In this document: positions 1-64,000 of the stretch, piece after piece
Numbering within the stretch: the first letter of the stretch is position 1
How the letters are laid out: each line of letters opens with the position of its first letter
Source: an uncultured bacterium
GTDB lineage: Bacteria > Electryoneota > RPQS01
Assembly: GCA_963735175.1 (NCBI GenBank)
Contig: CAVTJX010000017.1
Coordinates: forward strand, 1,793 to 65,792
DNA length: 64,000 nucleotides
Direction of reading: 5' to 3'
Translations under genes and position numbers: made by a program
The notes under the pieces: generated by a model
The model's input: the letters and a program-made list of their open reading frames with translations, nothing else
Told to the model about the DNA's origin: nothing
Database searches by the model: none

Positions 1-1024
1 TGGTGATCTCCACCGTCTTGCCGTTGTAAGCCGTATAGATATCCGACGGCCGGTAAGCGTCGGGACCAATCGCGTTTTCCGTCAGACCCAGCACGCCGAC
101 AACGCGGATCTTCGGCTTCAGTTCGACCACGCCATGCATCGCCGCCAGCACTGCCGACGCGCCGCTCATGTCGGACTTCATTTCGTCCATCGACATGACT
201 TTGATGTTGAGACCGCCGGAATCAAAAACCATCCCCTTGCCGACGAGGGCAATCGTCTGCTTCGCGCCGCGCGGATTCCAGTCCATGATGACGAGCTTGG
301 GCGGCATGGCGCTGCCCTTGTTGACGGCGAGTAACAAATTCAAGCCGAGGCGCTGCAACTGCGCGCGTTCGAGCACGGTCACCTTGAATCCCGGAGCCTT
401 CAGCTTTTTCGCCGCTTTCGCCAGATAATCGGTGTTGACGACATTGGTGGGATGCGTCGACCACTCGCGGGCGCGGTTGGTGCACTCGGCCAGCACACGC
501 AGGCGCGGCAGCGCGCGCTGCGCTTCCGCCTTGCGCAGGGCGGTGGAGTAGTGGATGACGACGGACGTCAGCTCTTTGACTTCGCCTTTGGGCTGGCGCT
601 GGTAGTGATCAAAGCGCCAGTTGCCGAGAACAATGCCGTCAACCATCGCGCGGGTCACATCGGCGGCGGTGAATTCGGCGGCCAGGCTGTATTCCTTCAC
701 CACCACCAGCGTCTTCGCGCCGTGGTCGCGGGCATCACGCACCACCGCTCCCGTCGCGTAGCGCAGCCGCTGCCAGGTGAAGTCCTTGCGCGCGCCCAGC
801 CCGTGCAGAATGATCAGCGGCGAAACTGCGCGGTCGGTGTAGTGGCGGAGTAGTTCGTCTTTTTTGCCGGTGAACTTGGCGGCCGCGATGAGTTTCATCA
901 GCACTTTGACCGTCTCGCGGTCGAGCACCGGCAGGCGCGGGGCTTTCACTTCGTCGTCAAAGAGAAGAACAGCCACGGCATGGGGGCTGTCCTTCAGGGG
1001 ACCGGTGGCGGTGAGAATTTTCAC
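1..1024 (-). CDS. pepA: Leucyl aminopeptidase (M17), N-terminal ~340 aa; C-terminus runs off the window start
   Basis: Hand translation from GTG at 1024: VKILTATGPLKD...VGKGMVFDSGGLNIK...MKSDMSGA (M17 motifs). No stop before position 1. The GTG overlaps the panD stop (GTGA). Confidence 0.85.
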   Translation of the reverse strand, partial: MKILTATGPLKDSPHAVAVLLFDDEVKAPRLPVLDRETVKVLMKLIAAAKFTGKKDELLRHYTDRAVSPLIILHGLGARKDFTWQRLRYATGAVVRDARDHGAKTLVVVKEYSLAAEFTAADVTRAMVDGIVLGNWRFDHYQRQPKGEVKELTSVVIHYSTALRKAEAQRALPRLRVLAECTNRAREWSTHPTNVVNTDYLAKAAKKLKAPGFKVTVLERAQLQRLGLNLLLAVNKGSAMPPKLVIMDWNPRGAKQTIALVGKGMVFDSGGLNIKVMSMDEMKSDMSGASAVLAAMHGVVELKPKIRVVGVLGLTENAIGPDAYRPSDIYTAYNGKTVEIT

Positions 1025-1401
1025 GGCTGTTTCCTCAGCGTATGGTGCAATACTTTCGTCGGGTGATTATCGCCGTCGACCAACACTATTGTGGGCTGGT
1101 GTGTGGCGAGTTCGGCCTCGTCCAGGATCACGTAGCTCGCGATGATCACCCGGTCGCCGGGCTCGGCCAGGCGCGCCGCGGCGCCGTTCAGTGCAATCGC
1201 GCCCGAGCCGCGCGCGGCGGGAATGGCGTACGTGTCGAGGCGCGCGCCGGTGGTCGCGTTCCAGATATAGATACGCTCGAAGGGCAGAATGTTCGCCGCG
1301 TCGAGCAGGTCTTCATCGATACCGCACGAGCCCTCGTATTCGAGATCGGTCCGGGTCACGCGCGCCGAGTGAATTTTACCGCCAAGAAGTTCGCGTTTCA
1401 T
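1021..1401 (-). CDS. panD: Aspartate 1-decarboxylase
   Basis: MKRELLGGKIHSARVTRTDLEYEGSCGIDEDLL... with the EGS self-cleavage motif. Internal ATG of track ORF 1021..1500. Confidence 0.9.
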   Translation of the reverse strand: MKRELLGGKIHSARVTRTDLEYEGSCGIDEDLLDAANILPFERIYIWNATTGARLDTYAIPAARGSGAIALNGAAARLAEPGDRVIIASYVILDEAELATHQPTIVLVDGDNHPTKVLHHTLRKQP

Positions 1402-1414
1402 CCAGGTCTCCGTT

Positions 1415-2363
1415 CTATCCGGGGCAGCAGGCCGGCGAAGCGTCTGGCGGTATTCGGCCGACCAGCCGTTCCACGACCGCGGACGCCGGCAGGATCTCAT
1501 GGATCATGCCCGCGCCCATCCCCGCTTCAAATTGACCTTCCTCCCAATCGCCTTCAAAGATGCCGCGCCGTTCGCGTTTCGCATCCAATAGCTGGCGCAA
1601 CTCTTCCGCGCTCGCCCCGCGCCGTTCCGCTTCCACGGCCTGAAGCGCGAACGGATTCTTCAGCATACGCGTGGGGCCGATGGCCTTCAGCGAGAGCACG
1701 GTGGCGGCTTCCCCCGCTTCGACTACCGCCTGCTTGTAACGATCCGATGCTGAAGACTCGACAGTAGCGGCGAAGCGCGTGCCGATCTGCACGCCGTCCG
1801 CGCCGAGCGCCATCGCCGCCGCAATCTGCCGGCCGTTGACAATACCGCCCGCCGCCAGCACGGGAATGCTCACCGCTTCACGCACCTGCGGCACCAGCAC
1901 GAACGTCGGGATCTCGTCCACGCCGTTGTGCCCGCCCGCTTCCGTGCCCTCGCAGACGACGGCGTCGACGCCGCGCTCGGCGGCTTTCTGCGCAAAGTTT
2001 GGCCGAGGGCACGACATGGACGACGATGACGCCCGCGGCTTTCAGCATTGCCGTGTAGACCGCCGGGTTGCCCGCCGCCGTGAAGACGATGCGCACGCCT
2101 TCTTCCACACAGACGTCGATGAGCTGCGCCGCATCGCCCCGCAAGAGCGGCACATTGACGCCGAAGGGAGTATCGCCGAGGGCGGCGCGCGCCTTGATGA
2201 TGTGCTCGCGCAGTAAATCCGGTTTCATTGATCCCGAGCCGATCAGGCCCAGCGCGCCCGCGCGGCTCACGGCGACACAGAGTTTCCATCCCGAGGTCCA
2301 GACCATGCCGGCCTGTACAATGGGATAGCGAATGCTGAACAGTTCCGTGACGCGGCTATGCAT
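1415..2363 (-). CDS. Nitronate monooxygenase / FabK-like FMN oxidoreductase, frame-broken near 1994-2000
   Basis: ORFs 1878..2426 and 1415..2017 together give MHSRVTELFSIRYPIVQAGM...VVPSAKL|AQKAAERGVDAVVCEGTEAGGH...GADGVQIGTRF. One +1 break lies at AAA-CTT-T-GCG. Confidence 0.7.
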
Positions 2364-2452
2364 CTTGCCCCATCCAAGCGCGACAGCCGCACGAAGGTTG
2401 CTTCGCGCGGCCGGCAGTGATTTCACGAAGCGTGTGGCCGCGCGTCAAAGAC

Positions 2453-3053
2453 TCAGTGCCCCCGCGCCAGTTTTACGAGATCGATCCGCCCCACTGGGGC
2501 GCCTTCGAGTTCTTCGGGATATTGCGGATGCGTCGTCAGGGCCGAGTTACGCAACAGGAAATCGCGGTCGATGTAGAACTCACCACGTTGATAGCCGCCC
2601 AGCTCCAGATAGCCCGTGTCCATGCGGATCGCGTCCTCGGGACAGGCCTCGACGCACAGACCGCAGTAACAGCAGCGCAGCAGGTCGATCTCGAAAGCGA
2701 CCGGATATTTTTCGATGCGGCCATCTTCGGTCTCGCCAGCGGTGATGTAAATGCAGCGGTCGGGGCAGGCGGTCTCGCACATCATACAGGCGACGCAGCG
2801 CGGCGCGCCGTCGGGCCGGAGCATCAGGCGGTGCAGGCCGCGCCAGCGGGGCGAGATCGGACGGCGCTCTTCAGGGTATTGAATCGTTACCGCCGGCGGC
2901 TTAGTCTTCATCCCCAACGCGCGGCCCGTGTGACGCGCGAGGTTGACGAAGAAGTGGCGGCTGGTGATGACCAGACCCTTCCAGAGTTCCGGATAGTAGG
3001 TCTTCTGCCAGAAGGGTGAGTTCGACCCGGCGGACCGGTTTGACGTCGATCAT
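2453..3053 (-). CDS. nuoI: NADH-quinone oxidoreductase subunit I, +1 break near 3011
   Basis: Two 4Fe-4S motifs (CVACMMCETACP, CCYCGLCVEACP). The N-terminus MIDVKPVRRVELTL is in another frame and joins WQKTYYPELWKGLVITSRHFF at ACC-CTT-C-TGG. Confidence 0.85.
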
Positions 3054-3079
3054 ATCAGCAAGTTTTCCGTTGCATCGTC

Positions 3080-4182
3080 TTAAGAGATGAGCATGAGGAC
3101 GAGGCCCGTGACGCCAATGTTCACGAGGGCGACGGGCATCGCCTCGCGCCACGAGGCGCGCATGAGCTGGTCGTAGCGGAAGCGCGGGTAGGTCCAGCGG
3201 ATCTGCATTTGCAGCCACATCAGCGCCGCGACCTTAAAGCCGAAGGCCAACATGCGCAGCGCGACTACGAGCCACTCGGTCACGGGCAGTAGGCGCCGCC
3301 GGGAAAATGAAAGCCGGAGTTGCCGCCCATCTCCACCGCGCCGTAAAGGTAGGGGATCTGGTAGCCGCCGAAGAAGATGGTCACGATGATGCCCGCGAGC
3401 ACGACGATTTCGGCGAATTCGCCGAGGAAGAACATGCCCCAGCGCATGCCGGAGTATTCGGTGGCAAAGCCGATGATTTCCGATTCGCCCTCGGGCAGAT
3501 CGAAGGGTGCGCGTTTGGTTTCGGCCATCGCCGCAGGTAAAAACAGCAGGAAAGCAATGGGCTGCACGATGATGCCCCACTTGGGCAGCCAGCCCCACAG
3601 CAGTTCGTTCTGCGCGGCCACCATCACCGACGGGTTCAGTGTGTGGAAGACGAGCACCGGGCCGATCAGCGCGAGGCCGAGCACGACCTCGTAGGAGATC
3701 ATCTGCGCCCCGCCGCGCATACCGCCCAACAGCGAGTATTTATTATTGGACGCCCAACCCGCGAGGATGGTTCCGTAAACGCCGAGACCCGTAAACGCCA
3801 GAATAAAGAGCACGCCAATGTCGAGGTCAAGGATCTGGAGCTTGATCAGCCGCTCGCCAATTTGAATGGGCGGGCCGAAAGGCAGCACGGCAAAGAGCAG
3901 GAAGACCGGCAGCATGGCAAAGATCGGGGCCAGCGCCCAAACCACTCGCAACGCCTTGGGAGGAATGAAGTCCTCCTTGAAGATCAACTTGATGGCGTCG
4001 GCAAAGGAATTGATGAGACCCCACAAGCGGATGCCGAGAATCGCGGCTCGGTTGGCGCCGATGCGGTCGGAGATCAGCGCGGCCTGCTTGCGCTCGACCC
4101 ACGTGAGGATCAGCGCGCCGGTCATGATACCGCCGAAGACGACCGCGATCTTGGCGAGGATGATGGCGAGATCAATTAACAT
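3080..4182 (-). CDS. nuoH: NADH-quinone oxidoreductase subunit H, -1 break near 3290 (C-run)
   Basis: ORF 3280..4182 (GWASNNKYSLLGGMRGGAQMISYEV...) continues in ORF 3080..3598 (LLPVTEWLVVALRMLAFGFKVAALMWLQMQIRWTYPRFRYDQLM). Confidence 0.85.
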
Positions 4183-4293
4183 GCGTGCTCATAAACCTCA
4201 AATGCCTTGATCAAGTGTCTTGACAAAGAATCCAATCTGGATCCGCCGGACTCTTGATGCCACAGCCTTACCAACCTTATGAAGTAAGCAGAT

Positions 4294-4887
4294 TCACTTT
4301 GTCGTTTCATCGGCAGCATGAAGGATGCCATTCGCCTTCCGAATTGCTGAAAATACTCGAGGGAGATTCTGCATCGACATGTGACATCCGGCTATGGAGA
4401 TGTCTCCAGAATACAGCCATAACTCTTGTTTATTGCCTTTTTGCGAAAGCCGGATGCTGAAATCGTCAGAGGATCGGTACCGAATCTCGTCATGTTCTAG
4501 ACGACTTTGAGCCCATTTCTGAGATGCCGTCGCGATATATTCTACCACACGCAACAGCGATTCCACATCCTCGGGATCGAGGTAGCTGATATTCGTTTTC
4601 CCATAGCCACTGGGTTGCGAAATCGTGATTTGCAACCCCTGTGATACCGGAGAATCAGAATCGGGATGAAAATGTTTGACAACCTCAAAACTCGCCGTAC
4701 CAAAGCTGCCATTAATTTCGTCGATGGCTTGATACTGAACGAGTAGCAATTCCCCACGTGTATTCAACGCACGTTCAAGATTTGTCTCATTCTCCGATAC
4801 AGACGAGGCACTCGTAGTCGATTGGGCACGGGTTACGTTTGGCGCAAGCCAACAGATGCAAAGGACGACCATAGAGAGCAGCCGCAT
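4294..4887 (-). CDS. Hypothetical secreted protein, atypical low GC, between nuoG and nuoH
   Basis: Intact 197-aa ORF with the signal peptide MRLLSMVVLCICWLAPNVTRAQS. No motif recognised. Local GC ~45-50% against ~65% in the flanks (hand count of several 60-nt lines). Confidence 0.5.
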   Translation of the reverse strand: MRLLSMVVLCICWLAPNVTRAQSTTSASSVSENETNLERALNTRGELLLVQYQAIDEINGSFGTASFEVVKHFHPDSDSPVSQGLQITISQPSGYGKTNISYLDPEDVESLLRVVEYIATASQKWAQSRLEHDEIRYRSSDDFSIRLSQKGNKQELWLYSGDISIAGCHMSMQNLPRVFSAIRKANGILHAADETTK

Positions 4888-4961
4888 TGACGCCTCCAGG
4901 TTCAGGTAAGGAACTCAAGGGCAAAACGTAAGCCATCTGACGTGTTGGAAATTCCAGCAAA

Positions 4962-6643
4962 TCAGTAAGCGGGCAGGGGATTGGCCGACTGCACTTTACG
5001 ATACGGGGGTTCGGCGACGCCGGTCAACATTTTGCCGGAGAAGCCAAGACCTTCCCAGGTGAGGCCTTTGAAAAATGAACTCTGGGTACCGATGGCGTCG
5101 AAGACGTCGGCAGCAGTGGAGTAATTCCAGACGAAGCCAAGTTGGCCGGCCAGATCGCGCCAGACAGTCCATTCGGGAACTGCCATCTGCAGGGGAGGGA
5201 ACACCTGCTGCGCGCGCTGCACGCGGCCCTGGAAATTGGCGTAGGTCCCGTCGTACTCCGTCCACACGGCCAGCGGGATCACATCGTCCGCGATCGCTGT
5301 GAAGGCGTTCTCGTGCGTGCCCAGATAGAGTATGTAATCACAACGCTGGTCGAGCTTCTGCAGGTCTTTCGCCGACAGCGTCTTCGTAAGATCGTGGCCG
5401 ACAACGATCAGCACGTCGTATTCGCCTTCAATCGCCGCCTTCAGAATATCGTCGCCGGAGCTGCCGCCGCTGACCGTCGCGCCCAGTTCAAGGGCGAGGG
5501 CCCCGCGGCGGTTGGGCGTCAAGTCAGCGCGCATGAGGATCTCGTCTTCCCTGCCCGTTTCTTCGGGGCCGCAGGCGATGTCGATGGCGTCGACTCTGAG
5601 GCTCTCGACGAACAGGCGGCGGAGCAAAAAGAGGTCTTCGTTGGTGGAGTGCGGCGAAGCGAGGACGGCGATCGCGCCTCCCCCCTGCTTCGACATTGCG
5701 GCCTTGATTTTCGCGGCGGCGCGTTCGATGACCTGCGCGACCATCAGCGGGCTGCCGGTGCTTCCGGCTTTGGCGCGCGGGGCGAGCAGACGGTCGGGCG
5801 AGTCGACACGATGATAGCTATAGCGGCCCCGGTCGCAGAGCCACCATTCGTTGACGAGGCGGTTATAGCGCGGTTTGAGACGTTGAATACGGCGCTCGGG
5901 AGCCTTATAGGCGCGTTCCCGCTCCCAATCCACATGAATGTTACAGCCACGCGAACAGCCGGTGCAAATCGACGGAGCGCGCTTCAAATACCAGACGCGG
6001 CGCTTGAAGCGGAAATCCTTGTCGGTCAGCGCGCCGACGGGGCAGAGATCAACGACATTTCCTGCGTAATCGTTGGCAAGCTGCGTGCCGGGGACGCTCA
6101 TCGAGTTCGGCCTCGCCGCCGTGGCCGAAGATACCCAGTTCGTCGACGCCCGCAATCTCACGGCAGAAGCGCACGCAGCGCGAACAGAGCACACAGCGTT
6201 CGCTGTCCAGCACGACGGTGGGACCGACGTCGTAGACTTTGTGCTTGTGGCGCTTTTCGGCGAGGTCGACGCGGCTGTCGTGCAGGCCGTAACGCAGGTA
6301 GTAATTCTGCAGATCGCACTCGCCGGCGTCGTCGCAGATCGGGCAATCGAGCGGGTGATTCTGGAGCAGGAATTCGAGCGCGGAACTCTGTCGCTGGCGA
6401 ATCTCCGCGGTGTCGAAGAAACACCTTCATGCCGTCGACGGCGGTGGTATTGCAGCCGATGACCACGCCGCGGCGCCCGTTCTGCTCGACCTCGACCTGG
6501 CACATGCGGCAAGAGCCGACGATGGCGAGGCCGGGATGATAGCAGTAATGGGGGATCTCGATATTGAGGCGTTTCGCCGCTTCAATCAGATTGGTTCCGG
6601 CGGGAACCTCAACCGGCTTGGAATTTATTTCGATATACGGCAT
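4962..6643 (-). CDS. nuoG: NADH-quinone oxidoreductase subunit G (short form), two +1 breaks (~6415, ~6102)
   Basis: MPYIEINSKPVEVPAGTNLIEAAKRLNIEIPHYCYHPGLAIVGSCRMCQVEV...KVFL | DTAEIRQRQSSALEFLLQNHPLDCPICDDAGECDLQ...CVLCSRCVRFC...GEAEL | MSVPGTQLANDYAGNVVDLCPVGALT... read across three frames. Confidence 0.85.
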
Positions 6644-6706
6644 AGCATGAAGTTTCGACAGGGGACAACGGGGCGCGCCGTCCGAGGGCGTTTCTGACCG
6701 GTTCGA

Positions 6707-8210
6707 TTACAAATAATACGTATGCGCGACGGACCACAACAGCAACGCATTCACCGCCGCGAACAGCAGCAGGATCGCGTGCAGTGTCCAGCGGCGTGAC
6801 GCGCGCGGCGGGGTCCAGCCGCGCAGCAGCAGGAATACAAGCAGACCGAAGCCGGCGGTGGCCGCGAAACGCGCAAGCAACGCCTGATACTGGACGAGCG
6901 GGCGATGGAAACCGCCCCAGCGCACGACCCGTTCCACCGCACCGGCCGCCAGAGTATCCGCCACGAAACTGAAACACACAAGCAGCAAGCCGAGCACGAC
7001 ACCCGTCAGCAGTCGCCACCGCGGGCGCGGCGAACACGGCGCGGCATCCGCCGCGCGCAGCGCCCATACACCCCAAGCAAGGGTGCCGGCGACAAACGGG
7101 AACAGCAAACGACTCGAAAGATTTTGCGACGATTCCCGGCCGACCGTGAGCCAGGCGAGGAAGAAGAGCACGCCACCCAGCAGATATCCGCCGGCCACTC
7201 GCCAGGGAAACTCCATCTTGCTCCGCCGGGCGCCGTAAACGGTGAATGTGAGCGCTGTCAGGAGCAATCCAAGATACAGGCCGTAGTAGAAACCGGGCAG
7301 AAAGATCGAGGCCACGCCCGGCAGTCCCGCCGCGCTGAAGAACGCCCATTGTGCGCTCTTGGCAGTGACGATCACCCACGACTTCACGACAGGGAGCAGC
7401 CCCTGAGCCAGCGTAACCACACGATCCGGCTGCTGCGATTCAAGGACAGCGAGGTGCAGCGAGCGGTACATCGCCCAGCCACTCAACAGCAGTGGAACCG
7501 CAACGATCACCGCGAACCGCCGCCAGCCGCCCACGCGCCGCAGTTGCGGCAACAGCGCGGCGCAGAGCGCAATCCAGAAGAAAAACCACGGTCATCTTCG
7601 TCAGGATCGCCAACGCGAGCACGAATGCCGCGCGGGTCAGATCGGCCAGTCCCGGCTTATTCTGAGCGCGGGCGAGATACAGAAACGCCAGCGCGGACAG
7701 CGCCGCCGCAGGCATATCATTGCCTACGACTCCACCCATGAACGTGGTTTGGGCCGCGAAAGCCCACACACCCGTAACGAGCAGCGACAAGGCCTCCATC
7801 CCACCCAGCAGGATCACCAGACCGCGCCAGAGCCACCAGACCGTCAGGGCCAGCAACAGCGCGTTGGGTACGCGCAATAAATGGAATAGAGCGAGGTCAC
7901 GGGGTGAGGCGGCGGCGCGAATCGCCGAATTGTCGAACAGGTTGGCCCGGCCCGGGACAGAAGATTGATCGAACCGTGGATTCGGTGTCCAGACGATATC
8001 GGACAGGGAAAAGCCGGTGGCTGAGAGGATCACGCTGAGGGCAGCATAGTAGAGCGGCGCCTGATGCCCTTCCCATAGGCTGTCCGCGATAATATCCGCT
8101 TGCGCCGGCAGGTGGTGGTGGTCACGCAGGAACTCGGCGTATCGAATGTGCGCGCCCTCATCAGGGGCTTCACCGACGGGCACCAACAGCCCCCACAACA
8201 GTGCCAGCAA
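6707..8210 (-). CDS. GT-C fold (ArnT/PMT-like, GT39/83-type) integral membrane glycosyltransferase-like protein, +1 break near 7577; N-terminus uncertain (may extend to ~8248)
   Basis: Multi-TM protein with the first-loop motif GEAPDEGAHIRYAEFL. ORF 7440..8210 continues in ORF 6707..7552 at TTT-CTT-C-TGG. It lies between nuoF and nuoG. Confidence 0.55.
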
Positions 8211-8262
8211 ACCGGCGAGGGCGGCGTAAGCAACCGCGGCTCTTCCACGGGTGGCCGTGAAG

Positions 8263-9524
8263 CTACTCCTTCACCAGAGCTTCGAACTCATGGCGGAATT
8301 TCTTGATATAGCTCTTCGTCGGCCAGGCCACAGCTTGCCCGAGGGCGCAAATGGTCTTGCCGTCGATGTTATCCGCCAGTTCAAACAGATCGTCGAGATC
8401 GCGGCGGCGGCCGCGCCCGGACGCGATGCGCGTGGCGATACGCAACAGCCAGCCGGTGCCTTCGCGGCAGGGAGTACACTGGCCGCAGCTTTCGTGGGCG
8501 TAGAAGCGCGTCATCCAGACCATGAGCTTGGGGATGGAAACGCTGTCGTCGAGCACCATCACGGCGGCGGAGCCGAGCATCGAGCCCGCCGCGGAGACGG
8601 ATTCGAAATCGAGTTTCAGGCCTTCACATTCGGCGGCGGTGAGGATGTGCAAGGAAGAACCGCCGGGGATCACGGCTTTGAGCTTGCGGCCTTCCGCGAT
8701 GCCGCCGCCGTGCTCGTAGATAAGGGCGTGCAGCGGCGTGCCCATGGCCAGTTCGTAGACGCCGGGATTCTTCACGCAGCCGGAAAGCGAAAACAGGCCG
8801 GTGCCGCCGTTCTTGGGCGATCCCAGCGCGGCAAAGGCGTCGGCGCCCATTTCGAGGACGCGCGGCACGAAGGCAAGGGTTTCGATATTGTTGACGACCG
8901 TGGGCTTGCCCCAGAAGGCCGACGGCGGCGGGATAGAACGGCGGCTTAAGGCGCGGCCAGCCCTTCTTCCCTTCCAGCGATTCGATGAGCGCCGTTTCCT
9001 CGCCACAGATGTATTGACCCGCGCCGGTGGCCGTGTGGACCTGGCAGGACCAGCCGCTGCCGAAGAATGTTCTCGCCCCAGAAGCCTTTGGCTTTCGCGT
9101 CGGCGATGGCCTTCTCGACACTTCCATGGGATAGAAATATTCGCCGCGGACGTAGACGTAAACGCATTCCGCCTGCACGGCCCAGGCGCAGATCAGCGCG
9201 CCTTCGAGCATCAGGTGCGGGTCGTATTCGAAGAATCAGGCGGTCCTTGCAGGTGCCCGGTTCGGATTCGTCGCCATTGACGCAGACGTAGCGGGGGAAC
9301 TTGTCCTTGGGAATGAAGCCCCACTTGGCGCCGGCGAAGAAGCCCGCACCGCCGTGGCCGCGCAGCCCGGAGGCCTTGACGAGTGTGGTGACTTCCTCCG
9401 GCTTCACCTTCAGGGCGCGCTTGAACATTTCGTAGGCGCCGCGCTGCATGGCGCCGTCGATGGTGGCCTGGCCGGGCGCGGCAAAGTTGCGCAAGACAAG
9501 CCGTACAGTTCCGTTCGCGCTCAT
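8263..9524 (-). CDS. nuoF: NADH-quinone oxidoreductase subunit F, four frame changes (~9230 +1, ~9110 -1, ~9062 +1, ~8914 +1)
   Basis: GLRGHGGAGFFAGAKW, GDESEPGTCKDRLIL|EYDPHLMLEGALI, RGEYFYP..SVEKAIADAKAKGFWGENIL|GSGWSCQVHTATGAGQYICGEETALIESLEGKKGWPRLKPPFYPAAVGL|WGKPTVVNNIETL...ESCGQCTPCREGT, assembled from three track ORFs. Confidence 0.9.
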
Positions 9525-10067
9525 CGCGGCGCTCCTTCGACGGCGCCCACGTTGCCCAGCAGCGGCGTGGGTTCGTCGGGCGTCACGGGCACTCCCTTGC
9601 GGAAGCCGTAGAGGATGCGGTCAAGCTTTCCACTGTAGCTGGTAATACTGGTCCTCGTTGACGAGCATCATCGGCGCCCACGCGCAGCCGCCGAGGCACT
9701 CGACATAGCGCAGCGTGAAGAGGCCGTCGGTCGTCGTGCCGCCGTTATTAATGCCGAGCTTCTTCTTCCAGATGCGCCTGCAAATTCTCCGCGCCGAAGA
9801 GGCGGCGGAGATATTGTGGCAGAGCTGAATGACGTACTTGCCCACCGGGCCGGTGTGGAACATCGAATAGAAGGTGAGCACCTCGCGCACCTTGACGGCG
9901 CTGACGCCCACCGTCTCGGCCAGCCAGCGTTCGGTCTCGGGACTGATGAAGCCGAGTTCGCGCTGGGTTTCGAACATCAGCGGCACAAGCGCCGCCTGGC
10001 GGTGGTCCGCCGGGAAGCGCCGGATAATGTCGTCGGCTTTGCGCGTGAGCGATTCGGGAATTGGCAT
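9521..10067 (-). CDS. nuoE: NADH-quinone oxidoreductase subunit E, compensating frameshift pair (~9790/~9765) and a +1 break near 9635
   Basis: MPIPESLTRKADDIIRRFP...VIQLCHNIS..GAENLQAHLE..KKLGINNGGTTTDGLFTLRYVECLGGCAWAPMMLVNEDQYYQL|SGKLDRILYGFRKG...GAPR*. The stop overlaps the nuoF ATG (ATGA). Confidence 0.8.
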
Positions 10068-10118
10068 CGAAAGGATCAGATGGTGATCGGGAACTTGTAG
10101 AACAAGGAAATCAGGCTT

Positions 10119-10188
10119 CGCCGAGCCGGGTTAAGCGGCCAGTGATCTCGAATCACGGTCACGAATTCAGCTCCGCGCAACCCGGCCG
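10119..10188. repeat. Left repeat pair: CGCCGAGCCGGGTTAAGCGG (10119..10138) and CCGCGCAACCCGGCCG (10173..10188)
   Basis: The outer copy is the exact reverse complement of 10748..10767. The inner copy is the exact reverse complement of 10699..10714. Outer and inner cores are also imperfect inverted repeats of each other (core GCCGGGTTRMGCGG). Confidence 0.85.
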
Positions 10189-10212
10189 AAACCCAGGGGT
10201 TCCACCAAGATG

Positions 10213-10738
10213 CTATCCGCAGTTGAATAGAACCGGTGGTGGTAACTGGACCAACGATAGAGTTCCGGGATCCGGCACAAGGCCCCGGCGCACCGGATTA
10301 TTCGCCATGTAATTTAAGCGTGTCGCCGCGGCATGTCCACCGGGGATGGCAACGGCGTCGTATCTTGCATTCCACAGCGGGCGTCCAGGATAATTCGGCA
10401 ATACCAGGTGTTTCGACGTTTCACGTTTGAACTCAGCCAGGAAGTCCGAAGACCGTACGGTCCGCTTCGTCCTGCAGCACCAGGGCATGCAGATGATCAG
10501 GCATCAGGACATAACCGAAGCACAAGAGCCGATAGCGCTGGCGATAGAACTCGAATCGGCGAAGGATGTACCCGCAAATCACGGTCCGAAACAAACCAAG
10601 TGCCACGGATTCGCGCAACCATAGTAATATACTGAAGGCTTCCGGGGCAATCCAACCGCTGGTGGCGTCGGCGCATGTTTCCCTCCGGATGCAGATTACG
10701 GCCGGGTTGCGCGGATTGGTGTTCGCAGTGGACGGCAA
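10213..10738 (-). CDS. IS200/IS605-family Y1 (HUH) transposase-like protein, REP-associated tyrosine transposase (RAYT)-like; +1 break ~10440-10480
   Basis: YRQRYRLLCFGYVLMPDHLHALV (HUH motif) in ORF 10433..10738 continues as SDFLAEFKRETSKHL...PLWNARYDAVAI...RLNYMANNPVRRGLV (catalytic-Tyr/NPV motif) in ORF 10213..10488. Confidence 0.7.
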
Positions 10739-10767
10739 GGTGGTCGTCCGCTTAACCCGGCTCGGCG
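10699..10767. repeat. Right repeat pair: CGGCCGGGTTGCGCGG (10699..10714) and CCGCTTAACCCGGCTCGGCG (10748..10767)
   Basis: Mirror image of the left pair, read directly from the sequence. Confidence 0.85.
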
Positions 10768-10775
10768 GCTTCCCA

Positions 10776-12086
10776 TCAGTGATCGAGCTCGCCGCCGATC
10801 ATGTTGACGGAACCGAATGTGGGGACGATGTCGGCGACCATGTAGCCATTGATCTGTTCGGGGAGTGCCGCCACGAAATTGTAACACGGCGGACGCACGC
10901 GGCAGCGCCACGGGCGGTCGTTGGCGCCGTCGGTGGAATCGGCGTTCGGGTAGCTGACGACATAGAAACCGAGCTTCGCCGTTGCCGCCTTCGACGGCGA
11001 CATAGACCTCGCCCTCGGGGACGCGGATGCCGTGGCCGCTCATGATCGAGCTTGAAGTGATTCATCAAGCCCTCGATGTTGCCGTAGGTGTCCTTCTTGG
11101 CGGGCAACACGACGCGCTTGTCGCTGGAGGAGACGGGGCCGCCGGGAATGCGGGCCACGCACTGCTCGAAGAATGCGGCAGGACTGCTCCATCTCTTCCA
11201 GGCGAACAAGGTAGCGGTCCATCACGTCGCCGTTATGGCCGACGGGGACGCTCCAGTCGAGCTGGTCGTAAACAAGATAGGGGAAATCCTTGCGCACGTC
11301 GTAGGCGACGCCGGTGGAGCGCAGCAGCGGGCCGGTCCAGCCCCAGGCGATGGCGCGGTCGGCACTCATCTTGCCAATGCCTTGCGTGCGTTCGACGAAG
11401 ATGCGGTTGTTGGTGAGCAGGATGTCGCATTCGGCGAGGATTTCGCGGGTCTCCTTCACCGTCCACAGCACCTTGTCGAGCCAGCCTTCGCGCAGATCGA
11501 AGGGCATGCCGCCGACGCGGGTGGCGTTGGTCGTGACGCGCGCGCCGCAGTAATCTTCGAGCAGTTCGTAATAGTATTCGCGGGCCTTGATCAGATAGAG
11601 GAAGACCGTGAACGCGCCGAGTTCCATGGCCTGCGCGCCAACGCAAGTGAGGTGGTCGGCGATGCGCGAGACCTCGCAGAGCATAGTGCGGATGTACTGG
11701 CCGCGGGGCGGAATGGTGACGCCCAGCAGTTTTTCCACGGCCATGCAGTAGCCGACGTTGTTGATGACGGGTGAGACGTAATTCAAGCGGTCGGTATAGA
11801 TGATCGCCTGGTTCCACGTGCAGTCTTCGCTGTGTTTTTCGAAGGCGCGGTGCAGGTAGCCGATTTCGACTTCGGAATCCACGACGAGTTCACCCTGCAG
11901 CCGCGTGACGATACGGATAATGCCGTGCATCGCCGGATGCGAGGGGCCGATATTCAGCAGCATGTCCTGCGTCTGGAACTCGGGCTCTTCGGAGGGAATC
12001 GCCGTGCCGGTGTCGTAGGGCGCGATGACGGGCGGCGGTGAATCGGTGGTGCGAGTGGTATCGTTCATGGATGCCGGTTTCGTCAC
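10776..12086 (-). CDS. nuoD: NADH-quinone oxidoreductase subunit D, three +1 breaks (~11168, ~11047, ~10985)
   Basis: LLNIGPSHPAMHGIIRIV...LEEMEQSCRIL|EQCVARIPGGPV...NIEGLMNHFKL|IMSGHGIRVPEGEVYVAVEGGNGE|LGFYVVS...PTFGSVNMIGGELDH*. The GTG start overlaps the nuoC stop. Confidence 0.9.
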
Positions 12087-12567
12087 TGGTCCTTGGGGCC
12101 GATCAGGGGCTGGCGGCGCGTTCGCGGGTAGTCCTTGCGCAGCGGGTGGCCCTGGAATTCTTCGTAGAGCAGAATGCGCGGAGATCGGGGTGGCCGGTGA
12201 AGCGGATGCCCATCATGTCCCACGCTTCGCGCTCGAGCCAGTTGGCGATGGGCCAGAGCGGCGTGAGGCTGGGGACTTCAGGATGCAGCTCGTCGAAGGG
12301 CACCTTCACCCGCAACCGCGTGTGAGTCGTCAGGTTCATGAACTGGTAGACGATTTCGAAGCGGGGCTTGCGCGGCTGGTAATCGACCGCGCTCAAATCC
12401 ACAAGGAAGTTGTAGCCGAGGTCGTCCCGCAGCAGCTGGGCGATGTCGAAAATGCGCGCGCCGTCAACGATCAGGGTTTTGTCGCCGTGCTGGGCGTGCC
12501 AGTCGAACACCGCGCCGGGAAAGCGCTTGTCGATGGCGACGTGTTCGGGGAAGCGCTCGTCGCTCAC
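12083..12567 (-). CDS. nuoC: NADH-quinone oxidoreductase subunit C, -1 break near 12180
   Basis: VSDERFPEHVAIDKRFPGAVFDW...LTPLWPIANWLEREAWDMMGIRFTGHPDLR then RILLYEEFQGHPLRKDYP...*. GTGA overlaps at both ends. Confidence 0.85.
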
Positions 12568-13031
12568 TGCGTCACCTGCTTGGAATTCTGGATCAGATCC
12601 TGCAGCTTGAGCAGGCCGTCGAGGACGGCTTCGGGGCGTGGCGGGCAGCCGGCGATATAGATGTCGACGGGGATAATCAGGTCGATGCCCTGCACCGTGG
12701 AATAGTCGTCGTAGGGTCCACCACAACTTGCGCAGCCGCCGAAGGCGATCACCCATTTCGGATCGGCCATCTGTTCGTAGACGGTCTTCATCACCGGCGC
12801 GAGTTTCTGGCTGACGGTGCCCACCACCCAGAGCACGTCAGACTGACGCGGGCTGAAGCGGGGAAAAGCGGCGCCAAAGCGGTCGATATCGTAATGGCTG
12901 CAGGCGGTGGACATGAATTCCATGCCGCAGCAGGCCGTCACAAACGGATACTGGAAGAGCGAATATTTGCGTGCCCAGCCGAGAATCTTGTCGAACCGCG
13001 TGGTCATGGCGGTTCCCTGGAGGGCGGCCAT
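12564..13031 (-). CDS. nuoB: NADH-quinone oxidoreductase subunit B
   Basis: MAALQGTAMTTRFDKILGWARKYSLFQYPFVTACCGMEFM...GGCASCGGPY...AGCPPRPE. Internal ATG of ORF 12564..13172. Confidence 0.9.
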   Translation of the reverse strand: MAALQGTAMTTRFDKILGWARKYSLFQYPFVTACCGMEFMSTACSHYDIDRFGAAFPRFSPRQSDVLWVVGTVSQKLAPVMKTVYEQMADPKWVIAFGGCASCGGPYDDYSTVQGIDLIIPVDIYIAGCPPRPEAVLDGLLKLQDLIQNSKQVTQ

Positions 13032-13096
13032 GGGGTCCGTCAAGCGGCTATCGGTGATTGCTTTTGCCAAATCGAATACCTCGGAACAGAAAACCC

Positions 13097-13162
13097 GAAA
13101 TCCAAAATCCGAGTCAGAACAGAAATCCCACCCCCCCTTGCCCCCCCGCCAGCGGGGGGGAA
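13097..13162. repeat. Intergenic repeat, copy 1 (nuoA-nuoB spacer)
   Basis: GAAATCCAAAATCCGAGTCAGAACAGAA ... C7-TTG-C7-gccagc-G7-AA. It shares a 28-nt core (26/28) plus the C-run/G-run hairpin module with copy 2. Confidence 0.8.
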
Positions 13163-13168
13163 TGAGGA

Positions 13169-13540
13169 TCACTTCCAGTCGAGGACGCGCTTTTTAACGG
13201 CGTAGTAAAGGCCGACCATCAACACGGCGAGGAAGATCATCATGGAGACGAAGCCCACCATGCCAATGTCGGCGAAACCCACCGCCCACGGATAGAGAAA
13301 CGCCACTTCGATATCGAAGACGATGAAGAGGATGGCGACGAGATAGTACTTGATGGGAAACGGCTTGTTGGCATCCGCTTCCACTAAAATGCCTGTTTCA
13401 AACGGGCGGCCCTTGACCTCGCTGGGACGGCGCGGGCCGAACCAGATGGAGAGCGCCACAAACAAACCCGTCAGCGCGGCTGCCGCGGCGAAGAGCACGA
13501 GGAACTGAACCAGTGGAGAGTCGAAGGGCGACGGAGTCAT
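13169..13540 (-). CDS. nuoA: NADH-quinone oxidoreductase subunit A
   Basis: MTPSPFDSPLVQFLVLFAAAAA...KPFPIKYYLVAILFIVFDIEVAFLYPWAV. Internal ATG of ORF 13169..13618. Confidence 0.9.
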   Translation of the reverse strand: MTPSPFDSPLVQFLVLFAAAAALTGLFVALSIWFGPRRPSEVKGRPFETGILVEADANKPFPIKYYLVAILFIVFDIEVAFLYPWAVGFADIGMVGFVSMMIFLAVLMVGLYYAVKKRVLDWK

Positions 13541-13546
13541 AGGATT

Positions 13547-13667
13547 AGAAATCCAAAATTCGAAATCCAAAATTCGAGTCAGAACGGAAGAACCACGCTG
13601 TTGTATCCGCGCAGGCAAGAAACCAGAACTTCACCCCCCTTGTGTTCCCCCCATAAAATGGGGGGAA
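13547..13667. repeat. Intergenic repeat, copy 2 (upstream of nuoA); the 14-nt head is tandemly duplicated
   Basis: (A)GAAATCCAAAATTC GAAATCCAAAATTCGAGTCAGAACGGAA, 43-nt spacer, C6-TTG-tgtt-C6-ataaaat-G6-AA. Confidence 0.8.
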
Positions 13668-13688
13668 GCAGAAAAGACAGGCGCTGGG

Positions 13689-14375
13689 CTAATTGCGGTG
13701 GGTGATCTGCTCGAGTTTGTAGGCCAGCGGGGGAACGATGATGAGTTGAGCGATGATGCCGGGCAACGCCGGGGCTACGAGAATCATCAAATAATAGTTC
13801 ATGTCTTGAATACCCGCCATGGCCATCGAGACGAGCACATACACAATCCGGCCGAGAATCATCGCCACCAGCATGGCCGTGATCATGGCCGCAATCCGGC
13901 CCAGTCGCTCGGACAGGCCGGGCCAGACGGGCAGAAGCCGCAGCATGACCGAAGCCGTCATCGCATAGACGGCCAGTTCGGGCATGAGACGCATGACCTG
14001 TGCCGTGGTCGGCATCCCGGTAAAGCCGGAGGATAGGGCCGGAGTCAGAATGCCAACCATTCCCGCGTAGAATGGCGGCAGCAACAGACCCGCGAGAAAT
14101 ACGGGAAAGTGCATGGGCAATATCACCCGCGGCGCCAAACCGAAGGGGTGAATGAAGAACGGCAGCACAATCCCGAGGGCAACACAGACCCCTGCCGTGC
14201 CCAGCGCCTCCACTCCGTGAACCGGGGCGTAGAGTTCGCGGGTAGTTGGTGGATCCGTCTTCTGCGAGCGCGAGCGGGATTTGGTGCGATCGGCCGTAAC
14301 GGACTCCTTAACGCAGCAAGAAAATATGTGGAATGAAGTTAGGCCGTGAAAAACGGAGCAAGCCCGAGATGCCAA
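13689..14375 (-). CDS. ECF-transporter S-component-like membrane protein (start uncertain; probably near 14296 after an AAGGAG RBS)
   Basis: HPFGLAPRVILPMHFPVFLAGLLLPPFYAGMVGILTPALSSGFTGMP resembles the ECF S-component signature; about 5-6 TM segments. Confidence 0.55.
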   Translation of the reverse strand: MASRACSVFHGLTSFHIFSCCVKESVTADRTKSRSRSQKTDPPTTRELYAPVHGVEALGTAGVCVALGIVLPFFIHPFGLAPRVILPMHFPVFLAGLLLPPFYAGMVGILTPALSSGFTGMPTTAQVMRLMPELAVYAMTASVMLRLLPVWPGLSERLGRIAAMITAMLVAMILGRIVYVLVSMAMAGIQDMNYYLMILVAPALPGIIAQLIIVPPLAYKLEQITHRN

Positions 14376-14384
14376 CGATCTGCT

Positions 14385-14413
14385 AAACTACGGAAAATTT
14401 TTCACATTGTCAA
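14385..14413 (-). promoter_or_regulatory. Sigma70-like promoter: TTGACA-17-TAGTTT
   Basis: Minus strand reads cccTTGACAatgtgaaaaattttccgTAGTTTagc, upstream of the ECF S-component gene. Confidence 0.45.
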
Positions 14414-14496
14414 GGGATTCCAGACCCGCGAATCCAGCATTTTAAAGAGTAAAATTCAGTGTTTATTAAGTTAACCGACCGCGCCCCCCGATCCCG

Positions 14497-16513
14497 TCAC
14501 CGAGTCGGTCGGTGCCGGCGCCGGACTCCCCCTCGCTCAGGGACCTTTTTGGGTGGGGGCTTCAGGCTGAAAGTCGCCTGCCGTTTCTGCAATTGCCCAG
14601 CACTGCGGAACGCGTCCCGGACGAGCGCATAGTCGGACGCGGGCAGCACATCCTGTTTGATCTCCACGATCTGTTCCCAATTCCAGCTATGGGCGTTCAG
14701 GCGGTTGCTGATTTCAATGTGCACATAGGGATTGTCGATGATGAGCGGCGAAGGCAGAGCAGCCAACGCATACCCCTCGGGCAAGACGACCGTGACCAGG
14801 GTTTCACAGCGGGATCGTGGCGGCATCCGGAGGGGGTACTGAATCGTGGTCCACGTTGTGTCGAAAGCCAGCCGTCCGAAGTTAAAGGGCGTTTCGGGAA
14901 TTCCAACGATCAGCCGGGAGCTGTCGCGGCGGGCATATTCAGGCGCGGCGAAGCGCACCTGCACAGCCACCGGGATGGCGAGATCCGTGAGGTCAGAAAT
15001 CGAATAGGATGCCACCTGCGCCGTGGGCGCAAAGCGGGCCAGCGCGGCATGAATGAACTCGGCGCGGCGGTCGTCGCCAAAGCCGGCGAATGTCGCCCGC
15101 GTTTCCGCGGCCTTGTCGCCTTGCGGTTCACACAGAATGAATCCCGAAAGTTCCCCGTTGGCCGAAAGGGAAACACGGATTTCCGTGCGCGCGCCACGCG
15201 CAGCGGGATTGCCGGGCGAAATCTCCTGCACGAGGGGCGCGCCGCCGACGAGCAGACAGGCTTTGCCATAGGTCATCGCGAAAGGCAGCACCGTCGGCGG
15301 ATAATTCACGGCGGCGGGATCGATCCAGAGCGTATCTTCGCTCGTGGGAACCGCCAGGACAATACGGGAGAATTGTTCGAGCAGCGGCAGTTCAGAAGAA
15401 CGGCAGTAGGCGGCCCGGAACCAGCACCGGGATCGGGCCGAAGCCGTAACCCCGCAGCAGTGCGGTGAGCAACACGGCTTTGTCCTGCGGATCGGCGTAG
15501 CGTTCACGGACAATCCAGTCCGCCGTATGCAAGGCGGCATCGACACGGCCCGCGGTGCGATTCACCGGGCGCACATTCTGCTGCACCCAGCGCGTGGCGT
15601 TCATGAGCGCGGGAATCCCCTGCAGCGTGGGCGGTGTACCGGCCATGAAACTGTCCACGGCCGCTAGACTGGAATCTACTTTATCCCAGAAGAGATTGTT
15701 GAAGGCGGTGCCGAGCGCTTCCCAGTCGGGGCAGGTTGTCCAGACAAGACGGGGGAGAATGAACGCTGCATCGACGACCGGCGGAGACACATCCAAAGCC
15801 GGACAGTTGAGCCGCGTCCAGGTGTAAACGGAATGGTGATTGCTCGCCACAACGAGCGGTTTGAGATCGCTGTTCGTAAGTTCCCAGCGGAGCCGGAACG
15901 GCTCGACGACATCGACCGTGACGGTTTTCTCAAGAATCGGATCCGGACCGCCGAAGAGCGCGATCCCGCCGGGCGGGACTGCGGCGCGACCTCCGGCGAC
16001 GGGAAGCGGTTCCAAGCGATAGGCGAAATAGACAGCGTCTCCGGAATCCACAGCGGTGAAGCTGACCGTGAGTTGCCGGAACTGTGAATAGCCGGCGATC
16101 CATTTCACTTCCGGAGCGGGCGCATCGACGAAAGCGGTTGAGTCGAGCGTAATCCAACGGCCATCCGCTTTCTGAATCCGCGCGGAGTCGATGACCACGG
16201 CGTGAGTATTTTCCTGATAACCGATGACCTGCTCCCGATAGTGTTCCCTACCCTCCGCAGAGAGGATCCGGCAGCGGAATTCGCGGCGGGTGTGCATGCG
16301 TCCGCTGGCGTCGATGGTGAGATGTTCGCGGTCGAATTCGATCACAGCCGAGGGCGACGGCTGGTCAGCTGGCCGCGAGACGGCGCCGTTCAGGCTGTCC
16401 AGAGGTTCCGCAGCCGCTCGCATTGACAGTGTCAACGACCATAACAGAAGCAGTCCGGCCAGGGAGCGGCGGCCATGATGCATGAAACCGTGTTGGAGAA
16501 TCGGGAGCGGCAT
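14497..16513 (-). CDS. DUF3857 / transglutaminase-like / DUF3858-type secreted protein, +1 break near 15393-15400
   Basis: ORF 15392..16513 (signal peptide, then AVIEFDREHLTID...) continues in ORF 14497..15546 (ELPLLEQFSRIVLAVPTSEDTLWIDPAAVNYP...). Architecture recalled from family knowledge, not searched. Confidence 0.5.
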
Positions 16514-16799
16514 GAAAATCGGTCAGTCGTTGAATTTGCGCGACAAAGTTCAGGTCTGAATAGTACACAGTTTTTCTCTCCTTTGCAAGCGAGGTCGATA
16601 AATGTGAAACTCGCGAGCACGCCCTTTAATTGGCGATGACTGTGCGTAGCCGGATGGCGGCCCGCCGACGCGTTCAAAGAACACGCTGGATTGCTTTTTG
16701 TTTTTACGCTAACAATTAATATATATAGACATACGTATATAAGTAGTTCCGAGTTGAGCTTCTTGACGGATTGAGACGCATAAAAAGAAGACTGTGGGC

Positions 16800-16828
16800 T
16801 TGACTTTGAGGGGGAATGCCATTATCTT
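16800..16828 (+). promoter_or_regulatory. Promoter: TTGACT-17-TATCTT (TATCTTTG also fits the Bacteroidetes -7 TAnnTTTG motif)
   Basis: cTTGACTttgagggggaatgccatTATCTTtgg ends 12 nt before tRNA-Ala. Confidence 0.5.
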
Positions 16829-16840
16829 TGGGATTCTTTC

Positions 16841-16913
16841 GGGGCAGTAGCTCAGCTGGGAGAGCACCACGTTCGCAACGTGGGGGTCGGCGGTTCGATC
16901 CCGCTCTGCTCCA
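16841..16913 (+). tRNA. tRNA-Ala (anticodon CGC)
   Basis: Cloverleaf folded by hand: acceptor GGGGCAG/CTGCTCC with G3:U70, anticodon stem CCACG/CGTGG, loop TTCGCAA, T-arm GGTTCGATCC. No encoded CCA. Confidence 0.9.
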
Positions 16914-16926
16914 CACTTCTTGAATA

Positions 16927-17054
<128 letters not shown>

Positions 17055-17164
17055 CTTTTTAGGTTAGTTTTGAACATATGGACAATTCACAACTTAGCCT
17101 ACATGACTCTTGTTATTTAACGGCTTAGTAGCTGTTTTCTGGCGTCGAGTTGTCCACATGTGAG

Positions 17165-17193
17165 TTGACATTCCCACTGAAAAGGGGTATCTT
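17165..17193 (+). promoter_or_regulatory. Promoter: TTGACA-17-TATCTT
   Basis: gagTTGACAttcccactgaaaaggggTATCTTtcc lies 65 nt upstream of the dnaX ATG. Same architecture as the tRNA-Ala promoter. Confidence 0.45.
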
Positions 17194-17257
17194 TCCTTAT
17201 TGTATCCCTTCCTCTTGTCTGAACGATTTTGTCGGAATTTCTGGCGAGACCGCTTTC

Positions 17258-18955
17258 ATGTCCTATCAGGTATTGGCTCGGCGCTGGCGGCCAAAGACGT
17301 TTTCGGACGTAGTCGGCCAAGAGCACGTCACCCGCACGATCAAGAACGCACTGAAACAAGGGCGGCTTGCCCATGCGTTCTTGTTTACGGGTCCGCGCGG
17401 CTGCGGCAAGACATCCACGGCGCGGATTCTCGCCCGCGCGGTCAACTGCCCAAATATCGATTTACAGGGCGATCCTGAGCCGTGCAACGAATGCGAGACT
17501 TGCCGTGCCTTGTTTGAGGACCGCGAACTGGACGTGATCGAGATGGACGCGGCGTCGTATCGCGGCATCGAAGACGTGCGGCGGATCAATGACACGTGCC
17601 GCCTCGCGCCGGTCGCGGGCCGCCGCAAAGTCTACATCATCGACGAAGTCCACATGTTCACGCGGGAAGCTTTCAACGCGTTGTTAAAGACGCTGGAAGA
17701 GCCGCCCGAACATGTGATTTTTATTCTCGCGACGACGGACGTCCACAAAGTTCCGGGCACGATTCTCTCGCGCGTACAGCGGTTTGATTTCCGGCCCGTG
17801 CAGCCCCTTGACGTAGCGCCGCACCTTGCGAAAATCTGTGCCGTTGAAGGCTGGCCCGCGGATCCCGAAGCGTTATGGTTGATTGCCCGGCGCGGTGACG
17901 GCTCGCTGCGCGACGCCGAAGGCCTCCTGGATCAGGTGGTGTCGTTTTCGGGAAGCCGCGTGTCGCTTGAGACCACGCGCGAAGTGCTGGGCCTATTTCC
18001 GAACGAACTACTCGCGCAGGCGACGCAGCTCGTGAACGACCGCAGCCTCGGCGCGGTGCCCGCCTATCTTGAACAACTGGCGCTGCGCGGCACAGACTAC
18101 ACGGAATTTCTGAAGGGCTTACAGGCTTACTGGATGGACCTCGTCTTTCTGAAGGAAGGTCTGCCGCTGCCGAGCCGCTCGGATGATGAGATTGCCCAGA
18201 TGAAAGCCGCGAGCGCAGAATTGGGCGTGGAAGACATGTTCCGCCTGATCCGGCTGGCGGAATCACTGGAAGACGGAATCAAATGGTCTACCGCCCCGCG
18301 CGTACGCTTTGAGATTTCATTCCTGCGCTGGGTGACGATGGACCGGATGGTGGCGATCCGCGACATCCTGAATAAAGTCGCACCTTCGGCCGCGCCGGTG
18401 GCAGCGGCGATTCCGGCGAGTGCAGAACGCGCGCCATCCATTCCCGCAGCCGTTTCCGTACGACCGGCCGCTCCGGCCAATGTGGCGGCGCCGATACCAT
18501 TATCCGCTCCAGCGCCGGTTTCCGCGCCCGCGGCGAATGTTGTAACCGGCGATGTGACGTTCGAGCAGCTTCAGGCGGCGTGGCCCGAGGTGCTGCGGAC
18601 GCTGCGCAAGCGCAACAACCTGGCCGGTGTCATGGCCGAAAAATCCTGGGCACTGGAATCACTCGCGGGCAAAAAGTTGACGGTAAACTGCCTGAGCCCG
18701 GACAAATTCCAGTATGACCAGATGAAGACGAACTTCCCACATCTGGCGGCGGCAATCGCCGACGTTTGCGGAGTAACACTGACTTTGCTGGCCGGTCCAC
18801 TGCGAACGACTCCGGCAGCCGAATCCGCTCCCAGCGCCGCCGCAGCCGATTCTGCCACCTCTCCCCCACCCGCCGGCAACGATTTGTTCACCAGCCTGGT
18901 GAACCGCTTTGGCGGAGTGGAGATCGATCCCGAAAAAACCCGCGAACCGAAATAA
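17258..18955 (+). CDS. dnaX: DNA polymerase III subunit gamma/tau
   Basis: MSYQVLARRWRPKTFSDVVGQEHVTRTIKNALKQGRLAHAFLFTGPRGCGKTSTARILA...CNECETC...IIDEVHM; intact. Confidence 0.95.
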   Translation: MSYQVLARRWRPKTFSDVVGQEHVTRTIKNALKQGRLAHAFLFTGPRGCGKTSTARILARAVNCPNIDLQGDPEPCNECETCRALFEDRELDVIEMDAASYRGIEDVRRINDTCRLAPVAGRRKVYIIDEVHMFTREAFNALLKTLEEPPEHVIFILATTDVHKVPGTILSRVQRFDFRPVQPLDVAPHLAKICAVEGWPADPEALWLIARRGDGSLRDAEGLLDQVVSFSGSRVSLETTREVLGLFPNELLAQATQLVNDRSLGAVPAYLEQLALRGTDYTEFLKGLQAYWMDLVFLKEGLPLPSRSDDEIAQMKAASAELGVEDMFRLIRLAESLEDGIKWSTAPRVRFEISFLRWVTMDRMVAIRDILNKVAPSAAPVAAAIPASAERAPSIPAAVSVRPAAPANVAAPIPLSAPAPVSAPAANVVTGDVTFEQLQAAWPEVLRTLRKRNNLAGVMAEKSWALESLAGKKLTVNCLSPDKFQYDQMKTNFPHLAAAIADVCGVTLTLLAGPLRTTPAAESAPSAAAADSATSPPPAGNDLFTSLVNRFGGVEIDPEKTREPK

Positions 18956-18961
18956 CGATTC

Positions 18962-19570
18962 ATGGACGTCTCCCGTTATTCTCCCTCCCTCGAACGACTG
19001 GTAGAGCGAATTTCGAAGCTGCCCGGCCTGGGCCGCAAGTCGGCGGCACGGCTGGCGCTGCACATTCTGCGGCAGCCCGACGAAGACGCACGCGCTCTGG
19101 CGCAGGCGATTGTCGATGTAAAAGAGCGCATTCACCTCTGCCGGGTGTGCGCGAACTTCACGGAAGAAGAACTCTGTCCGATGTGCGCCGACCCACGCCG
19201 CGACGCCGGATTGATCTGCGTGGTGGAGACCCCCGGCGACGTGCTGCGCATCGAGCGCACGGGCGCATTTCGCGGCCTGTACCACGTGCTGGGCGGCACG
19301 CTCTCGCCGCTGGACGGCATCGGGCCGGACGAACTGCGCATCGTGGAATTATTCGAACGGCTGACGGACGGCGCGGTGCGCGAGGTCATTCTCGCGACGA
19401 ATCCGACCACGGACGGCGACGCCACGGCGCTCTATTTAGTGCGCACGCTGAAAGAGCGCAATATCGCGGCTTCGCGCCTGGCGCGCGGCGTGCCGGTGGG
19501 CTCCGAACTCGAGCAGATCGACGAAGTCACATTGGCCAGCGCACTCGAATCGCGCACCCGCATCTCCTGA
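18962..19570 (+). CDS. recR: Recombination protein RecR
   Basis: LERLVERISKLPGLGRKSAARLALHIL...CRVCANFTEEELCPMC...Toprim GLYHVLGG; intact. Confidence 0.95.
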   Translation: MDVSRYSPSLERLVERISKLPGLGRKSAARLALHILRQPDEDARALAQAIVDVKERIHLCRVCANFTEEELCPMCADPRRDAGLICVVETPGDVLRIERTGAFRGLYHVLGGTLSPLDGIGPDELRIVELFERLTDGAVREVILATNPTTDGDATALYLVRTLKERNIAASRLARGVPVGSELEQIDEVTLASALESRTRIS

Positions 19571-19645
19571 TTACCGCTGCATGTCCGGCTCGGACAGCGG
19601 CAGGATCAGGCCTCCCAAAATCACCTTATCCCACGGGGAGATGAA

Positions 19646-20242
19646 TTGATTCCCGGATTCAATCTTGCCAACAAGCTCACGTTGTCGCGGCTGGTGCTGG
19701 GGCCGTTGTTTCTGGTCGCTTACCTGAGTGAGTGGCGTTGGTCGGTGGAGACGGCGCTGTTCGTGGCGATCCTGATCGAAGCTTCGGACGTGGCGGACGG
19801 AATCGCCGCCCGCGCACGCAAGCAAGTGTCGGACGTCGGCAAGCTGCTCGACCCGATGAGCGATTCGATTTCGCGGCTTTCGTATTACATCGGGTTTCTG
19901 GCAACCGGGCTGGCCTCGGCCTGGATGATTGTGATCCTTCTTTACCGTGATGTGCTGGTCTCGTACCTGCGCGTCTTCTCGGCGCTCTCGGGCGTGGCAA
20001 TGGGACGGCGCACCTCCGGCAAGTGGAAGGGCATTTTACAGGGCGCAGTATCGCTGACCGTGCTGGCGTTGCTGGTTGTCGATCGCAATCTGCCCCACGA
20101 CATTTTCCAGATTCCACAGGTCCACCGGATCATCTACTGGCTGCTGGTGTTCGTAACGGGTTACACGGTATTTTCGGGATTCGAATACCTCAAGGGCAAT
20201 AAGGAACTGCTGCTGGAGATCCGCCGGCGGGGCGCCGCGTGA
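19646..20242 (+). CDS. pgsA: CDP-alcohol phosphatidyltransferase (likely phosphatidylglycerophosphate synthase)
   Basis: NLANKLTLSRL...DVADGIAARARKQVSDVGKLLDPMSDSISR fits the DGx2ARx8Gx3Dx3D motif. TTG start after GGGGAG. Confidence 0.85.
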   Translation: MIPGFNLANKLTLSRLVLGPLFLVAYLSEWRWSVETALFVAILIEASDVADGIAARARKQVSDVGKLLDPMSDSISRLSYYIGFLATGLASAWMIVILLYRDVLVSYLRVFSALSGVAMGRRTSGKWKGILQGAVSLTVLALLVVDRNLPHDIFQIPQVHRIIYWLLVFVTGYTVFSGFEYLKGNKELLLEIRRRGAA

Positions 20243-20758
20243 GCCGTTGGCACTGGCCGGAAACGGCCGTGGTGACCGTACTCTATACGGGCTATCTCCC
20301 CGATCGCGCCGGGCACAGTAGCTTCGGCCGCAACGTGCGCGATCCTCTGGTTTGCGCCGCCGCTGCTGCGCTGGCCGTGGGCGCTGCTGCTGATTCCCGT
20401 GACGCTGTGGGGCGTATATCTTTCGACCCGCGCCTGCGACCATTTCAAGGTCGTGCAAAATTCGCCGTTCGCAAAGCTGCGCCGGCCCAATCCACACGAA
20501 GGCGATCCCGACCAGGTGGTGTTCGACGAATTCGTCGGGCAGTGGATCACGCTGCTCGCGGCTTCGCACAACGTGCTGAGCTTTCTCGGCGCGTTCCTCG
20601 TGTTCAGGCTTTTCGACATCGTAAAGCCGCTGGGTGTGAACGAGGTGCAGAAGCTGCGGGGCGGCTGGGGCATAATGCTGGACGACGTGTTGGCGGGAGT
20701 CTGGGGCGCAATTTTAATTGGACTCGTCCAGCGACTGGCGACGTACCTGTTTTCGTGA
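20239..20758 (+). CDS. pgpA: Phosphatidylglycerophosphatase A, +1 break at ~20299 (CTC-C-CCG)
   Basis: MSRWHWPETAVVTVLYTGYL|PIAPGTVASAATCAILWF...DPDQVVFDEFVGQW...FRLFDIVKP...GWGIMLDDVLAG. The GTG overlaps the pgsA stop. Confidence 0.8.
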
Positions 20759-20784
20759 CGGCAGAGGACAAACAGCCATCGGTT

Positions 20785-22035
20785 ATGTAAGCGAGATTCT
20801 GAGTATCGGCGACGAGGTGCTGCGCGGCGACATCGTCAACGGCAACGCGGCGCATATTGCCCGTGCGCTGTCGGCGATCGGTCTTCCGCCGCGCTACGCG
20901 AGCGTAATTCCCGACGATGCGGCGGCGATTCAAACCGCCATCGCCATCGCGCTGGACCGCGCGCACGTCGTAATCCTCACCGGCGGCCTCGGGCCGACGC
21001 CTGACGATCTGACGCGCGACGCGGTGGCGGACTACTTTCACCTGCCGCTGCAGGAAGACCCGGAACTGTTGGCGCACGTCGAGGCGCTGTTCCGCTCGCG
21101 CGGGGCGACGATGCCCGCAACTTCGCGCAACCAGGCATTATTCCCGAATGGCGCGCGCAAGATTCCCAACCCGCATGGCACCGCTACGGGGATCCACGTG
21201 GAGCGTGACGGGCGGCATTTGTTTTCGCTGCCGGGGGTGCCGGTGGAAATGCGGCAGATGACGGACGACTATATCGTGCCGCTCTTGCGCGCCGCTTTCC
21301 CCGACGCGTGCGTGCTGACGCGGACGCTGCGCCTGGCGGGAATCGGCGAATCGCTGGTGTTGCAACAGATTGGTGCGGAACTCGCGGAGATCGACCGTTA
21401 TGTGTCGCTGGCCTACCTGCCGCATCACGGTCTTTTGGATCTGCGGCTGACGGCGCGCACCGGCGAAACGCACGAAGCCGAGGCACAGATTGCGCACGCG
21501 GAGGCTGTGATCCGCCAGCGCATCGGCGCGCATGTCTATGCGACGGGAACCACTACGCTTTGCGAAGCCATGGGGAATGTGCTCGTCAATCGCGGGCAAC
21601 TGCTGGCGGTGGCGGAGAAGCTGCTCGGGCGGACTGGTGGCGGATATGATTACCGACACGCCAGGCTCTTCTCGCTGGTTCGAGCGCGGTTGGGTGACCT
21701 ATTCGAACGCCGCCAAGGCGCAGAATCTGGGCGTGCCGCGCGAGTTACTCGACACTCACGGCGCGGTCTCGGAACCGGTGGCGAAGGCGATGGCGGAGGG
21801 CGCGCGGATGCAGGCGGGTACGCACTGGGGTTTGGCCACGACCGGAATCGCCGGACCCGATGGCGGCACAGACGCGAAACCCGTGGGCACGGTGTGGATC
21901 GCCATCGCCTCGCCCGCGCAGACAACGGCGCGGCGGCTGCAATTATCGGGACTGCGGGAAACGATCAAGCTGCGCACGGCGCACTGCGCGCTCTATCTGC
22001 TTTTTCAGCGGCTGATGGACGAAATCGCGACGTGA
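20785..22035 (+). CDS. cinA: CinA (MoCF-binding domain plus nicotinamide-nucleotide amidase PncC domain), +1 break ~21612; a probable indel right after the ATG
   Basis: SEILSIGDEVLRGDIVNGNAAHIA...LTGGLGPTPDDLT...LLAVAE|SCSGGLVADMITDTPGSSRWFERGWVTYSN...GIAGPDGG... (ORF 20718.. then ORF 21532..22035). Confidence 0.8.
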
Positions 22036-22589
22036 GACTGTTCATCGCTATTGATCTTCCCGAAACATGGAAACAGGTGCTGGCGCTGCCGGAAGCGAGC
22101 ATCGGCTGGCTGGGGCACGGCGTGAAATGGGTGGAACCGCGCGGCATGCACCTGACGCTAAAGTTTCTGGGCGAGGTCGAGGAATCGCAGTTGGCCGAAG
22201 TCACAGCGGGGATCACGCGGGCGTGCGCGGGCTGTCCGGTCTTTCCGATGCAGATTCACGGCACGGGGGCGTTTCCCAATTCCAGACGGCCGCGGGTCTA
22301 CTGGGCGGGCCTCGTTTCGCCACCGACGCTGCTGGAACTTCAGGCACGGCTGGAAAGTGAAATGGACGCGCTGGGATTTCCCCGCGACGAACACACTTTC
22401 CGTCCGCATCTCACCCTCGCGCGCATCAAAGAACCGATCGGCAAGGATCGCATGACGGAAGCGCTGTTGAACTTCCGTCTCGAAGGTGATCCGATCCAGG
22501 TTACCGAGGTGCTGCTCATGCAGAGCCACCTCTATCCCGGCGGGGCGCGCTACGAAGCAATCGGCCGCTTTCCGTTGGAAACTTCATAG
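22032..22589 (+). CDS. thpR: RNA 2',3'-cyclic phosphodiesterase (2H family, LigT/ThpR)
   Basis: VRLFIAIDLPE...HLTLKFLGE...HLTLARIKE (two HxTx motifs). The GTG overlaps the cinA TGA. The track fuses it artificially into ORF 20718..22589. Confidence 0.85.
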   Translation: MRLFIAIDLPETWKQVLALPEASIGWLGHGVKWVEPRGMHLTLKFLGEVEESQLAEVTAGITRACAGCPVFPMQIHGTGAFPNSRRPRVYWAGLVSPPTLLELQARLESEMDALGFPRDEHTFRPHLTLARIKEPIGKDRMTEALLNFRLEGDPIQVTEVLLMQSHLYPGGARYEAIGRFPLETS

Positions 22590-22703
22590 AGCGCGCGCCG
22601 GCAGCGGCCGCGCGTTTGAACTCATCGCACTTCAGGCGCGGTGAACGGGCAATATAAGTGTTGCCCGTCCGCGGCGCCCGAACCTTATAGCAAAGGAAAT
22701 CCC

Positions 22704-23198
22704 GTGGCCCGACAATCGTTTATTACGGAGATCGAAGTCAGTCGCGACAAGGTTTGGAACCTGCTTATCGATCCCAAGGAATTCGCCTTTTGGGCGCCCA
22801 ATGTCCGCGAGCTGACGATGGAGCCCAACCAAATGGCCGTTGACTCGATCCGCCGTTTCCGGCTGGACGTGAGCGGCAAGATTGAGACTCTCGAGACCCG
22901 CATCACGCATGTCATCGACGGCGAAATGTTTGCGGAGATTCCCGTGGGCGGCTCGCTCAAGCTTCATGAAAAGGTTGAGCATCTGAAAATGGTCTACCGA
23001 CTTGAAGACGTGGACGCCAAGTCGTGCAGTTTGACATTCAATATTGACTGGGAGATGAAGGGATTCTTGAACAAGATGCTGGAAAAGGTCGTGATGGGGG
23101 CGTTTACATCCAATCTCCGGCTTCTGGTTCGAGCGTTTGAAAACCTATGCCGAAACCGGACGGCCCGTCTAATCCTTCACTCACAAATACCGATTTAA
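22704..23198 (+). CDS. SRPBCC (START/polyketide-cyclase-like) family protein, lower GC (~50%)
   Basis: GTG after [42 protein letters not shown]... is typical of an SRPBCC N-terminus. Confidence 0.5.
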
Positions 23199-23214
23199 CT
23201 TGCGAGTTCCATCG

Positions 23215-24288
23215 ATGAGCAAAGAGACCGACGACAAAAAGAAGAACCTCGACATCGCGCTGCAACAGATCGACAAGCAGTACGGCAAGGGTTCGATTAT
23301 GCGCCTCGGCGATAACGGGCCGATCCAGAAAGTCGAGACGATTTCCACCGGCTCGCTGTCGCTCGACAACGCGCTGGGCGTGGGCGGCGTGCCGCGCGGG
23401 CGGGTGATCGAGATCTACGGTCCCGAATCGTCGGGCAAGACGACACTGGCACTGTCGATTATCGCGCAGGCACAGAAGACCGGCGGCAGCGCCGCGATCA
23501 TCGACGCCGAACACGCCCTCGATCCGAACTACGCCCGGGCGCTGGGCGTGAACATCGACGATCTGCTGGTGAGCCAGCCCGACACGGGCGAGCAGGCGCT
23601 GGAGATCGCGGAAATGCTGGTGCGCTCGGGCGCGCTGGACGTCGTGGTGGTGGACTCGGTGGCGGCGCTGGTGCCCAAGGCCGAGATCGAAGGCGAGATG
23701 GGCGACGCCCTGCCCGGTTTGCAGGCACGCTTAATGAGCCAGGCACTGCGCAAGCTGACGGCGGTGGTAGCGCGTTCGAACACGAGCTTGGTGTTCATCA
23801 ACCAGCTCCGCATGAAAATCGGCGTGATGTTCGGCAATCCCGAAACCACGACGGGCGGCAACGCGCTCAAGTTCTACGCCACGGTGCGCATGGACATCCG
23901 CCGCATCGCCAGTCTGAAGGACGGCGATTCGGTGATCGGCAACCGCACGCGCGTGAAGGTCGTGAAGAATAAACTGGCGGCGCCGTTCCGCGAAGCGGAA
24001 TTCGACATTATTTACGGGCGCGGCATCGACCATACAGGCGACGTGCTGGATCTGTCGGCGCAGCTCGGCGTCGTCTCCAAGAGCGGCACATGGTACAGCT
24101 TCGGCGAGGACCGGCTGGGCCAGGGCAAGGAGCGCGTGTGTGAACTGCTGAACGAGAATCCGGAAATGCTGGAGCGGATCGAGCGCGCCGTGCGTCAGGA
24201 ACTTGGCTATACGGCCGTGGAAGCGCCGGCGGAAGCCGCAGCCGCCCCGGCGGAAGCGAAACCCCGCGGCAAGAAAGCCGCCGTTTAA
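23215..24288 (+). CDS. recA: Recombinase A
   Basis: [21 protein letters not shown]...[15 protein letters not shown]...[29 protein letters not shown]; intact. Confidence 0.97.
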
Positions 24289-24301
24289 CCGCGAGCATCC
24301 G

Positions 24302-24927
24302 ATGCGCATCGGTTGGATCCGTAGTCTGATTCTGGTCGTAGGGTTCATGACCGTCATCTTGCCCGCACGCGCACATCAACTCGTGCTGACGACGGGTTAC
24401 GCCAACTCAGGTACGCCGGACGTAGGCCGGAACATCGACACTCACCATCGTCCTTTCGGCGCGGGCGGAGGGTATGCCGTGGCGATGCGGACGGACATCT
24501 TACGCGCCGCGCAGTCCCATCTGGTGGGGGCCGCAGTTCCTTTACTGGAACAACCTCACCGGCGACCCGTATCAGAGTATCGACGCGACCTATTTCCAGA
24601 TGGAAGTCGGGGGCAGGATTTCGGTGCACTCACGCCACTTCGGAACCGACGCTGTACGCGGGCGGCGGGCTCGGTTATTCGGTGGCGCATGGTGAGAACA
24701 AGTCACTGCTTGATGGTTCCAAGCAGACCTTCGACGGCGATTTTCCGACTGCCTCACTGCATATCGGCGCGAAAACGCGTCCGACGCCGGACCTTACGCT
24801 GCTGGCCGAAGGCTCCTATCATTTCGGACTGGACCATCCGGACCGGCGCTTGTCGGTTGGTCCGGCCAGCGCGTGGCTGATTCAGATCGGTGTGGGCTTT
24901 GACATCCTCGGTGGGATCGGCCGGTGA
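24302..24927 (+). CDS. Small outer-membrane beta-barrel-like protein, two +1 breaks (~24495, ~24640)
   Basis: Signal peptide MRIGWIRSLILVVGFMTVILPARAHQ. Alternating beta-like segments run across three frames and end ...AWLIQIGVGFDILGGIGR*. Confidence 0.4.
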
Positions 24928-25430
24928 ATGAGGGCCGGCCGCAACGCTCCCGGCCGAAAATCAACGCCCTGCAATACTCCGTGCGGCTGCTTTCAACTCG
25001 CGCCTATTCCGAAAACAAACTGCGCGAGAAGCTTGCCTTGCGGCAGTACACACCGGAAGAAATCGCGGCGGCGGTCTCGCGTCTGAAAGCCGAGAAGTTA
25101 GTGGACGACCGCCGCTTCATGGAAGAATTTATCCGCGCGCGGCTGGCGTCGCGGCCCCGCACGGGGGCGGCGCTGGTGCGCGATCTGATTCTGCGCGGCA
25201 TTCCGCGAAAGCCGGCGCAGGAGGCCGTGAAGGAACTCGCGTCGCAGGAGAATGAATTGCCGCTGGCACTCGAGGTCGTGCGCCGCAAACAGGTAGCGTA
25301 CGCCGCCCTGGACGAGCAGACTCGCTACCGCCGGTTGGCGTCGCTGCTGGCGCGGCGCGGCTTCTCTTACGCCACGATTCAAAAAGTATTACGACTCGAT
25401 CCCGATCAATTGCCGGCGGACGGAGAATAA
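24924..25430 (+). CDS. recX: RecA regulator RecX
   Basis: ALQYSVRLLSTRAYSENKLREKLALRQYTPEEIAAAVSRLKAEKLVDDRRFMEEFIRARL. GTGA overlap with the upstream gene; located downstream of recA. Confidence 0.85.
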   Translation: MNEGRPQRSRPKINALQYSVRLLSTRAYSENKLREKLALRQYTPEEIAAAVSRLKAEKLVDDRRFMEEFIRARLASRPRTGAALVRDLILRGIPRKPAQEAVKELASQENELPLALEVVRRKQVAYAALDEQTRYRRLASLLARRGFSYATIQKVLRLDPDQLPADGE

Positions 25431-25458
25431 GCGCAGCCTCACGCGGGTGAGGCTGCGC
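25431..25458 (+). terminator. Perfect 12-bp hairpin after recX (no T-tract)
   Basis: GCGCAGCCTCAC-gcgg-GTGAGGCTGCGC. Confidence 0.5.
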
Positions 25459-25502
25459 CGCATTATCCAGACCGCCGATACAATCCAAGCCCTATGTACG
25501 CC

Positions 25503-28161
25503 ATGACTTCTTCCGAAATTCGCCGCTTGTTTCTTCGAATTCTTCCGCGAACGCGGGCACACCATCGTCCCTTCCGCCCCGGTCGTTCCGCAGGACGATC
25601 CCACGCTGCTGTTCACGAACGCCGGCATGAACCAGTTCAAGCCGATTTTCCTCGGCCGCGAGAAACCGGATTTCGTGCGCGCCGCCGACACGCAGAAATG
25701 CGTGCGCGTTTCGGGCAAGCACAACGATCTGGAAGAGGTCGGCGTCTCCCCCTACCATCATACGTTCTTCGAGATGCTGGGCAACTGGAGCTTCGGCGAT
25801 TATTTCAAGAAAGAGGCGATCGTCTGGGGATGGGAGCTTTTGACGCAAGTCTACAAGCTGCCGAAGGACAAGCTTTACGCCTCGGTGTACGAAACCGATG
25901 ACGAGGCCGAGGCGCTGTGGAAGAGCGAAACGGATATCGATCCCACGCACGTGCTGCGCTTCGGCAAGAAGGACAACTTCTGGAGCATGGGCGATACCGG
26001 CCCTTGCGGGCCGTGCAGCGAACTGCACATCGACCGCGGGCCAGAGTATGATTCCGATCCGGCGGCCTTCGTCAACACCGGCTCGCCGCGCTACATCGAG
26101 CTGTGGAACCTGGTGTTCATCCAGTACGATGCGCAGAAGGACGGCACGTTGATCCCACTGCCGGCGCGGCATGTGGACACGGGGGCGGGCCTCGAGCGCA
26201 TCACGACGGTGCTGAACAAGCTGCGCTCCAACTATGACACAGACCTGTTTCAGCCGATCATCCAGGCGGTGGCGGAGATGAGCGGCCACCCGTATCACCA
26301 CGACGAGCGGGGTATCCCCCACCGGGTGATCGCGGACCATCTGCGCTGCCTGTCGTTCGCCGTGGCCGACGGGGCGATGCCGGGCAACGAAGGGCGCGGC
26401 TACGTGCTGCGGCGGATTTTACGGCGGGCGGCCCGCTTCGGACGCAAGTTGGAAATGCACGAGCCGTTCATTTACAAGCTGGTGCCGGTGCTCGTCGATA
26501 CGATGGGCGGGGTCTTTCCCGAACTGAAGGAGCGCCACGCATTCGTGACGAGCGTCTTGAAATCCGAGGAAGAGCATTTCGGCAAGACGCTGGACCGCGG
26601 CCTCGAATACTACGACAAGGCGAAGAGCCGCGCACAGGCGGGCGCGATTTCCGGCAAGGACGCCTTCATGCTGCACGACACCTACGGCTTCCCGCTGGAC
26701 CTGACGCAGCTCATGGCACGCGAGGATGGACTGGACGTGGACGTGACTGAATTTGAAACTGCGATGCAGGAGCAGAAGACGCGGGCGCGGGCGAGCGGTT
26801 CGTTCAAGAACGACGTCGCGAGAACGGCGCCGGACCTTGAACTGGCGCCGGCGGAATTCGTGGGGTACGACCGCTGGGACGTCGCTTCGGACGTGGAGTT
26901 GCTGGGCTTCGACGAGCGCACGAACGAGCTGCTGGTTTCGGCGCGCGTCACGCCGTTCTACGCCGAATCCGGCGGACAGGTGGCAGACCAGGGCGTGATC
27001 ACGCTGAACGACAACGGTCGCTCGGGTATTCACCTGCACGTGCGCGGCGTGGAGCGCAAGGGCGCGGGCATCCTGCACCGGGTGGTGGCGGAATCCGAGC
27101 ACATCACCGAATTGCTGAAGGCGGACATCACGCGGCTGCGCGGCAAGCTCATGCCGGCGCGGCTGGTGGTTGATCCCACGCGCCGCATTCCCACGCAGTA
27201 CAATCACACAGCCACGCACCTCCTGCAGGCGGCGCTCAGGCAGGTGCTGGGCGACCACGTGCATCAGCAAGGTTCGCTGGTGGCACCGGATTATCTGCGC
27301 TTCGATTACACGCATTTCCAGAAGCCAACAGCGGAGGAACTCGCGCGGATTGAAGAGATCGTCAATCATCACATCCGCGCGAACTATCCGGTTACGCCAC
27401 GGCAGACGACGCTGAAGGAAGCACAGGCACTGGGGGCAATGGCGCTGTTCGGCGAGAAGTACGGCGAGGACGTACGGCTGGTCGAGATCGGCACAGAGGA
27501 TCATTACATCTCGCGCGAACTCTGTGGCGGCTGCCATGTAACCCACACCGGCGACATCGGCGTATGTATCGTGAAAACCGAGACGAGCGTGGCGGCGGGC
27601 GTACGGCGCATCGAGGCGTTGACAGGCAGCCACGCGCTGCGCTATCTACTGGAGCGGCGCGACAAGGTCAACGAAATGACCGAAGTGCTGGTCAGCGAGG
27701 GCAGTGATCCGCTGGAAAAGCTGAAGAAGCTGCTCGATGAAAAGAAAAAGCTCGAGAAAGATCTCGAGCAGTTGCGCAGTAAGTCGGCGGTTTCACTCAT
27801 GCAAGACCTCGCTTCCAAAGCGGTGCCGGTGGGCCGGGCGAAGCTGGTGGCGGCGGAGGTTGACGCGCAAGATCTGGATCAGCTCAAGGAGACGGGCGAC
27901 GCGCTGCGCGAAGCGCTGGGCTCCGGCGTGGGAGTACTGACGGCGGTGTTCGACGGCAAGCCCGCGCTGGTGGTAGTGGTCACGCCCGACCTCGTGAAGC
28001 AGGGCGTGGACGCGGTGCCGATCGTCAAGGAGTTGGCGAAATTTTTACAAGGCGGCGGCGGCGGCAAGGCACACATCGCCACCGCGGGCGGCAAGAACGC
28101 GGCCGGCGTGAAAGATGTCCACGCCAACGCGCTGCCTGTCATCAGTAAATTCGTCCAGTGA
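25503..28161 (+). CDS. alaS: Alanine--tRNA ligase, +1 break at 25536 (TTT-CTT-C-GAA)
   Basis: MTSSEIRRLFL|EFFRERGHTIVPSAPVVPQDDPTLLFTNAGMNQFKPIFLG... then intact 844-aa ORF 25627..28161. Confidence 0.95.
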
Positions 28162-28195
28162 TCAACGGCTGTTTTTTGGGGAAGGATCCCACCGC

Positions 28196-28810
28196 ATGAA
28201 CGAGCCTTTAGCCACGAAGATTCCCGCAACGCTGACGCGCGCCATTCGTGAAACTGAAGAATTGTGCCGGCGGTTGCCGGAGATCGGTGGGACGCTGAGC
28301 GCCATCGCCGACCGCTGCGCCGAATCGCTGCGGCAGGGCGGCCGGTTATTCTTCTGCGGCAACGGCGGCTCGGCGGCGGAGAGCCAGCATCTGGCGACGG
28401 AGTTTGTGGTGCGGCTGTCGGCACAGCGCAACCGCGGCGCGCTCTCGGCTATCGCCCTCAGCACCGATACCAGTCTGCTCACGGCGTGTTCCAACGACTA
28501 CGGTTTCGATCAGGTTTTCGCGCGACAGGTGGAAGCGCACCTGAAAGCGGGCGACGTGCTGATTTTGCTCTCGACCTCGGGCCAGTCGCCGAATCTGATT
28601 AAGGCGGCGGAAGCGGCGCGGACACTGGGTGGCGTGGTCGTGGCGTTTGAAGGCGAAGCGGCAACGCCGCTGGACGCGCACGCGGATTTGGCGCTGCACA
28701 TTCCCTCGGCCGCGTCGCAGCGCGTGCAGGAAGGCCACCTGCTCTGCGGGCATCTGCTGGTGGAACTGATCGAGGACCGGCTCTTTGGTGAGGCTGGAGC
28801 GGCGCGATGA
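28196..28810 (+). CDS. gmhA: SIS-domain phosphoheptose isomerase (GmhA/DiaA family)
   Basis: GGRLFFCGNGGSAAESQHLATEFV...LSTDTSLLTACSNDYGFDQVFARQ...GDVLILLSTSGQSPN. Confidence 0.8.
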   Translation: MNEPLATKIPATLTRAIRETEELCRRLPEIGGTLSAIADRCAESLRQGGRLFFCGNGGSAAESQHLATEFVVRLSAQRNRGALSAIALSTDTSLLTACSNDYGFDQVFARQVEAHLKAGDVLILLSTSGQSPNLIKAAEAARTLGGVVVAFEGEAATPLDAHADLALHIPSAASQRVQEGHLLCGHLLVELIEDRLFGEAGAAR

Positions 28811-30888
28811 CGTTTTTGAACAGCGCGATCCTGGCCGCCCTGACGCTGGGGCTGCTGCCGATCCTGATTCACCTCTTAAACCGCCAGCGGTACAAGAAGG
28901 TGGACTTCCCCACTTTGCGCTTTTTGCATGAATTGCAGCGGCAGAAGATGCGGCAGGTGCGGATCCGGCAGATTATACTGCTGGCGCTGCGCACGCTGGC
29001 CGTGCTGTTTCTGGTACTGGCGCTGGCGCGGCCGGTCATGAAATCCACGGCGGGGATTCTGCCGGGCGTGGGCGCGCGCACAACGGCCGTCCTGATTCTC
29101 GATCGCTCGGCTTCGATGCGCACCGAGACCCCCGCGGGTACGCGTTTCCGGGAGGTGCAGACACGAGCGCAGGAGATTCTGAGTTCACTGGCCGACGGCG
29201 ACGAGGCGCAGATCATCTGGGCGGACGGCGACAACGAACGCTTTCCCGAAACGCCCACGACACAAATTCGCCTGGTCCGGGAAACGCTGGTGGATGCTGT
29301 ACCCACGCAGCGTGGCGGCAGTCTGGTGAAGGCGCTGCAACAGGCGCGGGAAATCGTGGGACAGTCGAAGAATCTGCACAAGGAAGTGTACGTACTCTCG
29401 GATTTCTCGGCCAGCGCCTGGCCCGACGAGATGCCGCAGACGGCATTATTGCCGTCTGACGTACGACTGTTTTTACTGCCAATCTATGGATCTTCGGCGC
29501 GCAATATCGGGATCACGGAGGCCACGGTCGTGTCGCGCATCATCACGCCCAACCGGCCAGTGACGGTGAACGTCGGCGTGCACAATAGCGGTGACACGCA
29601 GGCGGCGGACCGGATCATCAGCGTCTATGCGGGGGGACGGCGCGTGGCCCAAACGCGAGTGACGCTGGCCGCGGGCGAGACGCGCGAGTTGCAGATCCGC
29701 TTCGCGCCCGATTCGGCCGGCGACCAGGTCGGCTATGTGCGGGTGGAAGAGGCTGACGATTTTGCCGCCGATGATCAGCGCTTTTTCGTGCTGCGCGTAC
29801 CGTCGCGGCTGAACGTGGCCGTGGCCGGCGGCGAGGGCGCGGCGCGCACGCTGACGGCGCTGGCGCTGAATCCCGGCGCGGATCCGAATTTCTTTTTGAA
29901 CGTGCGCGAGTTGACAGCGGCGCAACTGGAAGGCGAGGACTGGTCGGCGCTGGATGCCATCGTGATTGTCGACGCCGCCCAGTTCAACAGCGGCTTCGGC
30001 GCGCGGCTGCGAAGTTTTGTGGAAGGCGGCAAGGGCGCGCTGGTGATTCCCGGGCCACAGGCGGCGGCGGCGGATTATACCGGCTGGCTTACAACACTGG
30101 GCCTCCCCGTACCAGGCGAAGCCTGGCAAAGCACGGGCGGCGCGGCGCGCTGGAACAATCTCGATTTGAAGCACCCGCTCTTCGAGGGTTTGTTTGAGGA
30201 CAAGCCCGCCAGTATCTCGCCCGAGATTTCGCGGCTCGTGCGCACCGCCGCCGGAGGCACGGCGACGGAAGTGATTTCGACGTCCATGGGCGCGCCGTTC
30301 TTGCTGGAGGCGAAAGTCGGGCGGGGACGCGCGCTGCTCATGACAAGTTCGCCCGATCCGGCTTGGTCGACCCTTTACCGCACGGGGATCTTTCCGCCAT
30401 TGATGGTGAGCAGTGCGGCCTACCTTGCAGGCGTCGGAACATCGGGCGCGGATTATCAAGTCACGGTGGGAACGCCGGCGCAGCTTGGATTTCCGGGAAC
30501 ACCGGGGGATCAGCCGTTTGAATTGCGTGGCGATCAGATCATCGCGCCAGCGGTGCAATCGGCGGCTGCGGGCTACCGGCTCGTGCTCTCCGGAATCAAC
30601 ACTGCGGGAGCCTACGAATTGTGGCAGGGCAGCCGGCGGGTAGCCGCGGTGGCGGTGAACATTCCGCCGAAGGAAACCCTGATCCAAGCGGCGCCGGAGG
30701 ACAGCTACAAGGACATCGTGGGCGGGCAGGTGATGTTTCTGGATGACCGCGCGAACGTGCAAAGCGCAATCAACGAAGGCCGTTTCGGGCGCGAGCTGTG
30801 GAAGCTGTGCTTATTCGTCGCCCTCGCCATGCTGCTGGCGGAGATGCTTCTCGGCCGGGTGGGCAAGCGCGAGGCGGCCGTGGCGTAA
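28807..30888 (+). CDS. BatA-domain (N-terminal double-TM aerotolerance domain) membrane protein with VWA-like region
   Basis: MTFLNSAILAALTLGLLPILIHLLNRQRYKKVDFPTLRFL...LILDRSASM; C-terminal TM; intact 693 aa. ATGA overlap with gmhA. Confidence 0.65.
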   Translation: MTFLNSAILAALTLGLLPILIHLLNRQRYKKVDFPTLRFLHELQRQKMRQVRIRQIILLALRTLAVLFLVLALARPVMKSTAGILPGVGARTTAVLILDRSASMRTETPAGTRFREVQTRAQEILSSLADGDEAQIIWADGDNERFPETPTTQIRLVRETLVDAVPTQRGGSLVKALQQAREIVGQSKNLHKEVYVLSDFSASAWPDEMPQTALLPSDVRLFLLPIYGSSARNIGITEATVVSRIITPNRPVTVNVGVHNSGDTQAADRIISVYAGGRRVAQTRVTLAAGETRELQIRFAPDSAGDQVGYVRVEEADDFAADDQRFFVLRVPSRLNVAVAGGEGAARTLTALALNPGADPNFFLNVRELTAAQLEGEDWSALDAIVIVDAAQFNSGFGARLRSFVEGGKGALVIPGPQAAAADYTGWLTTLGLPVPGEAWQSTGGAARWNNLDLKHPLFEGLFEDKPASISPEISRLVRTAAGGTATEVISTSMGAPFLLEAKVGRGRALLMTSSPDPAWSTLYRTGIFPPLMVSSAAYLAGVGTSGADYQVTVGTPAQLGFPGTPGDQPFELRGDQIIAPAVQSAAAGYRLVLSGINTAGAYELWQGSRRVAAVAVNIPPKETLIQAAPEDSYKDIVGGQVMFLDDRANVQSAINEGRFGRELWKLCLFVALAMLLAEMLLGRVGKREAAVA

Positions 30889-30907
30889 CAAAGCCGAAAT
30901 GAAAACT

Positions 30908-30945
30908 AAAGCGGGCTCTCCAAATGGAGCGCCCGCTTTTTATTT
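30908..30945. terminator. Bidirectional rho-independent terminator between convergent genes
   Basis: AAAGCGGGCTCTCC-aaat-GGAGCGCCCGCTTTTTATTT. Confidence 0.8.
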
Positions 30946-30987
30946 GAGCCCTGATCCCCGTATTGAGGCCGGGGGAGACCCGAACTC

Positions 30988-32571
30988 TCAGCGGATCAAC
31001 ACCAGGCGGCGAGACGGGGCTTGTATGTCGCGAATCCTTACCCAATAAATGCCGGATGGCAGAGTGGAGAGATCAAGGGGTACGAGATAGTCGCCCGGCG
31101 GCAGCGTTCCCGGCGAAAGCGTGAACACGCGCCGTCCAAGGAGATCGTAAATATCCAGAGTTATCGCCGTGATATCTGCGAGCGTGAGTGGCAGCGTTGT
31201 GGCGCCGTTGAACGGATTGGGGTACGCGGCGCCGAAATGGAGGTCCGCTGGGAGAACTGGTCTTGCGGAGGGAATACCCGCTCCTCGCCACGAGGCATCC
31301 AGATGAACATCGAGATCGCCCAGTTCAAAGCGGCTGACCCAAGCCGAAGCAATGCCCTGAGCATTCGCGGCGACGAACAGTCCACCTGCGGCAACGGCAT
31401 CGCCGCACTCACAGATCATGACCGGCGCACCAAGGATTTCCGGCGCGAGCAGCGATCCGCTGCGCAGCCAAAGCGTTGCCGCCTCCTGCCCGGCGCTGTC
31501 CGCGAGATAGAAAAGGAAAAAGGTCTCGGAACCCGGATCGAGCGCGAGGCGCGGGCTGTGTTCACGCAACGCGTTGTGGTCCGCGGCGGTTATCAGCGGA
31601 GCGAAATTCGCGCCGCCATCCATTGAATAGCTGTAAACGATATCAGTTTGCTGGGCGAGGGCGCTGCGCGTGAAAGCGACAATCACTACACTGTCGAGCG
31701 CCGCCAGCGCAGGCTCAGTTTGCGCGCGGGCTGTGGAATCGAGGATCAGCGAATCACACCAGGTTTCGCCCTGGTCCCCGCTGGAAAGCAGGCGCACTTG
31801 TTCGGGAATGGACCCCGCGCGATCGACGGGCAGGGCCACCAGCAGGCGTTCGGTCTCTCCCATCCAGCTTGCAGTTAATGCAAGCTCGAGCGGAAAGGTC
31901 GGCAGGTGATCGTCCGCAAATAACTGCCGCTCGGGCCGGAAACTCAGGCCGTGATCGCGCGACTGCGCGAACCACAGCGTCCAGTCGGCACTCGACGAAT
32001 CGCGTTCGAGCCAGCAGAGATTCAGGTAGGGATCAGCCGGTTGGCAAAGATGATCGGTGCAGAGCGTGGCCGCCAGCACATGCCCGGTATGCGCGGGGGC
32101 GACGCTGACCGTGGCGGTATCCCACGCGGCATTCTGTTGCGTGAAGCGATACAGGCGCCTCGGTGACGCCACGGGACTGAAAACAAGGGCGTAATTGAAA
32201 ACGCCGTCGGAGGCGGCCGTTACCCGCGGCGAGTCCATTTCCGGGTTCAGAAAGGAGACCGCGCTCCAGCTCAGCCCGACATCGCGCGAACGCTTCAGCG
32301 CCACGAGCGTGTCGGCACAAATGCAGAAAGCGTGAATCAGGCTGGACGACGGAGCAAGGGCGAGGGCGGGCGCGACTTCGTCTGCGGGAGAGCCGAAGAG
32401 AGTCAGATCGCCCGTCCAATCGAGCGGCTGGGCCGCGAGCGGCGGGACAAGGCAGAATAAAAGTGAGCAGAACCCGGGCACGAACCATTGCGCCTCCCGT
32501 GAAGAATGACAGGATGATTCGCAAACGCTCGCCAAAGATAAACCCGGTGGAGATTCACCGGGTTTCTGCAT
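30988..32571 (-). CDS. BNR/sialidase-fold repeat protein with T9SS C-terminal sorting domain
   Basis: SxDxGxTW-like repeats (SRDVGLSW, SRDHGLSF, SGDQGETW, SMDGGANF). The tail AAYPNPFNGATTLPLTL...LPSGIYWVRI is typical of a T9SS type-A CTD. Intact. Confidence 0.65.
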   Translation of the reverse strand: MQKPGESPPGLSLASVCESSCHSSREAQWFVPGFCSLLFCLVPPLAAQPLDWTGDLTLFGSPADEVAPALALAPSSSLIHAFCICADTLVALKRSRDVGLSWSAVSFLNPEMDSPRVTAASDGVFNYALVFSPVASPRRLYRFTQQNAAWDTATVSVAPAHTGHVLAATLCTDHLCQPADPYLNLCWLERDSSSADWTLWFAQSRDHGLSFRPERQLFADDHLPTFPLELALTASWMGETERLLVALPVDRAGSIPEQVRLLSSGDQGETWCDSLILDSTARAQTEPALAALDSVVIVAFTRSALAQQTDIVYSYSMDGGANFAPLITAADHNALREHSPRLALDPGSETFFLFYLADSAGQEAATLWLRSGSLLAPEILGAPVMICECGDAVAAGGLFVAANAQGIASAWVSRFELGDLDVHLDASWRGAGIPSARPVLPADLHFGAAYPNPFNGATTLPLTLADITAITLDIYDLLGRRVFTLSPGTLPPGDYLVPLDLSTLPSGIYWVRIRDIQAPSRRLVLIR

Positions 32572-33552
32572 TCAATCGCGAAAGAGTTCCATCAGAATCT
32601 GCACCGCGTTGGAGGCCGCGCCTTTGCGCAAGTTATCGCCCACGGCCCAGAATTGCAGCCAGCGCGGATCGTCGGGCGATTGCCGGAGGCGGCTGACGAA
32701 GATTTCCTGCCGGCCGGCAATTTCCAGCGGCGTGGCGTAGCTTTCGGCGCTGTAGATCATCCCCGGCATGGCGCGGAAGGCCGCTTCCAATTCCGCGCGC
32801 GACAGGACACGGTCGCATTCGCAGGTCACGGCGGCGGAGTGGCCGACGCGGACGGGAACGCGCACGGTGGTGGTGAAGACCGCGAGGCGCGGCAGTTCCA
32901 GCAGCTTGCGCAGTTCCTCGACCACCTTGCGCTCTTCGTCGGAGCAGCCCCTCGGCGTCAAACGGGCCGATCTGCGGAAAGACATTGTGCGCGATGACGC
33001 GGGGATAAACGCGGGCCTGCACCGATGGCATCGGCCAGTTCGGCCTCGAGTTCGGCCAGTGCATCCTGCCCCGAGCCGGAGACGGACTGGTAGGTGTCGA
33101 CGATGACGGTTTTCAAGCCCGCCGCGCGCGCCACGGCGGCCAGTGGCAAGACGACGACGCTCGCCGAGCAATTGGGATTGGAGATCAGATTGCGATGGGC
33201 GGCCAGCGCGCGACCGTTGACCTCGGGGATCACCAGCGGCACGTCGGGGCTCATGCGGAATTCGGCGGAATGGTCGATGACAATAATGCCCGCCTCGCGG
33301 AAACGCGGCGCCCACTCGCGGGAGATCTGGCGCGAGGTGGCGAAGATCGCGACGTCGACGCCCTCCGGTACGCGCTCCAATTTTTCGAGGGCAATGGCCG
33401 CGCCGTTGAAAAGCATCGACGCGCCCGGCAGAGCCGTCGGAGGCGAACAGGCGCAGCGACGCCAGCGGCGTGTGCCATTCGGTGAGCACTTCCAGCGTGG
33501 TGCGTCCGACAAGGCCCGTGGCGCCCACGATCGCTAAACGAACCGCTTTCAA
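32572..33552 (-). CDS. asd: Aspartate-semialdehyde dehydrogenase, three +1 breaks (~33440, ~33040, ~32950)
   Basis: MKAVRLAIVGATGLVGR...LFASD.SAG | FNGAAIALEKLE...ISNPNCSASVVVLPL...DTYQSVSGSGQDAL | YPRVIAHNVFPQIGPFDAEG | SDEERKVVEELRKLL...RVPVRVGHSAAV...AVGDNLRKGAASNAVQI. Confidence 0.9.
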   Translation of the reverse strand: MKAVRLAIVGATGLVGRTTLEVLTEWHTPLASLRLFASDGSAGRVDAFQRRGHCPRKIGARTGGRRRRDLRHLAPDLPRVGAAFPRGGHYCHRPFRRIPHEPRRAAGDPRGQRSRAGRPSQSDLQSQLLGERRRLATGRRGARGGLENRHRRHLPVRLRLGAGCTGRTRGRTGRCHRCRPAFIPASSRTMSFRRSARLTPRGCSDEERKVVEELRKLLELPRLAVFTTTVRVPVRVGHSAAVTCECDRVLSRAELEAAFRAMPGMIYSAESYATPLEIAGRQEIFVSRLRQSPDDPRWLQFWAVGDNLRKGAASNAVQILMELFRD

Positions 33553-33593
33553 CGCGTGCGACCTCCCCGCATCGATGAACGGATTTCCTGCTG

Positions 33594-34646
33594 TCACGCC
33601 ACAATCTTCAGGCGGCGTTCGGGAATCACGCGGCCAACAATGGAGGCGGCAGTCACGCCCGCATCGTGCAGCGCGCGGAGCGCCTCATCGGCCTGTGCCG
33701 GCGGCAGCACCGCCAGTAGTCCGCCCGAGGTTTGCGCATCGTACAAAAGCCAGACGAGGCTTTCGGCCAGGGACGCATCCGCATCGACGAGGCCGTTGAA
33801 GTAGCGGTAATTGGAAAAGGTCCCGCCGGGGAATTTGCCGCCCACGGCCAGCTCGGGCGCGGCGGCATAGAACGGCACGCGACCCAGCCGGAATTCCATG
33901 CCCGACGCGGGAGGCCTCGGCGATTTCAAGCGGCGTGACCGATGAGGCCGTTGCCGGTGATGTCGGTGCAGGCGTGGACGTCGAAGCGCGCGAGAGTTCC
34001 GCCGCGGCGCGATTCAGAGTCTTCATCGCCGCAATGGCGTCGGCGGCGGCTTCCACCGTCAGCATTTCGTTCTTCAGCGCGGTGGTGATGATGCCCGTAC
34101 CCAGCGGCTTCGTCAAAATCAACACGTCGCCCGGCTGCGCGCCTTCATTCGTCCAGTAGCGGCCGGCGGGCACGAGGCCCGTCACCACCATGCCGTACTT
34201 GGGCTCGGGATCGTCGACGGTGTGCCCGCCGACGACGGCAATGCCCGCCTCGCGCGCCTTCTCCGCGCCGCCGCGCAACACCTCGCGCCACGGCTCGGGA
34301 CCGTACTTGCGCGGAAAGCAGCAGATGTTAAGCGCGAACAGCGGACGGCCGTTCATCGCGTAGATGTCGCTCAGCGAATTGGCCGCGGCAATCGCGCCGT
34401 AGTCGTACGGCATCGTCCACGACGGGCGTGAAGAAGTCGACCGTCTGCACCAGCAGTTCGCCCGAGGGCAAACGGTAGACCGCCGCGTCGTCCTTATGCG
34501 AAATGCCGACGACGAGATTCGCGTCTGTGGGGACGGGCAGGCCACTCAAAATCTGATCCAGCTCCGCCGGATCCATCTTGGAGGCTCAACCCGCGCACTT
34601 GACGAGATGCGGTGAGCTTAAGTAGTTCGTCTTTGGTATACGCCAT
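33594..34646 (-). CDS. selD: Selenide, water dikinase with in-frame UGA (selenocysteine) at 34586..34588; about 5 additional frame breaks
   Basis: MAYTKDELLKLTA.LVKCAG-U-ASKMDPAELDQILSGL...VDFFTPVVDD|PYDYGAIAAANSLSDIYAMNG...GGHTVDD...LTKPLGTG...FDVHACTDITGNGLIGH... The UGA sits at the Cys/Sec position of the Gly-rich loop (A. aeolicus SSGCAAK). Confidence 0.85.
34555..34588 (-). promoter_or_regulatory. Sec UGA codon plus candidate SECIS hairpin
   Basis: UGA-12 nt-GAUCCGG-CGGAG-CUGGAUC: a 7-bp stem including one G.U pair, starting 12 nt after the UGA. Confidence 0.45.
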
Positions 34647-34656
34647 CTTGAAATGC

Positions 34657-36893
34657 TCAAAACAGCTGAAATGCCAAAGAAACCAAAATGTGACCGATAC
34701 AGAATAGATTATTCGTCGGCGGCGGACAAGATTCGGGATAGAGGCGGCGATAGGCGGCGCGGTGTTCGATGTTGCGTTTGACGAAGAGCCGCGTCTCGCG
34801 GAAGGGAATGCGCTCAATGAACACGTCGCGCTCGCGCATACCGAACTTTTCACGTACCACGCCTGGGCGCGCGATTCGCCCGGCGTTGTATGCGCACAGG
34901 ACAAGGATCGTGTCACCGTGAAATTCTTCGAAGAGGCCAGCCAGGTGCGCAATGCCCAGTTCGAGATTGTGCAAGCCGGATCGTAAAGCCTGCTGGCGGA
35001 CGTGCGCAGACCGAGCTTGCGCGCCTCGAGGCGGGCCGTGGCCGGCATGAGCTGCATCAGGCCAATCGCGCCCGACGGGACTGATGGCGCCCGGATTGTA
35101 ATGGCTTTCCTGGCAGATGAGGCCGAACGACAAAGGACGGATCCAAGCCGTATTTTTCGCTCAGACGGCGGATGTCCTCGTCGTAAGCGCAGCGGATAGG
35201 CCGTGCTGAATGAAATCCGCCGGACGCGGTCCGTCGGAGCGCAGATAGGCTCCCAGGTCACTGAGAATAACCAGCCAGGCGGCGGAACGGTTGCCCTGCC
35301 AGAGCGTATGCTGCGCTTTCCACCAGATGAAACCATCGGTGCCGGGCAGTTCGCGGCGCGCCAGCGGCCATTCGCGCATGGCGAGATCCGACAGGCGCAT
35401 CGCGGTCAGCATCGCAAATTTGCGGCTAGTGCGGGCCGTAGGACCAAAGTTCGTCAAGGGACGGCGGGATCAGACGGCCGCTGCTTCGCGCTGCACGCGA
35501 CCGGCATGATCGCGCCGGAAAGCACGGCGTAGTAGGAAAACGGGAAAGCGGGCGAGGAGGTCGTCTTCGCGGGCCTGGGCCTCGGCGGACTGTCCGGCCA
35601 TTGCCGCCGCGCGGCTGCTCCAGTAGCGACCTGCCGAGGCATAATCGGAGCCATCGTTCAGGTCGGCCAGCCGCTGAAAGATGGCGGCGGCCTCGACCAT
35701 CTGATTGGCTTCCCACAGGGCGCGGCCAAAGCGCCAGAGGCAGTCGGCCTCTTCGCTGGTGCCTTTCCGCAGCTGCACGACACTCGCGATAGGCTGTCAC
35801 CGCCTCCGCCGGGCGTTGGCCCGGTCAAGGTGCAGCATGCCGAGCAGATTGAACGCTTCCGCCACCGTCTGGGGATCGTTCAGCGCTTGAGTGGCTAGTT
35901 TCCAGCGCGGGAATGGCGATGCCGTCCTGATCGGACAGGTAGGCCGAGCGTCCGAGGTAAAGCCGTGCCCGGTACTGGTAAGTCTCCCTTGGAAAAGCGC
36001 CGCAGGTAGTCCTGCAACGTCAGAACCGCGTCCCGATGCCTCCCGAGGCCACTTTGAAAGCGCCCCCGGTAATAGTCCAGGATTTCGTCGTTCGGGCCGG
36101 TTCCCAAACTGCGGGCGATTTCGCTGACCCGATCGAGACCGACGGCAAAGCTCCCGCCTCTCCTCCAACGCCTGAAACTCCGCTTCGAGTTCGGTTTTGG
36201 TTTGGGCGCGCGGTGCGTGGGCAAATTTCTTTTTGTAATTGGCAAGCAGGGATTGAATCTGCTGTGCTTCCGGAGTTGCGGGAGCAAGTAAATATGCCTG
36301 CCAGAGGCGGTTTACAGCCTCCTTGTGCCGACCGGCCGTCGCGAGGGCCTCGGCGGCGACTTGAGCCAGCTCTCTGCCGATCCGGAATTGGCGCAACACT
36401 TCGAGCGTGGCGGTCCACCAGATGCAGCAGGTCGTCCGGACGGGGCTCAGCGCGGAGGCCAAGAGCCAGTTCGAAAAGGGCTTGGTGTGCAAAGATCGAC
36501 GCAGTGTCCTCGCTCAGCCGCGCCCAGTGCGTACGGGCGAGGGATGTCCGTTTTGCCGCTGTCAGGGCATCGGCTCGCAGCCATTCGGCATAATCCTCAA
36601 GGTCAGCGGGAACCCCTTGATCGAGGTTCAGCAACACCCCGGCCGGATCGTTGTCCTGACGGGCAGACCAGGCCAACAGGAAATTTGCCATCGGTTTCGT
36701 GCAACCCAGGCCACCGTCTTTAGCTGTGTGCAGAAGGTTTACTGCCGGCGGCTTTGTTGCCCGCGCCCCGCAAATCCCAGTACTGGGCAAAACAGGCTGA
36801 GTCCTCGGCCAGAGGACCCGCCACAGACAGAGTGGTCAGGCAAAAAAGCCCAATGAGCGGCAGAAGCAGGAAGGAAGTCAAGTTGCGAAGCAT
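34657..36893 (-). pseudogene. slt: Slt70-like soluble lytic murein transglycosylase; many frame breaks (at least 7)
   Basis: Signal peptide MLRNLTSFLLLPLIGLFC. Superhelical N-domain fragments are spread over several ORFs. SLT catalytic region ...QESHYNPGAISPVGAIGLMQLMPATA...AYNAG...FIERIPFRETRLFVKRNIEH..Y. Pieces are in ORFs 36720.., 36020.., 35797.., 35470.., 35161.., 34494.. and 34657... Confidence 0.7.
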
Positions 36894-36982
36894 AGGGATA
36901 AAGTACACATTTCGCGCCTGAAATTCAACGATCCGAGGTTTTTCATGTCGGGCGGGAAAGTTGATTTATCCTGAGCGGGCGC

Positions 36983-37011
36983 TTGAAAGTTTGGTCAAGA
37001 ATGGTTATTTT
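36983..37011 (+). promoter_or_regulatory. Promoter: TTGAAA-17-TATTTT
   Basis: gcTTGAAAgtttggtcaagaatggtTATTTTtag lies 55 nt upstream of the OB-fold protein ATG. Confidence 0.35.
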
Positions 37012-37066
37012 TAGCTCTTTACACGCCCCGAATTCCGGCTTTTCGATCCACCCCACCCTTCCCCCC

Positions 37067-40007
37067 ATGCGCCGTCTCCTCACGCTTTCTCTAACTGTAT
37101 TGATTGCAGCGGTTTGCGCTCACGGACAGGATGTCTCGTTGTACGACATCCAGTACACTCCGAATCCAGACGGGATTTCCCCCCTTTCCGGCCAAACCGT
37201 GACCACCGGCGGCATCGTCACCGGCATTGCCTATCAAGGCTCAACCTCTCGCTATTTTCTTTCTGATCGTGGAGGCGGCCCGTGGCACGGAATCCTGGTT
37301 TATGAAAATCAGGGCCGCAACCTGGCTCTGGGCGATTCGGTCTACTTCCGGGCGGAAGTACAGGAATCCAATACTCAGACCCGGCTGCGCAACATCGTCC
37401 CGTCGAGTTTCGTTCAGACTCCGGCGGTGGCCGAAATCGCACCCTACGATACGACGACGGGGGGTATCGGCGAGGCCATGGAAGGGGTGCTCGTCGAATT
37501 GCACAATGCCGTCGTAACCGCGATCGGCAGCGGCAATTTCACGGTGGATGACGGCAGCGGTCCGGTGACGATCAGTGACGGCTGGGAGTATTTGTTCACC
37601 CCCCTGGTGGGCGACACACTGATATTCATTCGCGGCCTCGTGCACTTCCGTCGCCAATCAGTTTTCGGTGAATCCCCGCGACGATTTCGATTTCGGATTC
37701 CACGGCAACCGGCCGCCGGTGATTACCGGCGTCTCGTTCTCACCGGAAATGCCCTCGGCGCTGGAGTCGGACACCGTGACCGCGCAGATCATCGACGACT
37801 CGTTGATGGCCTCCGCCACGATCTACTACCGCTTCGCTCCGTACGGGGATACCGGGTCGGTGTATCTGACGCAGTCGATGTATGACGACGGCACGCATGG
37901 CGACGCAACGGCCGGCGACAGTATCTGGACCGGCATCATTCCCGCCGGACCGGGCCGGATGTTCGCCTCGTTTTACGTGAAGGCCACGGACAACGTAGAA
38001 TGCCTTCGCCACCAGCCCGACTGACGCACCACTGGCGACCTACACCTACATGATCCGTTCGGCCACGTTCTCGGTGTTTGACGCGCAGTATACCGGTTCA
38101 CCCACGGGCGGCAGTCGGCGATTTCACAGACCACGTGCCAGACGATGACCGGCATCGTGACGGCAAGCCGGTTCGGCGGACGCAACACGATTTCTTCATT
38201 GCCGATCCGGGCGGCGGTCCGTGGAGCGGCCTCGATGTGCTACAGCCCGCCTTCGGCGGCCGAGTGTGGGAGACTGCGTGCGCGTGACGGCAACGATTCA
38301 GGAATTCCAATGAGTTTGACGGAACTCTCGCCGACGACCCGCGTGGACGTGCTCGGCTCGGGGCATCGTTCCCGCGCCACATACCGATTCCCTCGGCATC
38401 ATGGCGCGACTCTGCCGAAGCTTACGAGGGTACGCTGGTCAGCATCGAAGGCACTGCGTCGTGACGGACGTCAGCCCTGGAACTACAGGAATACGGCTTC
38501 AAGGTGCGCGACGGGCACAGCAGATGTCGTGGTGGTCAAAGATTGGCCGTGGGAATATGAACCGGCCGTCGGCGACACCTTCACGCGGCATGACCAGGCG
38601 TGCGTCGACTATCTACAGCGGCAACGGCTGGGAACTGGCGCCGCGCGCAGGACGCCGACATCGGACTACATCGACCATCGCGCGCCCGCACTTTCGCAGC
38701 ATGAGCACCGTGGGCGAACGCGAAATCAATGTGCGTCTTCAACGAGGCGCTGTCGCCGACCGGACTGGACGTAATCGCCAATTACCGGGTGATCGACCAG
38801 ACCGATCCGTCCTTCCCCGAGTTGCACGTCGCTTCCGCTTATCTGTTTTCGACGGCACGGACGATTCATATCGAGGTGATGGAAGCACTGGCGGACAGCC
38901 ATGCGTATCGTCTCGAAATCACCCGCGTGACAGACCTCGTCGGCAACGCGCTGGAAAACGTGACCACCAGTTTTGGCGGCTACTCGCCGACGCCGTGCGC
39001 GAGCGCGGCGGATATCTACGCCAACTTCTCGCAGTACGAATCCCAGGCAGTGACCATGCGCGGCGTGGTGACCTTCATGCAGGACGTGACGACAACGTCA
39101 GGTTCGCGGCGCATTTCCGCCTACCTGCAGGATGCAAGCGGCGCGGGCATGAGCATTTCGAACTCGGGCGCGGCCAGTACTTATCCCGGAATCCAGCGCG
39201 GCAATTTTATTGAAATTTCCGGCCAGATAACGGCCTACGCGGGGACGATCCAGATGGGAGCGTTTACGGCGGCGAGCATGAGCGTCCTTGCCGAGCATGT
39301 GCCGCTGCCCGCGCCGATCGTGGTAAATACCGGCGACCGCCGGTTACAGCGGCAGATTGTCCACACCTCGTCGCAGGACAATTACAGTTCGGGCACGTGG
39401 ATTCAGACGACGGGCGCGATCCGCGCGGTTGACGAGAACGTCGGCGGCGGCACGAACATCCAGATCGACGATGGGTCGGGCAACCTGATCATCCGTTTGT
39501 GGGATTCGATGAATGTCGACAGCGTGCTGCTGGCAGACCACTGGTACCGCCTGCGCGACCTGCCCGGCAAGCGGCTGACGATTCTGGGGCCGTCTTCAAC
39601 CTACAACGGCGATTTCCAGATGCTGGTCGGCTACGCCGAGGACTTTCAAGGTTCCGGCGGACGAACTGGGGATGGGCCTTGCGGAAACGATGAACTTGTC
39701 CATCGGTGACGCGACACAGACCTTTGAGAACCGGCCGTTCGCGCCGGATCTCGGCCAGACGCTGAAATTGCGCGTCGAATCGCCGGCTGCCAGCGAGGTG
39801 CGGCTGCGCGTCTTTGACTTGCGCGGGCACATGGTGAAGACACTGTGGGACAATCCGTCAGGCGGTTCAGTCATCATCGACTGGAACGGCCGGGACGATT
39901 TGAACAACCTGCTGCCCATGGGCACCTACCTGCTGCACCTCGAATGCGTGCGCAATGGCAAGACGGAAAGCAAGATGAAGCCGGTGGTGATTGGCACCCG
40001 GTTGTAA
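37067..40007 (+). pseudogene. Large secreted protein with three YhcR-like OB-fold modules, an Ig-like module and a T9SS/FlgD-Ig-like C-terminal domain; at least 8 frame breaks
   Basis: Signal peptide MRRLLTLSLTVLIAAVCAHGQ. OB modules: VSLYDIQYTPNPDGISPLSGQTVTTGGIVTG...; FSVFDAQYTGSPTGG...VTGIVTA...FFIADPGGGPWSGLDV...VRVTATIQEF; AADIYANFSQYESQAVTMRGVVT...IEISGQITAYAGTIQM. Tail LRVFDLRGHMVKTLWD...LPMGTYLLHLE... Confidence 0.6.
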
Positions 40008-40050
40008 GCGGCACGATCGAACACTGAACTCAAGGACAGCGAGGCTTCCT

Positions 40051-40969
40051 TTGAAATTCCTGGCAACGCTTTTGTTTTTGATTGTGCCGCTGATCGCGGC
40101 CGCGCAACTGGTCTCCAATCCGAATCCTCCCGTGCCCGCCGCGCAGGCTGTGGGCGGCGCTTACACTGCCGCGGCGACCGGCGCCGAGGCGCTCTACTGG
40201 AATCCCTCGGGACTTGCCTACGGCAAGGGATCCGAGGGCCGCTTTGCCTACCAGCAGATCTGGGGCGCGAGTTTCCTGTCGCACCTTGCGGCCAGCGGCT
40301 ACACGACGCTGCCGCGCGGATTCGGCGGCGTGGCCCTCAGCGTGCAGAACCTGGGAACGCGGGACGGCGGATCCACCCTGGCCAACGAAAACGAAATCGC
40401 CCTGGGGCACGGCTTGCTGCTGCAGCGTGACATCCACTCCTCGCTGGCTTTCGGCTATACCCTGAAGCTGATCCAGTACAGCCTCGGCGAGTCCGTGGCC
40501 GACGCCAACGGCAACAGTCTGCATCTCGGCAACGCCAACGCGTTGGGTATCGATGTGGGCGCGACGGCGCAGCTCTGGGATCGCTTCCGGTTGGGCGGCG
40601 CTTTCAAGAACATCAACAATCCACAGATGGGCGGCAGCGGGCACGAGCGGGATTTGCCGCGGATGCTGTCCGCCGGCGTCGCCTATTCGCCGTATTACGC
40701 CGTACGCACGACCTTCGACCTGGAACGGATTCTTCTACGGCGAGACACAGTTCAAGGCCGGCATCAACGCGCAAGTGGTGGAACCCCTGGACCTGCGCCT
40801 CGGCGTGATCACCAATCCCAATAGTTTTACGGCGGGCTTTGGCTTCCACTGGCGGGAATTGGTACTGGACTATGCCTTCATGTATCACCCGGTGCTCAGC
40901 CCTTCGCATCTTGTCGGTATCGGCTTTAACCTTGACCAATCCGTTGCAGAGATCGGGAAGGCCAAATGA
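40051..40969 (+). CDS. PorV/PorQ-like outer-membrane beta-barrel protein, +1 break at 40735 (ATT-CTT-C-TAC)
   Basis: TTG start after AAGGA. Signal peptide KFLATLLFLIVPLIAAAQ; AVGGAYTAAATGAEALYWNPSGLAY signature. Continues in ORF 40553..40969 (YGETQFKAGINAQV...). Confidence 0.55.
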
Positions 40970-43522
40970 AGCGAGTGGCGCTGCTACTAATCGGTCTGGC
41001 GCTCGTGTGCCTGCGTGCAGACGCGGCGGAGGTGTTCGAACTGAACACCGCGACGCTGGATCAGCTCCATACGCTGCCGATCACCGATGCCCAGGCGGAT
41101 ATCATCTGGCAGCATTTGTTGTATGAAGGCCCCTTCGAATCGATCTACGAAGTGGGCGATCTACCCGGCTTTGACGCGCAGACGCTGGCCGCCCTGCGCG
41201 AGCGGATTCGCGTAAATTCGCCCCGCCCCGTCGACGCGCGCATCGAACGCATCGAAGACGCGTATTACCGCATCGAAACGCTGGGCACGGAAGAAGGCAC
41301 CAATGTCGGCCTGGTGGACGAATGGATCGACCGCCTGATGGAGCCCTTGAACGTCAACGAAGCGTCGCTGGACGAGCTGATGGACCTGCAGAATGTGTCG
41401 CCCGCGGACGCGGTGGCGATCTATCAGGGGGTGCAGCGGCAGGGCGGCATTCGCGGCGCGCGCGATCTGCGGGCGGTTCCCGGTCTTTCCGACTGGGGCT
41501 ATCGCAACGCGCGTAATTATCTCGGCTATGACAGCACGCGCCACGCCAACCGGCTGCACGGAACCTACACTTTCCGCGCCTACAACACGCCGTTCTTCGC
41601 CGACGAAGAACTGGCGATTGATCCGAGCGCACTGATCGATCCCCGGCCCGACGTCAGCCACAAACTGCGCATGACGTACGGCACAGTGAAAGGCGGAGTA
41701 CTGTGGCATCGCAACCTGGGCGAAGAAACGTTTTCCGCCAGCGGCACCGCTAATATTCCGGAATTGAAGTGGTTCGCCGGAATCGAGAAGCGCCGTCTCG
41801 GTCCCATTCAATTTGACCGGACTTACATCGGCAGTTATCAGGTCTCCTTCGGGCAGGGCCTGGTGATGGAAAGCGGCGACTATTTCAGTCCGCGCTATTC
41901 GGGTTTCGGCTTCGACAAGCGCATCACGGGCGTCGCCCCGGATCTTTCGCGCGCTCAGGAACTGACGATGCGCGGCGCGGCCACCGAGGCGCGCTACGGC
42001 AAGTTCAAGGCGGTGGGATTTTTCTCGGCGGACAAGAAAGACGCGGTCTTGAATCCCGACGGCTCGCTGAACCGCCTGATCACCCTCGTCCCCCGCACCG
42101 ATCAGGATATTTACCCCTCCTATCAGAAGCTGGAAAACGGCGACACGGTATTCGTGCCGGCGTATGCCGGCAGGCAGTCGATGCTGAACGCGGTGACGGA
42201 AGTCGGTCTCGGCGGCGAGTTGGCCTTCCGCCCGTGGGCCGGCGCCTCGCTGGGTTTTGCCGCAACGCAGTTCATGTACAATAAACCGCTTAAGCCGGAT
42301 CTTGGGCAAACGTACCGCTTTGACGCGAAGACCCGCTCGGGCGCCGACACGGCGGTGGAACTGTATGCCGTGATCGACCCGCAGGAGCGCGACGAGATCG
42401 CTGACAACGATCTCAATTCCGAGATCCGGACCGCTTACCGCTCCACTGGCACCTCATCGCTGTGGTCCGGAGCGAATTCTGTGCGGCGGATTTACGGCTT
42501 CAGTCTCATGAGCGTGCTGAACAACTACACGTTTCAGGCCGAATACGGTGAGATGGACAACGGCGGCGGCTTTCTGAAGCAGGGCGACGAGCCGCACGCG
42601 CTGGTGACGTCGCTGCACGCGCAGTGGAATTCGCTGACGGCACTGGCCGTCTACCGCGATTATTCCATCGACTACGACAATCCCTACTGCCGCGGTTTCT
42701 CCAACTACGCGCGCTACAACGGCTCAACCTACGAAGACGAGTTCTATCTTGCGCAACCGGTGTTCGCGCAGTTAGAGCGCAACGCGGCGGGACCGCAAGC
42801 CGAGCGCGGCGTCTACTTCTTCGACTCGCTATCAGGTTTCGCGGCCTCTGACCGTTGACGCCGAGGCGGACAACTGGACGCGCGTCGCCGATCAGGCGGA
42901 TTATTACCGCTGGGTGGCGAAAATCGCCTACCGGCCCGTCTGGCCGATCGTACTCCGTATCCGGCAGAAGTTGCAGGGACGCTGGAACTACGACTTTGAG
43001 AAAGAAACCGGATTCAAGACGTACGAGAATCGCATCAACCTTGAATTCCGCCTGTCGCGCTACGACAATATCGACTTCCTTTACGCCACCGGCTACACGA
43101 GCTTTACGCCCCGGCCACGACTCGGCGGTCAAGTCGATCCGAACGGCCTCTCGCCCCTGGATGCGCAGGGCGCTTCGCCGACAGAGGCGCTGGGCGTGCA
43201 GATGACGCACAACTTTTCGCCCTACTTCCGCGTGCGCGGCGCGTGGTTGATCTACGACGGTTTCTTCTGGAACTTCGAAGACAGCGACTTTGCCGTGCTC
43301 GACGGACGCTCGTCTCGCTGGTGGGTGTCGATTTCGAACCGGCTTTCCGGTTCGCTGGCATTGCGCGCTAAGCTGACCGGCGACAGTGCTTATCCCGTTA
43401 CGTGGGTGCAGGCCCGCGACAACAACGCCTATCCGACGACAATTCCGGGCCGCGAATATACGGGCGACAATGTGACGAAAAACGCGTTGTCATTCCGCAT
43501 CCAGCTCGATTACCTGTTTTGA
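40966..43522 (+). CDS. Outer-membrane beta-barrel protein with two N-terminal ComEA-like helix-hairpin-helix domains, +1 break ~42815-42830
   Basis: LNTATLDQLHTLPITDAQADIIWQHLLYEGPFESIYEVGDLPGF and LNVNEASLDELMDLQNVSPADAVAIYQG...LRAVPGL, followed by ~650 aa of beta-rich sequence ending ...SFRIQLDYLF*. ATGA overlap with the upstream gene. Confidence 0.6.
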
Positions 43523-43581
43523 TCTCACGTGTCGCTTGATCCCGCCCTGGGGGCGGATGAACCTCTCTCCACTGATACAGC

Positions 43582-44448
43582 ATGGCAATTCTGATTGACG
43601 AAAACAGCCGCGTGATCGTGCAGGGCGTCACCGGCGGCGCCGGCATGTTCCACGCGGGCGAAATGAAGAGCTATGGAACCCGCATCGTCGCCGGCACATC
43701 GCCGGGCAAGGGCGGTTCCACTGTGCACGATATTCCCGTTTACGATACCGTCGCCGAATGCGTCGCCCATCATCAGGCCGACACATCGGTGATCTTCCTC
43801 CCCGCCGCGGCCGTGAAGGATGCCGTGATTGAAGCGGTGCACGCGGGCATCCGCACAGTGGTGGTTGTGCCCGAGCACATCCCCATCGCCGACATGATGC
43901 TCATCCGCCGGGAGGCGCAAAAGCACGGCGCGCTGATTCTCGGCGGCAACACGGCAGGCGTGATTTCGCCCGGCCGTGCCAATATCGGCATCATTCCGCC
44001 GCTCGCGTTCAAGCGCGGACGGGTGGGAACGGTCTCGCGTTCGGGTTCTATCACCTACTATCTCGCGGACACACTGTCACGCGCGGGCTACGGTGAAACG
44101 ACTTGCGTGGGCCTCGGCGGCGACCCCGTGCTCGGCAGCACTTTCAACGACGTGCTGGCACTGTTCGAAAAGGATCCGGAAACAAAAGCCGTGTGCCTGG
44201 CGGGCGAAATCGGCGGTGTCTACGAGGAAATCGCCGCGCAGACAATTTCCAAAATGTCGAAGCCGGTGATCGCGATCATCGGCGGGGTCTTCGCCCCGCA
44301 GGGCAAGCGCATGGGCCACGCCGGCGCGATTGTGGAAGGCGAGATGGGCACAGCGCAATCCAAGCTGAAGGCACTCGAGGCCGGCGGCGCGCACATTGCA
44401 AAGACGTTTAAGGACATTCCCGAGATCCTCGCGCGGCTGCACGTTTGA
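43582..44448 (+). CDS. sucD: Succinate--CoA ligase alpha subunit (CoA-binding/ligase-CoA); no adjacent beta subunit
   Basis: [24 protein letters not shown]...[10 protein letters not shown]...GLGGDP...[11 protein letters not shown]. Confidence 0.85.
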
Positions 44449-44450
44449 GC

Positions 44451-45314
44451 ATGAAACCCGTCCCGCCCGCGAAGAAAAGCCTCGGGCAGTGCTTTCTTGT
44501 CGAGCATAGCTATGCCTGGCAAATTGCCGATGCGCTGAGCATTCAACGCGGCGAGACAGTTCTTGAAGTCGGACCCGGGCGCGGGATGCTGACCGAAGCG
44601 CTGCTGGAACGCGGCGCGCGCGTGATCGCGATTGAAATTGACCAGCGTCTGCTGGAGCCGTTGCGGGAGCGGTTCGGTGCGTTGTCGAATTTCGAGCTGC
44701 GGCATGAGGATTTTCTCGCGACCGACATCGAGCGGCTGCTACCCTCCGGCAGCGCCAAGGTGGCAGGCAATCTGCCCTACCATCTCGTCGCGCAAATCGT
44801 TTTCAAGCTGTTGGAGCACGCGCGCTGCGCGCGGCACAACGCCAGCTTGCCGTGGATCGATGCGGCGGTGTTGATGATGCAGAAGGAAGTCGCTGACCGG
44901 GTCGTGGCGCGGCCAGGCGGCAAGGCGTGGAGCCGGATTTCCGTCTTCACGCAACTCGAAGCCGCCGCTCACGCGGTGACAACCGTTCCGGCCGGCGCGT
45001 TTCGTCCGGTGCCACAGGTGGACGGCGGCGTGGTGCGTCTCGATTTCCAGCGCCTGCCGGAGAACTACCCGCGCGATTTTCAGATTTTCGAACGCATCGT
45101 CCGCTACACGTTTCATCAGCGACGCAAGATGCTGAAATCCTCGCTGTCAGGTCTCGCGGGAATCCACCCCTTCTGGCAGGACGCCGCCCTTGATTTTACA
45201 CGGCGGCCGGAAACGCTTTCCACCGCCGAGTGGGTGCAACTCGCGGATGTGATCGCCGCGGCGCAAACGCGGCGCGATCGATCGCCCGACGATTCGCCTT
45301 CCGTTTTCGAATAA
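44451..45314 (+). CDS. rsmA: 16S rRNA (adenine1518/1519-N6)-dimethyltransferase
   Basis: KKSLGQCFLVEHSYAWQIADAL...VLEVGPGRGMLTEALL...VAGNLPYHL. Confidence 0.9.
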   Translation: MKPVPPAKKSLGQCFLVEHSYAWQIADALSIQRGETVLEVGPGRGMLTEALLERGARVIAIEIDQRLLEPLRERFGALSNFELRHEDFLATDIERLLPSGSAKVAGNLPYHLVAQIVFKLLEHARCARHNASLPWIDAAVLMMQKEVADRVVARPGGKAWSRISVFTQLEAAAHAVTTVPAGAFRPVPQVDGGVVRLDFQRLPENYPRDFQIFERIVRYTFHQRRKMLKSSLSGLAGIHPFWQDAALDFTRRPETLSTAEWVQLADVIAAAQTRRDRSPDDSPSVFE

Positions 45315-45356
45315 CGCCGGCAAATTCAGGCCGGCGCATTCATAGGGTCCGCCTCC

Positions 45357-46145
45357 ATGTCCGTGCTCGTTCAGGCCCAGGGGATTGTGTTGCATCGGCT
45401 GCGCCACGGCGAAACGTCGCTCATTCTGAACGTCTTCACCCGCGAATTCGGGAAGATCGGACTGATGGCCAAGGGCGCACGCGGGAAAAGCAAGCTCGCC
45501 TCCTCGGCGGGACTGGAACTTTTCAACGAGGCACAGTTCGTTTTTTACCGCAAGCCAACGCGCGATCTGCAGATGTTGAAGGAGTGGGCGTTGAACGCCG
45601 CGCATTCGCCGCTGCGCGAGGATCTCGACCGACTGACGGTGGGCAGCGCTATCATGGAATTGCTCTCCCGCTGCCTGCACGAAGAAGATCCGCATCCGGA
45701 ACTTTACGACACCACCGTGGCGGCGCTGAAAGCCCTTGACGACCGCCCCGCGCACCCGCTGCCGCTGTTGTGGGCCTTTGAGCTGCAACTGTTCCGCGTG
45801 CTGGGCTTCGCACTGCAGATTGAAAACTGTGTACTCAGCGGCCGGTCGCTCGTGCCGCCCTTTGAACGAGAGATTCGCTACCGCCTGACCGACGGCAGCT
45901 TCGCGCATCCCGCGGCGCCGAGCGACGCGTCCTTTGCGGGCGGCCTTTCGCCGGAAGCGTTTGGCGCTTTGGGCGCACTCGTCAATTTGCCGCCGGATTT
46001 CGCGGGCAAGATGGTGCTGGGGCCGCGCGCCAACCGCGAGATCGCCCACTTCCTCATGCGCTATCTTGAAACACATTTGCCCGTTAAGGGCCGACTGCGC
46101 TCGCTGAATGCGCTCTCCTGGGGCGCGCCTCCGTCCGAATCCTGA
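45357..46145 (+). CDS. recO: DNA repair protein RecO
   Basis: QAQGIVLHRLRHGETSLILNVFTREFGKIGLMAKGARG... and a C-terminal helical domain; intact. Confidence 0.8.
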   Translation: MSVLVQAQGIVLHRLRHGETSLILNVFTREFGKIGLMAKGARGKSKLASSAGLELFNEAQFVFYRKPTRDLQMLKEWALNAAHSPLREDLDRLTVGSAIMELLSRCLHEEDPHPELYDTTVAALKALDDRPAHPLPLLWAFELQLFRVLGFALQIENCVLSGRSLVPPFEREIRYRLTDGSFAHPAAPSDASFAGGLSPEAFGALGALVNLPPDFAGKMVLGPRANREIAHFLMRYLETHLPVKGRLRSLNALSWGAPPSES

Positions 46146-46180
46146 ATTTGTAATTCATCCCCCACCTAATCCGCATATCC

Positions 46181-47593
46181 ATGGCAAAACAAACCGTGAT
46201 GGACAAGGTCGTCAGCCTCTGCAAGCGGCGCGGCTTCGTCTTTCAATCCTCGGAAATCTACGGCGGTCTCTCCAGCACCTGGGACTACGGCCCGCTGGGA
46301 GTGACGCTCAAGAACAATATCGCGGCCTTCTGGTGGCGCGAAATGACGCAGCTCCACGAGAATATCGTGGGCATCGACGCGGCGATTCTCATGCACCCGC
46401 GGGTGTGGGAAGCGTCGGGACACGTGGCGGGCTTCGTCGATCCACTGGTCGACTGCAAGCAGTGCAAGGCGCGCTTCAAGGCGCAGGACCTCGTCAAGCA
46501 GTGGCGCGCGAAGAAGAAGATCGAGGCGCTGGGCGGCGCGGACATTCCCGAAGGCGGCGAGGGCGATCTCGAGCATCTGCGCAAGATCCGCTGGGCCGAA
46601 ACCATGTGCCCCCAGTGCGGCACGACGGGCAACCTGACCGAGCCCCGGCTCTTCAATTTGATGTTGAAGACGTTCCTCGGCCCCGTCGAAGAGGCAGCCG
46701 CGGCAGTGTATCTGCGTCCCGAAACCGCGCAGGGCATCTACGTTAATTATCAGAACGTCGTCAATACCGCGCGCGTCAAGATTCCCTTCGGCATCGCGCA
46801 GATCGGCAAGGCGTTCCGCAACGAGATCACGCCGGGTAACTTCATCTTCCGCACGCGCGAGTTCGAGCAGATGGAAATGCAGTTTTTCGTCAAGCCCGGC
46901 GAGCACACGGCGTGGCTCGAACGCTGGCGCGATGAACGCTACAACTATTACCTGAAGCTCGGGATACAGGCGGAGAAGCTGCGTTTGCACCAGCACACGC
47001 CGCGCGAGCTGGCGCACTACGCCTCCGACGCCTATGACATCGAATACGAATTCCCCTTCGGCTGGCAGGAGCTGGAAGGTATTCACAGCCGTACGGACTT
47101 CGACCTCAAGCGCCATGCCGAATTCTCGGGCAAGGACCTGTCGTATTTTGAGGAAGAAACGAAGGAACGATATGTGCCGTACATCGTCGAAACATCGGCG
47201 GGGCTGAATCGCACACTTTTGACCTGCCTGACCGACGCCTACTATGAGGACGTGCAGGAAGGCGAACCGCGTGTGGCGCTGCGCCTCGCGCCGCACATCG
47301 CGCCGATCAAGGTGGGCATATATTCGCTGGTGAAGAAAGACAACCTGCCGGAGATCGCTAATAAGATCGCGGCGGACCTGCGGACGGTGTGCACTGTTTC
47401 AACGGATCACCAGGGTTCCATTGGCCGCCGCTACCGGCGGATGGACGAGATCGGTACGCCCTGGGGTGTCACCGTCGACTACCAGACTCTCGAAGACCAG
47501 ACGGTGACGCTGCGCGACCGTGATTCGCTGGAGCAGATCCGAATTTCTACCGACCAGTTGATTCCCGAAATCCGGCGCCGCCTCGGTTTCTAA
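46181..47593 (+). CDS. glyQS: Glycine--tRNA ligase (dimeric class II)
   Basis: VSLCKRRGFVFQSSEIYGGLSSTWDYGPLGVTLKNNI...GKAFRNEITPGNFIFRTREFEQMEMQFF. Confidence 0.95.
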   Translation: MAKQTVMDKVVSLCKRRGFVFQSSEIYGGLSSTWDYGPLGVTLKNNIAAFWWREMTQLHENIVGIDAAILMHPRVWEASGHVAGFVDPLVDCKQCKARFKAQDLVKQWRAKKKIEALGGADIPEGGEGDLEHLRKIRWAETMCPQCGTTGNLTEPRLFNLMLKTFLGPVEEAAAAVYLRPETAQGIYVNYQNVVNTARVKIPFGIAQIGKAFRNEITPGNFIFRTREFEQMEMQFFVKPGEHTAWLERWRDERYNYYLKLGIQAEKLRLHQHTPRELAHYASDAYDIEYEFPFGWQELEGIHSRTDFDLKRHAEFSGKDLSYFEEETKERYVPYIVETSAGLNRTLLTCLTDAYYEDVQEGEPRVALRLAPHIAPIKVGIYSLVKKDNLPEIANKIAADLRTVCTVSTDHQGSIGRRYRRMDEIGTPWGVTVDYQTLEDQTVTLRDRDSLEQIRISTDQLIPEIRRRLGF

Positions 47594-47637
47594 GGCTTCG
47601 CGGATGACTCCATCTTATTGTGTAAGGCGGTTGATTC

Positions 47638-48396
47638 ATGTTGATCCGGGAACTGGAGCGGCAGGGTGACTGGCTGTTCCGCTATCGCAGCTATGTGCCG
47701 CTGGCGCTGCTGCCGCTGGGCATCATCGCGCTGTCGTACCACGCCGAATACCTCGGCGGTTCACCCACGATTGAGCTCTTCTACGAGATCGGCTGCCTGC
47801 TAATATCGGTCAGCGGCCTCGTCGTGCGCGGGATCGCCCTCGGCCACGCGCAACCGCGCACCTCGGGACGCAACACAGCGGAGCAGATTGCGGACAGCCT
47901 GAACACCCAGGGTATCTATTCCGTCGTCCGCCATCCACTTTACCTCGGCAACATGCTGATGATCCTCGGCGTACTGCTCTTCACCAAGTCGTTTTTTCTC
48001 GCGCTCGCGGGAATGCTTTTCTATCTGCTCTTCTATGAGCGCATCATCGCCCGCGAAGAGCAGTTCCTTGAGGGTAAGTTCGGCGAAACGTTCCGCGAAT
48101 GGGCCGGGCGCACGCCGCTGCTGTGGCCGCGCCTGTCGCTGTGGCAGGATCCAGGCTATCCGTTCAACGGGCGCGCCGCCGTCAAGGGAGAATTTTACGG
48201 TTTTACCGCCACGGTGACGGTGATGATGCTCATGGATATCCTGAAGAACTGGTTCATTGTCAACCGCCTCGGGACGAGCATTTTCTGGGTGGCGCTGTTC
48301 GGCGTTGCGGTGATCACTTTCTTCGTGCTGCGGCATCTGCGCAAGCATACCAGGTTTTTTGAAAGCCGGCAGGACACGGAGCCCGTAAAGCCATAA
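47638..48396 (+). CDS. ICMT/PEMT-family membrane methyltransferase
   Basis: GIYSVVRHPLYLGNMLMILGVLLF...ERIIAREEQFLEGKFGETFREW is a typical ICMT/PEMT signature; multi-TM. Confidence 0.6.
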   Translation: MLIRELERQGDWLFRYRSYVPLALLPLGIIALSYHAEYLGGSPTIELFYEIGCLLISVSGLVVRGIALGHAQPRTSGRNTAEQIADSLNTQGIYSVVRHPLYLGNMLMILGVLLFTKSFFLALAGMLFYLLFYERIIAREEQFLEGKFGETFREWAGRTPLLWPRLSLWQDPGYPFNGRAAVKGEFYGFTATVTVMMLMDILKNWFIVNRLGTSIFWVALFGVAVITFFVLRHLRKHTRFFESRQDTEPVKP

Positions 48397-48426
48397 CGGC
48401 GGTCCGGGTCGCGGTCAGACAGCGAA

Positions 48427-48462
48427 TTGAAAAGCCCTCCGGCATGCCGGAGGGCTTTTCAA
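48427..48462. terminator. Bidirectional terminator hairpin between convergent genes
   Basis: TTGAAAAGCCCTCCGG-catg-CCGGAGGGCTTTTCAA. Confidence 0.8.
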
Positions 48463-48482
48463 TTCACGATAATCGCGCGCGC

Positions 48483-48929
48483 TTAGTTCGTCTTCACCAC
48501 GTCGACGGTGACGTTAACGACGACTTCGCGGTGGAGGCGAATCGGGATCTGGTACTCGCCCAAGTGACGGATCGGCTCTTCGAGCTGAATCTTGCGGCGG
48601 TCGATTTCGACGCCGCGCTCCTTGATGAGATCGGCGATGTCGGCCGCGGTGACCGAACCGAACATGCGATCCTCTTCCCCGACCTGCACACTGGCGATGA
48701 CGCGCAATCCTTCAAGCTTGGCGCTGACGTCCCCGGCGGCGCGGCGTTCCTTGAGATCGCGGCGGCCGGCCAGGCGCTTTTCTTCTTCAACGCGCGCGAG
48801 GTGAGCCTTGGTGGCGGGGTAGACGATGCCCTGGGGGATAAGATAATTGCGGGCGTAACCGGGTTTGACGGTGACGGTCTCGCCCAGGCGGCCGAGCGTC
48901 TCAAAATCCTTGCGAAGAATAACCTGCAT
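48483..48929 (-). CDS. rplI: 50S ribosomal protein L9
   Basis: MQVILRKDFETLGRLGETVTVKPGYARNYLIPQGI. Confidence 0.95.
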   Translation of the reverse strand: MQVILRKDFETLGRLGETVTVKPGYARNYLIPQGIVYPATKAHLARVEEEKRLAGRRDLKERRAAGDVSAKLEGLRVIASVQVGEEDRMFGSVTAADIADLIKERGVEIDRRKIQLEEPIRHLGEYQIPIRLHREVVVNVTVDVVKTN

Positions 48930-48953
48930 AGAGTTCTCTATCCTGCTGAAGCG

Positions 48954-49457
48954 TTAAATCTTGATTCCGCGGTAACCGAAACCGAAATCGTTTTCGGATT
49001 TGGCCGGCTCGCCCGGCGTGGTGTCGGGAGACATTTCGCCGCTTTCGCCGTTGTCAAGGACCGGTTGGTCGTGGTCGTGCTCGTAAATCGAGCTTTCCTC
49101 GTGATGCACGTCACGGTGGTTTAAGAACTGGATCCGGCGGGCTTTGATTTCGACGGTACTGCGATTAAAACCATCTTCGGTCTTCCAACTGCGGCTCTGC
49201 AGCTCACCTTCCACCAGCACCGCGCTGCCTTTGCGCAGATTTTCGTAGCAGCTTTCGGCCAGTTTGTACCACGCGACCACACCGATGAAACAGACATCCT
49301 CCTTGATGATCCCGCTGTTGTCCTTGAACTTGCGGTTGGAGGCAATCGTAAAATTTGCGACAGGAACCCCGGTAGTGGTGTTCCGGAACGTCGGATCTTT
49401 GATCAGATTGCCGACGATGATGACGCTGTTGATATCCGGCATCCGCAAGTCAGCCAT
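48954..49457 (-). CDS. ssb: Single-stranded DNA-binding protein (atypical C-terminal tail)
   Basis: INSVIIVGNLIKDPTFRNTTTGVPVANFTIASNRKF...LVEGELQSRSWKTEDG...VEIKARRIQFL. The tail ends ...ENDFGFGYRGIKI instead of the acidic D-D-D-I/L-P-F. Confidence 0.8.
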   Translation of the reverse strand: MADLRMPDINSVIIVGNLIKDPTFRNTTTGVPVANFTIASNRKFKDNSGIIKEDVCFIGVVAWYKLAESCYENLRKGSAVLVEGELQSRSWKTEDGFNRSTVEIKARRIQFLNHRDVHHEESSIYEHDHDQPVLDNGESGEMSPDTTPGEPAKSENDFGFGYRGIKI

Positions 49458-49537
49458 GGCTTACTCTCCCTCGCTTATCCGGTACACTTGCTCTTACCGG
49501 CAGGCGACAGGCGCCTGCTCTGCAAACCGCCAGAGGC

Positions 49538-49978
49538 TCAGGCCACGCTCCCGGGGATTGTGGGTTCGGCTGCGTCGCTCTCCGTCGCTGACTCTACCGC
49601 CACCGACTCCGTTACGACCGGGGCCGGCTCCGGGACGACTTCCGGCGCCGCGCCCAGCGTACGGATCGATTCCAAATCTGTCTCCGGTACACGCTTCGGT
49701 TCCACCAGCGTAATCAGATGCCGGATCACCGACGAATTGATACGCACGGTGCGGTCCAGTTCGGCCACCATCGCCGCCTCGGTATCAAAAACCGCGAGCA
49801 CGTAATAGCCGTATTGCCGGCCGCGGATTTCATAAGACAAACGGCGCTTGCCCCAGCGTTCCCAGCGGCGCATCAGGCCGTTCGCGGCGATCATTTCAGT
49901 CAACTTGCGCAGATCCGTCTCGATCACTTCGACTTCGAGGCCCGGATCAAAGACCAGCACTAATTCGTACGATCGCAT
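49538..49978 (-). CDS. rpsF: 30S ribosomal protein S6
   Basis: MRSYELVLVFDPGLEVEVIE...WGKRRLSYEIRGRQYGYYVL. Confidence 0.95.
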   Translation of the reverse strand: MRSYELVLVFDPGLEVEVIETDLRKLTEMIAANGLMRRWERWGKRRLSYEIRGRQYGYYVLAVFDTEAAMVAELDRTVRINSSVIRHLITLVEPKRVPETDLESIRTLGAAPEVVPEPAPVVTESVAVESATESDAAEPTIPGSVA

Positions 49979-50002
49979 ACGTCAGGATTCTCCCTTTGGA
50001 CA

Positions 50003-50617
50003 TTATTCGTCCGACGAGCGGTCCTCGCCGGAAGGGCTATTGTTCTTCGATTGCCGCTTGGTATTGAAGCGATTCATGGCGGCTTCAAGGCCGTCATGTA
50101 AATAACAGTCGACGGCGTCAGTCGCCTGCTCGAGCGCCTGATCAACCGCGTCGCGCAAATCTTTCGGAAAACGGGCGAGCACGTGACTCGCGATATCGGC
50201 GCCCTGATCCCCCCCGCCCACTCCGATGCGCAACCGCGCGAACTCATCGCTGCCTAACGTGTCGATGATCGAGCGCAGGCCCTTTTGGCCGCCGGCCCCT
50301 CCCGTCTCGCGCAGGCGCAGGTGGCCGAGCGGAAGATTCACATCGTCACAGACCACCAATAGACCGGATTGCGGAACGCGGTGCCATGCCATCGCCGCCT
50401 GTACCGGACCGCCCGACAAATTCATGTACGCCAGTGGGCGCAATAGAATCACCTTGTCCGCGCCGGGAAGCGCCGCTTCTTCGGACTTGCCCGAACGCGA
50501 GCGTCGAAACGTCACTCCTGCGCGTCGCGCTAAACGGGCCGCCACGTCGAAGCCGACGTTGTGCGGCGTTCCGTCGTACTCCGGTCCCGGGTTGCCTAAA
50601 CCGACTATCAGCGGCAT
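50003..50617 (-). CDS. pth: Peptidyl-tRNA hydrolase
   Basis: MPLIVGLGNPGPEYDGTPHNVGF...YMNLSG...GGAGGQKGLRSI. Confidence 0.95.
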   Translation of the reverse strand: MPLIVGLGNPGPEYDGTPHNVGFDVAARLARRAGVTFRRSRSGKSEEAALPGADKVILLRPLAYMNLSGGPVQAAMAWHRVPQSGLLVVCDDVNLPLGHLRLRETGGAGGQKGLRSIIDTLGSDEFARLRIGVGGGDQGADIASHVLARFPKDLRDAVDQALEQATDAVDCYLHDGLEAAMNRFNTKRQSKNNSPSGEDRSSDE

Positions 50618-50676
50618 GGCGGCGTCTCAAGGGTGAAAGCCGCAGCGGTGAGCGGCACGTAGCGGCGTTCGGGAAT

Positions 50677-51312
50677 CTACTTCCCTTCCTCTTCCTTCGG
50701 CTTGCGCTCGGTGATGACTTCCGGTTCCTTCGTCTCGGCTGCGGCCGCGACTGCGGTTTCTTCAGCAGCCACCGTGCGCGGAGGCACCACGTGCACCACA
50801 GGCGCCGTCGGATCGCCGTGCAGAATGAGACCTTCGTAATGCAGATCGCCCAGCTTGATCGCCTCGTTCAGGGCCAGCGGGGTAACGTCGATCTCGACGA
50901 ATGGCGGCAACTGCGCGGGTTCGCACTCGACGTCGAGGTCGCGCATAACGACTTCCAGCAGACCGCCTTCCTTGGTGCCGACGGCGATACCCACAGTATG
51001 CACGGGGACGTGAGCGCGGATCTTCTGGCCCTTGACGACACCCATCAAATCGATGTGGATGACGTTGCGGCGGATCGGATGGCGTTGCACTTCGCGGATG
51101 ATGCAGTCGAGGGTCTCGCCGTTGACGTCGACGCGCAGCATACCGATCTCATGCCGCAGCAGGTTCGCCAGTACGTTGTTCTCAAACTGCAAGGCGCGAT
51201 TGACGCCGTCACGGTTGTAATAGATCCCGGGAACAAGGCCGGTGCGGCGCAGGGCCTTACCGGTCATTTTCCGTGGATCGCGCTCTTCGGCGCGGATTCG
51301 AATCTCGGCCAT
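50677..51312 (-). CDS. rplY: 50S ribosomal protein L25 / general stress protein Ctc
   Basis: RKMTGKALRRTGLVPGIYYN...EVQRHPIRRNVIHIDL. Confidence 0.9.
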   Translation of the reverse strand: MAEIRIRAEERDPRKMTGKALRRTGLVPGIYYNRDGVNRALQFENNVLANLLRHEIGMLRVDVNGETLDCIIREVQRHPIRRNVIHIDLMGVVKGQKIRAHVPVHTVGIAVGTKEGGLLEVVMRDLDVECEPAQLPPFVEIDVTPLALNEAIKLGDLHYEGLILHGDPTAPVVHVVPPRTVAAEETAVAAAAETKEPEVITERKPKEEEGK

Positions 51313-51368
51313 GTTGAAAGGTCTTCCTGTATGTCAAAATTCAAAGCTTCGAAAATCGGGGGCCACGT

Positions 51369-52400
51369 TCAGGCCGGACGCGGGCCAGCCATCCGTTGTT
51401 CATCTGCGGCATCAAGCAACGACTCGCGCGGGGCGGAATCGGGACGGTCAAGAAACAGATGGCTGATCGACTCGTCGATGTGGATGCGGCGAATCGCCTC
51501 GGCAAACAGTTTCGCCGTCGACAGTTTGCGGATCTTGTGGAACAGGTATTCCTTGGGCGTGGGCAGTGTGTCGCAAACCCACATGCATTTGATGGGGCTG
51601 GCTTCAATCCGTTCCACCGCCTTGCCCGAGAACACCGGATGCGTAATGGCCGCGTAAATGTCCAGGCCGCCGCGGTCCTTCAGCATCTCCACCGTGGCGG
51701 CGAAGGTGCCGCCGGTATCGACGATATCATCGACGATCAGACAGTTCTTGCCGCGCACGTCGCCCACAAGGTTCATCGCCACCGCTTTGTTAGGACCGGT
51801 GCGATGCTTGTCGACGACGGCAAAATCCTTGTTCAGGAAATTCGCGTAGAAGCGGGCGAGCCGCGTCGAGCCGACATCGGGAGCCACGATCGACAGATTC
51901 TCTATCGGGTGGATCAGCAGCAAGTCGATGAACAACCGGGAGGCGAAGAGGTGATCCATGGGAATGTTGAAGAATCCCTGGATCTGGGCGGCATGCAGGT
52001 CCATCGTGAGGACACGGTTGGCGCCGGCGGCTTCCAGCAGGTCCGCGACGAGACGCGACGTGATCGCCACGCGGGGGGCATCCTTGCGATCCTGCCGGGC
52101 GTAACCATAGTAGGGAATCACGACCGTGATCCGGCGGGCCGAGGCCCGTTTGGCCGCGTCGATCATGATCAGCAATTCCATCAGATTGTCGGCGGGAGCA
52201 TTCGTCGGCTGGACGATGAAGACGTCGTGGCCGCGGATGTTCTCTTCAAACTGGACGCCAATCTCACCGTCGGAGAAGCGGGTTACGGCGGCCTGACCGA
52301 GAGGAATGCCTAAATGGCGGGAAATCCCTTCGCCCAATGTACGATGGGCCGTCCCGGAAAAGACGCACATTTGGGACAAAGCCGTGGGTCTGACAGTCAT
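51369..52400 (-). CDS. prs: Ribose-phosphate pyrophosphokinase
   Basis: FSGTAHRTLGEGISRHLG...RFSDGEI...VIPYYGYARQDRK...LIVDDIVDTGGT. Confidence 0.95.
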   Translation of the reverse strand: MTVRPTALSQMCVFSGTAHRTLGEGISRHLGIPLGQAAVTRFSDGEIGVQFEENIRGHDVFIVQPTNAPADNLMELLIMIDAAKRASARRITVVIPYYGYARQDRKDAPRVAITSRLVADLLEAAGANRVLTMDLHAAQIQGFFNIPMDHLFASRLFIDLLLIHPIENLSIVAPDVGSTRLARFYANFLNKDFAVVDKHRTGPNKAVAMNLVGDVRGKNCLIVDDIVDTGGTFAATVEMLKDRGGLDIYAAITHPVFSGKAVERIEASPIKCMWVCDTLPTPKEYLFHKIRKLSTAKLFAEAIRRIHIDESISHLFLDRPDSAPRESLLDAADEQRMAGPRPA

Positions 52401-52493
52401 GCGATTGTATCTCCGGCCAACCGAGGTCCAGCCTGTGACCACGATCAAGGTGAGAAATCAGTGGCGATGCCCATGGTGGCACACCGATCCGGC

Positions 52494-52564
52494 TGGGGCG
52501 GAAGGACTCGAACCTCCGAATGCCAGGACCAAAACCTGGTGCCTTACCAACTTGGCTACGCCCC
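52494..52564 (-). tRNA. tRNA-Gln (anticodon UUG)
   Basis: Minus strand GGGGCGTAGCCAAGTTGGTAAGGCACCAGGTTTTGGTCCTGGCATTCGGAGGTTCGAGTCCTTCCGCCCCA. Anticodon stem CCAGG/CCTGG, loop TTTTGGT. Confidence 0.85.
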
Positions 52565-52595
52565 AAACAGCAATACAACCCGCGTCTGCGCGAAC

Positions 52596-52895
52596 TTAGT
52601 CGGCAACGCCGTGACCGGGCGCGTTCGGCAGGACGGCATCCGCTTCAACCATCCGGCGGTACTCGTCCAGAATCTGCGCCTCCAGCATCTGCCTAAATTC
52701 GTTGGAAATCGGATGGGCGATGTCTTTGTACGTCCCGTCTTCCAGCTTGCGGCTGGGCATACAGACGAACAATCCACTCTTTCCCGCGATGACCTTGAGG
52801 CCCCGGACCACGAACACGTCGTCGAACGTGACGTTGACAAAGGCCTTCAATTTGTCCTCATCACGGAGGTTGATGTTGACCTCGGTGATGTTCAT
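52596..52895 (-). CDS. spoVG: Septation protein SpoVG
   Basis: MNITEVNINLRDEDKLKAFVNVTFDDVFVVRGLKVIAGKSGLFVCMPSRK; GGAGGAG RBS. Confidence 0.9.
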   Translation of the reverse strand: MNITEVNINLRDEDKLKAFVNVTFDDVFVVRGLKVIAGKSGLFVCMPSRKLEDGTYKDIAHPISNEFRQMLEAQILDEYRRMVEADAVLPNAPGHGVAD

Positions 52896-52950
52896 GTTGG
52901 CTCCTCCTCGTGCCCTTCCGTGTGATGAGCACAGGGCCGCTGTTCCCGCT

Positions 52951-53884
52951 CTAAGGAGTCGGATAACTGCGCGACCGGTTGGCTGTGCGGCATATTCGCA
53001 CTTGGAACGGCGGCCCAAACTGCTGCGCGGCGTGCATCGCCTGGGTCCGCTCCACGAATAATCCGAAAATTGTCGACCCACTGCCTGAGAGCATAGAGAC
53101 CCCCGCTCCCAGATCAAGCAACTTTTGCTTTACCCAGCCGAAGTTCTGAATATTTTTCTAAAACTATAGATTCCAAATCGTTACGGAAATTCTTCCAACT
53201 CCATGGGCCATTGACCCTGTCTGTTGGACGAGACTTTAAAATAACACTTTTATCATCACCTGTCAAGGGGAATCGTCCCGCTGAGTAGGCCCAGGCCGTG
53301 CTTACACCAAACGGGGGGATCACCAGCACCACGTCACCGCTGGCACAACCTTCCAGTAGTTCCAACTGATCCCCCCGCCCGGTACCGCGCGCCAGCCCTC
53401 CATAGAGGAAAAAGGCACAATCAGAGCCAATTTCAGCGGCAATCGGGTGCAATCGTCCCCGCGGCCAATCCAGCCCCCAGAGCCGCGACAGGCCCATCAG
53501 CGCGATGGCAGCATCCGACGAGCCCCCGCCGAGTCCTCCGCCGAGGGGGATTGCCTTCTCAAGGACCACACGTCCCGCCAGTGGCACTCCGGCCGCACCG
53601 GACAAACGCTGGGCCGCCTGCACAATGAGGTTTGACGGTCCCGTATCCAGCGCCGCACCGTGGATTTCCAGGCTCCACGCAGCCGCCGGATGGAATTCCA
53701 GCCGGTCGGTCAACGAAATTTCCTGAAACAGCGTGTCCAGATCGTGATAGCCGTCGGACCGTTTGCCCAGGACCCGCAGGTCGAGGTTGATTTTCGCCGG
53801 GGCGAGCAACGCAAAACCACCGCCGGGCAGCGGTTCGCAGTCGGGATAGTCTGAGTCGTCGGGAGCGTGACAGGTGGCGCGCAT
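52951..53884 (-). CDS. ispE: 4-diphosphocytidyl-2-C-methyl-D-erythritol kinase, +1 break ~53125-53140
   Basis: LLAPAKINLDLRVLGKRSDGYHDL...KAIPLGGGLGGGSSDAA...NDLE... The C-terminal LDLGAGVSMLSGSGSTIFGLF is found only after a frame change. Confidence 0.85.
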
Positions 53885-53925
53885 GGGCGAGGGAATGCCG
53901 GGAAGGCGAACGGATTCCTGTAGAT

Positions 53926-56267
53926 TTAGAGGAATCCGTTCGCGCCGCAAGGGTCGGAGTCAACAGGAAGGACGAAAGGCCAGGGTACGAATCTCAGGTG
54001 ACTTCCTGATAAGTCGGTGTTCACCGGGCGTTGCTTTCGTTTCGGCTTCTTTTCCGAGCCGTAGTAGTAATAGTACTGGTAGTAATGGAAGTAGTAATAG
54101 TACGAGCCGTAAATCCGCTTGATGTCGAGCCCGTTTAAGACCACTCCCAGAATGCCGGCGCGGACATTTTTCAAGAGCGCCAGCGCGCGCGAAACTTCCT
54201 TGCGGTTGACCGTGCCCGAACTGACGACGAGGATCGTGCCGTCGACGCGCGTCGCCAGCACGGCGGCGTCGGTGACCGCGACCACCGGCGGACTGTCGAG
54301 GATCACGAGGTCGTACCGTGAGCGCGCTTCTTCGATAAAGTTCCGCATGCGCTCCGAAGCGACGAGTTCCGCCGGATTCGGCGGAATGTCGCCCGCGGTG
54401 ATAATGTCGAATTTGTCGACTTCCGTCGGCTTGATCACGTCGTCGAACGCCAGCGATCCGATGAGCACGTTGGTCAGGCCGTAGGTCCGGTCCATCGAGA
54501 AGAAATTGTGCAGCGACGGCCGGCGCAGATCGCTGTCCACCAGCAGCACCCGCGAGCCCGCCTGGGCCAGCGTGATCGCGAGATTAATCGCCGTCGTCGA
54601 CTTGCCTTCCTTCGAGGTCGTCGACGTCATCAGGAGCACGTGCTTCGGGTGGTCGATGTCGGCAAACTGAATATTCGTGCGCAGGCTGCGATACGCTTCG
54701 CTGACGGGCGACTTGGGGGAGAAGCGGGTGATCATCTTCGCTTCCACCCGGTGGAGATCGGCGTCGGTAAACTGCTTGCCCTGTTTCTTCAGCCGGCGGA
54801 TGATCTGTTCCGTATGCACGAGGGGAATCGTGCCCAGCAGCGTCAGTCCCATGCGCTCGATGTCGTCGCCGGTTTTGACGGTGTCGTCCAGGACTTCGAT
54901 GAAGAAGGCGATACCCACGCCCACGGCCAGGCCGAAGAGGATGCCGAGCAGAATATTCAGTTTCTTCTTGGGCCGTACGGGATCGACGGGCGGTTTGGCG
55001 ACGTCCACGATCTGCACTCCGGCCGACTTGCCCGCTTCCGTGATCCGCGACTCCTCATACTTGTCATTCAGCATGAGGTAGAGCTTTTCGTTCAGCTCGC
55101 GGTCGCGCGTCAGGCGTGCCAGCACCAGTGTCTGTTGCGGCAGGCGCTCGAGATTGAAATCCTGGTTTTCCATCACCTGCGCGCAGAGCTTCGACCTTGG
55201 CCGCCAGGGCCTTGACTTCAACGTCGGTAATCAGGAGCTGGTCAAACAACTGCTGGCTGGTGCGCAGCGGATCCACCGTCGACGCGCCGCCGCTCGCCAC
55301 CTTCCGCACTTCCTCGATCAGCTTGCCCTTGATCGTCTCGACTTCCTTTTCGAGGGAAGCCACGGTGACATCGGTTCCCGGACCGGGATTGGCCATCAGG
55401 CTGGCGATGCGCGTCTGCTGGGCGGCGATTTCCTTCTGCATCGCGTCGATCAACGGGCTTGTCGCGTTGGTCACATCCTCGACCATCGTGCCCTTGGTCT
55501 CGGCGAGCTGCTTGCGGAGGTGTTCCTGCTTGCGGATCTGCGCGTTCAGCTCGGTCTGGGTGGTGTTATAGAGGGCGTGGAACTCGGCCGACTGCTGGAC
55601 CATGTTCTCCGTTTCCACGTCGAGAGCCGTTACGCCCTCCTGCTCCTTGTACGTCCGTTCCACGTCCTCCGACTGCGAAAGCTGCTGGCGGACGGTTTCG
55701 AGCTGTTGCTCGAGGAACTGGCGGATATCGGAAACCTCGCCGCGCGCCGCATGCAGGCAGTAGCGGTAATATTGCTCCGCGATGGCGTTGGCGAGAAAGG
55801 CGGCTTCAAAGGGCGAGTGCGCGGTCGTGCTGACCTTCAGAACGTCGGTGTCCTTCAGCAGACTCACGCCGGTGTTCTCGCGCAGTGCGGTCACGCGCTG
55901 ATCGAACGTCACCGGCTTGCCCGTCGGGATCGGTTTCGCGCATGAGTTCGAGTTCGTTGCGATAGGGCGACTCGACCAGGGCGCGGATCACATCTTCGGC
56001 GATGCGGCGGCTTTGCAGGATCTCGATCGCGTTCAGGTTGCGCGATTTGAGAATCGGTTCGGGTTTCTCGTTCAGCAACGTGGTTTCCACGCGGTCGCGA
56101 TCGAGAATCAGGATACTCGCCGTGGAAACGTATTCCGGCCGCGCACGGTAGGTGAGGAACGTGACGGCTCCCACCACGGCCAGAAACGCGGTCACGATGA
56201 TCCAGCGGCCGTGGAAGAGAATGCGGAGAAATTCCGAAAGTTGATGCGAAGTATCTTTGGTTTCCAA
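53926..56267 (-). CDS. Polysaccharide-export tyrosine autokinase (Wzc/GumC-type BY-kinase), two +1 breaks (~55915, ~55175)
   Basis: Wzz-type N-terminal TM/periplasmic coiled-coil domain. Walker A SKEGKSTTAINLA, LVDSDLRRP, LVILDSPPV. C-terminal Tyr cluster YGSYYYYFHYYQYYYYYG. Confidence 0.8.
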
Positions 56268-56294
56268 ATCCGCCCCTTGCGTTACCTTGCGACT

Positions 56295-57411
56295 TCAGCC
56301 CGGACGCCGCGCGTCCGGCTTCGTCACCGTCTCGGATTCCGTCTCGAGCCGATTCGCTCCGCGAAACGTCAGCCCCAGCTTCCAGAAAAAGATTAATCCC
56401 AGCACCGTGAGCGGGATATAGTTCAGCGCGTGCATCAAAATGGCGAATCCCGCCGCCCGGTCGCCGGGCACTTGAAACAGACTCAAGCCCAGCACGGCCA
56501 TCCCGTGATATGTGCCAACCGCGCCAGGCGCGCCGGGAATCGAAAAGCCGATCGTGGTGATCATCAGTGTAACCAGAACCGCGCCAACCGGGTTCCGGTC
56601 AATTAACACGAAGCCCGAATCCATGAAACCCAGCGACTGCAGAATATAATAGTCCATCCCGCCGTAAAGCGCCCAAAGGAGCAGTGAACTGACGCTCAGG
56701 GCCAGCATATGCTCCGAGCGGCCCAGGACGACTAAGCCCGACGTAAACTTCTCCATCAACGCCGCCCCGGCATGGGCTAGACGCGGCGGCAACACGCTGA
56801 GCATTCGCCGGACCATTGCCATACTGCGCTCACGATCCAGGACCAGCCAAATCAGAAAGGCCATGATCGCAAGCCCCACGACGGCCAGCGTCCAGGCCGC
56901 CGCCTGCATCGCTCGCGGCAAGGGAAAGAGGATCAGCGCGGCCGCGAGGTAGGGCAGCATGGAAATCAGATCAGCCATGCGTTCCAAGACGATACTGCCG
57001 AACGCGGCGCTGCGCGAGAGCCCCGACATTTCGTAGACCACGTGTGCGCGGTAGATCTCCCCCATCCGCAGCGGCAGCACATTGTTGGCGAAATAGCCGA
57101 TGGACATGGCGCTGAACACGTTACCGAAACTGATCGGCACGAGCGGCGTCAGCATGATCCGCCAGCGCCACGCCCGCAGGACCAGCGCCGCCAGGAACAG
57201 CACCAGCGCCATGAGCACCGACACCCAACGGGCGGTTGCCAGTACATGCCCGAGGTGCGAAAGATCAAACCGCATATGACCGAAAAACGCTTCGCCCAGC
57301 CCCATCTCGCCATGAAGCAGCGAACCGACGTGCGGAATAAAAAACGTCAGGTAGAGAAAGATCAGACTCAGCCCGAAAGCTGATCACCAGGCGAATCCCA
57401 TGCTTCGACAT
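56295..57411 (-). CDS. Lysylphosphatidylglycerol-synthase-TM-like (UPF0104, flippase-like) membrane protein, +1 break ~57375
   Basis: MSKHGIRLVISF|GLSLIFLYLTFFIPHVG... then ORF 56295..57305 with about 8 TM segments and the RWRIML...GYFANNVLPLRMGE signature. Confidence 0.55.
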
Positions 57412-57416
57412 CGGCC

Positions 57417-58046
57417 CTACCGGCCCGTTCCCGCGCCGTGGAAATCAATCACGTTTTCCGGCGGCACATTCGGAGGCGTGAACAAAGTCGGATCGGGCTG
57501 CACGTTTTCGTCCCAGCGCGTAATCTGATAGCGTAGCGTCGTGCCGTCGGCCTGCAGAAACTCCAACAGCGAGGGAACATCCTCGCGCGCGGGAAACTCG
57601 AGCACGGCGTAGCCTGGCGCCTGCGGATTGCCGGATTCCAGGCGCAGGATGCGCTCACCCGCGGCGCCCACGGTCAACGATTTCGGTTTCAAGCTGCGGC
57701 TCATGTTGAAGAGAATCGTCTCCGGCTGAAAGTCATCCTTCTCGGTGACGCGCTCGCGGATCAGCGTCTGCTGCCCTTTGAGTAACCGCCATTGTTCGTC
57801 ACCGACTTCGCAGAATGTCCATTCCGGGGTGTCGTGCAGAAAGCGGTCCGGCTTGAGCCAGACCATCCGGCCCGAGACGATGTCGTCCCCGCCCCCGTCG
57901 GCGGTTGCTTGATACTGGATTTCCAGCGATTTGAGCGCTTGCAAACGTCGTTCCAGCGCGGAATACAATTGCGCTGCATCCGGTGAAGCGATGGCCGGTA
58001 AGGCTAAAGCGACGAGGAAAAGCGCCGTAACAACTTTAACTTTCAT
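57417..58046 (-). CDS. LolA-like outer-membrane lipoprotein carrier protein
   Basis: Signal peptide MKVKVVTALFLVALALPAIASP...SGRMVWLKPDRFLHDTPEWTFCEVGDEQW. The start overlaps the ftsK end. Confidence 0.55.
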   Translation of the reverse strand: MKVKVVTALFLVALALPAIASPDAAQLYSALERRLQALKSLEIQYQATADGGGDDIVSGRMVWLKPDRFLHDTPEWTFCEVGDEQWRLLKGQQTLIRERVTEKDDFQPETILFNMSRSLKPKSLTVGAAGERILRLESGNPQAPGYAVLEFPAREDVPSLLEFLQADGTTLRYQITRWDENVQPDPTLFTPPNVPPENVIDFHGAGTGR

Positions 58047-60330
58047 GTGGAGCGTCAAAATAGTGTTCGTCGACCAGGACCGCACGTGCCTTGGAACCGT
58101 CAAACGGACCCACAACGCCGGCCCGTTCCAATTGGTCGATCAGCCGGGCGGCACGACTGTAGCCAACCTTCAACCGCCGTTGCAGAATCGAAACGCTGCC
58201 CTGCCCGGTGCGAACGACGATCTTTGCCGCCTCGAGGAAAAAGGGATCACGGTCTGCCGCATCCAATAACAGCGCGCCGCCGCCGCCCTCTTCATCATCC
58301 TCCACCGGCAGCACCAGTTTTTCGCGCGGGGGCCGTTGCTTGCAGATGTGGGAAATCAGCCGCGAAATTTCCGCGCCTGTCAACAGCGCGCCCTGCAAGC
58401 GGATCGGCGCGGGCTCTTCGGGATGCTGAAACAGCATGTCACCCTGTCCGAGTAGCATCTCCGCGCCGTTGGTGTCGAGAATCGTGCGCGAATCCACCTT
58501 CATCGCCACGCGGAATGCAATCCGCGCCGGAAAATTTGCCTTGATGACGCCGGTAATCACATCCACCGAGGGCCGCTGCGTCGCCACAACGAGGTGGATT
58601 CCCACCGCGCGCGCGAGCTGCGCCAGGCGCGCGATGGGCTCCTCAACTTCGCGCTGGGCCGTCACCATCAGGTCGGCGAGTTCGTCGATCACCACCACGA
58701 TATAGGGAAGTGGCTTTTCCTCGCCCTCGCCGGGATCGGCACGAACAAGTTCGTTGTATTCCTTCAGGTGACGCGCGCCGCGCTCGGCCAGCAAATCGTA
58801 GCGGCGTTCCATCTCGATGAGACAGCTCCGCAGAACTTTCACCGCCTCGTCGGGCTTGGTCACCACGTACTCCGACAAATCGGGCCGGTGCGTCACGTGA
58901 TGATTGCGCAGCTCGTTGTAAGCCGCCATTTCCAATTTCTTGGGGTCAATCATCACGAACTGCACATCCTCGGGGGTGTTGCGCAGCATGATCGAGGCGA
59001 TGATCGTGTTCACACACACCGACTTACCGCTGCCCGTCGTCCCCGCGATCAGCAGGTGCGGCAGCGAACCCAGATCGGTGCAGAAAATGTCACCCTGCAC
59101 AGTGCGCCCGAGGGCCACCGTCAGTCGCGAACTGGAATTCTGGTAGTTGGGCGATTCCACCACTTCGCGGTACGTCACGATGGTGGGCTTGGCGTTGGCC
59201 ATTTCTACGCCGACCGCCGCCATTCCGGGGATCGGCGCCTGAATCCGCAAGCCGCGCGCGCGCAAAGCGAGAGCGATGTCGTCGGCCAAGGCCTCAATCC
59301 GCGAGACCTTCACCCCCGGAGCGGGTTCCAAGTCAAAGCGCGTGATGACCGGACCCGGATTGACGCGCACAACCTTCGCCTGCACGCCGAACGTCGCGAG
59401 CGTCTTTTCCAATAGTTCGGAATTGCGCTGCAATTCTTCGGCCGTGATTCCCGTGTCTTGCCCCGGCTTGGGCGAATTGAAGAGATCCAGCGGCGGGAAA
59501 ATATAACCCGTGCGATCCTCAATCTGCATCGCCATCTGCGCGGCGGAACCGGGCTTTTCTTTCTCTTTGCGCGCGAATTTGGGCGATTCGGACATTGCCC
59601 GCACCGGCCCCACGCCATTTCCGCCATCCACTATTGGAGGCTCGACAGGCTGCAAAGGTTGAATCTCAGCATCGGGTTCCGGTCGTGGCTGGCGTTTGAA
59701 CAAGCCGAACATGCGTGTGACCGGAACCGCGGGTAACTTCGTCTGTGCCGCTTTGTCAATCGCGGAATTCACGCGGTGTTCGAACCAGCCCGCGAATCCT
59801 GCCACGGAGAGTGCCAGACCCGTCACGAGCACGAGCAGCAACACGACGACTGCCCCGGTGTGGCCGATGAGAATCGTCAGTCCGCTCGCCGCCCACGCGC
59901 CGAACAGGCCCGAGTGTGGATACGAATCCGCCTGTTTCAAACCCGGCCAGATGTCGCCCGCCAGGCCAAGAAACGCCGATGCCCACAATGTCGCCACCAG
60001 CACCCACACGGTGAGTTCAAACGGTCGCTGCCACGACAACCGCCGTAATAACGTCCAGCCCCAGATGCCAATCACTCCGGCAATCCCGAAGGCCGCCCAG
60101 CGCCCCAACAGAAACGGCCCCAGGCCATGAGCCATCACCGCGCCCAGAAAGCCGACCCAGTTGCGAGCCGGCGCCACTTCGTCCGTGGCAGGCCAGTCGA
60201 GCGGCGAATAGCTGACCAGCGCAAGGAAGATCAGCAACGCGAGGGCCAGCAACGCCAGCCCCCATAAAAACGATGCCGGCGAGGCCGTCTCAGACCGCGC
60301 TGGGCGCGGGCTCGGTGATCGGGCTGCCAT
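58036..60330 (-). CDS. ftsK: DNA translocase FtsK
   Basis: N-terminal TM segments...PHLLIAGTTGSGKSVCVN...VVVIDELADLM...GIHLVVATQRPSVDVITG...gamma domain SVSILQRRLKVGYSRAARLIDQLE. Confidence 0.95.
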   Translation of the reverse strand: MAARSPSPRPARSETASPASFLWGLALLALALLIFLALVSYSPLDWPATDEVAPARNWVGFLGAVMAHGLGPFLLGRWAAFGIAGVIGIWGWTLLRRLSWQRPFELTVWVLVATLWASAFLGLAGDIWPGLKQADSYPHSGLFGAWAASGLTILIGHTGAVVVLLLVLVTGLALSVAGFAGWFEHRVNSAIDKAAQTKLPAVPVTRMFGLFKRQPRPEPDAEIQPLQPVEPPIVDGGNGVGPVRAMSESPKFARKEKEKPGSAAQMAMQIEDRTGYIFPPLDLFNSPKPGQDTGITAEELQRNSELLEKTLATFGVQAKVVRVNPGPVITRFDLEPAPGVKVSRIEALADDIALALRARGLRIQAPIPGMAAVGVEMANAKPTIVTYREVVESPNYQNSSSRLTVALGRTVQGDIFCTDLGSLPHLLIAGTTGSGKSVCVNTIIASIMLRNTPEDVQFVMIDPKKLEMAAYNELRNHHVTHRPDLSEYVVTKPDEAVKVLRSCLIEMERRYDLLAERGARHLKEYNELVRADPGEGEEKPLPYIVVVIDELADLMVTAQREVEEPIARLAQLARAVGIHLVVATQRPSVDVITGVIKANFPARIAFRVAMKVDSRTILDTNGAEMLLGQGDMLFQHPEEPAPIRLQGALLTGAEISRLISHICKQRPPREKLVLPVEDDEEGGGGALLLDAADRDPFFLEAAKIVVRTGQGSVSILQRRLKVGYSRAARLIDQLERAGVVGPFDGSKARAVLVDEHYFDAPHES

Positions 60331-61093
60331 CGGCCTTATATCCTCGAATTTTACCTTCCACGACCATGGGAACGACGAGATTGGTGTCCATCCGCGCGCA
60401 GTAGTCGATATCGGCTTCACTGCCCAGAGTCGCCAGGTACTGCCCGTGACTGCTGGTCTTTAACAGCGTCGGAATGCTGCCGTCGAAATGGCGGTGAAGC
60501 TGCGCCGCGGCGCGCGCGCCGTCGTTCAGCACCGTCCCGCGTTTCAACCTCGTTTCGAGCGCGTTGACAAACTTCCCGCCGGCGACAAAATCTTCGATCG
60601 CAAACTGTTCGAGCTTGCCCGCGCAAAGAATCACGACGGGACGCTCGTCCTTCACCACCCGTTTCACCACCGCGCCGAAGTTATTGAAGCAGCCGATGTA
60701 CACCCGGTCGGCGGAGCGGGCGCGCAGAATCGCCGCCGTGCCGTTGGTCGACGTGTAGATTAGAATCCGGCCGCCGACGCGTTCGGCGGAATACTCGAAC
60801 GGCGAGTTGCCGAGGTCAAAGCCGTCGATCTTGCGACCTTCGCGCTCGCCGCAGAGTAAACTGGCGCTGCGGCCGGAGCGGCCCGCCAGTTTGCCGCCCT
60901 CGGCGGGCGTGCCCACGGGAATCACTTCCTTCGCGCCATTGGCGAGCGCCGTGGCGATGGTGGACGACGAACGCAGGATGTCCACGACCACCACGGAACA
61001 GCCACGGAGATCGTCATCCGTTACTTCGCGCGGCGAAGTAAAGAGCTTGATCTCCAGCGGCGGGAGATCGGCGGCTTTGTCTTTCGGTTTCAT
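60290..61093 (-). CDS. comB: 2-phosphosulfolactate phosphatase family protein
   Basis: VVVVDILRSSSTIATALANGAKEVIPV...GEREGRKIDGFDLGNSP...TNGT; ComB family signature recalled. Confidence 0.7.
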   Translation of the reverse strand: MKPKDKAADLPPLEIKLFTSPREVTDDDLRGCSVVVVDILRSSSTIATALANGAKEVIPVGTPAEGGKLAGRSGRSASLLCGEREGRKIDGFDLGNSPFEYSAERVGGRILIYTSTNGTAAILRARSADRVYIGCFNNFGAVVKRVVKDERPVVILCAGKLEQFAIEDFVAGGKFVNALETRLKRGTVLNDGARAAAQLHRHFDGSIPTLLKTSSHGQYLATLGSEADIDYCARMDTNLVVPMVVEGKIRGYKADGSPITEPAPSAV

Positions 61094-62200
61094 TCAGTAC
61101 GGGCGCTGATAAAAGGGCGTCTTGACAACCGTGGCGCCAAACACGCGGCCGCGGCTGTCCATTTTGAGGGTGCTGCCGACAGTGCTGAGTTCCGTGGGTA
61201 CATAACCCATGGCAATGCCTTTATTGAGGACCGGCGAAACCGTACCCGAGGTTACGACACCGACGGGCTGCGCGGAGCCGTTGGGGCTGAGCAACGTGTA
61301 ACCGTGACGCGGGAATCCCGGGTTTTCGATTTCCAGCCCTACCAGCTTGCGCTTCAGGCCGTCCGCTTTCAACTTCAGCAGCACGTCGCGGGCGATGAAG
61401 TCGCCTTTGTTCAGCTTGGTGATCCAGCCGAGCCCGGCTTCCAGCGGATTGGTGGTTTCGTCGATGTCGTTCCCGTAGAGCGCCATCTTCATCTCGAGGC
61501 GCAGCGAATCGCGCGCACCGAGGCCGATAGGTTCCACGTGGTATTCCTTGCCCGCGGTGAACAGCGCGTTCCACAGCGTGACGGCGCCGGTGTTGGGGTG
61601 ATAAAGTTCAAAGCCGTCTTCGCCGGTGTAGCCGGTGCGCGAGATGATGCAGGGCACGCCAGCCACGTCGCCTTCGGTAAACCAGTAATACTTGATCTGC
61701 GACAGGTCCGTTTTCGTCAGCTTCTGAATGAGCTTGGCCGCGTCCGGCCCCTGCACCGCGAGCAGCGTGATGTCGTCGGTGGCGTCTTTCATCTGCGCGT
61801 CGCCGCGCAGATTTTTCTGCAGCCACGCCCAGTCCTTATCGTGGTTTGAGCCATTTACCACGAGCAGAAGCTTGTCGGGAAAGCGGTAGACCAACAGATC
61901 GTCAACGATGCCACCGTGCGGCAAACACATACAGGAATACTGCACCTGGCCATTCGCCAGCGCTTTCACATCGTTGACGGTCGCGTAATCGACGAAGGCT
62001 TCACGGTCTTTGCCGGTGACGAAAAATTCGCCCATGTGCGAGACGTCGAAAATACCTACGGTATTGCGCACACGCAAATGCTCGGCGCGAATCGAGGCGT
62101 ATTGAATCGGCATTTCGTAGCCGGCGAACTCAACCAGCTTGGCACCCAATTGCCGATGGATTTCAGTCAGGGCGGTGCGTTTCACAGGATCTGTCTCCAA
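61094..62200 (-). CDS. gcvT: Glycine cleavage system aminomethyltransferase T
   Basis: TALTEIHRQLGAKLVEFAGYEMPIQYASIRAEHLRVRNTVGIFDVSHMGEF...ISRTGYTGEDGFEL; TTG start. Confidence 0.95.
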   Translation of the reverse strand: METDPVKRTALTEIHRQLGAKLVEFAGYEMPIQYASIRAEHLRVRNTVGIFDVSHMGEFFVTGKDREAFVDYATVNDVKALANGQVQYSCMCLPHGGIVDDLLVYRFPDKLLLVVNGSNHDKDWAWLQKNLRGDAQMKDATDDITLLAVQGPDAAKLIQKLTKTDLSQIKYYWFTEGDVAGVPCIISRTGYTGEDGFELYHPNTGAVTLWNALFTAGKEYHVEPIGLGARDSLRLEMKMALYGNDIDETTNPLEAGLGWITKLNKGDFIARDVLLKLKADGLKRKLVGLEIENPGFPRHGYTLLSPNGSAQPVGVVTSGTVSPVLNKGIAMGYVPTELSTVGSTLKMDSRGRVFGATVVKTPFYQRPY

Positions 62201-62222
62201 AAGTTACGGGGGTAAGCTGTGT

Positions 62223-62251
62223 AGTATAGCAATTTTAGGCCAATTCAGCAA
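62223..62251 (-). promoter_or_regulatory. Promoter: TTGCTG-17-TATACT upstream of gcvT
   Basis: Minus strand cTTGCTGaattggcctaaaattgcTATACTacac. The -10 element ends 22 nt before the TTG start. No SD. Confidence 0.5.
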
Positions 62252-62394
62252 GTTTCCCCCCTGCCCGGCCTTTATCTACTATTCTATTGACAATTATTGA
62301 TTAAGCTAAACACCACCGCCTCAAACGGCCCTCGCGCCGGAAAACTTTCTGCCGGGGAGTCATTACCCTATATGCACACTTCTGGACCCACATG

Positions 62395-62428
62395 CCCAAA
62401 AAGACAGGGCGAATCCCCGATTCGCCCT
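62395..62428 (-). terminator. Rho-independent terminator (minus strand)
   Basis: Minus strand AGGGCGAATC-ggg-GATTCGCCCT followed by GTCTTTTTGG. Confidence 0.75.
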
Positions 62429-62687
62429 AAAAATCACTGGTATTCCAGCATCCGCAGATGACAGCGCCGTGCGATATGCTTCCACAAGAAGCGCGCGGGG
62501 TAAGGAATTCCCGCGCGGCGATTGTGTGGCAATCGCAGATGATCAACGTCGCGGACTTCAAGCTCGCGATGATCCTGCGATACATAGCGGCCTTAAAGGC
62601 CGCCACGGCGTGCTCCGAGATTAGCTTGCGCGTCTTCGCGCGCGGCCATCAACGGCGCCAGCGCAACGGTCTGCGGCGACCACGCCG

Positions 62688-63569
62688 CTACTTCAGCTTC
62701 ACCATCCGCACCGGCACGGCGGCGGGGCGATAGCGCAGTGCGTCCATCAGGCGGCGCTGGCCAAGATTGCCCACGGCAAAAGTCAGATAGCCTGCGGCCA
62801 CGTCGGCCTTGTTGTGCGTCGTCACGTAAGTTATATCGAGGCGGAAGGGATAGCCCGGTGTGTCGAGAATCGTCTTCACGTTAGGACTGATCGTTAAACC
62901 ACCGCCCCAGTCGAAACGCAGCGCTTTATACAGTGACAGATCGTCCAGCGGTTTCGCATACACCAGCAGCGCTCCCGCATCCTTCCGCGCCGAATCCAGC
63001 ATCGCTTTGGATGTCGCACAGACCGCCGCCTGCACTGAGTCCAGCCTTCCAAAATAACTGAAGAGACTCACCCACGGTCCGTCTCCCGGTGAAGAGAGAT
63101 AGACATTCACCGCTTCGTCCGGCCCGCCGAGTTGCCGCCAGTTGTCGATCGTGCCCGTCAGCACTCCGCGCAGCGCGGCGCTGTCGATCGCCACCACCGG
63201 GTTGTCCTTCGCCACCAGGAGGTAGATCGGGTAGTAGGCGACAGCATACGTCCAGAGCTTTTGCTTCGAATTATGAAAGGCCAGTGTCTCGGCGGGCGTC
63301 AACGTGCGGTCGAGAAAGATCTCTTCGGCGCGCTTATTCACCAGCGAATCGATCAGCGCCTGATCACTGTCGACAAAGATGTCGATCCAGGCGTTGGCAT
63401 TAGCGCCGCGAAACTCCTGCGCGAGAAATGTCGCCACGTCGCGAATCGCCTCCGACGCGCCGATCGTGGCGTGGCCCGCGCTCATACTTTCCTGCGGGCG
63501 GCGTGGCCCACAGCCAACGATTACTACCAGAACAAGCGCGGTCAGCCCGCACCAGCGAAAGACATTCAT
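62688..63569 (-). CDS. PstS-like (PBP-fold) substrate-binding lipoprotein
   Basis: MNVFRWCGLTALVLVVIVGC lipobox-like signal. A type-2 periplasmic-binding-fold family commonly found downstream of exbBD-tonB in the FCB group (recalled). Confidence 0.5.
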   Translation of the reverse strand: MNVFRWCGLTALVLVVIVGCGPRRPQESMSAGHATIGASEAIRDVATFLAQEFRGANANAWIDIFVDSDQALIDSLVNKRAEEIFLDRTLTPAETLAFHNSKQKLWTYAVAYYPIYLLVAKDNPVVAIDSAALRGVLTGTIDNWRQLGGPDEAVNVYLSSPGDGPWVSLFSYFGRLDSVQAAVCATSKAMLDSARKDAGALLVYAKPLDDLSLYKALRFDWGGGLTISPNVKTILDTPGYPFRLDITYVTTHNKADVAAGYLTFAVGNLGQRRLMDALRYRPAAVPVRMVKLK

Positions 63570-63571
63570 GA

Positions 63572-63793
63572 CTACTGCTCCCAGGGTCGTCTGCGACCGC
63601 CGCCGAAGCGCCGCCGGTCGTCGGGCGTCATCATGCGCGACGCCACGAAACGATGCACGCCCAGCAGAATCACCACCACGCCGATGATCGGCCGCAACCA
63701 TGTCTGCGGCGGAATGTTCGTCAGAATGAGGTCAGATAAAATGGCAATGCCGACCGCCACCATTGCGATCGGCAAAATCCAGTGAGTTATCAT
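63572..63793 (-). CDS. Small two-TM membrane protein (73 aa)
   Basis: MITHWILPIAMVAVGIAILSDLIL...IIGVVVILLGVHRF followed by an Arg-rich tail. Tightly packed between the tonB and PstS-like genes. Confidence 0.4.
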   Translation of the reverse strand: MITHWILPIAMVAVGIAILSDLILTNIPPQTWLRPIIGVVVILLGVHRFVASRMMTPDDRRRFGGGRRRPWEQ

Positions 63794-63797
63794 CGGA

Positions 63798-64000
63798 TTA
63801 CTTTTGAAGTTTAAAGCGGAACGGCACGGCCACCCAGACGCCAATCGGCTTGCCGGATTGAATAGCCGGAGTGAATTTCCACTTGGGTACAATTTTGAGG
63901 ACTTCCTCCTCAAAGCCGAGCCCCTTCGGATCGGTCTTCATTACCCGCCACTGCTTCACATCGCCGCGCTTGTCCACCCAGATGTTGACGATGACGGTCC
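63798..64000 (-). CDS. tonB: Energy transducer TonB, C-terminal domain (N-terminus beyond the window end)
   Basis: Hand translation: TVIVNIWVDKRGDVKQWRVMKTDPKGLGFEEEVLKIVPKWKFTPAIQSGKPIGVWVAVPFRFKLQK*. Confidence 0.75.
   Translation of the reverse strand, partial: TVIVNIWVDKRGDVKQWRVMKTDPKGLGFEEEVLKIVPKWKFTPAIQSGKPIGVWVAVPFRFKLQK

Follow-up and report, generated by a model that had tools for sequence, protein, structure and literature searches.

The recurrent CTT-C frame breaks in the DNA analysed here, a stretch of 64,000 nucleotides that we call the window, very probably stem from an insertion error specific to certain k-mers rather than from recoding, and would be one class of the roughly 50 frame-breaking indels in an error-rich metagenome assembly, as judged from comparison of the sequence with that of relatives. 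The window appears to be part of a 258-kb contig of a KSB1/Calditrichota-like metagenome-assembled genome (MAG), with a consensus in which indel errors would average roughly one per coding kb. The recurrent class of error would add a base, such that a true CTC or TTC before G or T is written CTTC, its typical forms being (A/T)TT-CTC-G/T written as TTCTTC-G/T and CTC-TGG written as CTTCTGG. Since CTC is the second commonest Leu codon after CTG (464 of the 1766 Leu codons in the window) and usually lies in frame, this error would mostly show as an in-frame CTT with an extra C, thereby mimicking a +1 slippery site.

Frame breaks are numerous and unevenly distributed

Frameshift-aware protein-to-DNA alignment to intact orthologues from a syntenic relative (L081, L084, L166) covered 49.3 kb of coding sequence. 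It revealed 49 robust frame breaks, of which 42 are insertions and 7 are deletions. Most of the 49 lie outside CTTC, in unrelated contexts. The initial annotation had caught roughly one in three of the breaks. Those it listed are present, with the sequence as it described at every coordinate, and orthologue alignment backs 15 of them, while those at 7577 and 38007 are read from ORF continuity; but at least 49 robust breaks exist, most of them not CTTC, and it missed nuoD 10974, nuoE 9765 and 9801, nuoF 9119, nuoC 12178, nuoH 3289, a CTT-C-TGG at 23124 and some 20 others across asd, selD and the gene with the SLT domain. Break density is heterogeneous along the window (chi-square p = 1.6e-8). 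The 32-40 kb bin holds 20 of the 49 robust breaks (asd, selD, SLT, 32.9-36.9 kb), and orthologue alignment delimits a dense zone at 32944-36740 (minus strand) with about 20 robust non-CTTC breaks, insertions and deletions alike, in the same three genes. The same approach found no robust breaks at 43.5-53.1 kb, and no ORF breaks were seen at 57.4-63.7 kb.

A nearly identical strain is represented by a second assembly (ENA ERZ25039545, contig_83716; hereafter L083), which is 98.3% identical to the window over 14396-10775 and 92.4% identical over 10088-8352. At 98.3% identity, 3.6 kb of mostly coding DNA contain 13 gap openings and 47 mismatches between the two; intergenic homopolymer lengths differ, and the frame breaks are mostly private to one assembly, L083 having about 12 of its own. 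In all relatives examined (L081, L084, L166; L168, L169; P0364, P0366, P0367) the genes are uninterrupted at the break positions, and intact homologues of 155 and 306 aa cluster at 90% or more with the window's truncated products.

These features bear on the possibility that the breaks are real frameshift mutations, accumulated by a genome or a collapsed strain population through pseudogenisation or in a lineage deficient in mismatch repair, with CTC/TTC as a hot spot of slippage. The breaks are indeed numerous and differ between two close contigs, and the hot spot yields TTC-TTC, a short tandem repeat of the kind that replication slippage can produce. We nevertheless consider this explanation very improbable. 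The broken genes include the conserved housekeeping genes nuoC-I, alaS, asd, selD, ispE and cinA, and essential single-copy genes (complex I subunits, alaS, asd, ispE) are struck several times each. Strong orthologue alignment borders every robust break, with protein flanks that stay 70-90% identical to the relative on both sides, and flanks so highly conserved indicate that these are not genes freed from selection. The ratio of indels to substitutions (13 gaps to 47 mismatches) is also far above what purifying selection allows, and tracts of about 10 kb without errors are interspersed with others at about 5 breaks per kb.

CTTC insertions follow a k-mer rule in both frames and strands

The nuo cluster, on the minus strand, contains several CTT-C breaks. 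Orthologue alignment places the extra base at TTT-CTT-[C]-GAC in nuoG (6412-6420, break 6415; TTCTTCG) and at three positions in nuoF: GGC-CTT-[C]-TGG (8911-8917, break 8914), where L083 has the same extra base; ATT-CTT-[C]-GGC (9059-9067, break 9062), where L083 reads ATT-CTG-GGC without it; and ATT-CTT-[C]-GAA (9227-9235, break 9230), where L083 reads ATT-CTC-GAA, so that the extra base is the T inside CTC. The nuoD break at ATT-CTT-[C]-GAG (11165-11173, break 11168) is shared with L083. Two further nuo breaks are antisense versions of the change: CTG-GA[A]G-AAG in nuoE (9763-9770, break 9765), where L083 has GAG, and GAA-[G]-CTC in nuoD (10972-10977, break 10974; TTCG to CTTCG on the antisense strand), where L083 lacks the G. 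L083 also lacks the extra base at 11047 (nuoD), which with 6102 (nuoG) and about 20296 (pgpA) is among the further single-base insertions aligned to orthologues. Two of the reported nuo sites proved different in kind. In nuoI, described as a CTT-Leu site, the sequence is ACC-[C]-TTC-TGG (3011-3014), with an extra C before TTC; the orthologue (LTFWQK) has Phe there, which makes this a C-run extension, and the site decodes better as Phe plus an extra C than by recoding. The nuoE "CTA-C" break resolves into two 1-nt deletions relative to L083.

Elsewhere on the plus strand, CTT-C breaks lie in alaS (TTT-CTT-[C]-GAA, 25531-25537, break 25536; orthologue alignment), in a Polyketide_cyc2/CoxG-like gene (CGG-CTT-[C]-TGG, 23119-23125, break 23124), for which a JGI relative (L168) reads AAG-CTC-TGG, and in a TraF_2/PorV-like gene (ATT-CTT-[C]-TAC, 40730-40736, break 40735; alignment, with intact 306-aa homologues in JGI assemblies). 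On the JGI 3300075153 contig the PorV homologue is intact and the OB-fold ORF runs uninterrupted for at least 594 aa; in the window's OB-fold/FlgD-Ig gene, the putative break at TGC-CTT-[C]-GCC (38003-38008, site 38007, plus strand) is read from ORF structure, orthologue alignment at 43% identity being too weak and giving unreliable calls that we discarded. On the minus strand, orthologue alignment supports the ispE break at GAA-CTT-[C]-GGC (53138-53143, break 53140), and ORF continuity points to one at TTT-CTT-[C]-TGG in a PMT_2/GT-C gene (7574-7582, site 7577). The window's SpoVG has exact matches on three contigs; a Logan contig with identical SpoVG has an intact 310-aa ispE, and L167, 88% identical, lacks ispE. 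The window's SucD had no exact match, and a metagenome contig scan with GlyRS returned relatives of at most 64% identity. Orthologue alignment also places a single-base insertion in an NMO-like gene at 1994.

In three further genes the same change occurs with CTC out of frame or on the antisense strand. As the initial annotation had noted, DUF3857 and HHH-OMP carry TTCTTC breaks with TTC in frame; orthologue alignment places them at CCG-TTC-[T]-TCT (15394-15400, break 15397, minus strand; TTCTC to TTCTTC) and TAC-TTC-[T]-TCG (42815-42821, break 42820, plus strand; TTCTCG to TTCTTCG), with CTC out of frame in both. In cinA (plus strand), GCG-GAG-[A]-AGC interrupts the conserved AESCTGG motif (21614-21620, break 21618; orthologue alignment), a change from CTCT to CTTCT in the antisense orientation.

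The proposed link between CTTC and the breaks holds: CTTC lies within the 9-mer of 12 of the 42 robust insertion breaks compared with 2.7% of the background (p = 7.6e-10). About one-quarter of the insertions share a single short, non-homopolymer context, CTC or TTC becoming CTTC before G or T, and the change operates at the level of the DNA k-mer: (T)TCTC[G/T] becomes TTCTTC[G/T], and CTCTGG becomes CTTCTGG. The base after CTTC is G or T in all 17 CTTC events (background 60%), and around the 17 aligned events we found no longer motif, methylation-type motifs included, beyond (T)(T)CTTC[G/T]. TTCTC[GT] is converted to TTCTTC at equal per-site rates with CTC in frame (6/28) and out of frame (2/11; p = 1.0). 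The CTTC-type events number 14 in the sense and 3 in the antisense orientation (9765, 21618 and 10974; binomial p = 0.013), and unaffected k-mer sites are likewise distributed 45 to 20 (residual Fisher p = 0.17), such that k-mer supply accounts for only part of this weak sense-strand excess. We rejected the idea that errors in general favour pyrimidines or the sense strand, as the non-CTTC insertions show neither preference. The insertion artefact at TTCTTC/GAAGAA, the first of two readings previously offered, is supported, the events being independent of frame, present in antisense, dependent on the assembly and set among about 37 other indels, deletions included.

Genuine recoding at CUU-C is highly unlikely

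The second reading holds that the extra base is genomic and is accommodated in translation, either by a +1 shift of the ribosome or by a tRNA-Leu that decodes CUU-C as a quadruplet, the non-CTTC breaks being ordinary assembly errors. In the P site, CUU is known to be +1 slippery, as in prfB and Ty1, and 9-11 sites have an in-frame CTT just before the skipped base, with Leu conserved there in orthologues; at several of them the next 0-frame codon is the rare CGA or CTA. The sense-strand excess and the presence of two sites, 8914 and 11168, in both assemblies also favour recoding and count against an artefact. We nevertheless judge it highly unlikely. The supposed slippery codon is not always in the 0 frame (15397, 42820), the k-mer change occurs in antisense, and the frame and strand comparison suggested to distinguish the readings does not favour recoding. 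Among the 29 in-frame CTT-C sites in the window, 20 are read normally, including one with the full WTT-CTT-C-G motif (rplI, ATT-CTT-CGC), and CTT, which had been expected to be rare, is not very rare at 155 of 1766 Leu codons. The next 0-frame codons are CGA (4), CGG (2), CGC (1), CTG (4) and CTA (1), none of them a stop and none consistently rare; the four CTG sites are followed by the window's most used codon (863 occurrences). The 17 aligned sites share no conserved upstream or downstream element, and the motif is not sufficient for a shift. The only two tRNAs in the window are Ala-CGC and Gln-TTG, with no tRNA-Leu among them.

Comparison with relatives and an independent assembly, likewise proposed earlier, also fails to favour recoding. 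The sites are not conserved in the orthologues, where the genes are intact, and unrelated indels are numerous in both assemblies. L083 gains and loses sites at 98% identity: it lacks the extra base at 9230, 9062, 11047, 10974 and 9765, and its nuoB has its own GTG-CTT-[C]-TGG break where the window has an intact CTC-TGG. In their overlap, two of four CTT-C sites are common to both. A minority of CTT-C sites might be truly present in the DNA, with efficient +1 frameshifting at CUU-C to decode them, and lie concealed among assembly errors, which we regard as extremely unlikely; the best candidates are the two shared sites, nuoF 8914 (GGC-CTT-C-TGG) and nuoD 11168 (ATT-CTT-C-GAG), a coincidence that a systematic error would give, as would inheritance. 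If true, such decoding would amount to widespread +1 recoding in bacteria, affecting core respiratory genes.

Discussion

We infer that a noisy long-read technology introduced the insertions through errors in base calling or in the consensus; the names of the contigs point to long-read assembly of the Flye type. Like the consensus errors of nanopore and PacBio CLR MAGs, the single-base indels described here are frequent, break conserved genes and fragment gene calls, vary between assemblies of one organism, differ in intergenic homopolymer length and vary in local density. Nanopore errors, as usually described, favour deletions and centre on homopolymers, whereas here insertions dominate (42 to 7) and about one-quarter of them fall in the CTC/TTC to CTTC context; a literature search for this CTTC/GAAG nanopore k-mer error found no specific report. 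The 6 to 1 excess of insertions, unlike the usual nanopore consensus error profile, counts against an artefact. Among 14 other long-read MAG loci (contig_ or tig names, fetched with NuoD), 13 contain no nuo frame breaks and one (L010) contains two, neither of them CTTC, so this set did not show the k-mer error in unrelated organisms. Indel-induced frameshifts are well documented in low-coverage long-read MAGs (PMC9262707).

The known frameshifting systems resemble these sites only in part. As in prfB (RF2; CUU-UGA-C), CUU would occupy the P site and the following C would be skipped, but here no in-frame stop follows CTT, no upstream Shine-Dalgarno-like stimulator is found, the sites are not conserved and many genes are involved. 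Ty1 (CUU-AGG-C) uses the same slippery codon, and in Euplotes many genes of one genome can require +1 shifts; unlike in either, the sites here show no consistent hungry codon, leave 20 in-frame motifs unbroken, and occur irrespective of frame and on both strands.

Public catalogues already hold this contig's broken products, such as a 342-aa NuoD with an out-of-frame tail (P0029) and an N-terminally shortened AlaS (P0122). An insertion error that turns CTC or TTC into CTTC before G or T can imitate the classical CUU +1 slippery site closely enough to deceive even careful readers, and in screens of long-read MAGs for programmed frameshifting, frame independence, strand symmetry and reproducibility between assemblies should come first. 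For the organism itself the breaks very probably carry no biological import: they affect ordinary genes, and poor consensus quality would account for the appearance of recoding.

Results

The window (59-64% G+C) carries the complex I (nuo) operon, the genes dnaX-recR-pgsA-pgpA-cinA-recA-recX-alaS and asd-selD, an outer-membrane gene cluster, glyQS, ribosomal protein genes, ispE and ftsK, and its only tRNAs are Ala(CGC) and Gln(UUG). Its closest relatives are uncultured KSB1/Calditrichota-like metagenome-assembled genomes, with NuoD identities of at most 86%. As a reference we used three loci of 21-23 kb each (L081, L084 and L166) from one relative (JGI Ga0376481_000004, equivalent to NCBI DASXUQ010000005), which shares synteny with the window over positions 1-57,400 and in which all genes are uninterrupted. 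The relative's proteins were compared with the window using a frameshift-aware dynamic-programming aligner, and only breaks flanked by strong alignment on each side were retained as robust. Over the 49.3 kb of coding DNA that could be aligned, 49 breaks passed this filter, with single-base insertions (42) outnumbering deletions (7) by 6:1.

The sequence that the initial annotation had reported at each of its break sites matches the window, and every one of those sites lying in an alignable gene was recovered (1994, 3011-3014, 6415, 8914, 9062, 9230, 11168, 25536, 40735, 53140, 6102, 11047, ~20296, 15397 and 42820). ORF continuity points to putative breaks at 7577, in a PMT_2/GT-C gene absent from the relative, and at 38007, in an OB-fold/FlgD-Ig gene. 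Alignment added a CTT-C-TGG break at 23124 and a third nuoD break at 10974. Other breaks include three in nuoE and about 20 spread across asd, selD and the SLT-domain gene, and nuoC, nuoF and nuoH contain deletions. Broken products of the window are already present in the protein collection, both assigned to one NCBI/ENA contig: P0029, a 342-aa 'NuoD' whose out-of-frame tail starts precisely at the nuoD CTT-C site, and P0122, an N-terminally shortened AlaS.

CTTC lies within the 9-mer at 12 of the 42 insertion breaks, against a background of 2.7% (p = 7.6e-10), so the recurrent CTT-C break is real and beyond chance, although it is an incomplete description, as about three-quarters of breaks fall in unrelated contexts. 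Two individual parses required correction: the orthologue has Phe at the nuoI site read as ACC-CTT-C-TGG, giving ACC-[C]-TTC-TGG, and the supposed 'CTA-C' break in nuoE is actually two 1-nt deletions. When all 17 CTTC events (14 sense, 3 antisense) are aligned in CTTC orientation, conservation is limited to (T)(T)CTTC plus a G or T as the next base, with G/T in 17/17 events versus 60% in the background and TT ahead of CTTC in 10/17. Comparison sequences that show a site in its undisturbed form have CTC or TTC there: the contig of a near-identical strain, L083, reads ATT-CTC-GAA at 9230, GAG rather than GAAG at 9765 and GAA-CTC rather than GAA-G-CTC at 10974, and the JGI relative contig L168 reads AAG-CTC-TGG at 23124. 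Because of these undisturbed states, the events are best described at the DNA level, as conversions of TTCTC[G/T] to TTCTTC[G/T] and of CTCTGG to CTTCTGG. Among the window's 1766 Leu codons, CTC (464) ranks second to CTG (863), and it is in frame at 344 of 476 sense-strand CTC[GT] occurrences, so the product usually resembles an in-frame CTT plus an extra C. As CTC is involved in most true states, including those of G insertions beside it at 6102, 11047 and 10974, and C deletions occur inside it at 9636 and 9118, CTC/GAG seems to be generally error-prone in this data set.

The initial annotation had weighed a k-mer-specific insertion artefact against +1 frameshifting or quadruplet decoding at CUU-C. 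Frame dependence, which it had proposed as a discriminating check, speaks for the artefact: TTCTC[GT] was converted in 6 of 28 cases with CTC in frame and in 2 of 11 out of frame (Fisher p = 1.0). The events at 15397 and 42820 are out of frame and those at 9765, 21618 and 10974 are antisense, and these cannot be of ribosomal origin at a CUU codon. In-frame CTT-C is left unbroken at 20 of 29 sites in the window, and rplI ATT-CTT-CGC is unbroken despite containing the complete proposed motif. Sense events do exceed antisense ones among the CTTC type (14 versus 3, binomial p = 0.013), and non-CTTC insertions have no comparable sense-strand bias; the sense strand also offers roughly twice the supply of susceptible k-mers (45 unaffected sites versus 20), so the residual excess shrinks to Fisher p = 0.17. 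The defining features of prfB-type and Ty1-type +1 sites are also missing from the CTT-C sites, which show no 0-frame stop after CTT, no consistent rare codon following it (CTG, the commonest codon, is next at four sites), no Shine-Dalgarno-like or other conserved upstream element, and no conservation in the orthologues on L081, L084 and L166. On this evidence, +1 frameshifting or quadruplet decoding is exceedingly improbable.

Assemblies of related DNA provided a second line of comparison. The 90% cluster of P0029 contains P0121, encoded on L083 (ENA ERZ25039545 contig_83716, 5.4 kb), which matches window 14396-10775 at 98.3% identity and window 10088-8352 at 92.4%. The extra base of the window is absent from L083 at 9230, 9062, 11047, 10974 and 9765 and present in it at 8914 and 11168; this independent assembly, a comparison that the initial annotation had called for, thus shows the extra bases to be partly private to the window. 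Frame breaks specific to L083 number about 12, and its nuoB reads GTG-CTT-[C]-TGG where the window has an intact GTG-CTC-TGG. Real mutations are very unlikely: in the first interval, 3.6 kb long, the alignment opens 13 gaps, a number far beyond what selection on coding DNA would allow. The pattern is that of context-driven consensus errors in two error-rich assemblies. Intergenic homopolymers differ as well, C7 in L083 versus C6 at window 13665 and G8 versus G7 at 13137, differences of a kind typical of long-read consensus sequences in non-coding DNA. At 23124 and 40735 the genes are intact in short JGI contigs from related species (84-88% identity), and the Logan ERR15459707 contig, whose SpoVG is identical, lists ispE, at the protein level, as an intact 310 aa.

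Break density is highly uneven along the window (chi-square p = 1.6e-8). The 32-40 kb bin holds 20 breaks, mainly in asd, selD and the SLT-domain gene at 32.9-36.9 kb; the robust set has none at 43.5-53.1 kb, and the genes at 57.4-63.7 kb (ftsK, comB, gcvT and a PBP-like gene) are apparently intact. Such unevenness argues against a decoding rule, which would act uniformly genome-wide, and fits local consensus quality, which would not. The densest zone, 32944-36740, has about 20 robust breaks in 4 kb, none of the CTTC type. This suggests that two error processes were at work, with poor local consensus (low coverage or strain mixture) here separate from the k-mer-specific error.

Several structural differences accompany these comparisons. 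An insertion of approximately 690 bp between nuoD and nuoE (window 10088-10775) is missing from the 98%-identical L083 and from L081. Its ORF at 10436-10798 (minus strand) contains '...FGYVLMPDHLHALV...', a candidate HUH motif similar to that of REP-associated or IS200-type Y1 transposases; a Pfam search with this ORF gave no match at E <= 0.01. Across the same nuoD/nuoE boundary, identity to L083 (3616-5357 versus window 10088-8352) falls from 98.3% to 92.4%, which suggests that this contig is a strain chimera or that recombination took place at the insertion site. Between nuoF and nuoG, window 6710-8270 (minus strand) encodes a PMT_2/GT-C family membrane glycosyltransferase; the syntenic relative has no gene at this position, so this one is an insertion in the operon specific to the lineage. 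The OB-fold/FlgD-Ig-like gene (window 37000-40000) is spread over several frames, the 43%-identity orthologue alignment being too weak for placing breaks, and seems to have an extra N-terminal Ig-like module relative to the relative's 639-aa protein. A JGI 3300075153 contig carries a homologous, uninterrupted OB-fold ORF of at least 594 aa.

Discussion

The frame breaks and their association with CTTC genuinely exist in the deposited sequence. Very probably they represent sequence-specific insertion errors inside a generally error-rich assembly, and frame independence, antisense events and differences between assemblies all support the k-mer-specific artefact that the initial annotation had offered as one of two readings. 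The k-mer specificity may stem from context effects in base-calling or polishing, or from DNA modification. Indel-induced frameshifts and fragmented gene calls are well documented in long-read metagenome-assembled genomes below ~40-fold coverage (PMC9262707); our literature search turned up no account of the CTTC error seen here. The biological interest of the breaks is low, and their main value is to warn those who screen long-read metagenome-assembled genomes for recoding.

Follow-up and report, generated by a model that had tools for sequence, protein, structure and literature searches.

Clustered frame breaks in conserved genes of a KSB1 bacterium and their probable origin in long-read consensus error

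In a 64,000-nucleotide stretch of bacterial DNA (hereafter the window) the initial annotation had noticed about 40 reading frame breaks, predominantly of one direction and often located in essential genes. Such a picture raises the question whether these genes are really interrupted in the organism, are decoded in some unusual way, or are misrepresented by the deposited sequence.

Frame breaks in the window

Proteins of five syntenic relatives (G002, G010, G003, G001 and G009) were aligned to the window by our own frameshift-aware dynamic programme, and an event was retained if at least two references supported it. This procedure registered 65 breaks, and together with one more at the N-terminus of alaS (25533-25536) the window contains about 66 of them (Table 1). 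The breaks noticed before are therefore real in the deposited sequence, but their number had been underestimated, as had the minimal estimates of seven for the slt-like gene and eight for the gene of the OB-fold protein. By direction the events were divided into 48 of the +1 type (one base has to be skipped), 11 of the −1 type and seven of the +2 type, a change of the last class meaning either that two bases are in excess or that one base is missing together with a residue. Thus, the predominance of +1 changes was upheld, and all five −1 sites named in the initial annotation (nuoH, nuoF, nuoE, nuoC and selD) were found again. The clustering was also reproduced, since the segment 32.5-40 kb (7.5 kb) holds 38 events versus 28 in the remaining 56.5 kb, while no break in the blocks described as clean (12.5-15.3, 16.8-20.2, 25.6-32.5, 43.5-52.9 and 58-63.8 kb) has the support of two or more references. 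At every break site the orthologues of the five relatives are single open frames, and the same method applied to syntenic 80-kb stretches of three relatives gave only 0, 6 and 4 events, several of which formed close groups with the directions mixed, a picture expected from alignment noise.

Table 1. Genes of the window with frame breaks (base to be skipped in square brackets, codon with one base missing in angle brackets)
Gene	Position	Strand	Frame changes	References and family
nitronate-monooxygenase-like	1415..2402	(-)	+1 at 1994 (AAA CTT [T] GCG)	5/5; Pfam NMO
nuoH	3083..4182	(-)	one -1 at 3287 (TAC <TG> CCC)	5/5
nuoG	4962..6643	(-)	+1 at 6102 (GAA CTC [G] ATG), about 6415 (TTT CTT [C] GAC)	5/5
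GT-C/PMT_2-like membrane glycosyltransferase	6644..8262	(-)	+1 at 7577 (TTT CTT [C] TGG)	3
nuoF	8263..9569	(-)	+1 at 8914, 9062, 9230 (all NNN CTT [C]); -1 at 9117	5/5
nuoE	9548..10067	(-)	-1 at 9802; +1 at 9762 (GAA GAA [G] AAG, antisense CTTC), 9635	5/5
RAYT/IS200-like	10161..10751	(-)	three +1: 10281, 10450 (GTC [T] TCG), 10577	G001 only, weaker
nuoD	10779..12086	(-)	+1 at 10974 (GAA [G] CTC), 11047 (AAG CTC [G] ATC), 11168 (ATT CTT [C] GAG)	5/5
nuoC	12086..12756	(-)	-1 at 12179	2 extend to this gene end
DUF3857-domain	14497..16513	(-)	+1 at 15397 (CCG TTC [T] TCT; CTTC out of frame)	5/5; Pfam
cinA	20718..22023	(+)	+1 at 21618 (GAG [A] AGC; sense-strand GAAG)	6/6; Pfam MoCF_biosynth, CinA_KH
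Polyketide_cyc2/SRPBCC-like	22641..23198	(+)	+1 at 23124 (CGG CTT [C] TGG)	5; Pfam
conserved, without assigned family	24203..24927	(+)	+1 at about 24500, about 24637	4-5
alaS	25504..28161	(+)	one +1 at 25533-25536 (TTT CTT [C] GAA)	
asd	32572..33597	(-)	+1 at 32944, about 33026, about 33415	6/6; Pfam Semialdhyde_dhC
selD	33603..34630	(-)	+1 at 33903, 33928, 34411; -1 at 33998 (GCG GCG <GA> ACT)	4-5; Pfam AIRS
slt-like	34687..36790	(-)	about 17 (34853-36740), mostly +1, varied contexts, no motif	2-5 each
OB-fold secreted protein	36965..40007	(+)	about 14-15 at 37.64-38.74 kb	
PorV-like	39991..40966	(+)	+1 at about 40735 (ATT CTT [C] TAC)	4
helix-hairpin-helix-domain	40966..43522	(+)	+1 at 42820 (TAC TTC [T] TCG)	4; Pfam HHH_3
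GHMP-kinase (ispE-like)	52969..53950	(-)	+1 at about 53137 (GAA CTT [C] GGC)	4; Pfam GHMP_kinases_N
Wzc-like chain-length-determinant/tyrosine-kinase (GNVR domain + P-loop)	53926..56264	(-)	+1 at 55180, about 55916	4; Pfam

In alaS the break separates only the first 11 codons from the otherwise intact gene, and when the break is read through, the N-terminus shares 92% identity with the closest alanyl-tRNA synthetase (P0002), the match starting at residue 1. The −1 site of selD is an A run short by one base. The OB-fold gene, which the PorV-like gene adjoins, accumulates about one indel per 50 nt: +1 changes at 37643 and 37998 are followed by four to six changes in the −1 direction (38121-38359), then by about eight +1 changes (38358-38737) and one more near 39644-39701, and nevertheless every segment of 15-25 residues between the breaks aligns clearly to the references. 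Two assignments require comment. The broken gene with the site at 23124 had been labelled pgpA, which looks wrong, since Pfam points to the Polyketide_cyc2/SRPBCC type and pgpA is not evident; the PMT_2 match of the glycosyltransferase gene is weak (E 1.3e-5, slightly under the curated cut-off).

Genome-wide pattern and sequence context

The same phenomenon extends over the whole genome (KSB1, 3.3 Mb, 60% GC), where 255 breaks were registered in 299 conserved genes over 338 kb of aligned sequence (0.75 per kb). They occur on all larger contigs and affect 44% of the conserved genes, essential ones repeatedly (nuoF and selD four times each, nuoE, nuoD and asd three times each, alaS once), while synteny with the relatives is fully kept. 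Here again +1 changes dominate (203, or 80%, versus 36 of the −1 and 16 of the +2 type), which corresponds to an approximately 5:1 ratio of insertions to deletions, and the numbers of breaks per gene are overdispersed relative to the Poisson expectation (chi-square 498, 298 d.f., p = 3e-12). The assembly consists of 19 contigs with a complete 23S rRNA gene inside one of them, and its estimated completeness is only 82.8% at 3% contamination. Few contigs, an internal 23S rRNA gene, low completeness and breaks spread over the genome make up a profile that is typical for a long-read metagenome-assembled genome with uncorrected indels.

A part of the +1 events has a distinct context. CTTC or GAAG overlaps 41 of the 198 events tested (20.7% versus 4.7% in the background, p = 2e-15). 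On the sense strand CTTC was found in 24 events, or 0.47% of 5,099 CTC sites, and GAAG in 19 events, or 0.50% of 3,765 GAG sites; among the three frames CTTC was distributed as 17:2:5, with CTC itself distributed as 65:9:26%. The apparent CTT-C motif is thus a T duplicated in CTC, or an A in GAG, regardless of strand and frame. Duplication of this kind has a rate about eight times as high as the per-base average, and a weaker class, C-G-A / T-C-G, was also seen. As the codons CTC (Leu) and GAG (Glu) are in frequent use in this genome, the error mostly appears as in-frame CTT plus C or GAA plus G. Genes with dense breaks, where the local indel rate reaches about 2%, showed no enriched motif.

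Origin of the breaks

Based on this data we consider it very probable that the frame breaks are consensus errors of a long-read assembly, overwhelmingly spurious single-base insertions, and that the genes of the organism are intact. Almost certainly they are not its biological feature, and the extra bases are presumably missing from the real DNA. Two components may be assumed. The first would be a systematic background that depends on context and amounts to about 0.5 breaks per kb, being strongest at CTC to CTTC and GAG to GAAG. The second would be stretches on the kilobase scale where the consensus is very poor, an indel falls every 50-150 nt and no motif is seen; they are represented in the window by the segment 32.9-39.7 kb and, less markedly, by the nuo region. 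The simplest account of such blocks, comparable in size with one long read, is that long-read depth drops locally or that polishing failed. We infer the role of read depth, and the lack of a motif in the densest stretches, where an indel occurs about every 50-100 nt, is as expected if depth was very low there. Nanopore assemblies and metagenome-assembled genomes are known to carry consensus indels that depend on coverage and truncate genes, and near-finished quality is attained only at about 40-fold coverage (PMC9262707; 10.1101/2021.08.23.457338). The initial annotation was right that the breaks do not follow uniform random error, as the overdispersed counts confirm, but non-uniformity does not exclude error, and a two-part assembly error fits the data.

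Two observations run counter to this reading. Nanopore sequencing classically loses bases in homopolymers, and the approximately 5:1 excess of insertions is unlike this profile. In the OB-fold gene five consecutive changes in the −1 direction (38121-38359) are followed by eight +1 changes, an order that independent errors would not be expected to produce. Non-coding DNA gives no clear independent confirmation of errors: the 23S rRNA gene matches Rfam as well as those of the relatives do, and it carries only four lineage-specific single-base insertions, possibly natural. Searches for an independent assembly of this species found none, the best match to its alanyl-tRNA synthetase outside the genome itself being 86% identical, and two metagenome scans across the break sites gave no matches.

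There is also some small chance that the CTC/GAG context marks chemically modified bases of this KSB1 lineage, which misled the basecaller or polisher; if so, the map of insertion errors would indirectly report a methylation motif. That some insertions are real and tolerated due to +1 shifting at CUU-C is a bolder assumption and far less likely.

One alternative is a consensus built as a mosaic of co-assembled strains, with indels at the points of merging and dense blocks corresponding to strain-variable regions, a possibility that the initial annotation had raised for these blocks. The kilobase-scale clustering and the contamination estimate agree with it. However, conserved core genes such as asd and selD lie within the dense blocks without raised amino-acid divergence, merging of strains should have left substitutions and chimeric segments instead of nearly pure one-base insertions, and the CTC/GAG signature resembles an effect of chemistry or of basecaller context. 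We regard this origin as improbable, and since it is a sub-variant of assembly artefact, the biological verdict is the same either way.

Real pseudogenisation, i.e. frameshifts fixed as true mutations in the population of a decaying lineage, appears slightly less probable still, even though the breaks do sit in the deposited consensus and reach about 17 in the slt-like gene and about 15 in the OB-fold gene. Alongside the 255 frameshifts only 14 in-frame stops were met in 112,699 aligned codons, and the single one checked (C17:62252) lies at an alignment end upstream of the gene's start; essentially no internal nonsense codons accompany the breaks, in agreement with the initial remark that premature stops were not noticed. 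Protein divergence is not in excess either: once the frames had been corrected, the ratio of identity to G010 over the G002-G010 identity amounted to 0.99-1.21 in the genes with the most breaks, and it showed no correlation with break density (Spearman rho −0.03). Decay of bacterial pseudogenes has a deletional bias, opposite to the prevalence of insertions observed here, and interruption of so large a share of conserved genes, nuo, asd and alaS among them, is incompatible with a viable, fully syntenic genome of this size. The doubt expressed earlier that all these genes are true pseudogenes was therefore well founded.

The least tenable is programmed +1 decoding, in which a ribosomal shift at CUU-C or a tRNA reading a four-base codon would keep the genes expressed, and we assign it a practically negligible probability. 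CUU is the classical slippery codon for +1 shifts, and 11 breaks of the window, like 17 of the 203 +1 breaks genome-wide, do follow directly after an in-frame CTT whose Leu is conserved in the relatives; but this form accounts for only about 8% of the +1 breaks, 171 in-frame CTT-C sites of conserved genes are read straight through, sense-strand GAAG is affected equally often per site, CTTC out of frame follows the abundance of CTC, most other contexts are unrelated with no motif in the dense genes, the orthologous sites are unbroken in five relatives, and −1 and +2 events would require further mechanisms. Quadruplet decoding finds no support in the tRNA set: ARAGORN found no four-base anticodons in the whole genome, all 52 tRNAs having three-base ones. 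Leucine is served by the anticodons taa, cag (two copies), tag, caa and gag, the tRNA-Leu(gag) is normal, and CGG and CTT are ordinary codons in this genome. Thus, neither real pseudogenes nor recoding, which the initial annotation implied as alternatives, are supported.

Comparison with known systems

A large share of interrupted genes is shared with Mycobacterium leprae and Sodalis glossinidius, but unlike in these bacteria the interruptions come essentially without nonsense mutations, with a bias to insertion instead of deletion and without relaxed protein evolution, and essential genes are broken multiply. The subset of sites after in-frame CTT, where one base has to be skipped, resembles programmed +1 shifting at CUU in E. 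coli prfB (CUU-UGA-C) and yeast Ty1 (CUU-AGG-C). Unlike there, orthologues do not share the site, it has no recognisable stimulator, CTT-C is read through at many other places, the rate is equal in antisense and out-of-frame positions, and instead of one or two sites the genome would need thousands.

The closest parallel is offered by long-read consensus errors. The present breaks differ from textbook Nanopore errors in being insertion-biased, mostly located outside long homopolymers, and most frequent in the CTC to CTTC (GAG to GAAG) context. Consensus indels in long-read assemblies are the target of the IDEEL test, of proovframe and of polishing with short reads (PMC9262707; 10.1101/2021.08.23.457338). 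As in Nanopore and PacBio CLR assemblies affected in this way, one-base indels split conserved genes assembly-wide essentially without nonsense codons, their density varies in kilobase-scale blocks, which we would attribute here to read depth, and the completeness estimate is lowered in spite of a contiguous assembly.

Frame breaks in the window

The entire window is collinear with contig C3 of G002 and with stretches of four further relatives of the genome under study (G010, G003, G001 and G009), which provided five independent sets of orthologous proteins with approximately 55–85% identity. All reference proteins were aligned to the window by our own protein-to-DNA dynamic programme, which allows frame changes of one or two bases (BLOSUM62, frameshift −14, stop −12), and a break was retained if at least two references agreed within 15 nt. 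The breaks reported in the initial annotation were thereby confirmed, and their number grew: 65 passed the two-reference filter and one more was located at the start of alaS, where after a one-base skip the N-terminus has 92% identity to the closest AlaRS from residue 1. Among these 66 breaks 48 require one extra base to be skipped (+1), 11 lack one base (−1) and 7 have two extra bases or one missing base plus a lost residue (+2). All five −1 sites proposed earlier were found by alignment, and in none of the blocks described as break-free did a break have more than one reference behind it.

The breaks are distributed unevenly, with 38 of them in 32.5–40 kb versus 28 in the other 56.5 kb. Three or four were registered in each of nuoF, nuoE, nuoD, asd and selD and one in alaS, while the earlier counts of at least 7 for the slt-like gene and at least 8 for the gene of the OB-fold secreted protein turned out to be too low (about 17 and about 14–15, respectively). 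Pieces of 15–25 residues between the breaks of the OB-fold gene each align convincingly to the references. Three relatives served as a negative control: in their syntenic 80 kb this procedure found no events in G010, 6 in G001 and 4 in G009, several of them crowded together and pointing in different directions, a pattern expected of alignment noise.

The name pgpA, assigned earlier to the gene broken at 23124, appears to be wrong, since its Pfam match is Polyketide_cyc2 (SRPBCC fold). Three +1 breaks in a RAYT/IS200-like gene between nuoD and nuoE come from weaker evidence, with a single G001 homologue aligned. The selD alignment begins directly after an in-frame TGA, and tRNA-SeC is encoded in the genome, ARAGORN reporting two tRNA-SeC(tca) genes.

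Positions of genes, frame breaks and break-rich blocks (window coordinates unless a contig is named; the extra base is bracketed)
Feature	Position	Strand	Detail
slt-like gene	34687–36790	−	
OB-fold secreted-protein gene	36965–40007	+	
Polyketide_cyc2 gene	22641–23198	+	
RAYT/IS200-like gene	10161–10751	−	+1 breaks 10281, 10450, 10577
TGA before selD alignment	34586–34588	−	
alaS start			ATG ACT TCT TCC GAA ATT CGC CGC TTG TTT CTT [C] GAA TTC TTC CGC
−1 sites proposed earlier	3287, 9117, 9802, 12179, 33998		
Breaks after in-frame CTT then C	1994, 6415, 7577, 8914, 9062, 9230, 11168, 23124, 25536, 40735, 53137		
Out-of-frame CTTC break	15397		TTC[T]TCT
Out-of-frame CTTC break	10450		GTC[T]TCG
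Out-of-frame CTTC break	42820		TTC[T]TCG
GAAG on sense strand	21618		GAG[A]AGC
GAAG on sense strand	9762		GAAGAA[G]AAG
GAAG on sense strand	10974		GAA[G]CTC
Run of two directions	38121–38737		four to six −1 in a row (38121–38359; spacing 49–67 nt), then at once about eight +1
Dense block, single conserved gene	C15:48934–51606		14 frame changes
Dense block, single conserved gene	C19:87884–91028		7 frame changes
Dense block, single conserved gene	C17:192953–197778		12 frame changes
Dense block, single conserved gene	C15:235218–238159		8 frame changes
23S rRNA gene	C16:126943–129860		

Extent and density of breaks in the assembly

The 3.30-Mb assembly consists of 19 contigs, with a GC content of about 60% and an estimated completeness of 82.8%. 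With proteins of G002 contig C3 (636 kb) as references for all its contigs, 299 orthologous genes with 338 kb of alignment were surveyed and 255 frame changes were registered (203 +1, 36 −1 and 16 +2; 0.75 per kb). Every larger contig is affected and 131 of the 299 genes (44%) are broken. Counts per gene are overdispersed (chi-square 498, 298 d.f., p = 3e-12), with four genes having at least 7 breaks against 0.3 expected. Thus the +1 bias (80%) and the clustering, both noticed initially in the window, are properties of the whole assembly. Dense blocks in single conserved genes also lie outside the window; the alignment of the second block on C15 had a negative total score, under the cut-off, and was left out of the tally of 255.

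Dense blocks extend over a few kb, comparable to a single long read, and their divergence at the protein level is not elevated. In genes with at least 6 breaks no enriched k-mer was found. Between 38.14 and 38.74 kb there are 12–13 frame changes in 600 nt, i.e. about 2% indels, which is close to a raw-read error rate. In the simplest reading the consensus of such blocks would rest on a handful of reads at most, or polishing would have missed them, and sparser motif-linked breaks elsewhere may be systematic errors that survived at moderate depth. The succession of −1 and then +1 changes in 38121–38737 would not be expected of independent errors with an 80% share of +1, and the sole explanation we can offer is that only one or two error-prone reads may cover this stretch. 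Tandem repeats, considered as a source of the regular spacing at 38.1–38.4 kb, were not found there.

A protein search with alaS for a second copy of the species gave 86% identity for the closest non-self AlaRS, and those matches that have source names belong mostly to candidate division KSB1 or Calditrichota. Two metagenome scans with the alaS and nuoD break sites, using patterns that allow the extra base to be present or absent, returned no match.

Insertion signature and alternative explanations

Most probably, and with high confidence on our side, the breaks are insertion errors of the assembly and not a real biological feature. Artefacts of strain mixing appear improbable and would leave the practical verdict unchanged. 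True pseudogenisation is slightly less probable still. Real gene decay produces nonsense lesions together with frameshifts and favours deletions, whereas here insertions prevail over deletions about 5:1 and only 14 stops were encountered among 112,699 aligned codons; the one inspected (C17:62252) is upstream of a gene start, in the terminal part of an alignment whose stop-to-stop reference frame overruns the gene. Broken genes are conserved as well as clean ones. When the frame-corrected identity to G010 was divided, gene by gene, by the identity between G002 and G010, asd gave a ratio of 1.17, selD 1.08, the slt-like gene 1.21 and the OB-fold gene 0.99, and this ratio showed no correlation with the density of breaks (rho −0.03). 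The 23S rRNA gene scores on par with that of the relatives. It has four one-base insertions absent from the two relatives compared (alignment columns 720, 913, 1287 and 1581); each of those relatives has a single one. The insertions hint at the same error process, yet at 91% identity they could equally be natural variation.

Eleven window breaks directly follow an in-frame CTT then C, an arrangement that could suggest programmed +1 decoding. The motif is, however, not confined to this frame or strand. CTTC or GAAG overlaps 41 of the 198 +1 events tested genome-wide (20.7% vs 4.7% background, p = 2e-15). Taking CTC and GAG as the likely precursors, 24 sense CTTC events correspond to 0.47% of 5,099 CTC sites and 19 sense GAAG events to 0.50% of 3,765 GAG sites, and the frames of CTTC events (17:2:5) follow the abundance of CTC by frame (65:9:26%). 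Thus the event is a duplication of T in CTC (or of A in GAG), blind to strand and frame, which usually looks like in-frame CTT plus C only because CTC is a favoured Leu codon. No conserved flanking positions were found around 43 oriented sites. Weaker contexts are CTG to CTTG (CAG to CAAG) and TCGA, and CpG-creating insertions (CA to CGA) are weakly enriched (33% vs 25%, p = 0.015).

Translational recoding is therefore not supported and can hardly be given credence, since conserved genes have another 171 places where an in-frame CTT|C is read through without a shift, CTT is a normal codon and all 52 tRNA genes detected by ARAGORN in the whole genome have three-base anticodons. A CGGN or other global quadruplet code was ruled out, CGG being a common ordinary codon. 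ARAGORN found no tmRNA gene; its region may be absent from the genome (completeness 83%) or the gene may be hidden by an indel.

Practical consequences and known long-read errors

The importance of insertion errors is practical rather than biological. This genome represents its species in a one-genome-per-species set (GTDB release 232), with about 44% of conserved genes split by spurious insertions. Unless frames are corrected, its gene calls and the pathways reconstructed from it come out wrong, as do the number of pseudogenes and the estimate of completeness; such false results could include a missing complex I, a missing asd or a shortened AlaRS.

Resemblance to the classical CUU +1 shift site arises because codon usage acts on a strand-blind CTC-to-CTTC insertion error, and this mimicry should warn those who screen long-read MAGs for recoding. 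In Nanopore assemblies and MAGs coverage-dependent consensus indels truncate genes, and it takes about 40-fold coverage to remove most of them (PMC9262707); proovframe exemplifies the tools built against them (10.1101/2021.08.23.457338). Long homopolymer runs are slightly more numerous here than in G002, not fewer, and the assembly differs from the classical Nanopore R9 profile by both its insertion bias and its slightly inflated homopolymer spectrum.

Follow-up and report, generated by a model that had tools for sequence, protein, structure and literature searches.

RAYT/REP systems have, to our knowledge, been studied almost only in Proteobacteria. [quoted passage not shown] Each E. coli REP forms an imperfect hairpin that has a GC-rich foot (GCCGG...) and a mismatched AA/GC bulge and carries a short single-stranded tag on its 5' side. 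The y REP in the co-crystal with TnpA_REP reads GTAG-GACGGAT-AA-GGCG-TTTA-CGCC-GC-ATCCG; residue K82 of the protein contacts the AA/GC bulge, and correction of the mismatch abolishes binding (PMC3479197). Two tag classes of REPs, GTAG and CGTC, have been described, and the members of these superfamilies are short tagged extragenic stem-loops located beside a REPtron-like tyrosine transposase (Di Nocera et al. 2013, PMC3733652). In the REPIN-RAYT systems of Pseudomonas the repeat unit, or REPIN, is a doublet of two palindromic REPs (Bertels and Rainey 2011; Bertels et al. 2017, groups 2 and 3). RAYT genes are usually described as immobile and vertically inherited, with the REPs alone moving, a description that the gain of a whole unit would contradict, and REPtrons have been reported not to transpose as units (PMC6006769). 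The IS200/IS605 transposases (TnpA of IS608 and ISDra2) belong to the same Y1 HUH fold family, recognise subterminal imperfect hairpins in single-stranded DNA and give no general target duplication.

The locus described here lies in a window of 64,000 nucleotides (the whole stretch of DNA that was analysed; positions are counted from its first letter). The host is an FCB-group bacterium and not, as E. coli, a proteobacterium, and its NuoD sequence places the organism near KSB1/Calditrichota. A contig of a LacPavin MAG (JAPKYT010000050.1) shows synteny with the window at 72-77%. The nuo genes are on the minus strand, and the spacer between the nuoD stop codon (10776-10778) and the nuoE start codon (10067-10065) is 708 nt long, as the first-pass annotation had stated. 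The most probable reading, to which we assign a probability of roughly 80%, is that this spacer holds a REPtron, i.e. one RAYT (a Y1 HUH transposase of the TnpA_REP type) between two mirror-oriented cognate REPs, inserted between nuoD and nuoE (Table 1).

Table 1. Coordinates of the features in and around the nuoD-nuoE spacer.
Feature	Position	Strand	Details and basis
nuoE, 2Fe-2S subunit	9533..10067	-	begins 51 nt downstream of the inserted unit; three frameshifts in the assembly
Leftover native spacer, nuoE side, 51 nt	10068-10118		junctions of relatives
GCTT abutting the outer edge of the unit	10115..10118	+	recurs at 10768-10771
Downstream REP hairpin, long-loop type, 3' of the RAYT gene	10119..10193	+	repeats, folding, match to the family pattern
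RAYT gene	10167..10676	-	ATG 10676-10674, TGA 10169-10167; about 160-168 codons
Short leader from the upstream REP to the RAYT start codon	10677..10693	-	GGAGGG, ribosome-binding-like site, 10686-10681
Upstream REP hairpin, long-loop type, 5' of the RAYT gene	10694..10767	-	repeats, folding
Leftover native spacer, nuoD side, 8 nt	10768..10775	-	junctions of relatives
nuoD, complex I 49-kDa subunit	10776..12086	-	85% identity to the closest relative, three +1 frameshifts allowed for

A RAYT-like gene with the motifs PDHLHAL and Y..NPV had been proposed for this spacer from the sequence. Both motifs were found on the minus strand (the latter as YMANNPV), but they are in separate reading frames, and the proposal had not mentioned that the RAYT frame is broken by three +1-nt frameshifts, which were placed near 10580, 10450-10470 and 10260-10280 by frameshift-aware alignment to six homologues. 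A Pfam search of the single ORF pieces gave no match. After frameshift correction the protein (161 aa) scored 80.3 bits against the NCBIfam model NF047646 (REP_Tyr_transpos; cut-off 80), compared with 65.8 bits for a cruder stitching of the frames and 87-101 bits for five homologues, and 20.1 bits against Pfam Y1_Tnp, below the cut-off of 23. A search of 5.8 billion proteins returned 67 homologues of about 160 aa with identities of at most 56%, and these 67 carry PF01797. They come from Calditrichota, KSB1 and unclassified MAGs and several of them are named "REP-associated tyrosine transposase" or "RayT" at the source, so that the profile check suggested in the first-pass annotation came out in favour of its assignment.

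The top PDB match of the corrected protein was 4ER8, the E. coli TnpA_REP. The overall similarity is weak (E = 0.0066), with the HUH motif and the Tyr-x3-NP segment aligned: PDHLHAL is placed opposite HMH of the E. coli protein and the region of Y122, N126 and P127 opposite YIYINP. In a 22-sequence alignment of the family the residues H61, H63, K83, W101, Y122, N126 and P127 are invariant and all of them are kept in the window protein, which carries substitutions at three positions that hardly vary in the family (H15Q, F16Y and D107A). With an HUH motif (H61, H63), a catalytic tyrosine (Tyr122) in a Y-x3-NP helix and inverted flanking REPs, the minus-strand Y1/HUH gene in the nuoD-nuoE spacer, present in one copy in the window, is to judge from its sequence a RAYT. 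Among the TnpA_Y1 proteins of class 2 (Quentin et al. 2018), the DHLH-type HUH motif is like that of subclasses 2.2 and 2.5, whereas the combination of the YM[HA]NNP motif and a length of about 160 aa matches no row of the published table exactly.

The gene is bracketed by four inverted-repeat cores, denoted L1, L2, R1 and R2. L1 (10119-10138) and R2 (10748-10767) form an inverted pair that is exact over 20 nt, and L2 and R1 one that is exact over 16 nt and 95% identical over 20 nt (10172-10191 and 10696-10715). Within each flank the two cores are imperfect complements (86-87% over 14-15 nt), separated by loops of 34 nt (L1/L2) and 31-33 nt (R1/R2). The positions, the exact pairings and the long-loop hairpins all agree with the earlier description, which had counted four cores; these are indeed at the sites given but are the arms of two REP hairpins instead of four separate REPs. 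As single-stranded DNA both flanks fold into an outer stem of 8 bp, a 2x2 internal loop (AA opposite GC) and an inner stem of 4 bp, with folding energies of -16 to -19.6 kcal/mol and z-scores of -1.25 to -2.84.

The downstream REP reads CGCCGAG-GCCGGGTT-AA-GCGG-(34-nt loop)-CCGC-GC-AACCCGGC-CGAAACC and the upstream REP, in minus-strand sense, CGCCGAG-GCCGGGTT-AA-GCGG-(33-nt loop)-CCGC-GC-AACCCGGC-CGTAATC. The stems and the tag are thus identical between the two hairpins and the loops are unrelated in sequence; when the window loops were compared with each other and with 65 long-type loops from elsewhere, no similarity above that of shuffled controls was seen. The loops of 33-34 nt bring each window copy to a length of about 74 nt. 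The architecture agrees with that of the E. coli y REP, and the AA/GC bulge is shared. Compared with the E. coli REP, these loops are far longer (4 nt in E. coli), the lower stem has 8 bp instead of 6 bp, the tag is CCGA (inside CGCCGAG) instead of GTAG, and a 3' tail, CGGAATC, is conserved in the REP family of the window. Both window REPs are intergenic except for an overlap of 24 nt between the last RAYT codons and the 3' arm (L2, 10173-10188) of the downstream REP.

The RAYT homologues of three other loci (L001, L006 and L109) are framed by the same hairpin in the order seen in the window (a REP, then 8-22 nt, then ATG ... stop and finally an inverted REP), and at a fourth homologue (L047) the upstream REP copy alone was observed. 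L001 is a Calditrichota MAG and L006 is GCA_013360195. At the homologue loci the upstream REP reads CGCCGAG-GCCGGGTTAAGG-(3-4 nt)-CCGCAACCCGGC-CGGAATC and ends 8-22 nt before the ATG, and the downstream REP is its reverse complement and follows immediately after the stop codon. Of two more distant paralogues, one (L003) keeps this design but has a stem altered in a compensatory way (GCGGGGA/TCCCCGC), and the other (L028) has a wholly different inverted repeat, as expected if every RAYT lineage has its own REP; neither the L003-type nor the L028-type variant was found in the window. The stem-loop typical of REPs (an 8-bp stem, the AA/GC 2x2 internal loop and an inner stem of 2-4 bp) is present, and the foot has a conserved 5' flank, tCGCCGA. 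On this sequence comparison the window hairpins are genuine REPs, cognate to the RAYT family, and the claim that REP palindromes in inverted orientation flank the RAYT holds for the mirror-image hairpins here as well as for the homologue loci.

The occurrence of the REP family was examined by scanning 185,579 species-representative genomes with the pattern GCCGGGTTAAG-N(1-45)-GCAACCCGGC (the family pattern was also written as CGCCGAGCCGGGTTAAG-N(4-45)-GCAACCCGGCCGGAATC), which matched at least 118 stretches. The stretches contained at least 130 exact-pattern matches; of these, 129 had full flanks, and the flank context was distinct in 128. The family was present in at least about 17 KSB1-like MAGs, with up to 29 copies per MAG among the matches listed (a lower bound). 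Seven genomes with a single match (Chitinophaga, Hymenobacter, Bosea and others) were attributed to chance, the full-length pattern not being satisfied in them. Among the matches listed, conservation broke off sharply at tCGCCGA at one end and at CGGAAtc at the other (tCGCCGA...CGGAAtc), 36% of the REP copies lay within long stop-to-stop ORFs compared with 83% of random positions, and a RAYT homologue was present in 3 of the 118 stretches and lacking from the other 115. Two size classes could be distinguished among these matches, one with a loop of about 4-7 nt and one with a highly variable inner segment of 35-41 nt. The inner segments of the long class form subfamilies within and between MAGs, and both window copies belong to this class. 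A family of solo REPs, mostly extragenic, is dispersed in the related genomes; the first-pass annotation had asked whether the core sequence belongs to a dispersed family, and this check too came out in its favour.

In the window itself no further REP copy was found within its 64 kb when up to 3 mismatches were allowed. Given that the REP-bearing stretches of the relatives carry about one extra copy per 38 kb (among the matches listed), the lack of an extra copy in 63 kb is weak evidence for a low copy number. When metagenomes were scanned for a REP of the window type (inner stem GCGG/CCGC), 0 matches were obtained, and the window's own copy was likewise not returned. Target-site duplications were sought among 115 solo REPs and no consistent signal was obtained (maximum 5/115 at one offset). 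The GCTT found on both sides of the window unit could possibly be a target duplication of 4 nt, or be due to chance, and it carries little weight because the solo REPs show no general target duplication.

Comparison of the nuoD-nuoE junction with that of relatives whose NuoD is 71-85% identical indicated that the insertion is not conserved, their junctions being 0-56 nt long. The junction is 56 nt in L128 and L130 (NuoD identity 85% and 78%, respectively) and 20 nt in L131 (79%), and in the REP-bearing MAG L133 (71%) the two genes overlap by 4 nt; no hairpin was found nearby in any of these four. In the window, 8 nt of native spacer are left next to nuoD and 51 nt next to nuoE, in total 59 nt compared with 56 nt in relatives, and the insert is therefore 10119-10767 (649 nt). 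The nuoD stop codon is intact beside the insertion. In a fifth relative, from KSB1 (L134/L135, NuoD identity 77%), the spacer is 119 nt long, made up of the 56 nt and one solo REP that belongs to the family of the window REPs. This REP is located 18 nt past the nuoD stop codon, compared with 8 nt for the window unit, and represents an independent hit on the nuoD-nuoE spacer.

The GC content at third codon positions (GC3) is 0.625 for the RAYT compared with 0.79-0.84 for host genes (the nuo genes and an 844-aa ORF), which suggests that the gene is foreign or was acquired recently. Overall GC content is less telling: it had been described as lower in the element than in its surroundings, which is correct (58.4% for the element and 56.3-57.1% for the RAYT coding sequence compared with 61.3% for the window) but unremarkable, since the element is at the 13th percentile of same-size windows. 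Given the four empty junctions, the solo REP at another position in the spacer of the fifth relative and the low GC3 of the RAYT, the insertion appears to be lineage-specific. Whether the whole REPtron (REP, RAYT and inverted REP) was moved or acquired as one 649-nt unit into this conserved operon spacer is a further step, which we put forward tentatively and consider somewhat less probable than the opposite.

The RAYT is co-oriented with the nuo genes, as the first-pass annotation had noted, but its view of this setting as unusual calls for correction. Co-orientation with adjacent housekeeping genes is the rule in the RAYT family (L001, L003 and L006), e.g. in the arrangements dnaK-RAYT-clpB and DedA-RAYT-leuS. 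Spacers inside operons are also normal sites for REPs, and a KSB1 relative carries a solo REP in the same spacer. Since co-orientation with housekeeping neighbours is the norm for these genes, the operon-internal placement is less unusual than first thought.

Like the Pseudomonas REPIN-RAYT systems, the present one has a single RAYT homologue per genome (as judged from the pieces fetched), flanking repeats that occur tens of times in extragenic space and subfamilies of near-identical copies inside one genome. It differs in the copy number given above and in that the window gene and its REPs look inserted as a unit, whereas the RAYTs of those systems are described as vertically inherited. Strict identity with a REPIN was considered and rejected: the arms of each window hairpin are not palindromes themselves, and since each element is one hairpin (with a loop of about 4 nt or a variable one of 35-41 nt) and not a doublet, the window element is not a REPIN. 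To the GTAG and CGTC superfamilies it is similar in being a short tagged extragenic stem-loop beside a tyrosine transposase, but its tag matches neither tetranucleotide.

The frameshifts in the RAYT raise the question whether a decaying relic of the same origin is being observed, in which case the frameshifts would be real, the RAYT a pseudogene and the two hairpins inactive leftovers in the genome of the window. Such decay would fit with the three frameshifts in 483 nt of RAYT (the nuo genes have one per 480 nt), the three substituted positions that are otherwise nearly invariant, the lack of an additional REP copy in 64 kb and the extension of the RAYT ORF by 24 nt into the downstream REP, which is unlike the homologues. 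However, the same alignment method revealed 15 frameshifts in the 7.2 kb of nuoC-nuoH, of which 12 were +1 nt, as are all three in the RAYT, and apart from the frameshifts the nuoC-nuoH proteins share 69-85% identity with their counterparts in the closest relative. Of the 18 frameshifts, 6 have a CGAAGA site (plus strand) no more than 12 nt away, and one of the RAYT frameshifts sits at CGAAGA. For frameshifts that are biased towards insertions, associated with a motif and located in core respiratory genes, assembly error is the best explanation, and because the nuo genes are broken in the same way the RAYT frameshifts are probably an assembly artefact too. Over 483 nt one frameshift is expected, and to find three or more is not a significant excess (Poisson, p about 0.08). 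The invariant catalytic residues are all retained, and the two REPs have identical stems and tags despite their unrelated loops, which also argues against decay. Unbroken long ORFs occur elsewhere in the window (e.g. the 844-aa ORF at 25627-28161), so the assembly errors are unevenly spread; counting of frameshifts over the whole window by GC3-based frame calling was too noisy. On balance we regard a relic as unlikely, at perhaps one chance in a few.

An autonomous insertion sequence of the IS200/IS605 type, mobile as a whole and with the two hairpins as its left and right ends, would account for the absence of the entire 649-nt unit from the nuoD-nuoE spacer of relatives, for the foreign-looking third-position composition of the RAYT and for the GCTT flanking the unit on both sides. 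The end hairpins of IS200/IS605 elements share one orientation on one strand, however, whereas the window hairpins are mirror images. The IS200 equivalog model (NF033573, transpos_IS200) gave no match to the window RAYT at E <= 0.01 and the homologues scored 17-31 bits compared with a cut-off of 55. In addition, the unit has no tnpB, the window has a single gene copy, and the hairpin is mostly solo among the matches listed. The unmatched IS200 model, the inverted orientation of the hairpins and the predominance of solo copies all indicate that the unit is not an IS200/IS605 element, and we hold this alternative to be very improbable. It is also rather improbable that the hairpins are operon-internal RNA elements that stabilise or attenuate the mRNA and thereby set the ratio of nuoA-D to nuoE-N, with the RAYT as a passenger. 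A role of this kind would be in line with reports that operon-internal REPs affect mRNA stability (background in PMC3733652), with the solo REP that a KSB1 relative carries in this spacer and with the position of the site at the boundary of the nuoB-D and nuoE-G gene groups. Against it stand the lack of the hairpin at this position in four relatives, the closest included, and the results of a promoter and terminator scan, in which no terminator was found at either hairpin and no terminator-like T-run after either; the only sigma-70-like sites were two weak ones inside the RAYT gene, and in an FCB-group organism such a scan is not informative. A search of positions 9500-11300 against Rfam gave no match at E <= 1, and the different distances of the two insertions from the stop codon, 8 and 18 nt, are more easily reconciled with independent transposition than with a regulatory site that is conserved. 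Finally, loose matches to the repeats are common (12 in the window in a relaxed 14-nt search compared with 5.3 expected), which could suggest chance inverted repeats in GC-rich DNA around a degraded ORF. This reading is refuted, with a negligible probability left to it, by the joint two-half pattern, which occurs twice in the window with 0.00 expected from shuffles, by the presence of the same sequence beside homologous genes in unrelated contigs and by the dispersed family; the exact 14-nt core occurs four times in the 64 kb, and 4/4 are at the nuoD-nuoE locus.

For the REPtron reading, which we prefer, the observed anatomy, homology, dispersal of the REPs in relatives and empty sites can be joined into a scenario. 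The 649-nt unit (10119-10767) would have entered a nuoD-nuoE spacer of originally about 56-59 nt in a KSB1/Calditrichota-like lineage. By analogy with E. coli TnpA_REP, the RAYT protein would bind the single-stranded REP hairpin and read its AA/GC mismatched bulge together with the short 5' tag (CCGA, inside CGCCGAG), and Tyr122 and an HUH-bound metal would cut and rejoin single-stranded DNA. Short solo REPs may thereby be mobilised in trans, if the E. coli system is a guide. The RAYT is presumably transcribed with the nuo operon, by read-through from nuoD, and nuoE and the later genes would in turn be read through the RAYT unit.

The window unit is an ordinary representative of a well-known class from a little-studied bacterial lineage, and among the papers searched none linked RAYTs with KSB1 or Calditrichota. 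The known working of REP/RAYT systems is left unchanged by this locus. It reveals a well-delimited REP family in KSB1/Calditrichota-like bacteria, with the AA/GC bulge of the E. coli type, another 5' tag and two size classes, and it provides a clean comparison of a filled site with empty sites inside a highly conserved operon. The locus bears on the gain of a RAYT and its REPs as a unit, and on the tolerance of the complex I operon to inserts. If gain of the whole unit is true, the filled, empty and solo-REP sites would together define, for a REP/RAYT system that is neither proteobacterial nor GTAG-tagged, where the element ends and by which chemistry it inserts.

The nuoD-nuoE spacer, which holds the REP-associated tyrosine transposase (RAYT) gene in the window, carries a solo REP in a KSB1 relative (L134 and L135) that belongs to the family of the window REPs. 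This solo REP lies 18 nt past the stop codon of nuoD, has the form CACCGAGCCGGGTTATAAC...GACGCAACCCGGCCGGAATC enclosing an inner hairpin of its own, and is an insertion into the same spacer that is independent of the REP-RAYT unit of the window. The RAYT is not the only gene inserted in the complex I operon of the window's clade. A membrane glycosyltransferase gene and, in the relatives L128 and L130, a gene without any Pfam match were also found (table); the nuoC-nuoD junctions of the window and of another relative (L131) are without the latter.

Features in the window and in loci from other assemblies
Feature	Locus	Position	Setting
Solo REP, same family as window REPs	L134	within 1748-1866	nuoD-nuoE spacer, KSB1 MAG
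Solo REP, same family as window REPs	L135	within 1703-1821	nuoD-nuoE spacer, KSB1 MAG
Loop / RAYT likeness	window	10137-10160 vs 10540-10586	
Perfect palindrome, 21+21 nt	window	48424-48465	flanked by ORFs, convergent or adjacent
RAYT paralogue, 45% identity with window RAYT	L028	3050-3800	MAG LacPavin_0920_SED4_MAG_61_11
PMT_2-type membrane glycosyltransferase gene	window	about 7022-8180	between nuoF and nuoG
PMT_2-type membrane glycosyltransferase gene	L130	8217-9764	between nuoF and nuoG
Gene of 573-599 aa	L128	3188-4909	between nuoC and nuoD
Gene of 573-599 aa	L130	3221-5020	between nuoC and nuoD

In the region at 3000-16500 of the window (nuoH to nuoC), the 7.2 kb of nuoC-nuoH contained 15 frameshifts, 12 of them of +1 nt, and the DUF3857-like gene at 14497-16513 probably also belongs to the affected region. 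When the three in the RAYT are included, CGAAGA (plus strand) was located at most 12 nt away in 6/18 cases, and several long ORFs elsewhere in the window are unbroken (e.g. 25627-28161). The pattern looks like systematic assembly or base-calling error that is unevenly distributed; decay of the nuo operon is a less likely reading. A 42-nt direct repeat (13090-13131 and 13555-13596; 83% identical) has one copy upstream of nuoA and the other inside the nuoA-nuoB spacer, which is about 100 nt long in the window compared with only 4 nt in the relative L128; this looks like a leader duplication. Elsewhere in the window, the perfect palindrome GAATTGAAAAGCCCTCCGGCA / TGCCGGAGGGCTTTTCAATTC resembles a bidirectional terminator.

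Among the matches listed from the genome scan for the REP pattern (L010-L127; e.g. L022, L040, L043, L066, L073 and L103; L011, L077 and L089), the inner segment of the long-type REP is constrained in length (35-41 nt) and highly variable in sequence. The segments nonetheless group into subfamilies, and some of those among the matches listed, such as CCGTTTCATAGT.C.GAG, are common to different MAGs. The loop of the window hairpin at 10119-10193 has CTCGAATC and AATCACGGTC in common with a stretch inside the RAYT, in the same order, as though a 23-nt stretch flanked by two AATC repeats had dropped out; the likeness may be due to chance. Three independent short-read Logan contigs (L007, L008 and L009) all start within the upstream REP, 37 nt before the RAYT gene begins, which is consistent with a break of the assembly graph where an element is repeated or inverted.

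The MAG that is the source of L028 is syntenic with the window. Given that its RAYT paralogue is flanked by an inverted repeat (CGCCGCGGCAGGGCTCTTGG / CCAAGAGCCCTGCCGCGGCG) different from the window REP, the sequence suggests that this genome holds a second REP/RAYT pair.

What the first reader, a model, noticed from the sequence alone, without database searches (positions are those of the whole stretch)
13085..13670. Duplicated composite intergenic element upstream of nuoA and of nuoB, with a C-run/G-run hairpin and G-quadruplex potential
Two intergenic regions 450 nt apart share a module.

The first part is a 28-nt core, GAAATCCAAAAT[C/T]CGAGTCAGAAC[A/G]GAA. It lies at 13097..13124 and 13562..13589; in copy 2 its first 14 nt are tandemly duplicated.

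The second part is C6-7-TTG, then C6-7, a 6-7-nt loop and G6-7-AA (13131..13162 and 13635..13667).

On the transcribed (minus) strand this reads C7-gctggc-G7-caa-G7 in copy 1. That is a perfect 7-bp hairpin immediately followed by a second G-run. The sequence G7-caa-G7 satisfies G3N1G3N3G3N1G3, so hairpin and G-quadruplex folds would compete.

Copy 1 starts 7 nt after the nuoA stop. Copy 2 lies in the nuoA leader.

I recognise no family for this element, and it is unrelated in sequence to the RAYT-flanking repeats. It could be a MITE/REP-like element, a processing or attenuation signal, or a translational coupling device for nuoA/nuoB.
Basis: seen in the sequence. Interest (0 to 1): 0.6.

Follow-up and report, generated by a model that had tools for sequence, protein, structure and literature searches.

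The report
Two genome-wide intergenic repeats beside nuoA/nuoB
The "duplicated nuo element" is real. It is one copy each of two repeat families found between genes across this uncultured bacterium's genome: a stem-loop placed just after stop codons, and a run of 7-base repeats of a known but unexplained kind, so it is not a device specific to the respiratory genes.

Summary

**The 28-nt core.** On the transcribed strand it reads TTCTGACTCG followed by (GRATTTY) units. It belongs to about 85 such heptamer arrays in the 3.3-Mb genome, most often with 4 units.
- The pyrimidine-rich 3' end of an array points at the nearest gene boundary, whether start or stop. This holds for all heptamer families in the genome (Fisher p = 2.5e-8).
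- The same rule is published for Xanthomonas GGGAATC repeats.
- Arrays of this unit type form the inverted arms around an S23p (23S-rRNA-IVS protein) gene in this genome.
- All 25 S23p genes tested in this phylum lie between such mirrored arms.
- The nuo arrays are solo arms.

**The C-run/G-run module.** It belongs to a separate family of about 49 copies, found in 14 of 41 related genomes.
- The "second G-run" pairs with a pyrimidine tract 5' of the C-run. This gives a two-tier stem whose base reaches the stop codon; the commonest linker is exactly 8 nt.
- This explains the second G-run better than a G-quadruplex does.
- The two nuo hairpins belong to different subfamilies, so the composite was not duplicated locally.

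Canonical sigma-70 promoters and U-tract terminators exist elsewhere in the genome; neither module matches them. The function of both modules is inferred only, because no RNA-seq was available.

The parts
13634..13680 (-). Two-tier stem-loop, subfamily B, 23 nt after the stop (13689-13691) of the upstream ECF S-component gene. On the minus strand: pyrimidine tract CUGUCUUUUCUGCUU (13666-13680), C6 (13660-13665), loop AUUUUAU (13653-13659), G6 (13647-13652), AACACAA (13640-13646), G6 (13634-13639).
   Evidence: Sequence. Family listing. MFE and centroid pair the second G-run with the CUUUU tract, z = -2.0.
13547..13584 (-). Heptamer array copy 2 (solo pyrimidine-rich arm): head TTCTGACTCG (13575-13584) plus AATTTTG GATTTCG AATTTTG GATTTCT (13547-13574). 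Its tail ends 6 nt before the nuoA ATG (13538-13540), and there is no Shine-Dalgarno sequence.
   Evidence: PWM score 58.0, among the best of about 85.
13169..13540 (-). nuoA (123 aa)
   Evidence: Pfam PF00507, E = 1.3e-33.
13128..13168 (-). Two-tier stem-loop, subfamily A, starting directly after the nuoA stop. On the minus strand: linker UCCUCAUU (13161-13168), C7 (13154-13160), loop GCUGGC (13148-13153), G7 (13141-13147), CAA (13138-13140), G7 (13131-13137), UGG (13128-13130).
   Evidence: The MFE pairs CCUC of the linker with the second G-run. The 8-nt stop-to-C-run spacing is shared by 7 copies.
13082..13119 (-). Heptamer array copy 1 (solo pyrimidine-rich arm): head TTCTGACTCG (13110-13119) plus GATTTTG GATTTCG GGTTTTC (13089-13109) plus degenerate TGTTCCG. 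It runs into the GAGG Shine-Dalgarno (13079-13082) and the TTG start of nuoB (13068-13070).
   Evidence: The 23-mer is identical to copies on contigs C1 and C12.
12564..13070 (-). nuoB. The start is inferred at TTG 13070 from alignment of the N-terminus (…DPxAALQG) with relatives.
   Evidence: Pfam PF01058, E = 8.3e-26. Relatives L001 and L002.
13689..14213 (-). ECF-transporter S-component gene upstream of nuoA; the same neighbour is seen in relatives.
   Evidence: Pfam PF12822, E = 1.3e-8. Synteny in L001 and L005.

Best explanation
Each of the two nuo spacers holds one member of two independent, genome-wide families of intergenic repeats.

**(1) A REP-like RNA stem-loop built from homopolymer runs.** A pyrimidine tract plus C6-7 on the 5' side pairs with G6-7, a short spacer and a second G5-7 on the 3' side. 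This gives a two-tier stem whose base lies 0-3 nt from the stop codon of the preceding gene. I infer that it works on the transcript: as a 3' barrier to exonucleases that stabilises the upstream cistron, and possibly as an obstacle to the terminating ribosome. It is not a canonical terminator.

**(2) A polar array of 7-nt repeats, TTCTGAYTCG-(GRATTTY)3-5.** It belongs to the widespread and still unexplained class of heptamer repeats at gene junctions. Here it is the pyrimidine-rich 3' arm type of the hairpin cassettes that enclose S23p (23S-rRNA-IVS protein, Avd-like) genes. The nuo copies are solo arms. Their 'head' points into the spacer and their 'tail' abuts the next gene (nuoA ATG +6 nt; nuoB Shine-Dalgarno). 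I infer that they are transcribed as part of the nuo mRNA, where they give an unstructured U-rich stretch just 5' of the initiation region.

The nuoA and nuoB copies resemble each other because both families populate many gene junctions, not because of a local duplication or a nuo-specific control device.

**Shown:** copy numbers, geometry, predicted pairing, the S23p arms, and distribution in relatives. **Inferred:** transcription through the elements, RNA-level function, and cassette origin of the solo arms.
For: **Dispersal**
- The core with up to 5 mismatches has 53 copies. A PWM scan gives about 85 against about 5 in the null.
- There are 49 strict hairpin copies.
- The commonest array length is 4 units, in 34 of 85 arrays, and 51 of 85 carry the CTGAYTCG head.

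**Geometry of the arrays**
- Arrays that are purine-rich on the top strand have the nearest gene boundary on their left in 34 cases against 12 on the right.
- Pyrimidine-rich arrays have it on the right in 44 cases against 10 on the left (Fisher p = 2.5e-8).
- Median distance is about 20 nt on the near side and about 110 nt on the far side. Starts and stops are about equally frequent on the near side.
- This is the rule published for GGGAATC repeats (PMC4692102).

**S23p cassettes**
- Both PF05635 genes of this genome lie between mirrored heptamer arms. The C9 cassette uses the GAAATTC/GGATTTY unit with a CTGATTCG head, and its arms fold into a stem of about 31 bp.
- All 23 further S23p loci tested in relatives have mirrored arms, with z from 4.9 to 29 and mostly 7-nt periodicity.
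- Seven head-to-head pairs of arrays are listed; the five folded give stems of -28 to -48 kcal/mol.
- Heptamer repeats in the arm of the Coxiella S23p IVS, and its cleavage by RNase III, are published (PMC4990558).

**Hairpin**
- The second G-run pairs with the 5' flank in 40 of 49 copies.
- Positions -8 to -5 are 80-86% pyrimidine.
- The sense RNA is more stable than the antisense RNA in 47 of 49 copies (-24.9 vs -20.4 kcal/mol), because of G·U pairs. Relatives show the same.
- A long ORF ends within 120 nt of the C-run side in 31 copies, with a spike of 7 copies at exactly 8 nt.
- The architecture is present in 14 of 41 related genomes, with 0 control hits and genome-specific loops.

**Not a promoter or terminator**
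- Many tRNA genes have TTGACA-N17-TATAAT promoters and hairpin-plus-T-run terminators.
- Neither nuo module passes those scans.
Against: - Read-through, 3' ends and processing are therefore all inferred.
- The orientation bias of the hairpin between co-directional genes is only 20:10. Nine copies lie within 30 nt of a stop on the opposite strand, so a DNA-level or purely selfish role is not excluded.
- The GGATTTC family shows some preference for starts (55 starts vs 30 stops) and precedes 8 tRNA genes that lack a canonical promoter. This would suit a promoter or leader function.
- The S23p cassettes of G002 and G011 use other units than those genomes' CTGACTCG-GGATTTC solo arrays, so 'solo arm = cassette remnant' is not proven.
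- Stems made only of C/G homopolymers give no covariation.
Confidence: 0.6

Rival explanations
1. Terminator-promoter punctuation. The C/G hairpin ends the upstream transcript. The array is a portable promoter, with the head CTGACT/TTGACT as -35 and the third heptamer RATTTY, 16 nt downstream, as a weak -10. It restarts transcription for nuoA, nuoB and about 50 other genes, including tRNAs.
For: - Eight tRNA genes have an array 4-24 nt upstream in place of the TTGACA-N17-TATAAT seen at other tRNAs.
- Divergent gene pairs exist whose whole spacer is two back-to-back arrays.
- Where the ATG is more than 20 nt from the tail a Shine-Dalgarno sequence is present; where it is less than 12 nt there is none.
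- The tail faces a start in 55 of 85 arrays.
Against: - 30 of 85 arrays, and about half of all heptamer arrays, point at stop codons or tRNA 3' ends.
- The putative -10 position is no more TATAAT-like than the other units.
- For two tRNA-Ser genes the predicted start would fall inside the tRNA.
- The arrays fail the sigma-70 scan and the hairpins lack a U-tract.
- In G002 two arrays lie about 30 nt upstream of a canonical TTGACT-N17-TATATT promoter.
Confidence: 0.15
2. The arrays are binding sites on the mRNA for a single-strand-binding factor (ribosomal protein S1, a Csp, or a ring-shaped oligomer). This factor would set translation initiation of the downstream gene, as proposed for TAACTGA repeats.
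For: - Position 3-25 nt before start codons in 28 arrays.
- Few Shine-Dalgarno sequences where the array abuts the ATG.
- Close analogy with PMC4679880.
Against: - The same arrays occur in antisense directly after stop codons and next to tRNA genes.
- The strand-symmetric geometry is not expected for an RNA-binding site.
- Only about 2 of 7 orthologous loci keep an array between genera.
Confidence: 0.12
3. A hairpin/G-quadruplex switch in the nuo mRNA (G7-CAA-G7 against C7:G7) tunes nuoA/nuoB expression.
For: Copy 1 fits G3N1G3N3G3N1G3. The second G-run is conserved across the family. G4-forming heptamer repeats are known in bacteria (PMC4692102).
Against: - Copy 2, subfamilies B and C, and most relatives have G6 or G5 runs that cannot supply four G3 tracts.
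- The second G-run has a conserved pyrimidine partner.
- The element is not nuo-specific.
Confidence: 0.05
4. Both modules are functionally neutral selfish or slippage-generated repeats, tolerated only where they do no harm.
For: - Patchy distribution of the array type: G000, G002, G011 and G039 only.
- Poor orthologous conservation, with spacers replaced wholesale.
- Unit number varies between near-duplicate loci, for example 4 vs 3 units at purC.
- Loop sequences are uniform within a genome and differ between genomes.
Against: - The strict geometric rule and the fixed 8-nt register need either selection or a targeting mechanism.
- The hairpin architecture is kept across 11 genera.
Confidence: 0.08

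Closest known systems
GGGAATC / GGGGA(C/T)T heptamer repeats of Xanthomonas and Nostoc (Rehm et al. 2015, PMC4692102)
   Same: - Tandem 7-nt units, with a preference for four.
- Intergenic, mostly between co-directional ORFs.
- The purine-rich strand is non-coding upstream of ORFs and coding just after stops.
- No functional theme among neighbouring genes.
- Unit number varies between relatives.
- The unit is similar: GATTCCC there, GATTTCG here.
   Different: - The unit here is G-poor, so G4 formation is unlikely.
- 51 of 85 arrays carry a conserved non-repeat 'head', TTCTGAYTCG, at the inner end.
- No transcript data here.
TAACTGA direct repeats of marine Beggiatoaceae, cyanobacteria and some Bacteroidetes (MacGregor 2015, PMC4679880); cyanobacterial STRR repeats (own knowledge)
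   Same: 2-6 heptamers within a few nt of start codons, often without a Shine-Dalgarno sequence. Patchy phylogenetic distribution. Function unknown.
   Different: There 147 sets point at starts and 12 at stops. Here the ratio is 55:30 for this family and about 1:1 for all heptamer families.
S23p-encoding intervening sequences (IVS) of 23S rRNA (Coxiella, Leptospira, Salmonella; PMC4990558)
   Same: An S23p four-helix-bundle ORF enclosed by inverted arms that contain tandem heptamers and form a stem of about 28-31 bp. The published stem is cut by RNase III.
   Different: Here the cassettes lie between protein and tRNA genes, not in 23S rRNA. The nuo arrays are solo arms without a partner or an ORF. 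Cleavage was not tested.
E. coli REP/BIME elements (own knowledge: Newbury et al. 1987 on mRNA stabilisation; Liang, Rudd & Deutscher 2015 on REPs within 15 nt of a stop codon lowering upstream gene expression through ribosome stalling)
   Same: Short extragenic palindromes in tens of copies. They often lie in operon spacers just after stop codons, are uniform within a genome, and sometimes occur in inverted doublets.
   Different: - No cognate RAYT: the 7-8 RAYTs of this genome each flank a different REP family.
- No GTAG-type 5' motif.
- The stem is made of C/G homopolymers, with a second tier of G·U/G-C pairs.

Membership tests
Heptamer repeat arrays at gene junctions (STRR / TAACTGA / GGGNATC class) | Tandem 7-nt unit, 2-6 or more copies, with an excess of four | tested here: met
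   Units after the head: 4 units in 34 of 85 arrays and 3 units in 18. There are 146 arrays of at least 3 units across several unit families.
Heptamer repeat arrays at gene junctions (STRR / TAACTGA / GGGNATC class) | Intergenic, within about 50 nt of an ORF boundary, obeying the strand rule (pyrimidine-rich on the sense strand before starts, purine-rich on the sense strand after stops) | tested here: met
   34:12 and 10:44 contingency table, Fisher p = 2.5e-8. Median distance on the near side is about 20 nt.
Heptamer repeat arrays at gene junctions (STRR / TAACTGA / GGGNATC class) | Repeats are transcribed | not testable with these tools
S23p / IVS-type hairpin cassette | Two inverted arms forming a stem of at least 20 bp | tested here: not met
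   The two nuo arrays are direct repeats, 465 nt apart. No inverted partner exists in the window.
S23p / IVS-type hairpin cassette | The arms enclose a PF05635 ORF, and the arm unit matches the element | tested here: inconclusive
   Not at nuo. The same unit and head form the arms of the C9 S23p cassette of this genome. All 25 S23p loci tested have mirrored arms.
S23p / IVS-type hairpin cassette | Excision of the stem by RNase III | not testable with these tools
   Needs an in-vitro cleavage assay or RNA end mapping.
REP / REPIN | Short extragenic imperfect palindrome in many copies, uniform within a genome | tested here: met
   49 copies. Loop and spacer are genome-specific in 14 of 41 relatives.
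REP / REPIN | A cognate RAYT gene flanked by the same REP | tested here: not met
   The Y1-transposase loci are each flanked by other repeat families, none by C/G hairpins.
Intrinsic (Rho-independent) terminator | GC-rich stem followed at once by a U-tract | tested here: not met
   The stem is followed by UGGGAUUUCUG or UGAAGUUCUGG. The terminator scan does not call it, while canonical terminators follow tRNA genes.
Sigma-70 promoter | TTGACA-16/18-TATAAT with A at position 2 and T at position 6 | tested here: not met
   No minus-strand site upstream of nuoA or nuoB. Head CTGACT plus RATTTY reaches only a weak match.
MITE | Terminal inverted repeats and a target-site duplication; filled versus empty sites | tested here: not met
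   No conserved sequence outside the head and tail. Orthologous spacers are replaced, not interrupted.
Canonical G-quadruplex motif (four G3+ tracts, loops 1-7) | Four G3 tracts kept across the family | tested here: not met
   Copy 1 fits. Copy 2 and subfamilies B and C (G6 or G5 runs), and most relatives, do not.

The most novel reading that the evidence does not exclude
The heptamer arrays at gene junctions, including the two at nuoA and nuoB, are arms or leftover half-sites of a selfish hairpin cassette that carries an S23p (Avd-like four-helix-bundle) gene. The cassette would be the intergenic counterpart of the 23S-rRNA intervening sequence. It settles flush against gene boundaries. Its mirrored arms would form RNase III stems that cut polycistronic RNAs. 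Solo arms and the stop-codon-abutting C/G stem-loops would then shape cistron stability and initiation. If so, the long-unexplained excess of 7-nt repeats between bacterial genes would have a mobile-element origin.
Probability: 0.3. Interest if true: 0.7.

Novelty: new variant of a known kind. Interest (0 to 1): 0.4.

Why it matters
The result removes a false lead: there is no evidence for a dedicated nuoA/nuoB regulatory device.

It also adds three things:
- **A well-populated example of the unexplained junction heptamer repeats.** It comes from a little-studied uncultured lineage; the best NuoB matches are unnamed or doubtfully named MAGs, and earlier notes report type IX secretion genes. 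The geometric rule here is clean and strand-symmetric.
- **A consistent link between those repeats and S23p cassettes.** All 25 cassettes tested have mirrored arms.
- **A new REP-like stem-loop family with no cognate RAYT.** Its second G-run is explained by a G·U-rich lower stem that reaches the stop codon.

If the cassette origin holds, it would give a testable explanation for a repeat class that has been described several times without a mechanism.

Tried and rejected
- **Rfam scan of 12000-15000.** The only hit was a sub-threshold Antizyme_FSE match (20 bits against a gathering score of 40, E = 0.54), taken as chance.
- **First gene-context statistics.** A naive ORF caller was uninformative, because 31% of random sites have a 'start' within 40 nt. 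I replaced it with a codon-usage caller and model-free stop-codon histograms.
- **Promoter model (head as -35, third unit as -10).** Rejected as the main reading because of the stop-facing arrays, the lack of position-specific -10 bias, and two tRNA-Ser cases.
- **Bacteroidetes-type -33/-7 promoter.** Rejected because the organism shows canonical TTGACA/TATAAT promoters.
- **RAYT-mobilised REP for the C/G hairpin.** No RAYT is flanked by it.
- **MITE with target-site duplication.** Comparison of orthologous spacers showed replacement, not insertion.
- **Conserved regulon.** Only about 2 of 7 orthologous junctions share an array between G000 and G002.
- **'TCTG' as a general inner-end motif of all heptamer families.** The enrichment (35% vs 10%) comes mainly from the GGATTTC family.
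- **Stop-codon read-through at nuoA.** The in-frame extension has no coding character (read).
- **Citation for Liang et al. 2015.** It was not found in the held library, so it is cited as my own knowledge.

Full report
**1. Observation**

The window is C17:1793-65792 of a 3.30-Mb, 19-contig, 60% G+C assembly. The genes here are on the minus strand:
- an ECF S-component gene at 13689-14213;
- nuoA at 13169-13540;
- nuoB at 12564-13070 (Pfam).

The 28-nt core is at 13097-13124 and 13562-13589. None is expected by chance. The C-run/G-run modules are also present.

On the transcribed strand, the nuoA stop is followed by this order:
- the linker UCCUCAUU;
- C7-GCUGGC-G7-CAA-G7-UGG;
- about 10 nt;
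- TTCTGACTCG-GATTTTG-GATTTCG-GGTTTTC;
- the Shine-Dalgarno GAGG;
- the TTG start of nuoB.

Upstream of nuoA the order is the same, but three things differ. The hairpin is a different subfamily (C6-AUUUUAU-G6-AACACAA-G6). It lies about 50 nt from the array. The four-unit array ends 6 nt before the ATG.

**2. The core is one of about 85 heptamer arrays**
- Allowing up to 5 mismatches, the 23-mer TTCTGACTCGGATTTTGGATTTC has 53 copies in the genome.
- An iterated PWM finds about 85 copies above a score at which the reversed-sequence null gives 5.
- The consensus is TTCTGAYTCG followed by (RATTTYG) units. The commonest number is four units, in 34 of 85 arrays, and 51 of 85 have the head.
- The neighbouring genes have no common theme. 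They include nuoA, nuoB, purC, sucC, tdk, queF, trx, tag, a MATE pump and glycosyltransferases.
- Eight tRNA genes have an array 4-24 nt upstream.
- The exact head-plus-two-units pattern is frequent only in G000 (50 hits), one sister genus (G002 with 23, G011 with 29) and, with another head, G039 (11). About 30 other relatives have none.
- Only about 2 of 7 orthologous junctions share an array between G000 and G002. Where they differ, the whole spacer is different and no target-site duplication is seen.

**3. Not the organism's promoter or terminator**

Many tRNA genes carry textbook TTGACA-N17-TATAAT promoters 10-18 nt upstream, and hairpin-plus-T-run terminators downstream. The consensus scan finds no minus-strand promoter before nuoA or nuoB, and it does not call the C/G hairpins terminators.

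**4. Geometry of the arrays**

With a codon-usage gene caller plus ARAGORN:
- The array tail faces a gene start in 55 cases, 28 of them within 25 nt.
- It faces a stop codon or a tRNA 3' end in 30 cases, about 14 of them within 12 nt. The genes concerned are real ones.

Taking all 123 heptamer arrays found with the stricter adjacent-unit rule, of any unit family, 108 lie outside genes:
- Arrays that are purine-rich on the top strand have the nearer boundary on the left in 34 cases against 12.
- Pyrimidine-rich arrays have it on the right in 44 cases against 10 (Fisher p = 2.5e-8).
- Starts and stops are about equally common on the near side.

This is the rule Rehm et al. reported for GGGAATC repeats: non-coding strand upstream of ORFs, coding strand after stops, preference for four units, transcribed, function unknown (PMC4692102). 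It also resembles the TAACTGA repeats (PMC4679880).

**5. Link to S23p cassettes**

Earlier notes of this scan suggested that heptamer arms bracket S23p genes. I tested this here.
- G000 has two PF05635 genes.
  - The one at C9:29792-30073 lies between a (GAAATTC)4 arm that abuts the stop of the preceding gene and a CTGATTCG-(GGATTTY)4 arm that abuts tRNA-Ser. The arms fold into a stem of about 31 bp.
  - The other, on C11, lies between (GAAGAAC)4 and (CTTCGTT)4 arms.
  - These two units are the two most abundant heptamer families of the genome.
- S23p genes occur in 30 of 41 related genomes.
- All 23 further loci examined have significant mirrored arms, with z from 4.9 to 29, most with 7-nt periodicity. 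The purine-rich arm is 5' and the pyrimidine-rich arm is 3', and the latter often ends at the next ATG.
- Seven head-to-head array pairs are listed in G000, three of them between tRNA genes. The five that were folded give stems of -28 to -48 kcal/mol. G002 has the same layout at tRNA-Ser.
- Tandem heptamers in the arm of the Coxiella S23p IVS, and RNase III cleavage there, are published (PMC4990558).

A hairpin with a purine-rich 5' arm and a pyrimidine-rich 3' arm that fills a spacer from boundary to boundary reproduces the geometric rule for either gene orientation. The nuo arrays would be solo 3' arms. That solo arms derive from cassettes is an inference. The S23p cassettes of G002 and G011 use other units than those genomes' CTGACTCG-type solo arrays.

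**6. The hairpin family**

A strict pattern finds 49 copies, in three subfamilies. The same architecture occurs in 14 of 41 relatives, with 0 hits for the reversed control. Loop and spacer sequences are uniform within a genome and different between genomes. Some copies form inverted doublets or arrays with a period of about 108 nt.

Structure:
- In 40 of 49 copies the minimum-free-energy fold pairs the second G-run with the pyrimidine-rich 5' flank. Positions -8 to -5 are 80-86% pyrimidine.
- The sense RNA is more stable than the antisense RNA in 47 of 49 copies, -24.9 against -20.4 kcal/mol, because of G·U pairs.
- Both nuo copies fold this way.

Position relative to genes:
- A long ORF ends within 120 nt of the C-run side in 31 copies, with a spike of 7 at exactly 8 nt.
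- 21 copies have an opposite-strand ORF ending near the G-run side, with a spike at 13-16 nt.
- The element is therefore proximal to 3' ends, and between co-directional genes it prefers the sense orientation about 2:1 (20:10).

No RAYT is flanked by this hairpin. The Y1 transposases of the genome each flank a different REP family. By analogy with E. coli REPs (own knowledge), a stem whose base reaches the stop codon should protect the upstream cistron from 3' exonucleases and may hinder the terminating ribosome.

A three-tetrad G4 is possible only for G7 copies such as the one after nuoA. It is not conserved in the family.

**7. The composite**

Only 7 of 49 hairpins are followed on the same strand by an array within 90 nt, at spacings of 4 to 51 nt. 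Arrays equally often follow other REP families.

At the nuoA-nuoB junction, relatives show:
- a C/G-type hairpin only (L001);
- a different hairpin plus two arrays flush with the nuoB TTG (L002, which is G002);
- short spacers with neither module (L003-L005).

The junction is thus a recurrent landing place, not the seat of a conserved device.

**8. Verdict**

Both modules are new variants of known kinds. Their mechanisms are inferred and await transcript data.

**Caveats**
- The assembly is 83% complete and has many frame breaks, so homopolymer lengths are uncertain.
- The gene models are my own approximations.
- The E. coli REP literature is cited from memory.

Noticed in passing
G000 C9:29704-30170 (outside the window): An S23p (PF05635) gene with a frame break lies between a DedA-like gene and tRNA-Ser(gga). 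It is enclosed by mirrored heptamer arms that fold into a stem of about 31 bp. A second cassette at C11:53300-53800 has (GAAGAAC)4 / (CTTCGTT)4 arms.
   Followed up: yes
G000, eight loci including window 10433-10738: Seven to eight Y1-transposase (RAYT-like) genes are each flanked by their own inverted-repeat family, for example CCGCCGAGGCAGG…CCTGCCCGGAATC, CTCTCCAGAGGCCGCC, GCCGCGCGGGGTC and AAACCCGGCCGGAA. These REPs are the hairpins often seen just upstream of array heads.
   Followed up: partly
window 11040-12086 (minus strand): The nuoD ORF ends in an out-of-frame tail (…AVRGPHSRRPRLLQRQARR…), and nuoC is split between frames near 12100-12250. This agrees with the frame breaks noted earlier for this window.
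   Followed up: no
G001 C5:228272-239334: About a dozen C6-TTTCAA-G6-N6-G6 hairpins are clustered in about 11 kb, several in tandem with a period of about 108 nt and some as inverted pairs about 116 nt apart. This is a much denser arrangement than in G000.
   Followed up: no
G039, loci L099-L106: The GGATTTC arrays with head TTGTTTCG are embedded in a conserved intergenic element of about 110 nt: …CAAGTATCAGTCTCATTAG-(GTTTTGA/ATTTTAA…)-arrays-GTTCCGGCTCGTCCGGGTTAGG. Many copies sit at contig ends, so the repeat breaks that assembly.
   Followed up: partly
G000 C11:25894 vs C12:6171; C8:222549 vs C10:7553: Near-duplicate loci (purC, sucC) lie on different contigs at about 90-95% protein identity, with arrays that differ in unit number (4 vs 3). 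This is either a real duplication or two strains merged in the bin.
   Followed up: no
G000 C9:28622-30260: Four tRNA-Ser genes lie in 1.6 kb. They are separated by head-to-head array pairs, so each tRNA is bracketed by arms whose tails point at it. G002 (C4:16742-16882) has the same layout.
   Followed up: partly
G000 C16:79397 and C18:63478: ARAGORN calls two tRNA-SeC(tca) genes. The C18 copy is preceded by a four-unit heptamer array.
   Followed up: no
L001 positions 2880-2935 (CAYJKM010000029.1): In this relative the nuoA-nuoB spacer has the head motif CTGACTCGG without heptamers, directly 5' of a C5-GCTCGC-G6-ACAACA-G6 hairpin. That hairpin ends 2 nt before the nuoB ATG. The order of the modules is the reverse of that in the window.
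   Followed up: no

Follow-up and report, generated by a model that had tools for sequence, protein, structure and literature searches.

Among bacterial selenoproteins, SelD and FdhA are the two with the widest distribution (PMC1794560). Two SelD proteins with solved structures serve as references here: the selenocysteine (Sec)-type enzyme of A. aeolicus (2yye/2zod, Sec13Cys) and the enzyme of E. coli (3u0o), which has Cys in place of Sec and carries Cys17 and Lys20 in its catalytic loop. In genes for Sec-containing bacterial SelD, such as that of A. aeolicus, the UGA lies near the 5' end and the SECIS is located inside the open reading frame (ORF), and the gene described here has the same layout. 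As for the SECIS itself, the type found in E. coli fdhF is reportedly (Liu et al. 1998; Zhang & Gladyshev 2005) a minimal upper stem-loop at a fixed short distance past the UGA, with G-U in the apical loop.

The window, meaning the whole stretch of 64,000 nucleotides that was analyzed, contains on its minus strand a selD gene (selenophosphate synthetase; selenide, water dikinase) at 33594..34646, recognized from HMM scores, structure alignments, and comparison with relatives. As assembled, the gene is 1053 nt long, corresponding to 349 codons plus a stop after allowing for five single-base indels. The 349-residue read-through protein, joined across the breaks, reaches 359.8 bits with the model TIGR00476 (cut-off, 125), the family to which the A. 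aeolicus enzyme also belongs, and 320.4 bits with NF002098 (cut-off, 299). At E-values of 3e-73 and 6e-69, respectively, it aligns over its full length, without gaps at the junctions, with the A. aeolicus structure 2yye and the E. coli structure 3u0o, sharing the fold and the catalytic loop register of the latter. The start codon is the ATG at 34644..34646 (minus strand; MAYTKDEL...), and the N-terminus that follows, MAYTKDELTKLTHLV(R/H)CAGU, is also present in the closest relatives. The terminator is the TGA at 33594..33596 (minus strand; ...RRLKIVA-TGA), which gives the same gene length as in relatives.

Identity to the seven closest relatives, in all of which the gene measures 1050 nt, is 69 to 76%. 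The best-matching named genome record is a metagenome-assembled genome (MAG) of candidate division KSB1, with 84% identity over the N-terminal 216 residues, and the nearest SelD entries in the protein database carry KSB1 names. No near-identical intact allele was found in a set of 5.8 billion proteins, where the best SelD match is 76% identical. It is very probable that the selD gene found here belongs to a candidate division KSB1 bacterium and encodes an ordinary Sec-type selenophosphate synthetase, with the five indels most likely having arisen as consensus errors in the assembly. Compared to A. aeolicus selD, then, the gene comes from a different lineage, candidate division KSB1, and is interrupted by five indels as assembled; as a Sec-type selD it is a further case of a well-known gene type.

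The in-frame UGA is located at 34586..34588 (minus strand). Starting from the ATG at 34646, the minus strand begins MAYTKDELLKLT, and after a phase shift of one base it continues as HLVKCAG-TGA-ASKMDPAELDQIL, so that the frame around the TGA (34588..34586) reads HLVKCAG-U-ASKMDPAELDQIL and contains the motif LVKCAG-U-ASK. Alignment and conservation assign this codon to a putative Sec at residue 20, in the motif C-A-G-U-A-S-K. The sequence-only reading had placed the TGA at the catalytic Cys/Sec position of SelD, and the alignments with the two solved structures bear this out: U20 matches the Sec13Cys residue of the A. aeolicus chain (2yye; motif SSGCAAK) and Cys17 of the E. coli chain (3u0o), where GAGCGCK has its first Cys. 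Three residues further on, the Lys is conserved as well (U20-A-S-K23 versus C-A-A-K in 2yye and C-G-C-K in 3u0o), so the Sec of the A. aeolicus enzyme occupies the same place in the loop and likewise precedes x-x-Lys. The loop differs from the reference chains on its other side, since the KSB1 gene has C-A-G-U and neither the A. aeolicus nor the E. coli chain has a Cys three residues before its Sec or Cys. This upstream Cys (CxxU; 34586-34597, minus strand) occurs in all 45 aligned relatives of the KSB1 phylum and in many other Sec-type SelD proteins.

Conservation of the UGA was examined in a protein search of 60 related genomes, covering members of the same family as well as more distant ones within the phylum. 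Nearly all of them have a single full-length SelD match, in one unbroken frame with exactly one TGA, and TGA stands opposite U20 in every one of the 45 relatives whose loci were read and aligned. Across 80 selD loci from many phyla, this codon is TGA in 63; all but one of the remaining 17 encode Cys there, with TGC or TGT. Sec insertion at codon 20 is therefore what the position of the UGA and its conservation suggest, and the sequence-only reading was right that the stop alone gives no ground for calling the gene a pseudogene.

Two other readings of the UGA can be weighed against these data. One takes it as a genuine stop, with a functional SelD of 326 residues starting at Met24 (MDPAELD...). 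An ATG does lie four codons past the UGA, and gene callers produce 326-residue proteins in dozens of relatives, but this form would be left without the catalytic loop, Sec/Cys plus Lys, that aligns to the solved SelD structures. Moreover, the 19 codons 5' of the UGA are kept in frame as protein among relatives (e.g., MAYTKDELTKLTHLVRCAG-U-ASKMDPAELD), and both the covarying SECIS hairpin and the Sec machinery described below speak against a stop at this position. A start at Met24 is thus highly unlikely. The other reading is a genome-wide reassignment of UGA, for example to Trp or Gly, for which nothing specific speaks beyond its being a general possibility in uncultured lineages. The same position is Cys in Cys-type homologues, tRNA-Sec, selA, and selB are present in the genome, selD itself terminates with TGA, and the rpoB genes of relatives contain no internal TGA in ~1265 codons. 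The last two observations indicate context-dependent recoding rather than codon reassignment, which we regard as extremely improbable. In particular, since the gene's own stop is TGA, UGA would be read as Sec only in the context of a SECIS.

The selD locus should consequently be annotated as encoding a 349-residue selenoprotein, neither a pseudogene nor a 326-residue protein, the latter being the form that databases carry for dozens of KSB1 relatives. The database SelD entries of the closest relatives are mostly 324 to 326 aa long and start at the Met four codons past the UGA; the catalytic loop is absent from these deposited entries.

A candidate SECIS follows the UGA closely. Its upper hairpin, GAUCCGGC-GGA-GCUGGAUC, lies at 34555..34573 (minus strand) and is supported by folding and covariation. 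A spacer of 12 nt (GCCUCCAAGAUG) separates the UGA from the hairpin, so the loop begins 20 nt past the UGA. The sequence-only reading had proposed a 7-bp hairpin, GAUCCGG-CGGAG-CUGGAUC, 12 nt downstream of the UGA; it was placed correctly and is the same helix, which gains a closing C-G pair in the minimum-free-energy fold (GAUCCGG(C)-GGA-(G)CUGGAUC, 34573..34555), giving 8 bp and a GGA loop. The 48-nt segment starting from the UGA has a folding energy of -21.3 kcal/mol and a z of -3.43; 200 dinucleotide shuffles yielded no fold as stable. The whole predicted structure, which includes a weaker lower stem (CCAAGAU / AUUUUG.G), extends over 34541..34585 (minus strand).

Covariation was assessed in 45 Sec-type selD sequences, which align without gaps and are related by descent. 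The upper helix is 92.2% paired in these sequences and shows two-sided changes at 6 of its 8 pairs. One of them is A-U in 29 sequences, G-C in 13, and G-U in 2, and the next is U-A in 33, C-G in 6, U-G in 3, and A-U in 1. For the whole structure, the observed values were reached by none of 500 shuffles, and sliding the partners by 1 to 3 columns lowers its pairing from 77.8% to between 27 and 44%. The lower stem is only 61% paired in relatives, with some compensatory changes, and can be counted only as a tentative part of the predicted structure. The SECIS-like character that the sequence-only reading had ascribed to the hairpin from its spacing is thus backed by a loop at +20 and by a helix that is conserved and covaries in 45 relatives.

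The hairpin coincides with strongly conserved codons (DPAELD), and its conservation is partly at the protein level. Some of the paired changes, however, alter the protein encoded by both arms, turning Asp..Asp (GAU/GAU) into Gly..Gly (GGC/GGC), and a further compensatory change couples Asp -> Ser with GAU -> GAC. Such changes are hard to explain by protein constraint alone, suggesting that the RNA pairing is under selection. As a control, we compared the 45 nt past the codon between the two types of selD genes: Sec-type genes have a mean folding z of -2.07 (n = 109), whereas Cys-type genes show little excess structure there, with a mean z of -0.68 (n = 18; Mann-Whitney p = 1e-4).

The bSECISearch model has a conserved G in the apical loop (G-U in E. 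coli). Among the KSB1 relatives, the apical loop is GGU in 21, GGA in 17, and GGC in 2, and a U at the third position is not conserved. In bacterial SECIS elements, the apical loop lies 16 to 37 nt from the UGA (PMC10778597), a range that includes the +20 loop of the selD hairpin. At the gathering level, a scan of the window with Rfam gave only two tRNAs and the SRP RNA, and a permissive scan of 34450-34680 (E <= 10) matched no family on the minus strand, its single hit being a chance-level match to rpsB sRNA on the plus strand (E = 7.6). That Rfam has no match is little surprise, given the diversity of bacterial SECIS elements, which single models capture poorly (reviews; PMC12013277).

The sequence-only reading had predicted that the organism has a full Sec-decoding system, and a search of the genome found tRNA-Sec, selA, and selB, all on one contig, C18. 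The tRNA-Sec gene (C18:63478-63574) scores 55.1 bits against RF01852 (gathering score, 47); its anticodon, UCA, sits in the loop CUUCAAA, its variable arm is long, and ARAGORN likewise calls it SeC (tca). The selA gene (C18:43057-44401) scores 469 bits against TIGR00474 (cut-off, 267.9) and 405 bits against Pfam SelA, with one frame break. The selB gene (C18:48938-50819) is in five frame pieces, none of which reaches the TIGR00475 cut-off on its own, and together the pieces contain GTP_EFTU, Beta-barrel_SelB, SelB-wing_2, and SelB-wing_3, all above the Pfam cut-offs. ARAGORN also called a second tRNA-SeC (C16:79397-79476; 80 nt, tca), which is probably spurious, as Rfam matches it to neither tRNA nor tRNA-Sec at E <= 1.

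Neither a selenouridine synthase (selU, TIGR03167) nor an FdhA above the cut-off was found in the assembly, which is 82.8% complete; the FdhA search gave only weak matches, namely nuoG and a molybdopterin oxidoreductase of the Cys type. SelD may be one of very few selenoproteins encoded in this genome. The oxidoreductase, which has a Tat signal (C12:59980-60802), is truncated by the contig end and has a frame break; its likely Mo ligand is Cys instead of Sec. Sec-decoding organisms without FdhA are known to have a Sec-containing SelD (PMC1794560), and the Sec-type SelD found here without FdhA agrees with this published pattern. Candidate division KSB1 is thereby added to the many lineages that combine a Sec-type SelD with full Sec decoding.

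The SelD/SelA/SelB/SECIS scheme is established in bacteria (PMC9312934, PMC1794560), and a corresponding pathway can be proposed for this organism. [quoted passage not shown] The 8-bp hairpin with its GGN loop, 12 nt past the UGA, would act as the SECIS and recruit SelB-GTP carrying Sec-tRNA(Sec) while the UGA is in the A site. The selD mRNA would itself be a client of Sec decoding, its UGA codon 20 being read as Sec, and this Sec would sit in the flexible, Gly-rich N-terminal loop C-A-G-U-A-S-K and handle selenide at the ATP site. Sec insertion at codon 20, the binding of SelB to the selD hairpin, and the enzymatic activity of SelD in selenophosphate synthesis are predictions here.

Apart from the Sec UGA, the assembled selD still does not form an uninterrupted frame, owing to the five single-base indels, which were located by alignment with the seven closest relatives. 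Break 1, also seen in the three-frame translation, is one extra base (ACC-G-CAT versus ACG-CAT in relatives) at 34610..34612, between KLT and HLVKCAGU. Break 2 is an extra G (GAT-G-CCG-TAC) at 34410..34412, between VVDD and PYDYG. Break 3 is the only deletion, one base missing from GAA-CT_-CTC at 33993..33996 (about 33995), inside AAE-L-LARFDVH. Break 4 is one extra base at 33930..33932, between GLIGHA and LEIAEA, and break 5 is another at 33902..33904, where the gene has GTC-GGG-C-ATG and the relatives have GTC-GGC-ATG, between SRVG and MEFRL (all on the minus strand). The four insertions thus fall at gene positions of about 35, 236, 716, and 744 (34610-34612, ~34411, 33931, and 33903 in the window). 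The +1 break that the sequence-only reading had noticed upstream of the UGA is real, although its position had to be corrected from ~34600-34606 to 34610..34612, a few bases 5'; the four other breaks had gone unmentioned. Five frameshifts as assembled would trigger a pseudogene annotation regardless of the UGA.

Are these breaks a sign of decay? If selD were a true pseudogene, with five real indels in a genome that is losing the Sec trait, one would expect to see what the assembly shows: a gene broken five times, with selA and selB broken too (in two and five pieces, respectively). Genes that cannot be pseudogenes are equally broken, however. The rpoB gene (C16:332158-335921) is in five frame pieces and that for EF-Tu (tuf, C16:340622-341484), beside a tRNA-Trp/Thr cluster, in three, whereas rpoB is never frame-broken in eight relatives, six of which have it as one open frame of ~1265 codons and two of which have it cut by contig ends. 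Within selD, the indels sum exactly to the length of the gene in relatives (1053 = 1050 + 4 - 1 nt in the nucleotide alignment with the seven closest of them), there are no in-frame nonsense substitutions, and the read-through protein scores far above the family cut-offs. Divergence by codon position is 0.20/0.15/0.53, compared to 0.21/0.11/0.55 in an example between intact relatives; this pattern, like that of intact genes, indicates that every segment of selD still looks selected. A decaying selD is accordingly quite unlikely.

Alternatively, the breaks might be real in the DNA and be decoded through ribosomal frameshifting, whether programmed or pervasive, or through editing of the transcripts, a reading with which the predominance of insertions (4 of 5 breaks in selD) would fit. 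No sequence motif common to the five breaks, such as CTT-C, is evident, though, the frames of selD and of the other broken genes are unbroken in relatives, and the assembly profile suggests consensus errors, making such decoding highly improbable. The assembly consists of 19 contigs, the largest of 944 kb, and the combination of few long contigs with a marker completeness of 82.8% is the profile expected of a long-read assembly with residual indels. Because rpoB and EF-Tu are equally broken, nonsense substitutions are lacking, the codon pattern is that of selected genes, and the assembly has this profile, the five selD indels are most likely assembly errors and not decay, and the real gene is most likely an intact ORF of 1050 nt.

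The genes examined point to a genome-wide indel problem, at roughly 1 to 2 per kb. The neighbors of selD in the window, asd (32572-33551, minus strand) and a gene for an SLT-like lytic transglycosylase (34657-35336, minus strand), each appear as several overlapping frames, which fits indel errors all along the window. The gene asd also follows selD in at least one relative. Indel polishing is needed before any frame break in this assembly, including those in selD, selA, and selB, is read as biology.

Returning to the known SECIS elements, the selD hairpin resembles the E. coli fdhF type in lying within the ORF, 12 nt past the UGA, and in having conserved loop Gs (GGA/GGU/GGC). It appears to differ in loop geometry: the predicted KSB1 loop can be drawn as a triloop, GGN, or as a pentaloop, CGGNG, with no bulged U evident. 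A second comparison is offered by the Sec-type selD genes of Chloroflexota, Myxococcota, Actinomycetota, and other phyla, which are orthologous, have the UGA at the same position, and in many cases have a similarly placed proximal hairpin. Unlike the KSB1 genes, they commonly have a distal hairpin, GCGCAG-GUN-CUGCGC, encoded by the codons for LAQVL. In predicted folds of the 0 to 50 nt past the UGA, this distal hairpin was found at 43 of 63 Sec-type loci of other phyla but at only 3 of 47 KSB1 relatives. Its loop begins at least 30 nt past the UGA, and 25 of the 43 loci also have the proximal hairpin. The proximal hairpin with a GGN cap, in turn, is predicted in 42 of the 47 KSB1 relatives.

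This contrast between proximal and distal hairpins, a modest point that rests on predicted folds, may reflect turnover of the SECIS within one orthologous gene. We can only tentatively suggest that selD in KSB1 and nearby members of the FCB group is recoded by the proximal 8-bp GGN hairpin (+20) alone, while most other phyla keep a distal, fdhF-like G-U hairpin (~+30). If so, the SelB of KSB1 would recognize a different loop geometry, and selD would provide a natural series for studying the co-evolution of SECIS and SelB. Set beside the known systems, what this locus adds is probably only mild novelty: a KSB1 proximal hairpin with a GGN loop, in place of the distal hairpin with a G-U loop that is common in other phyla.
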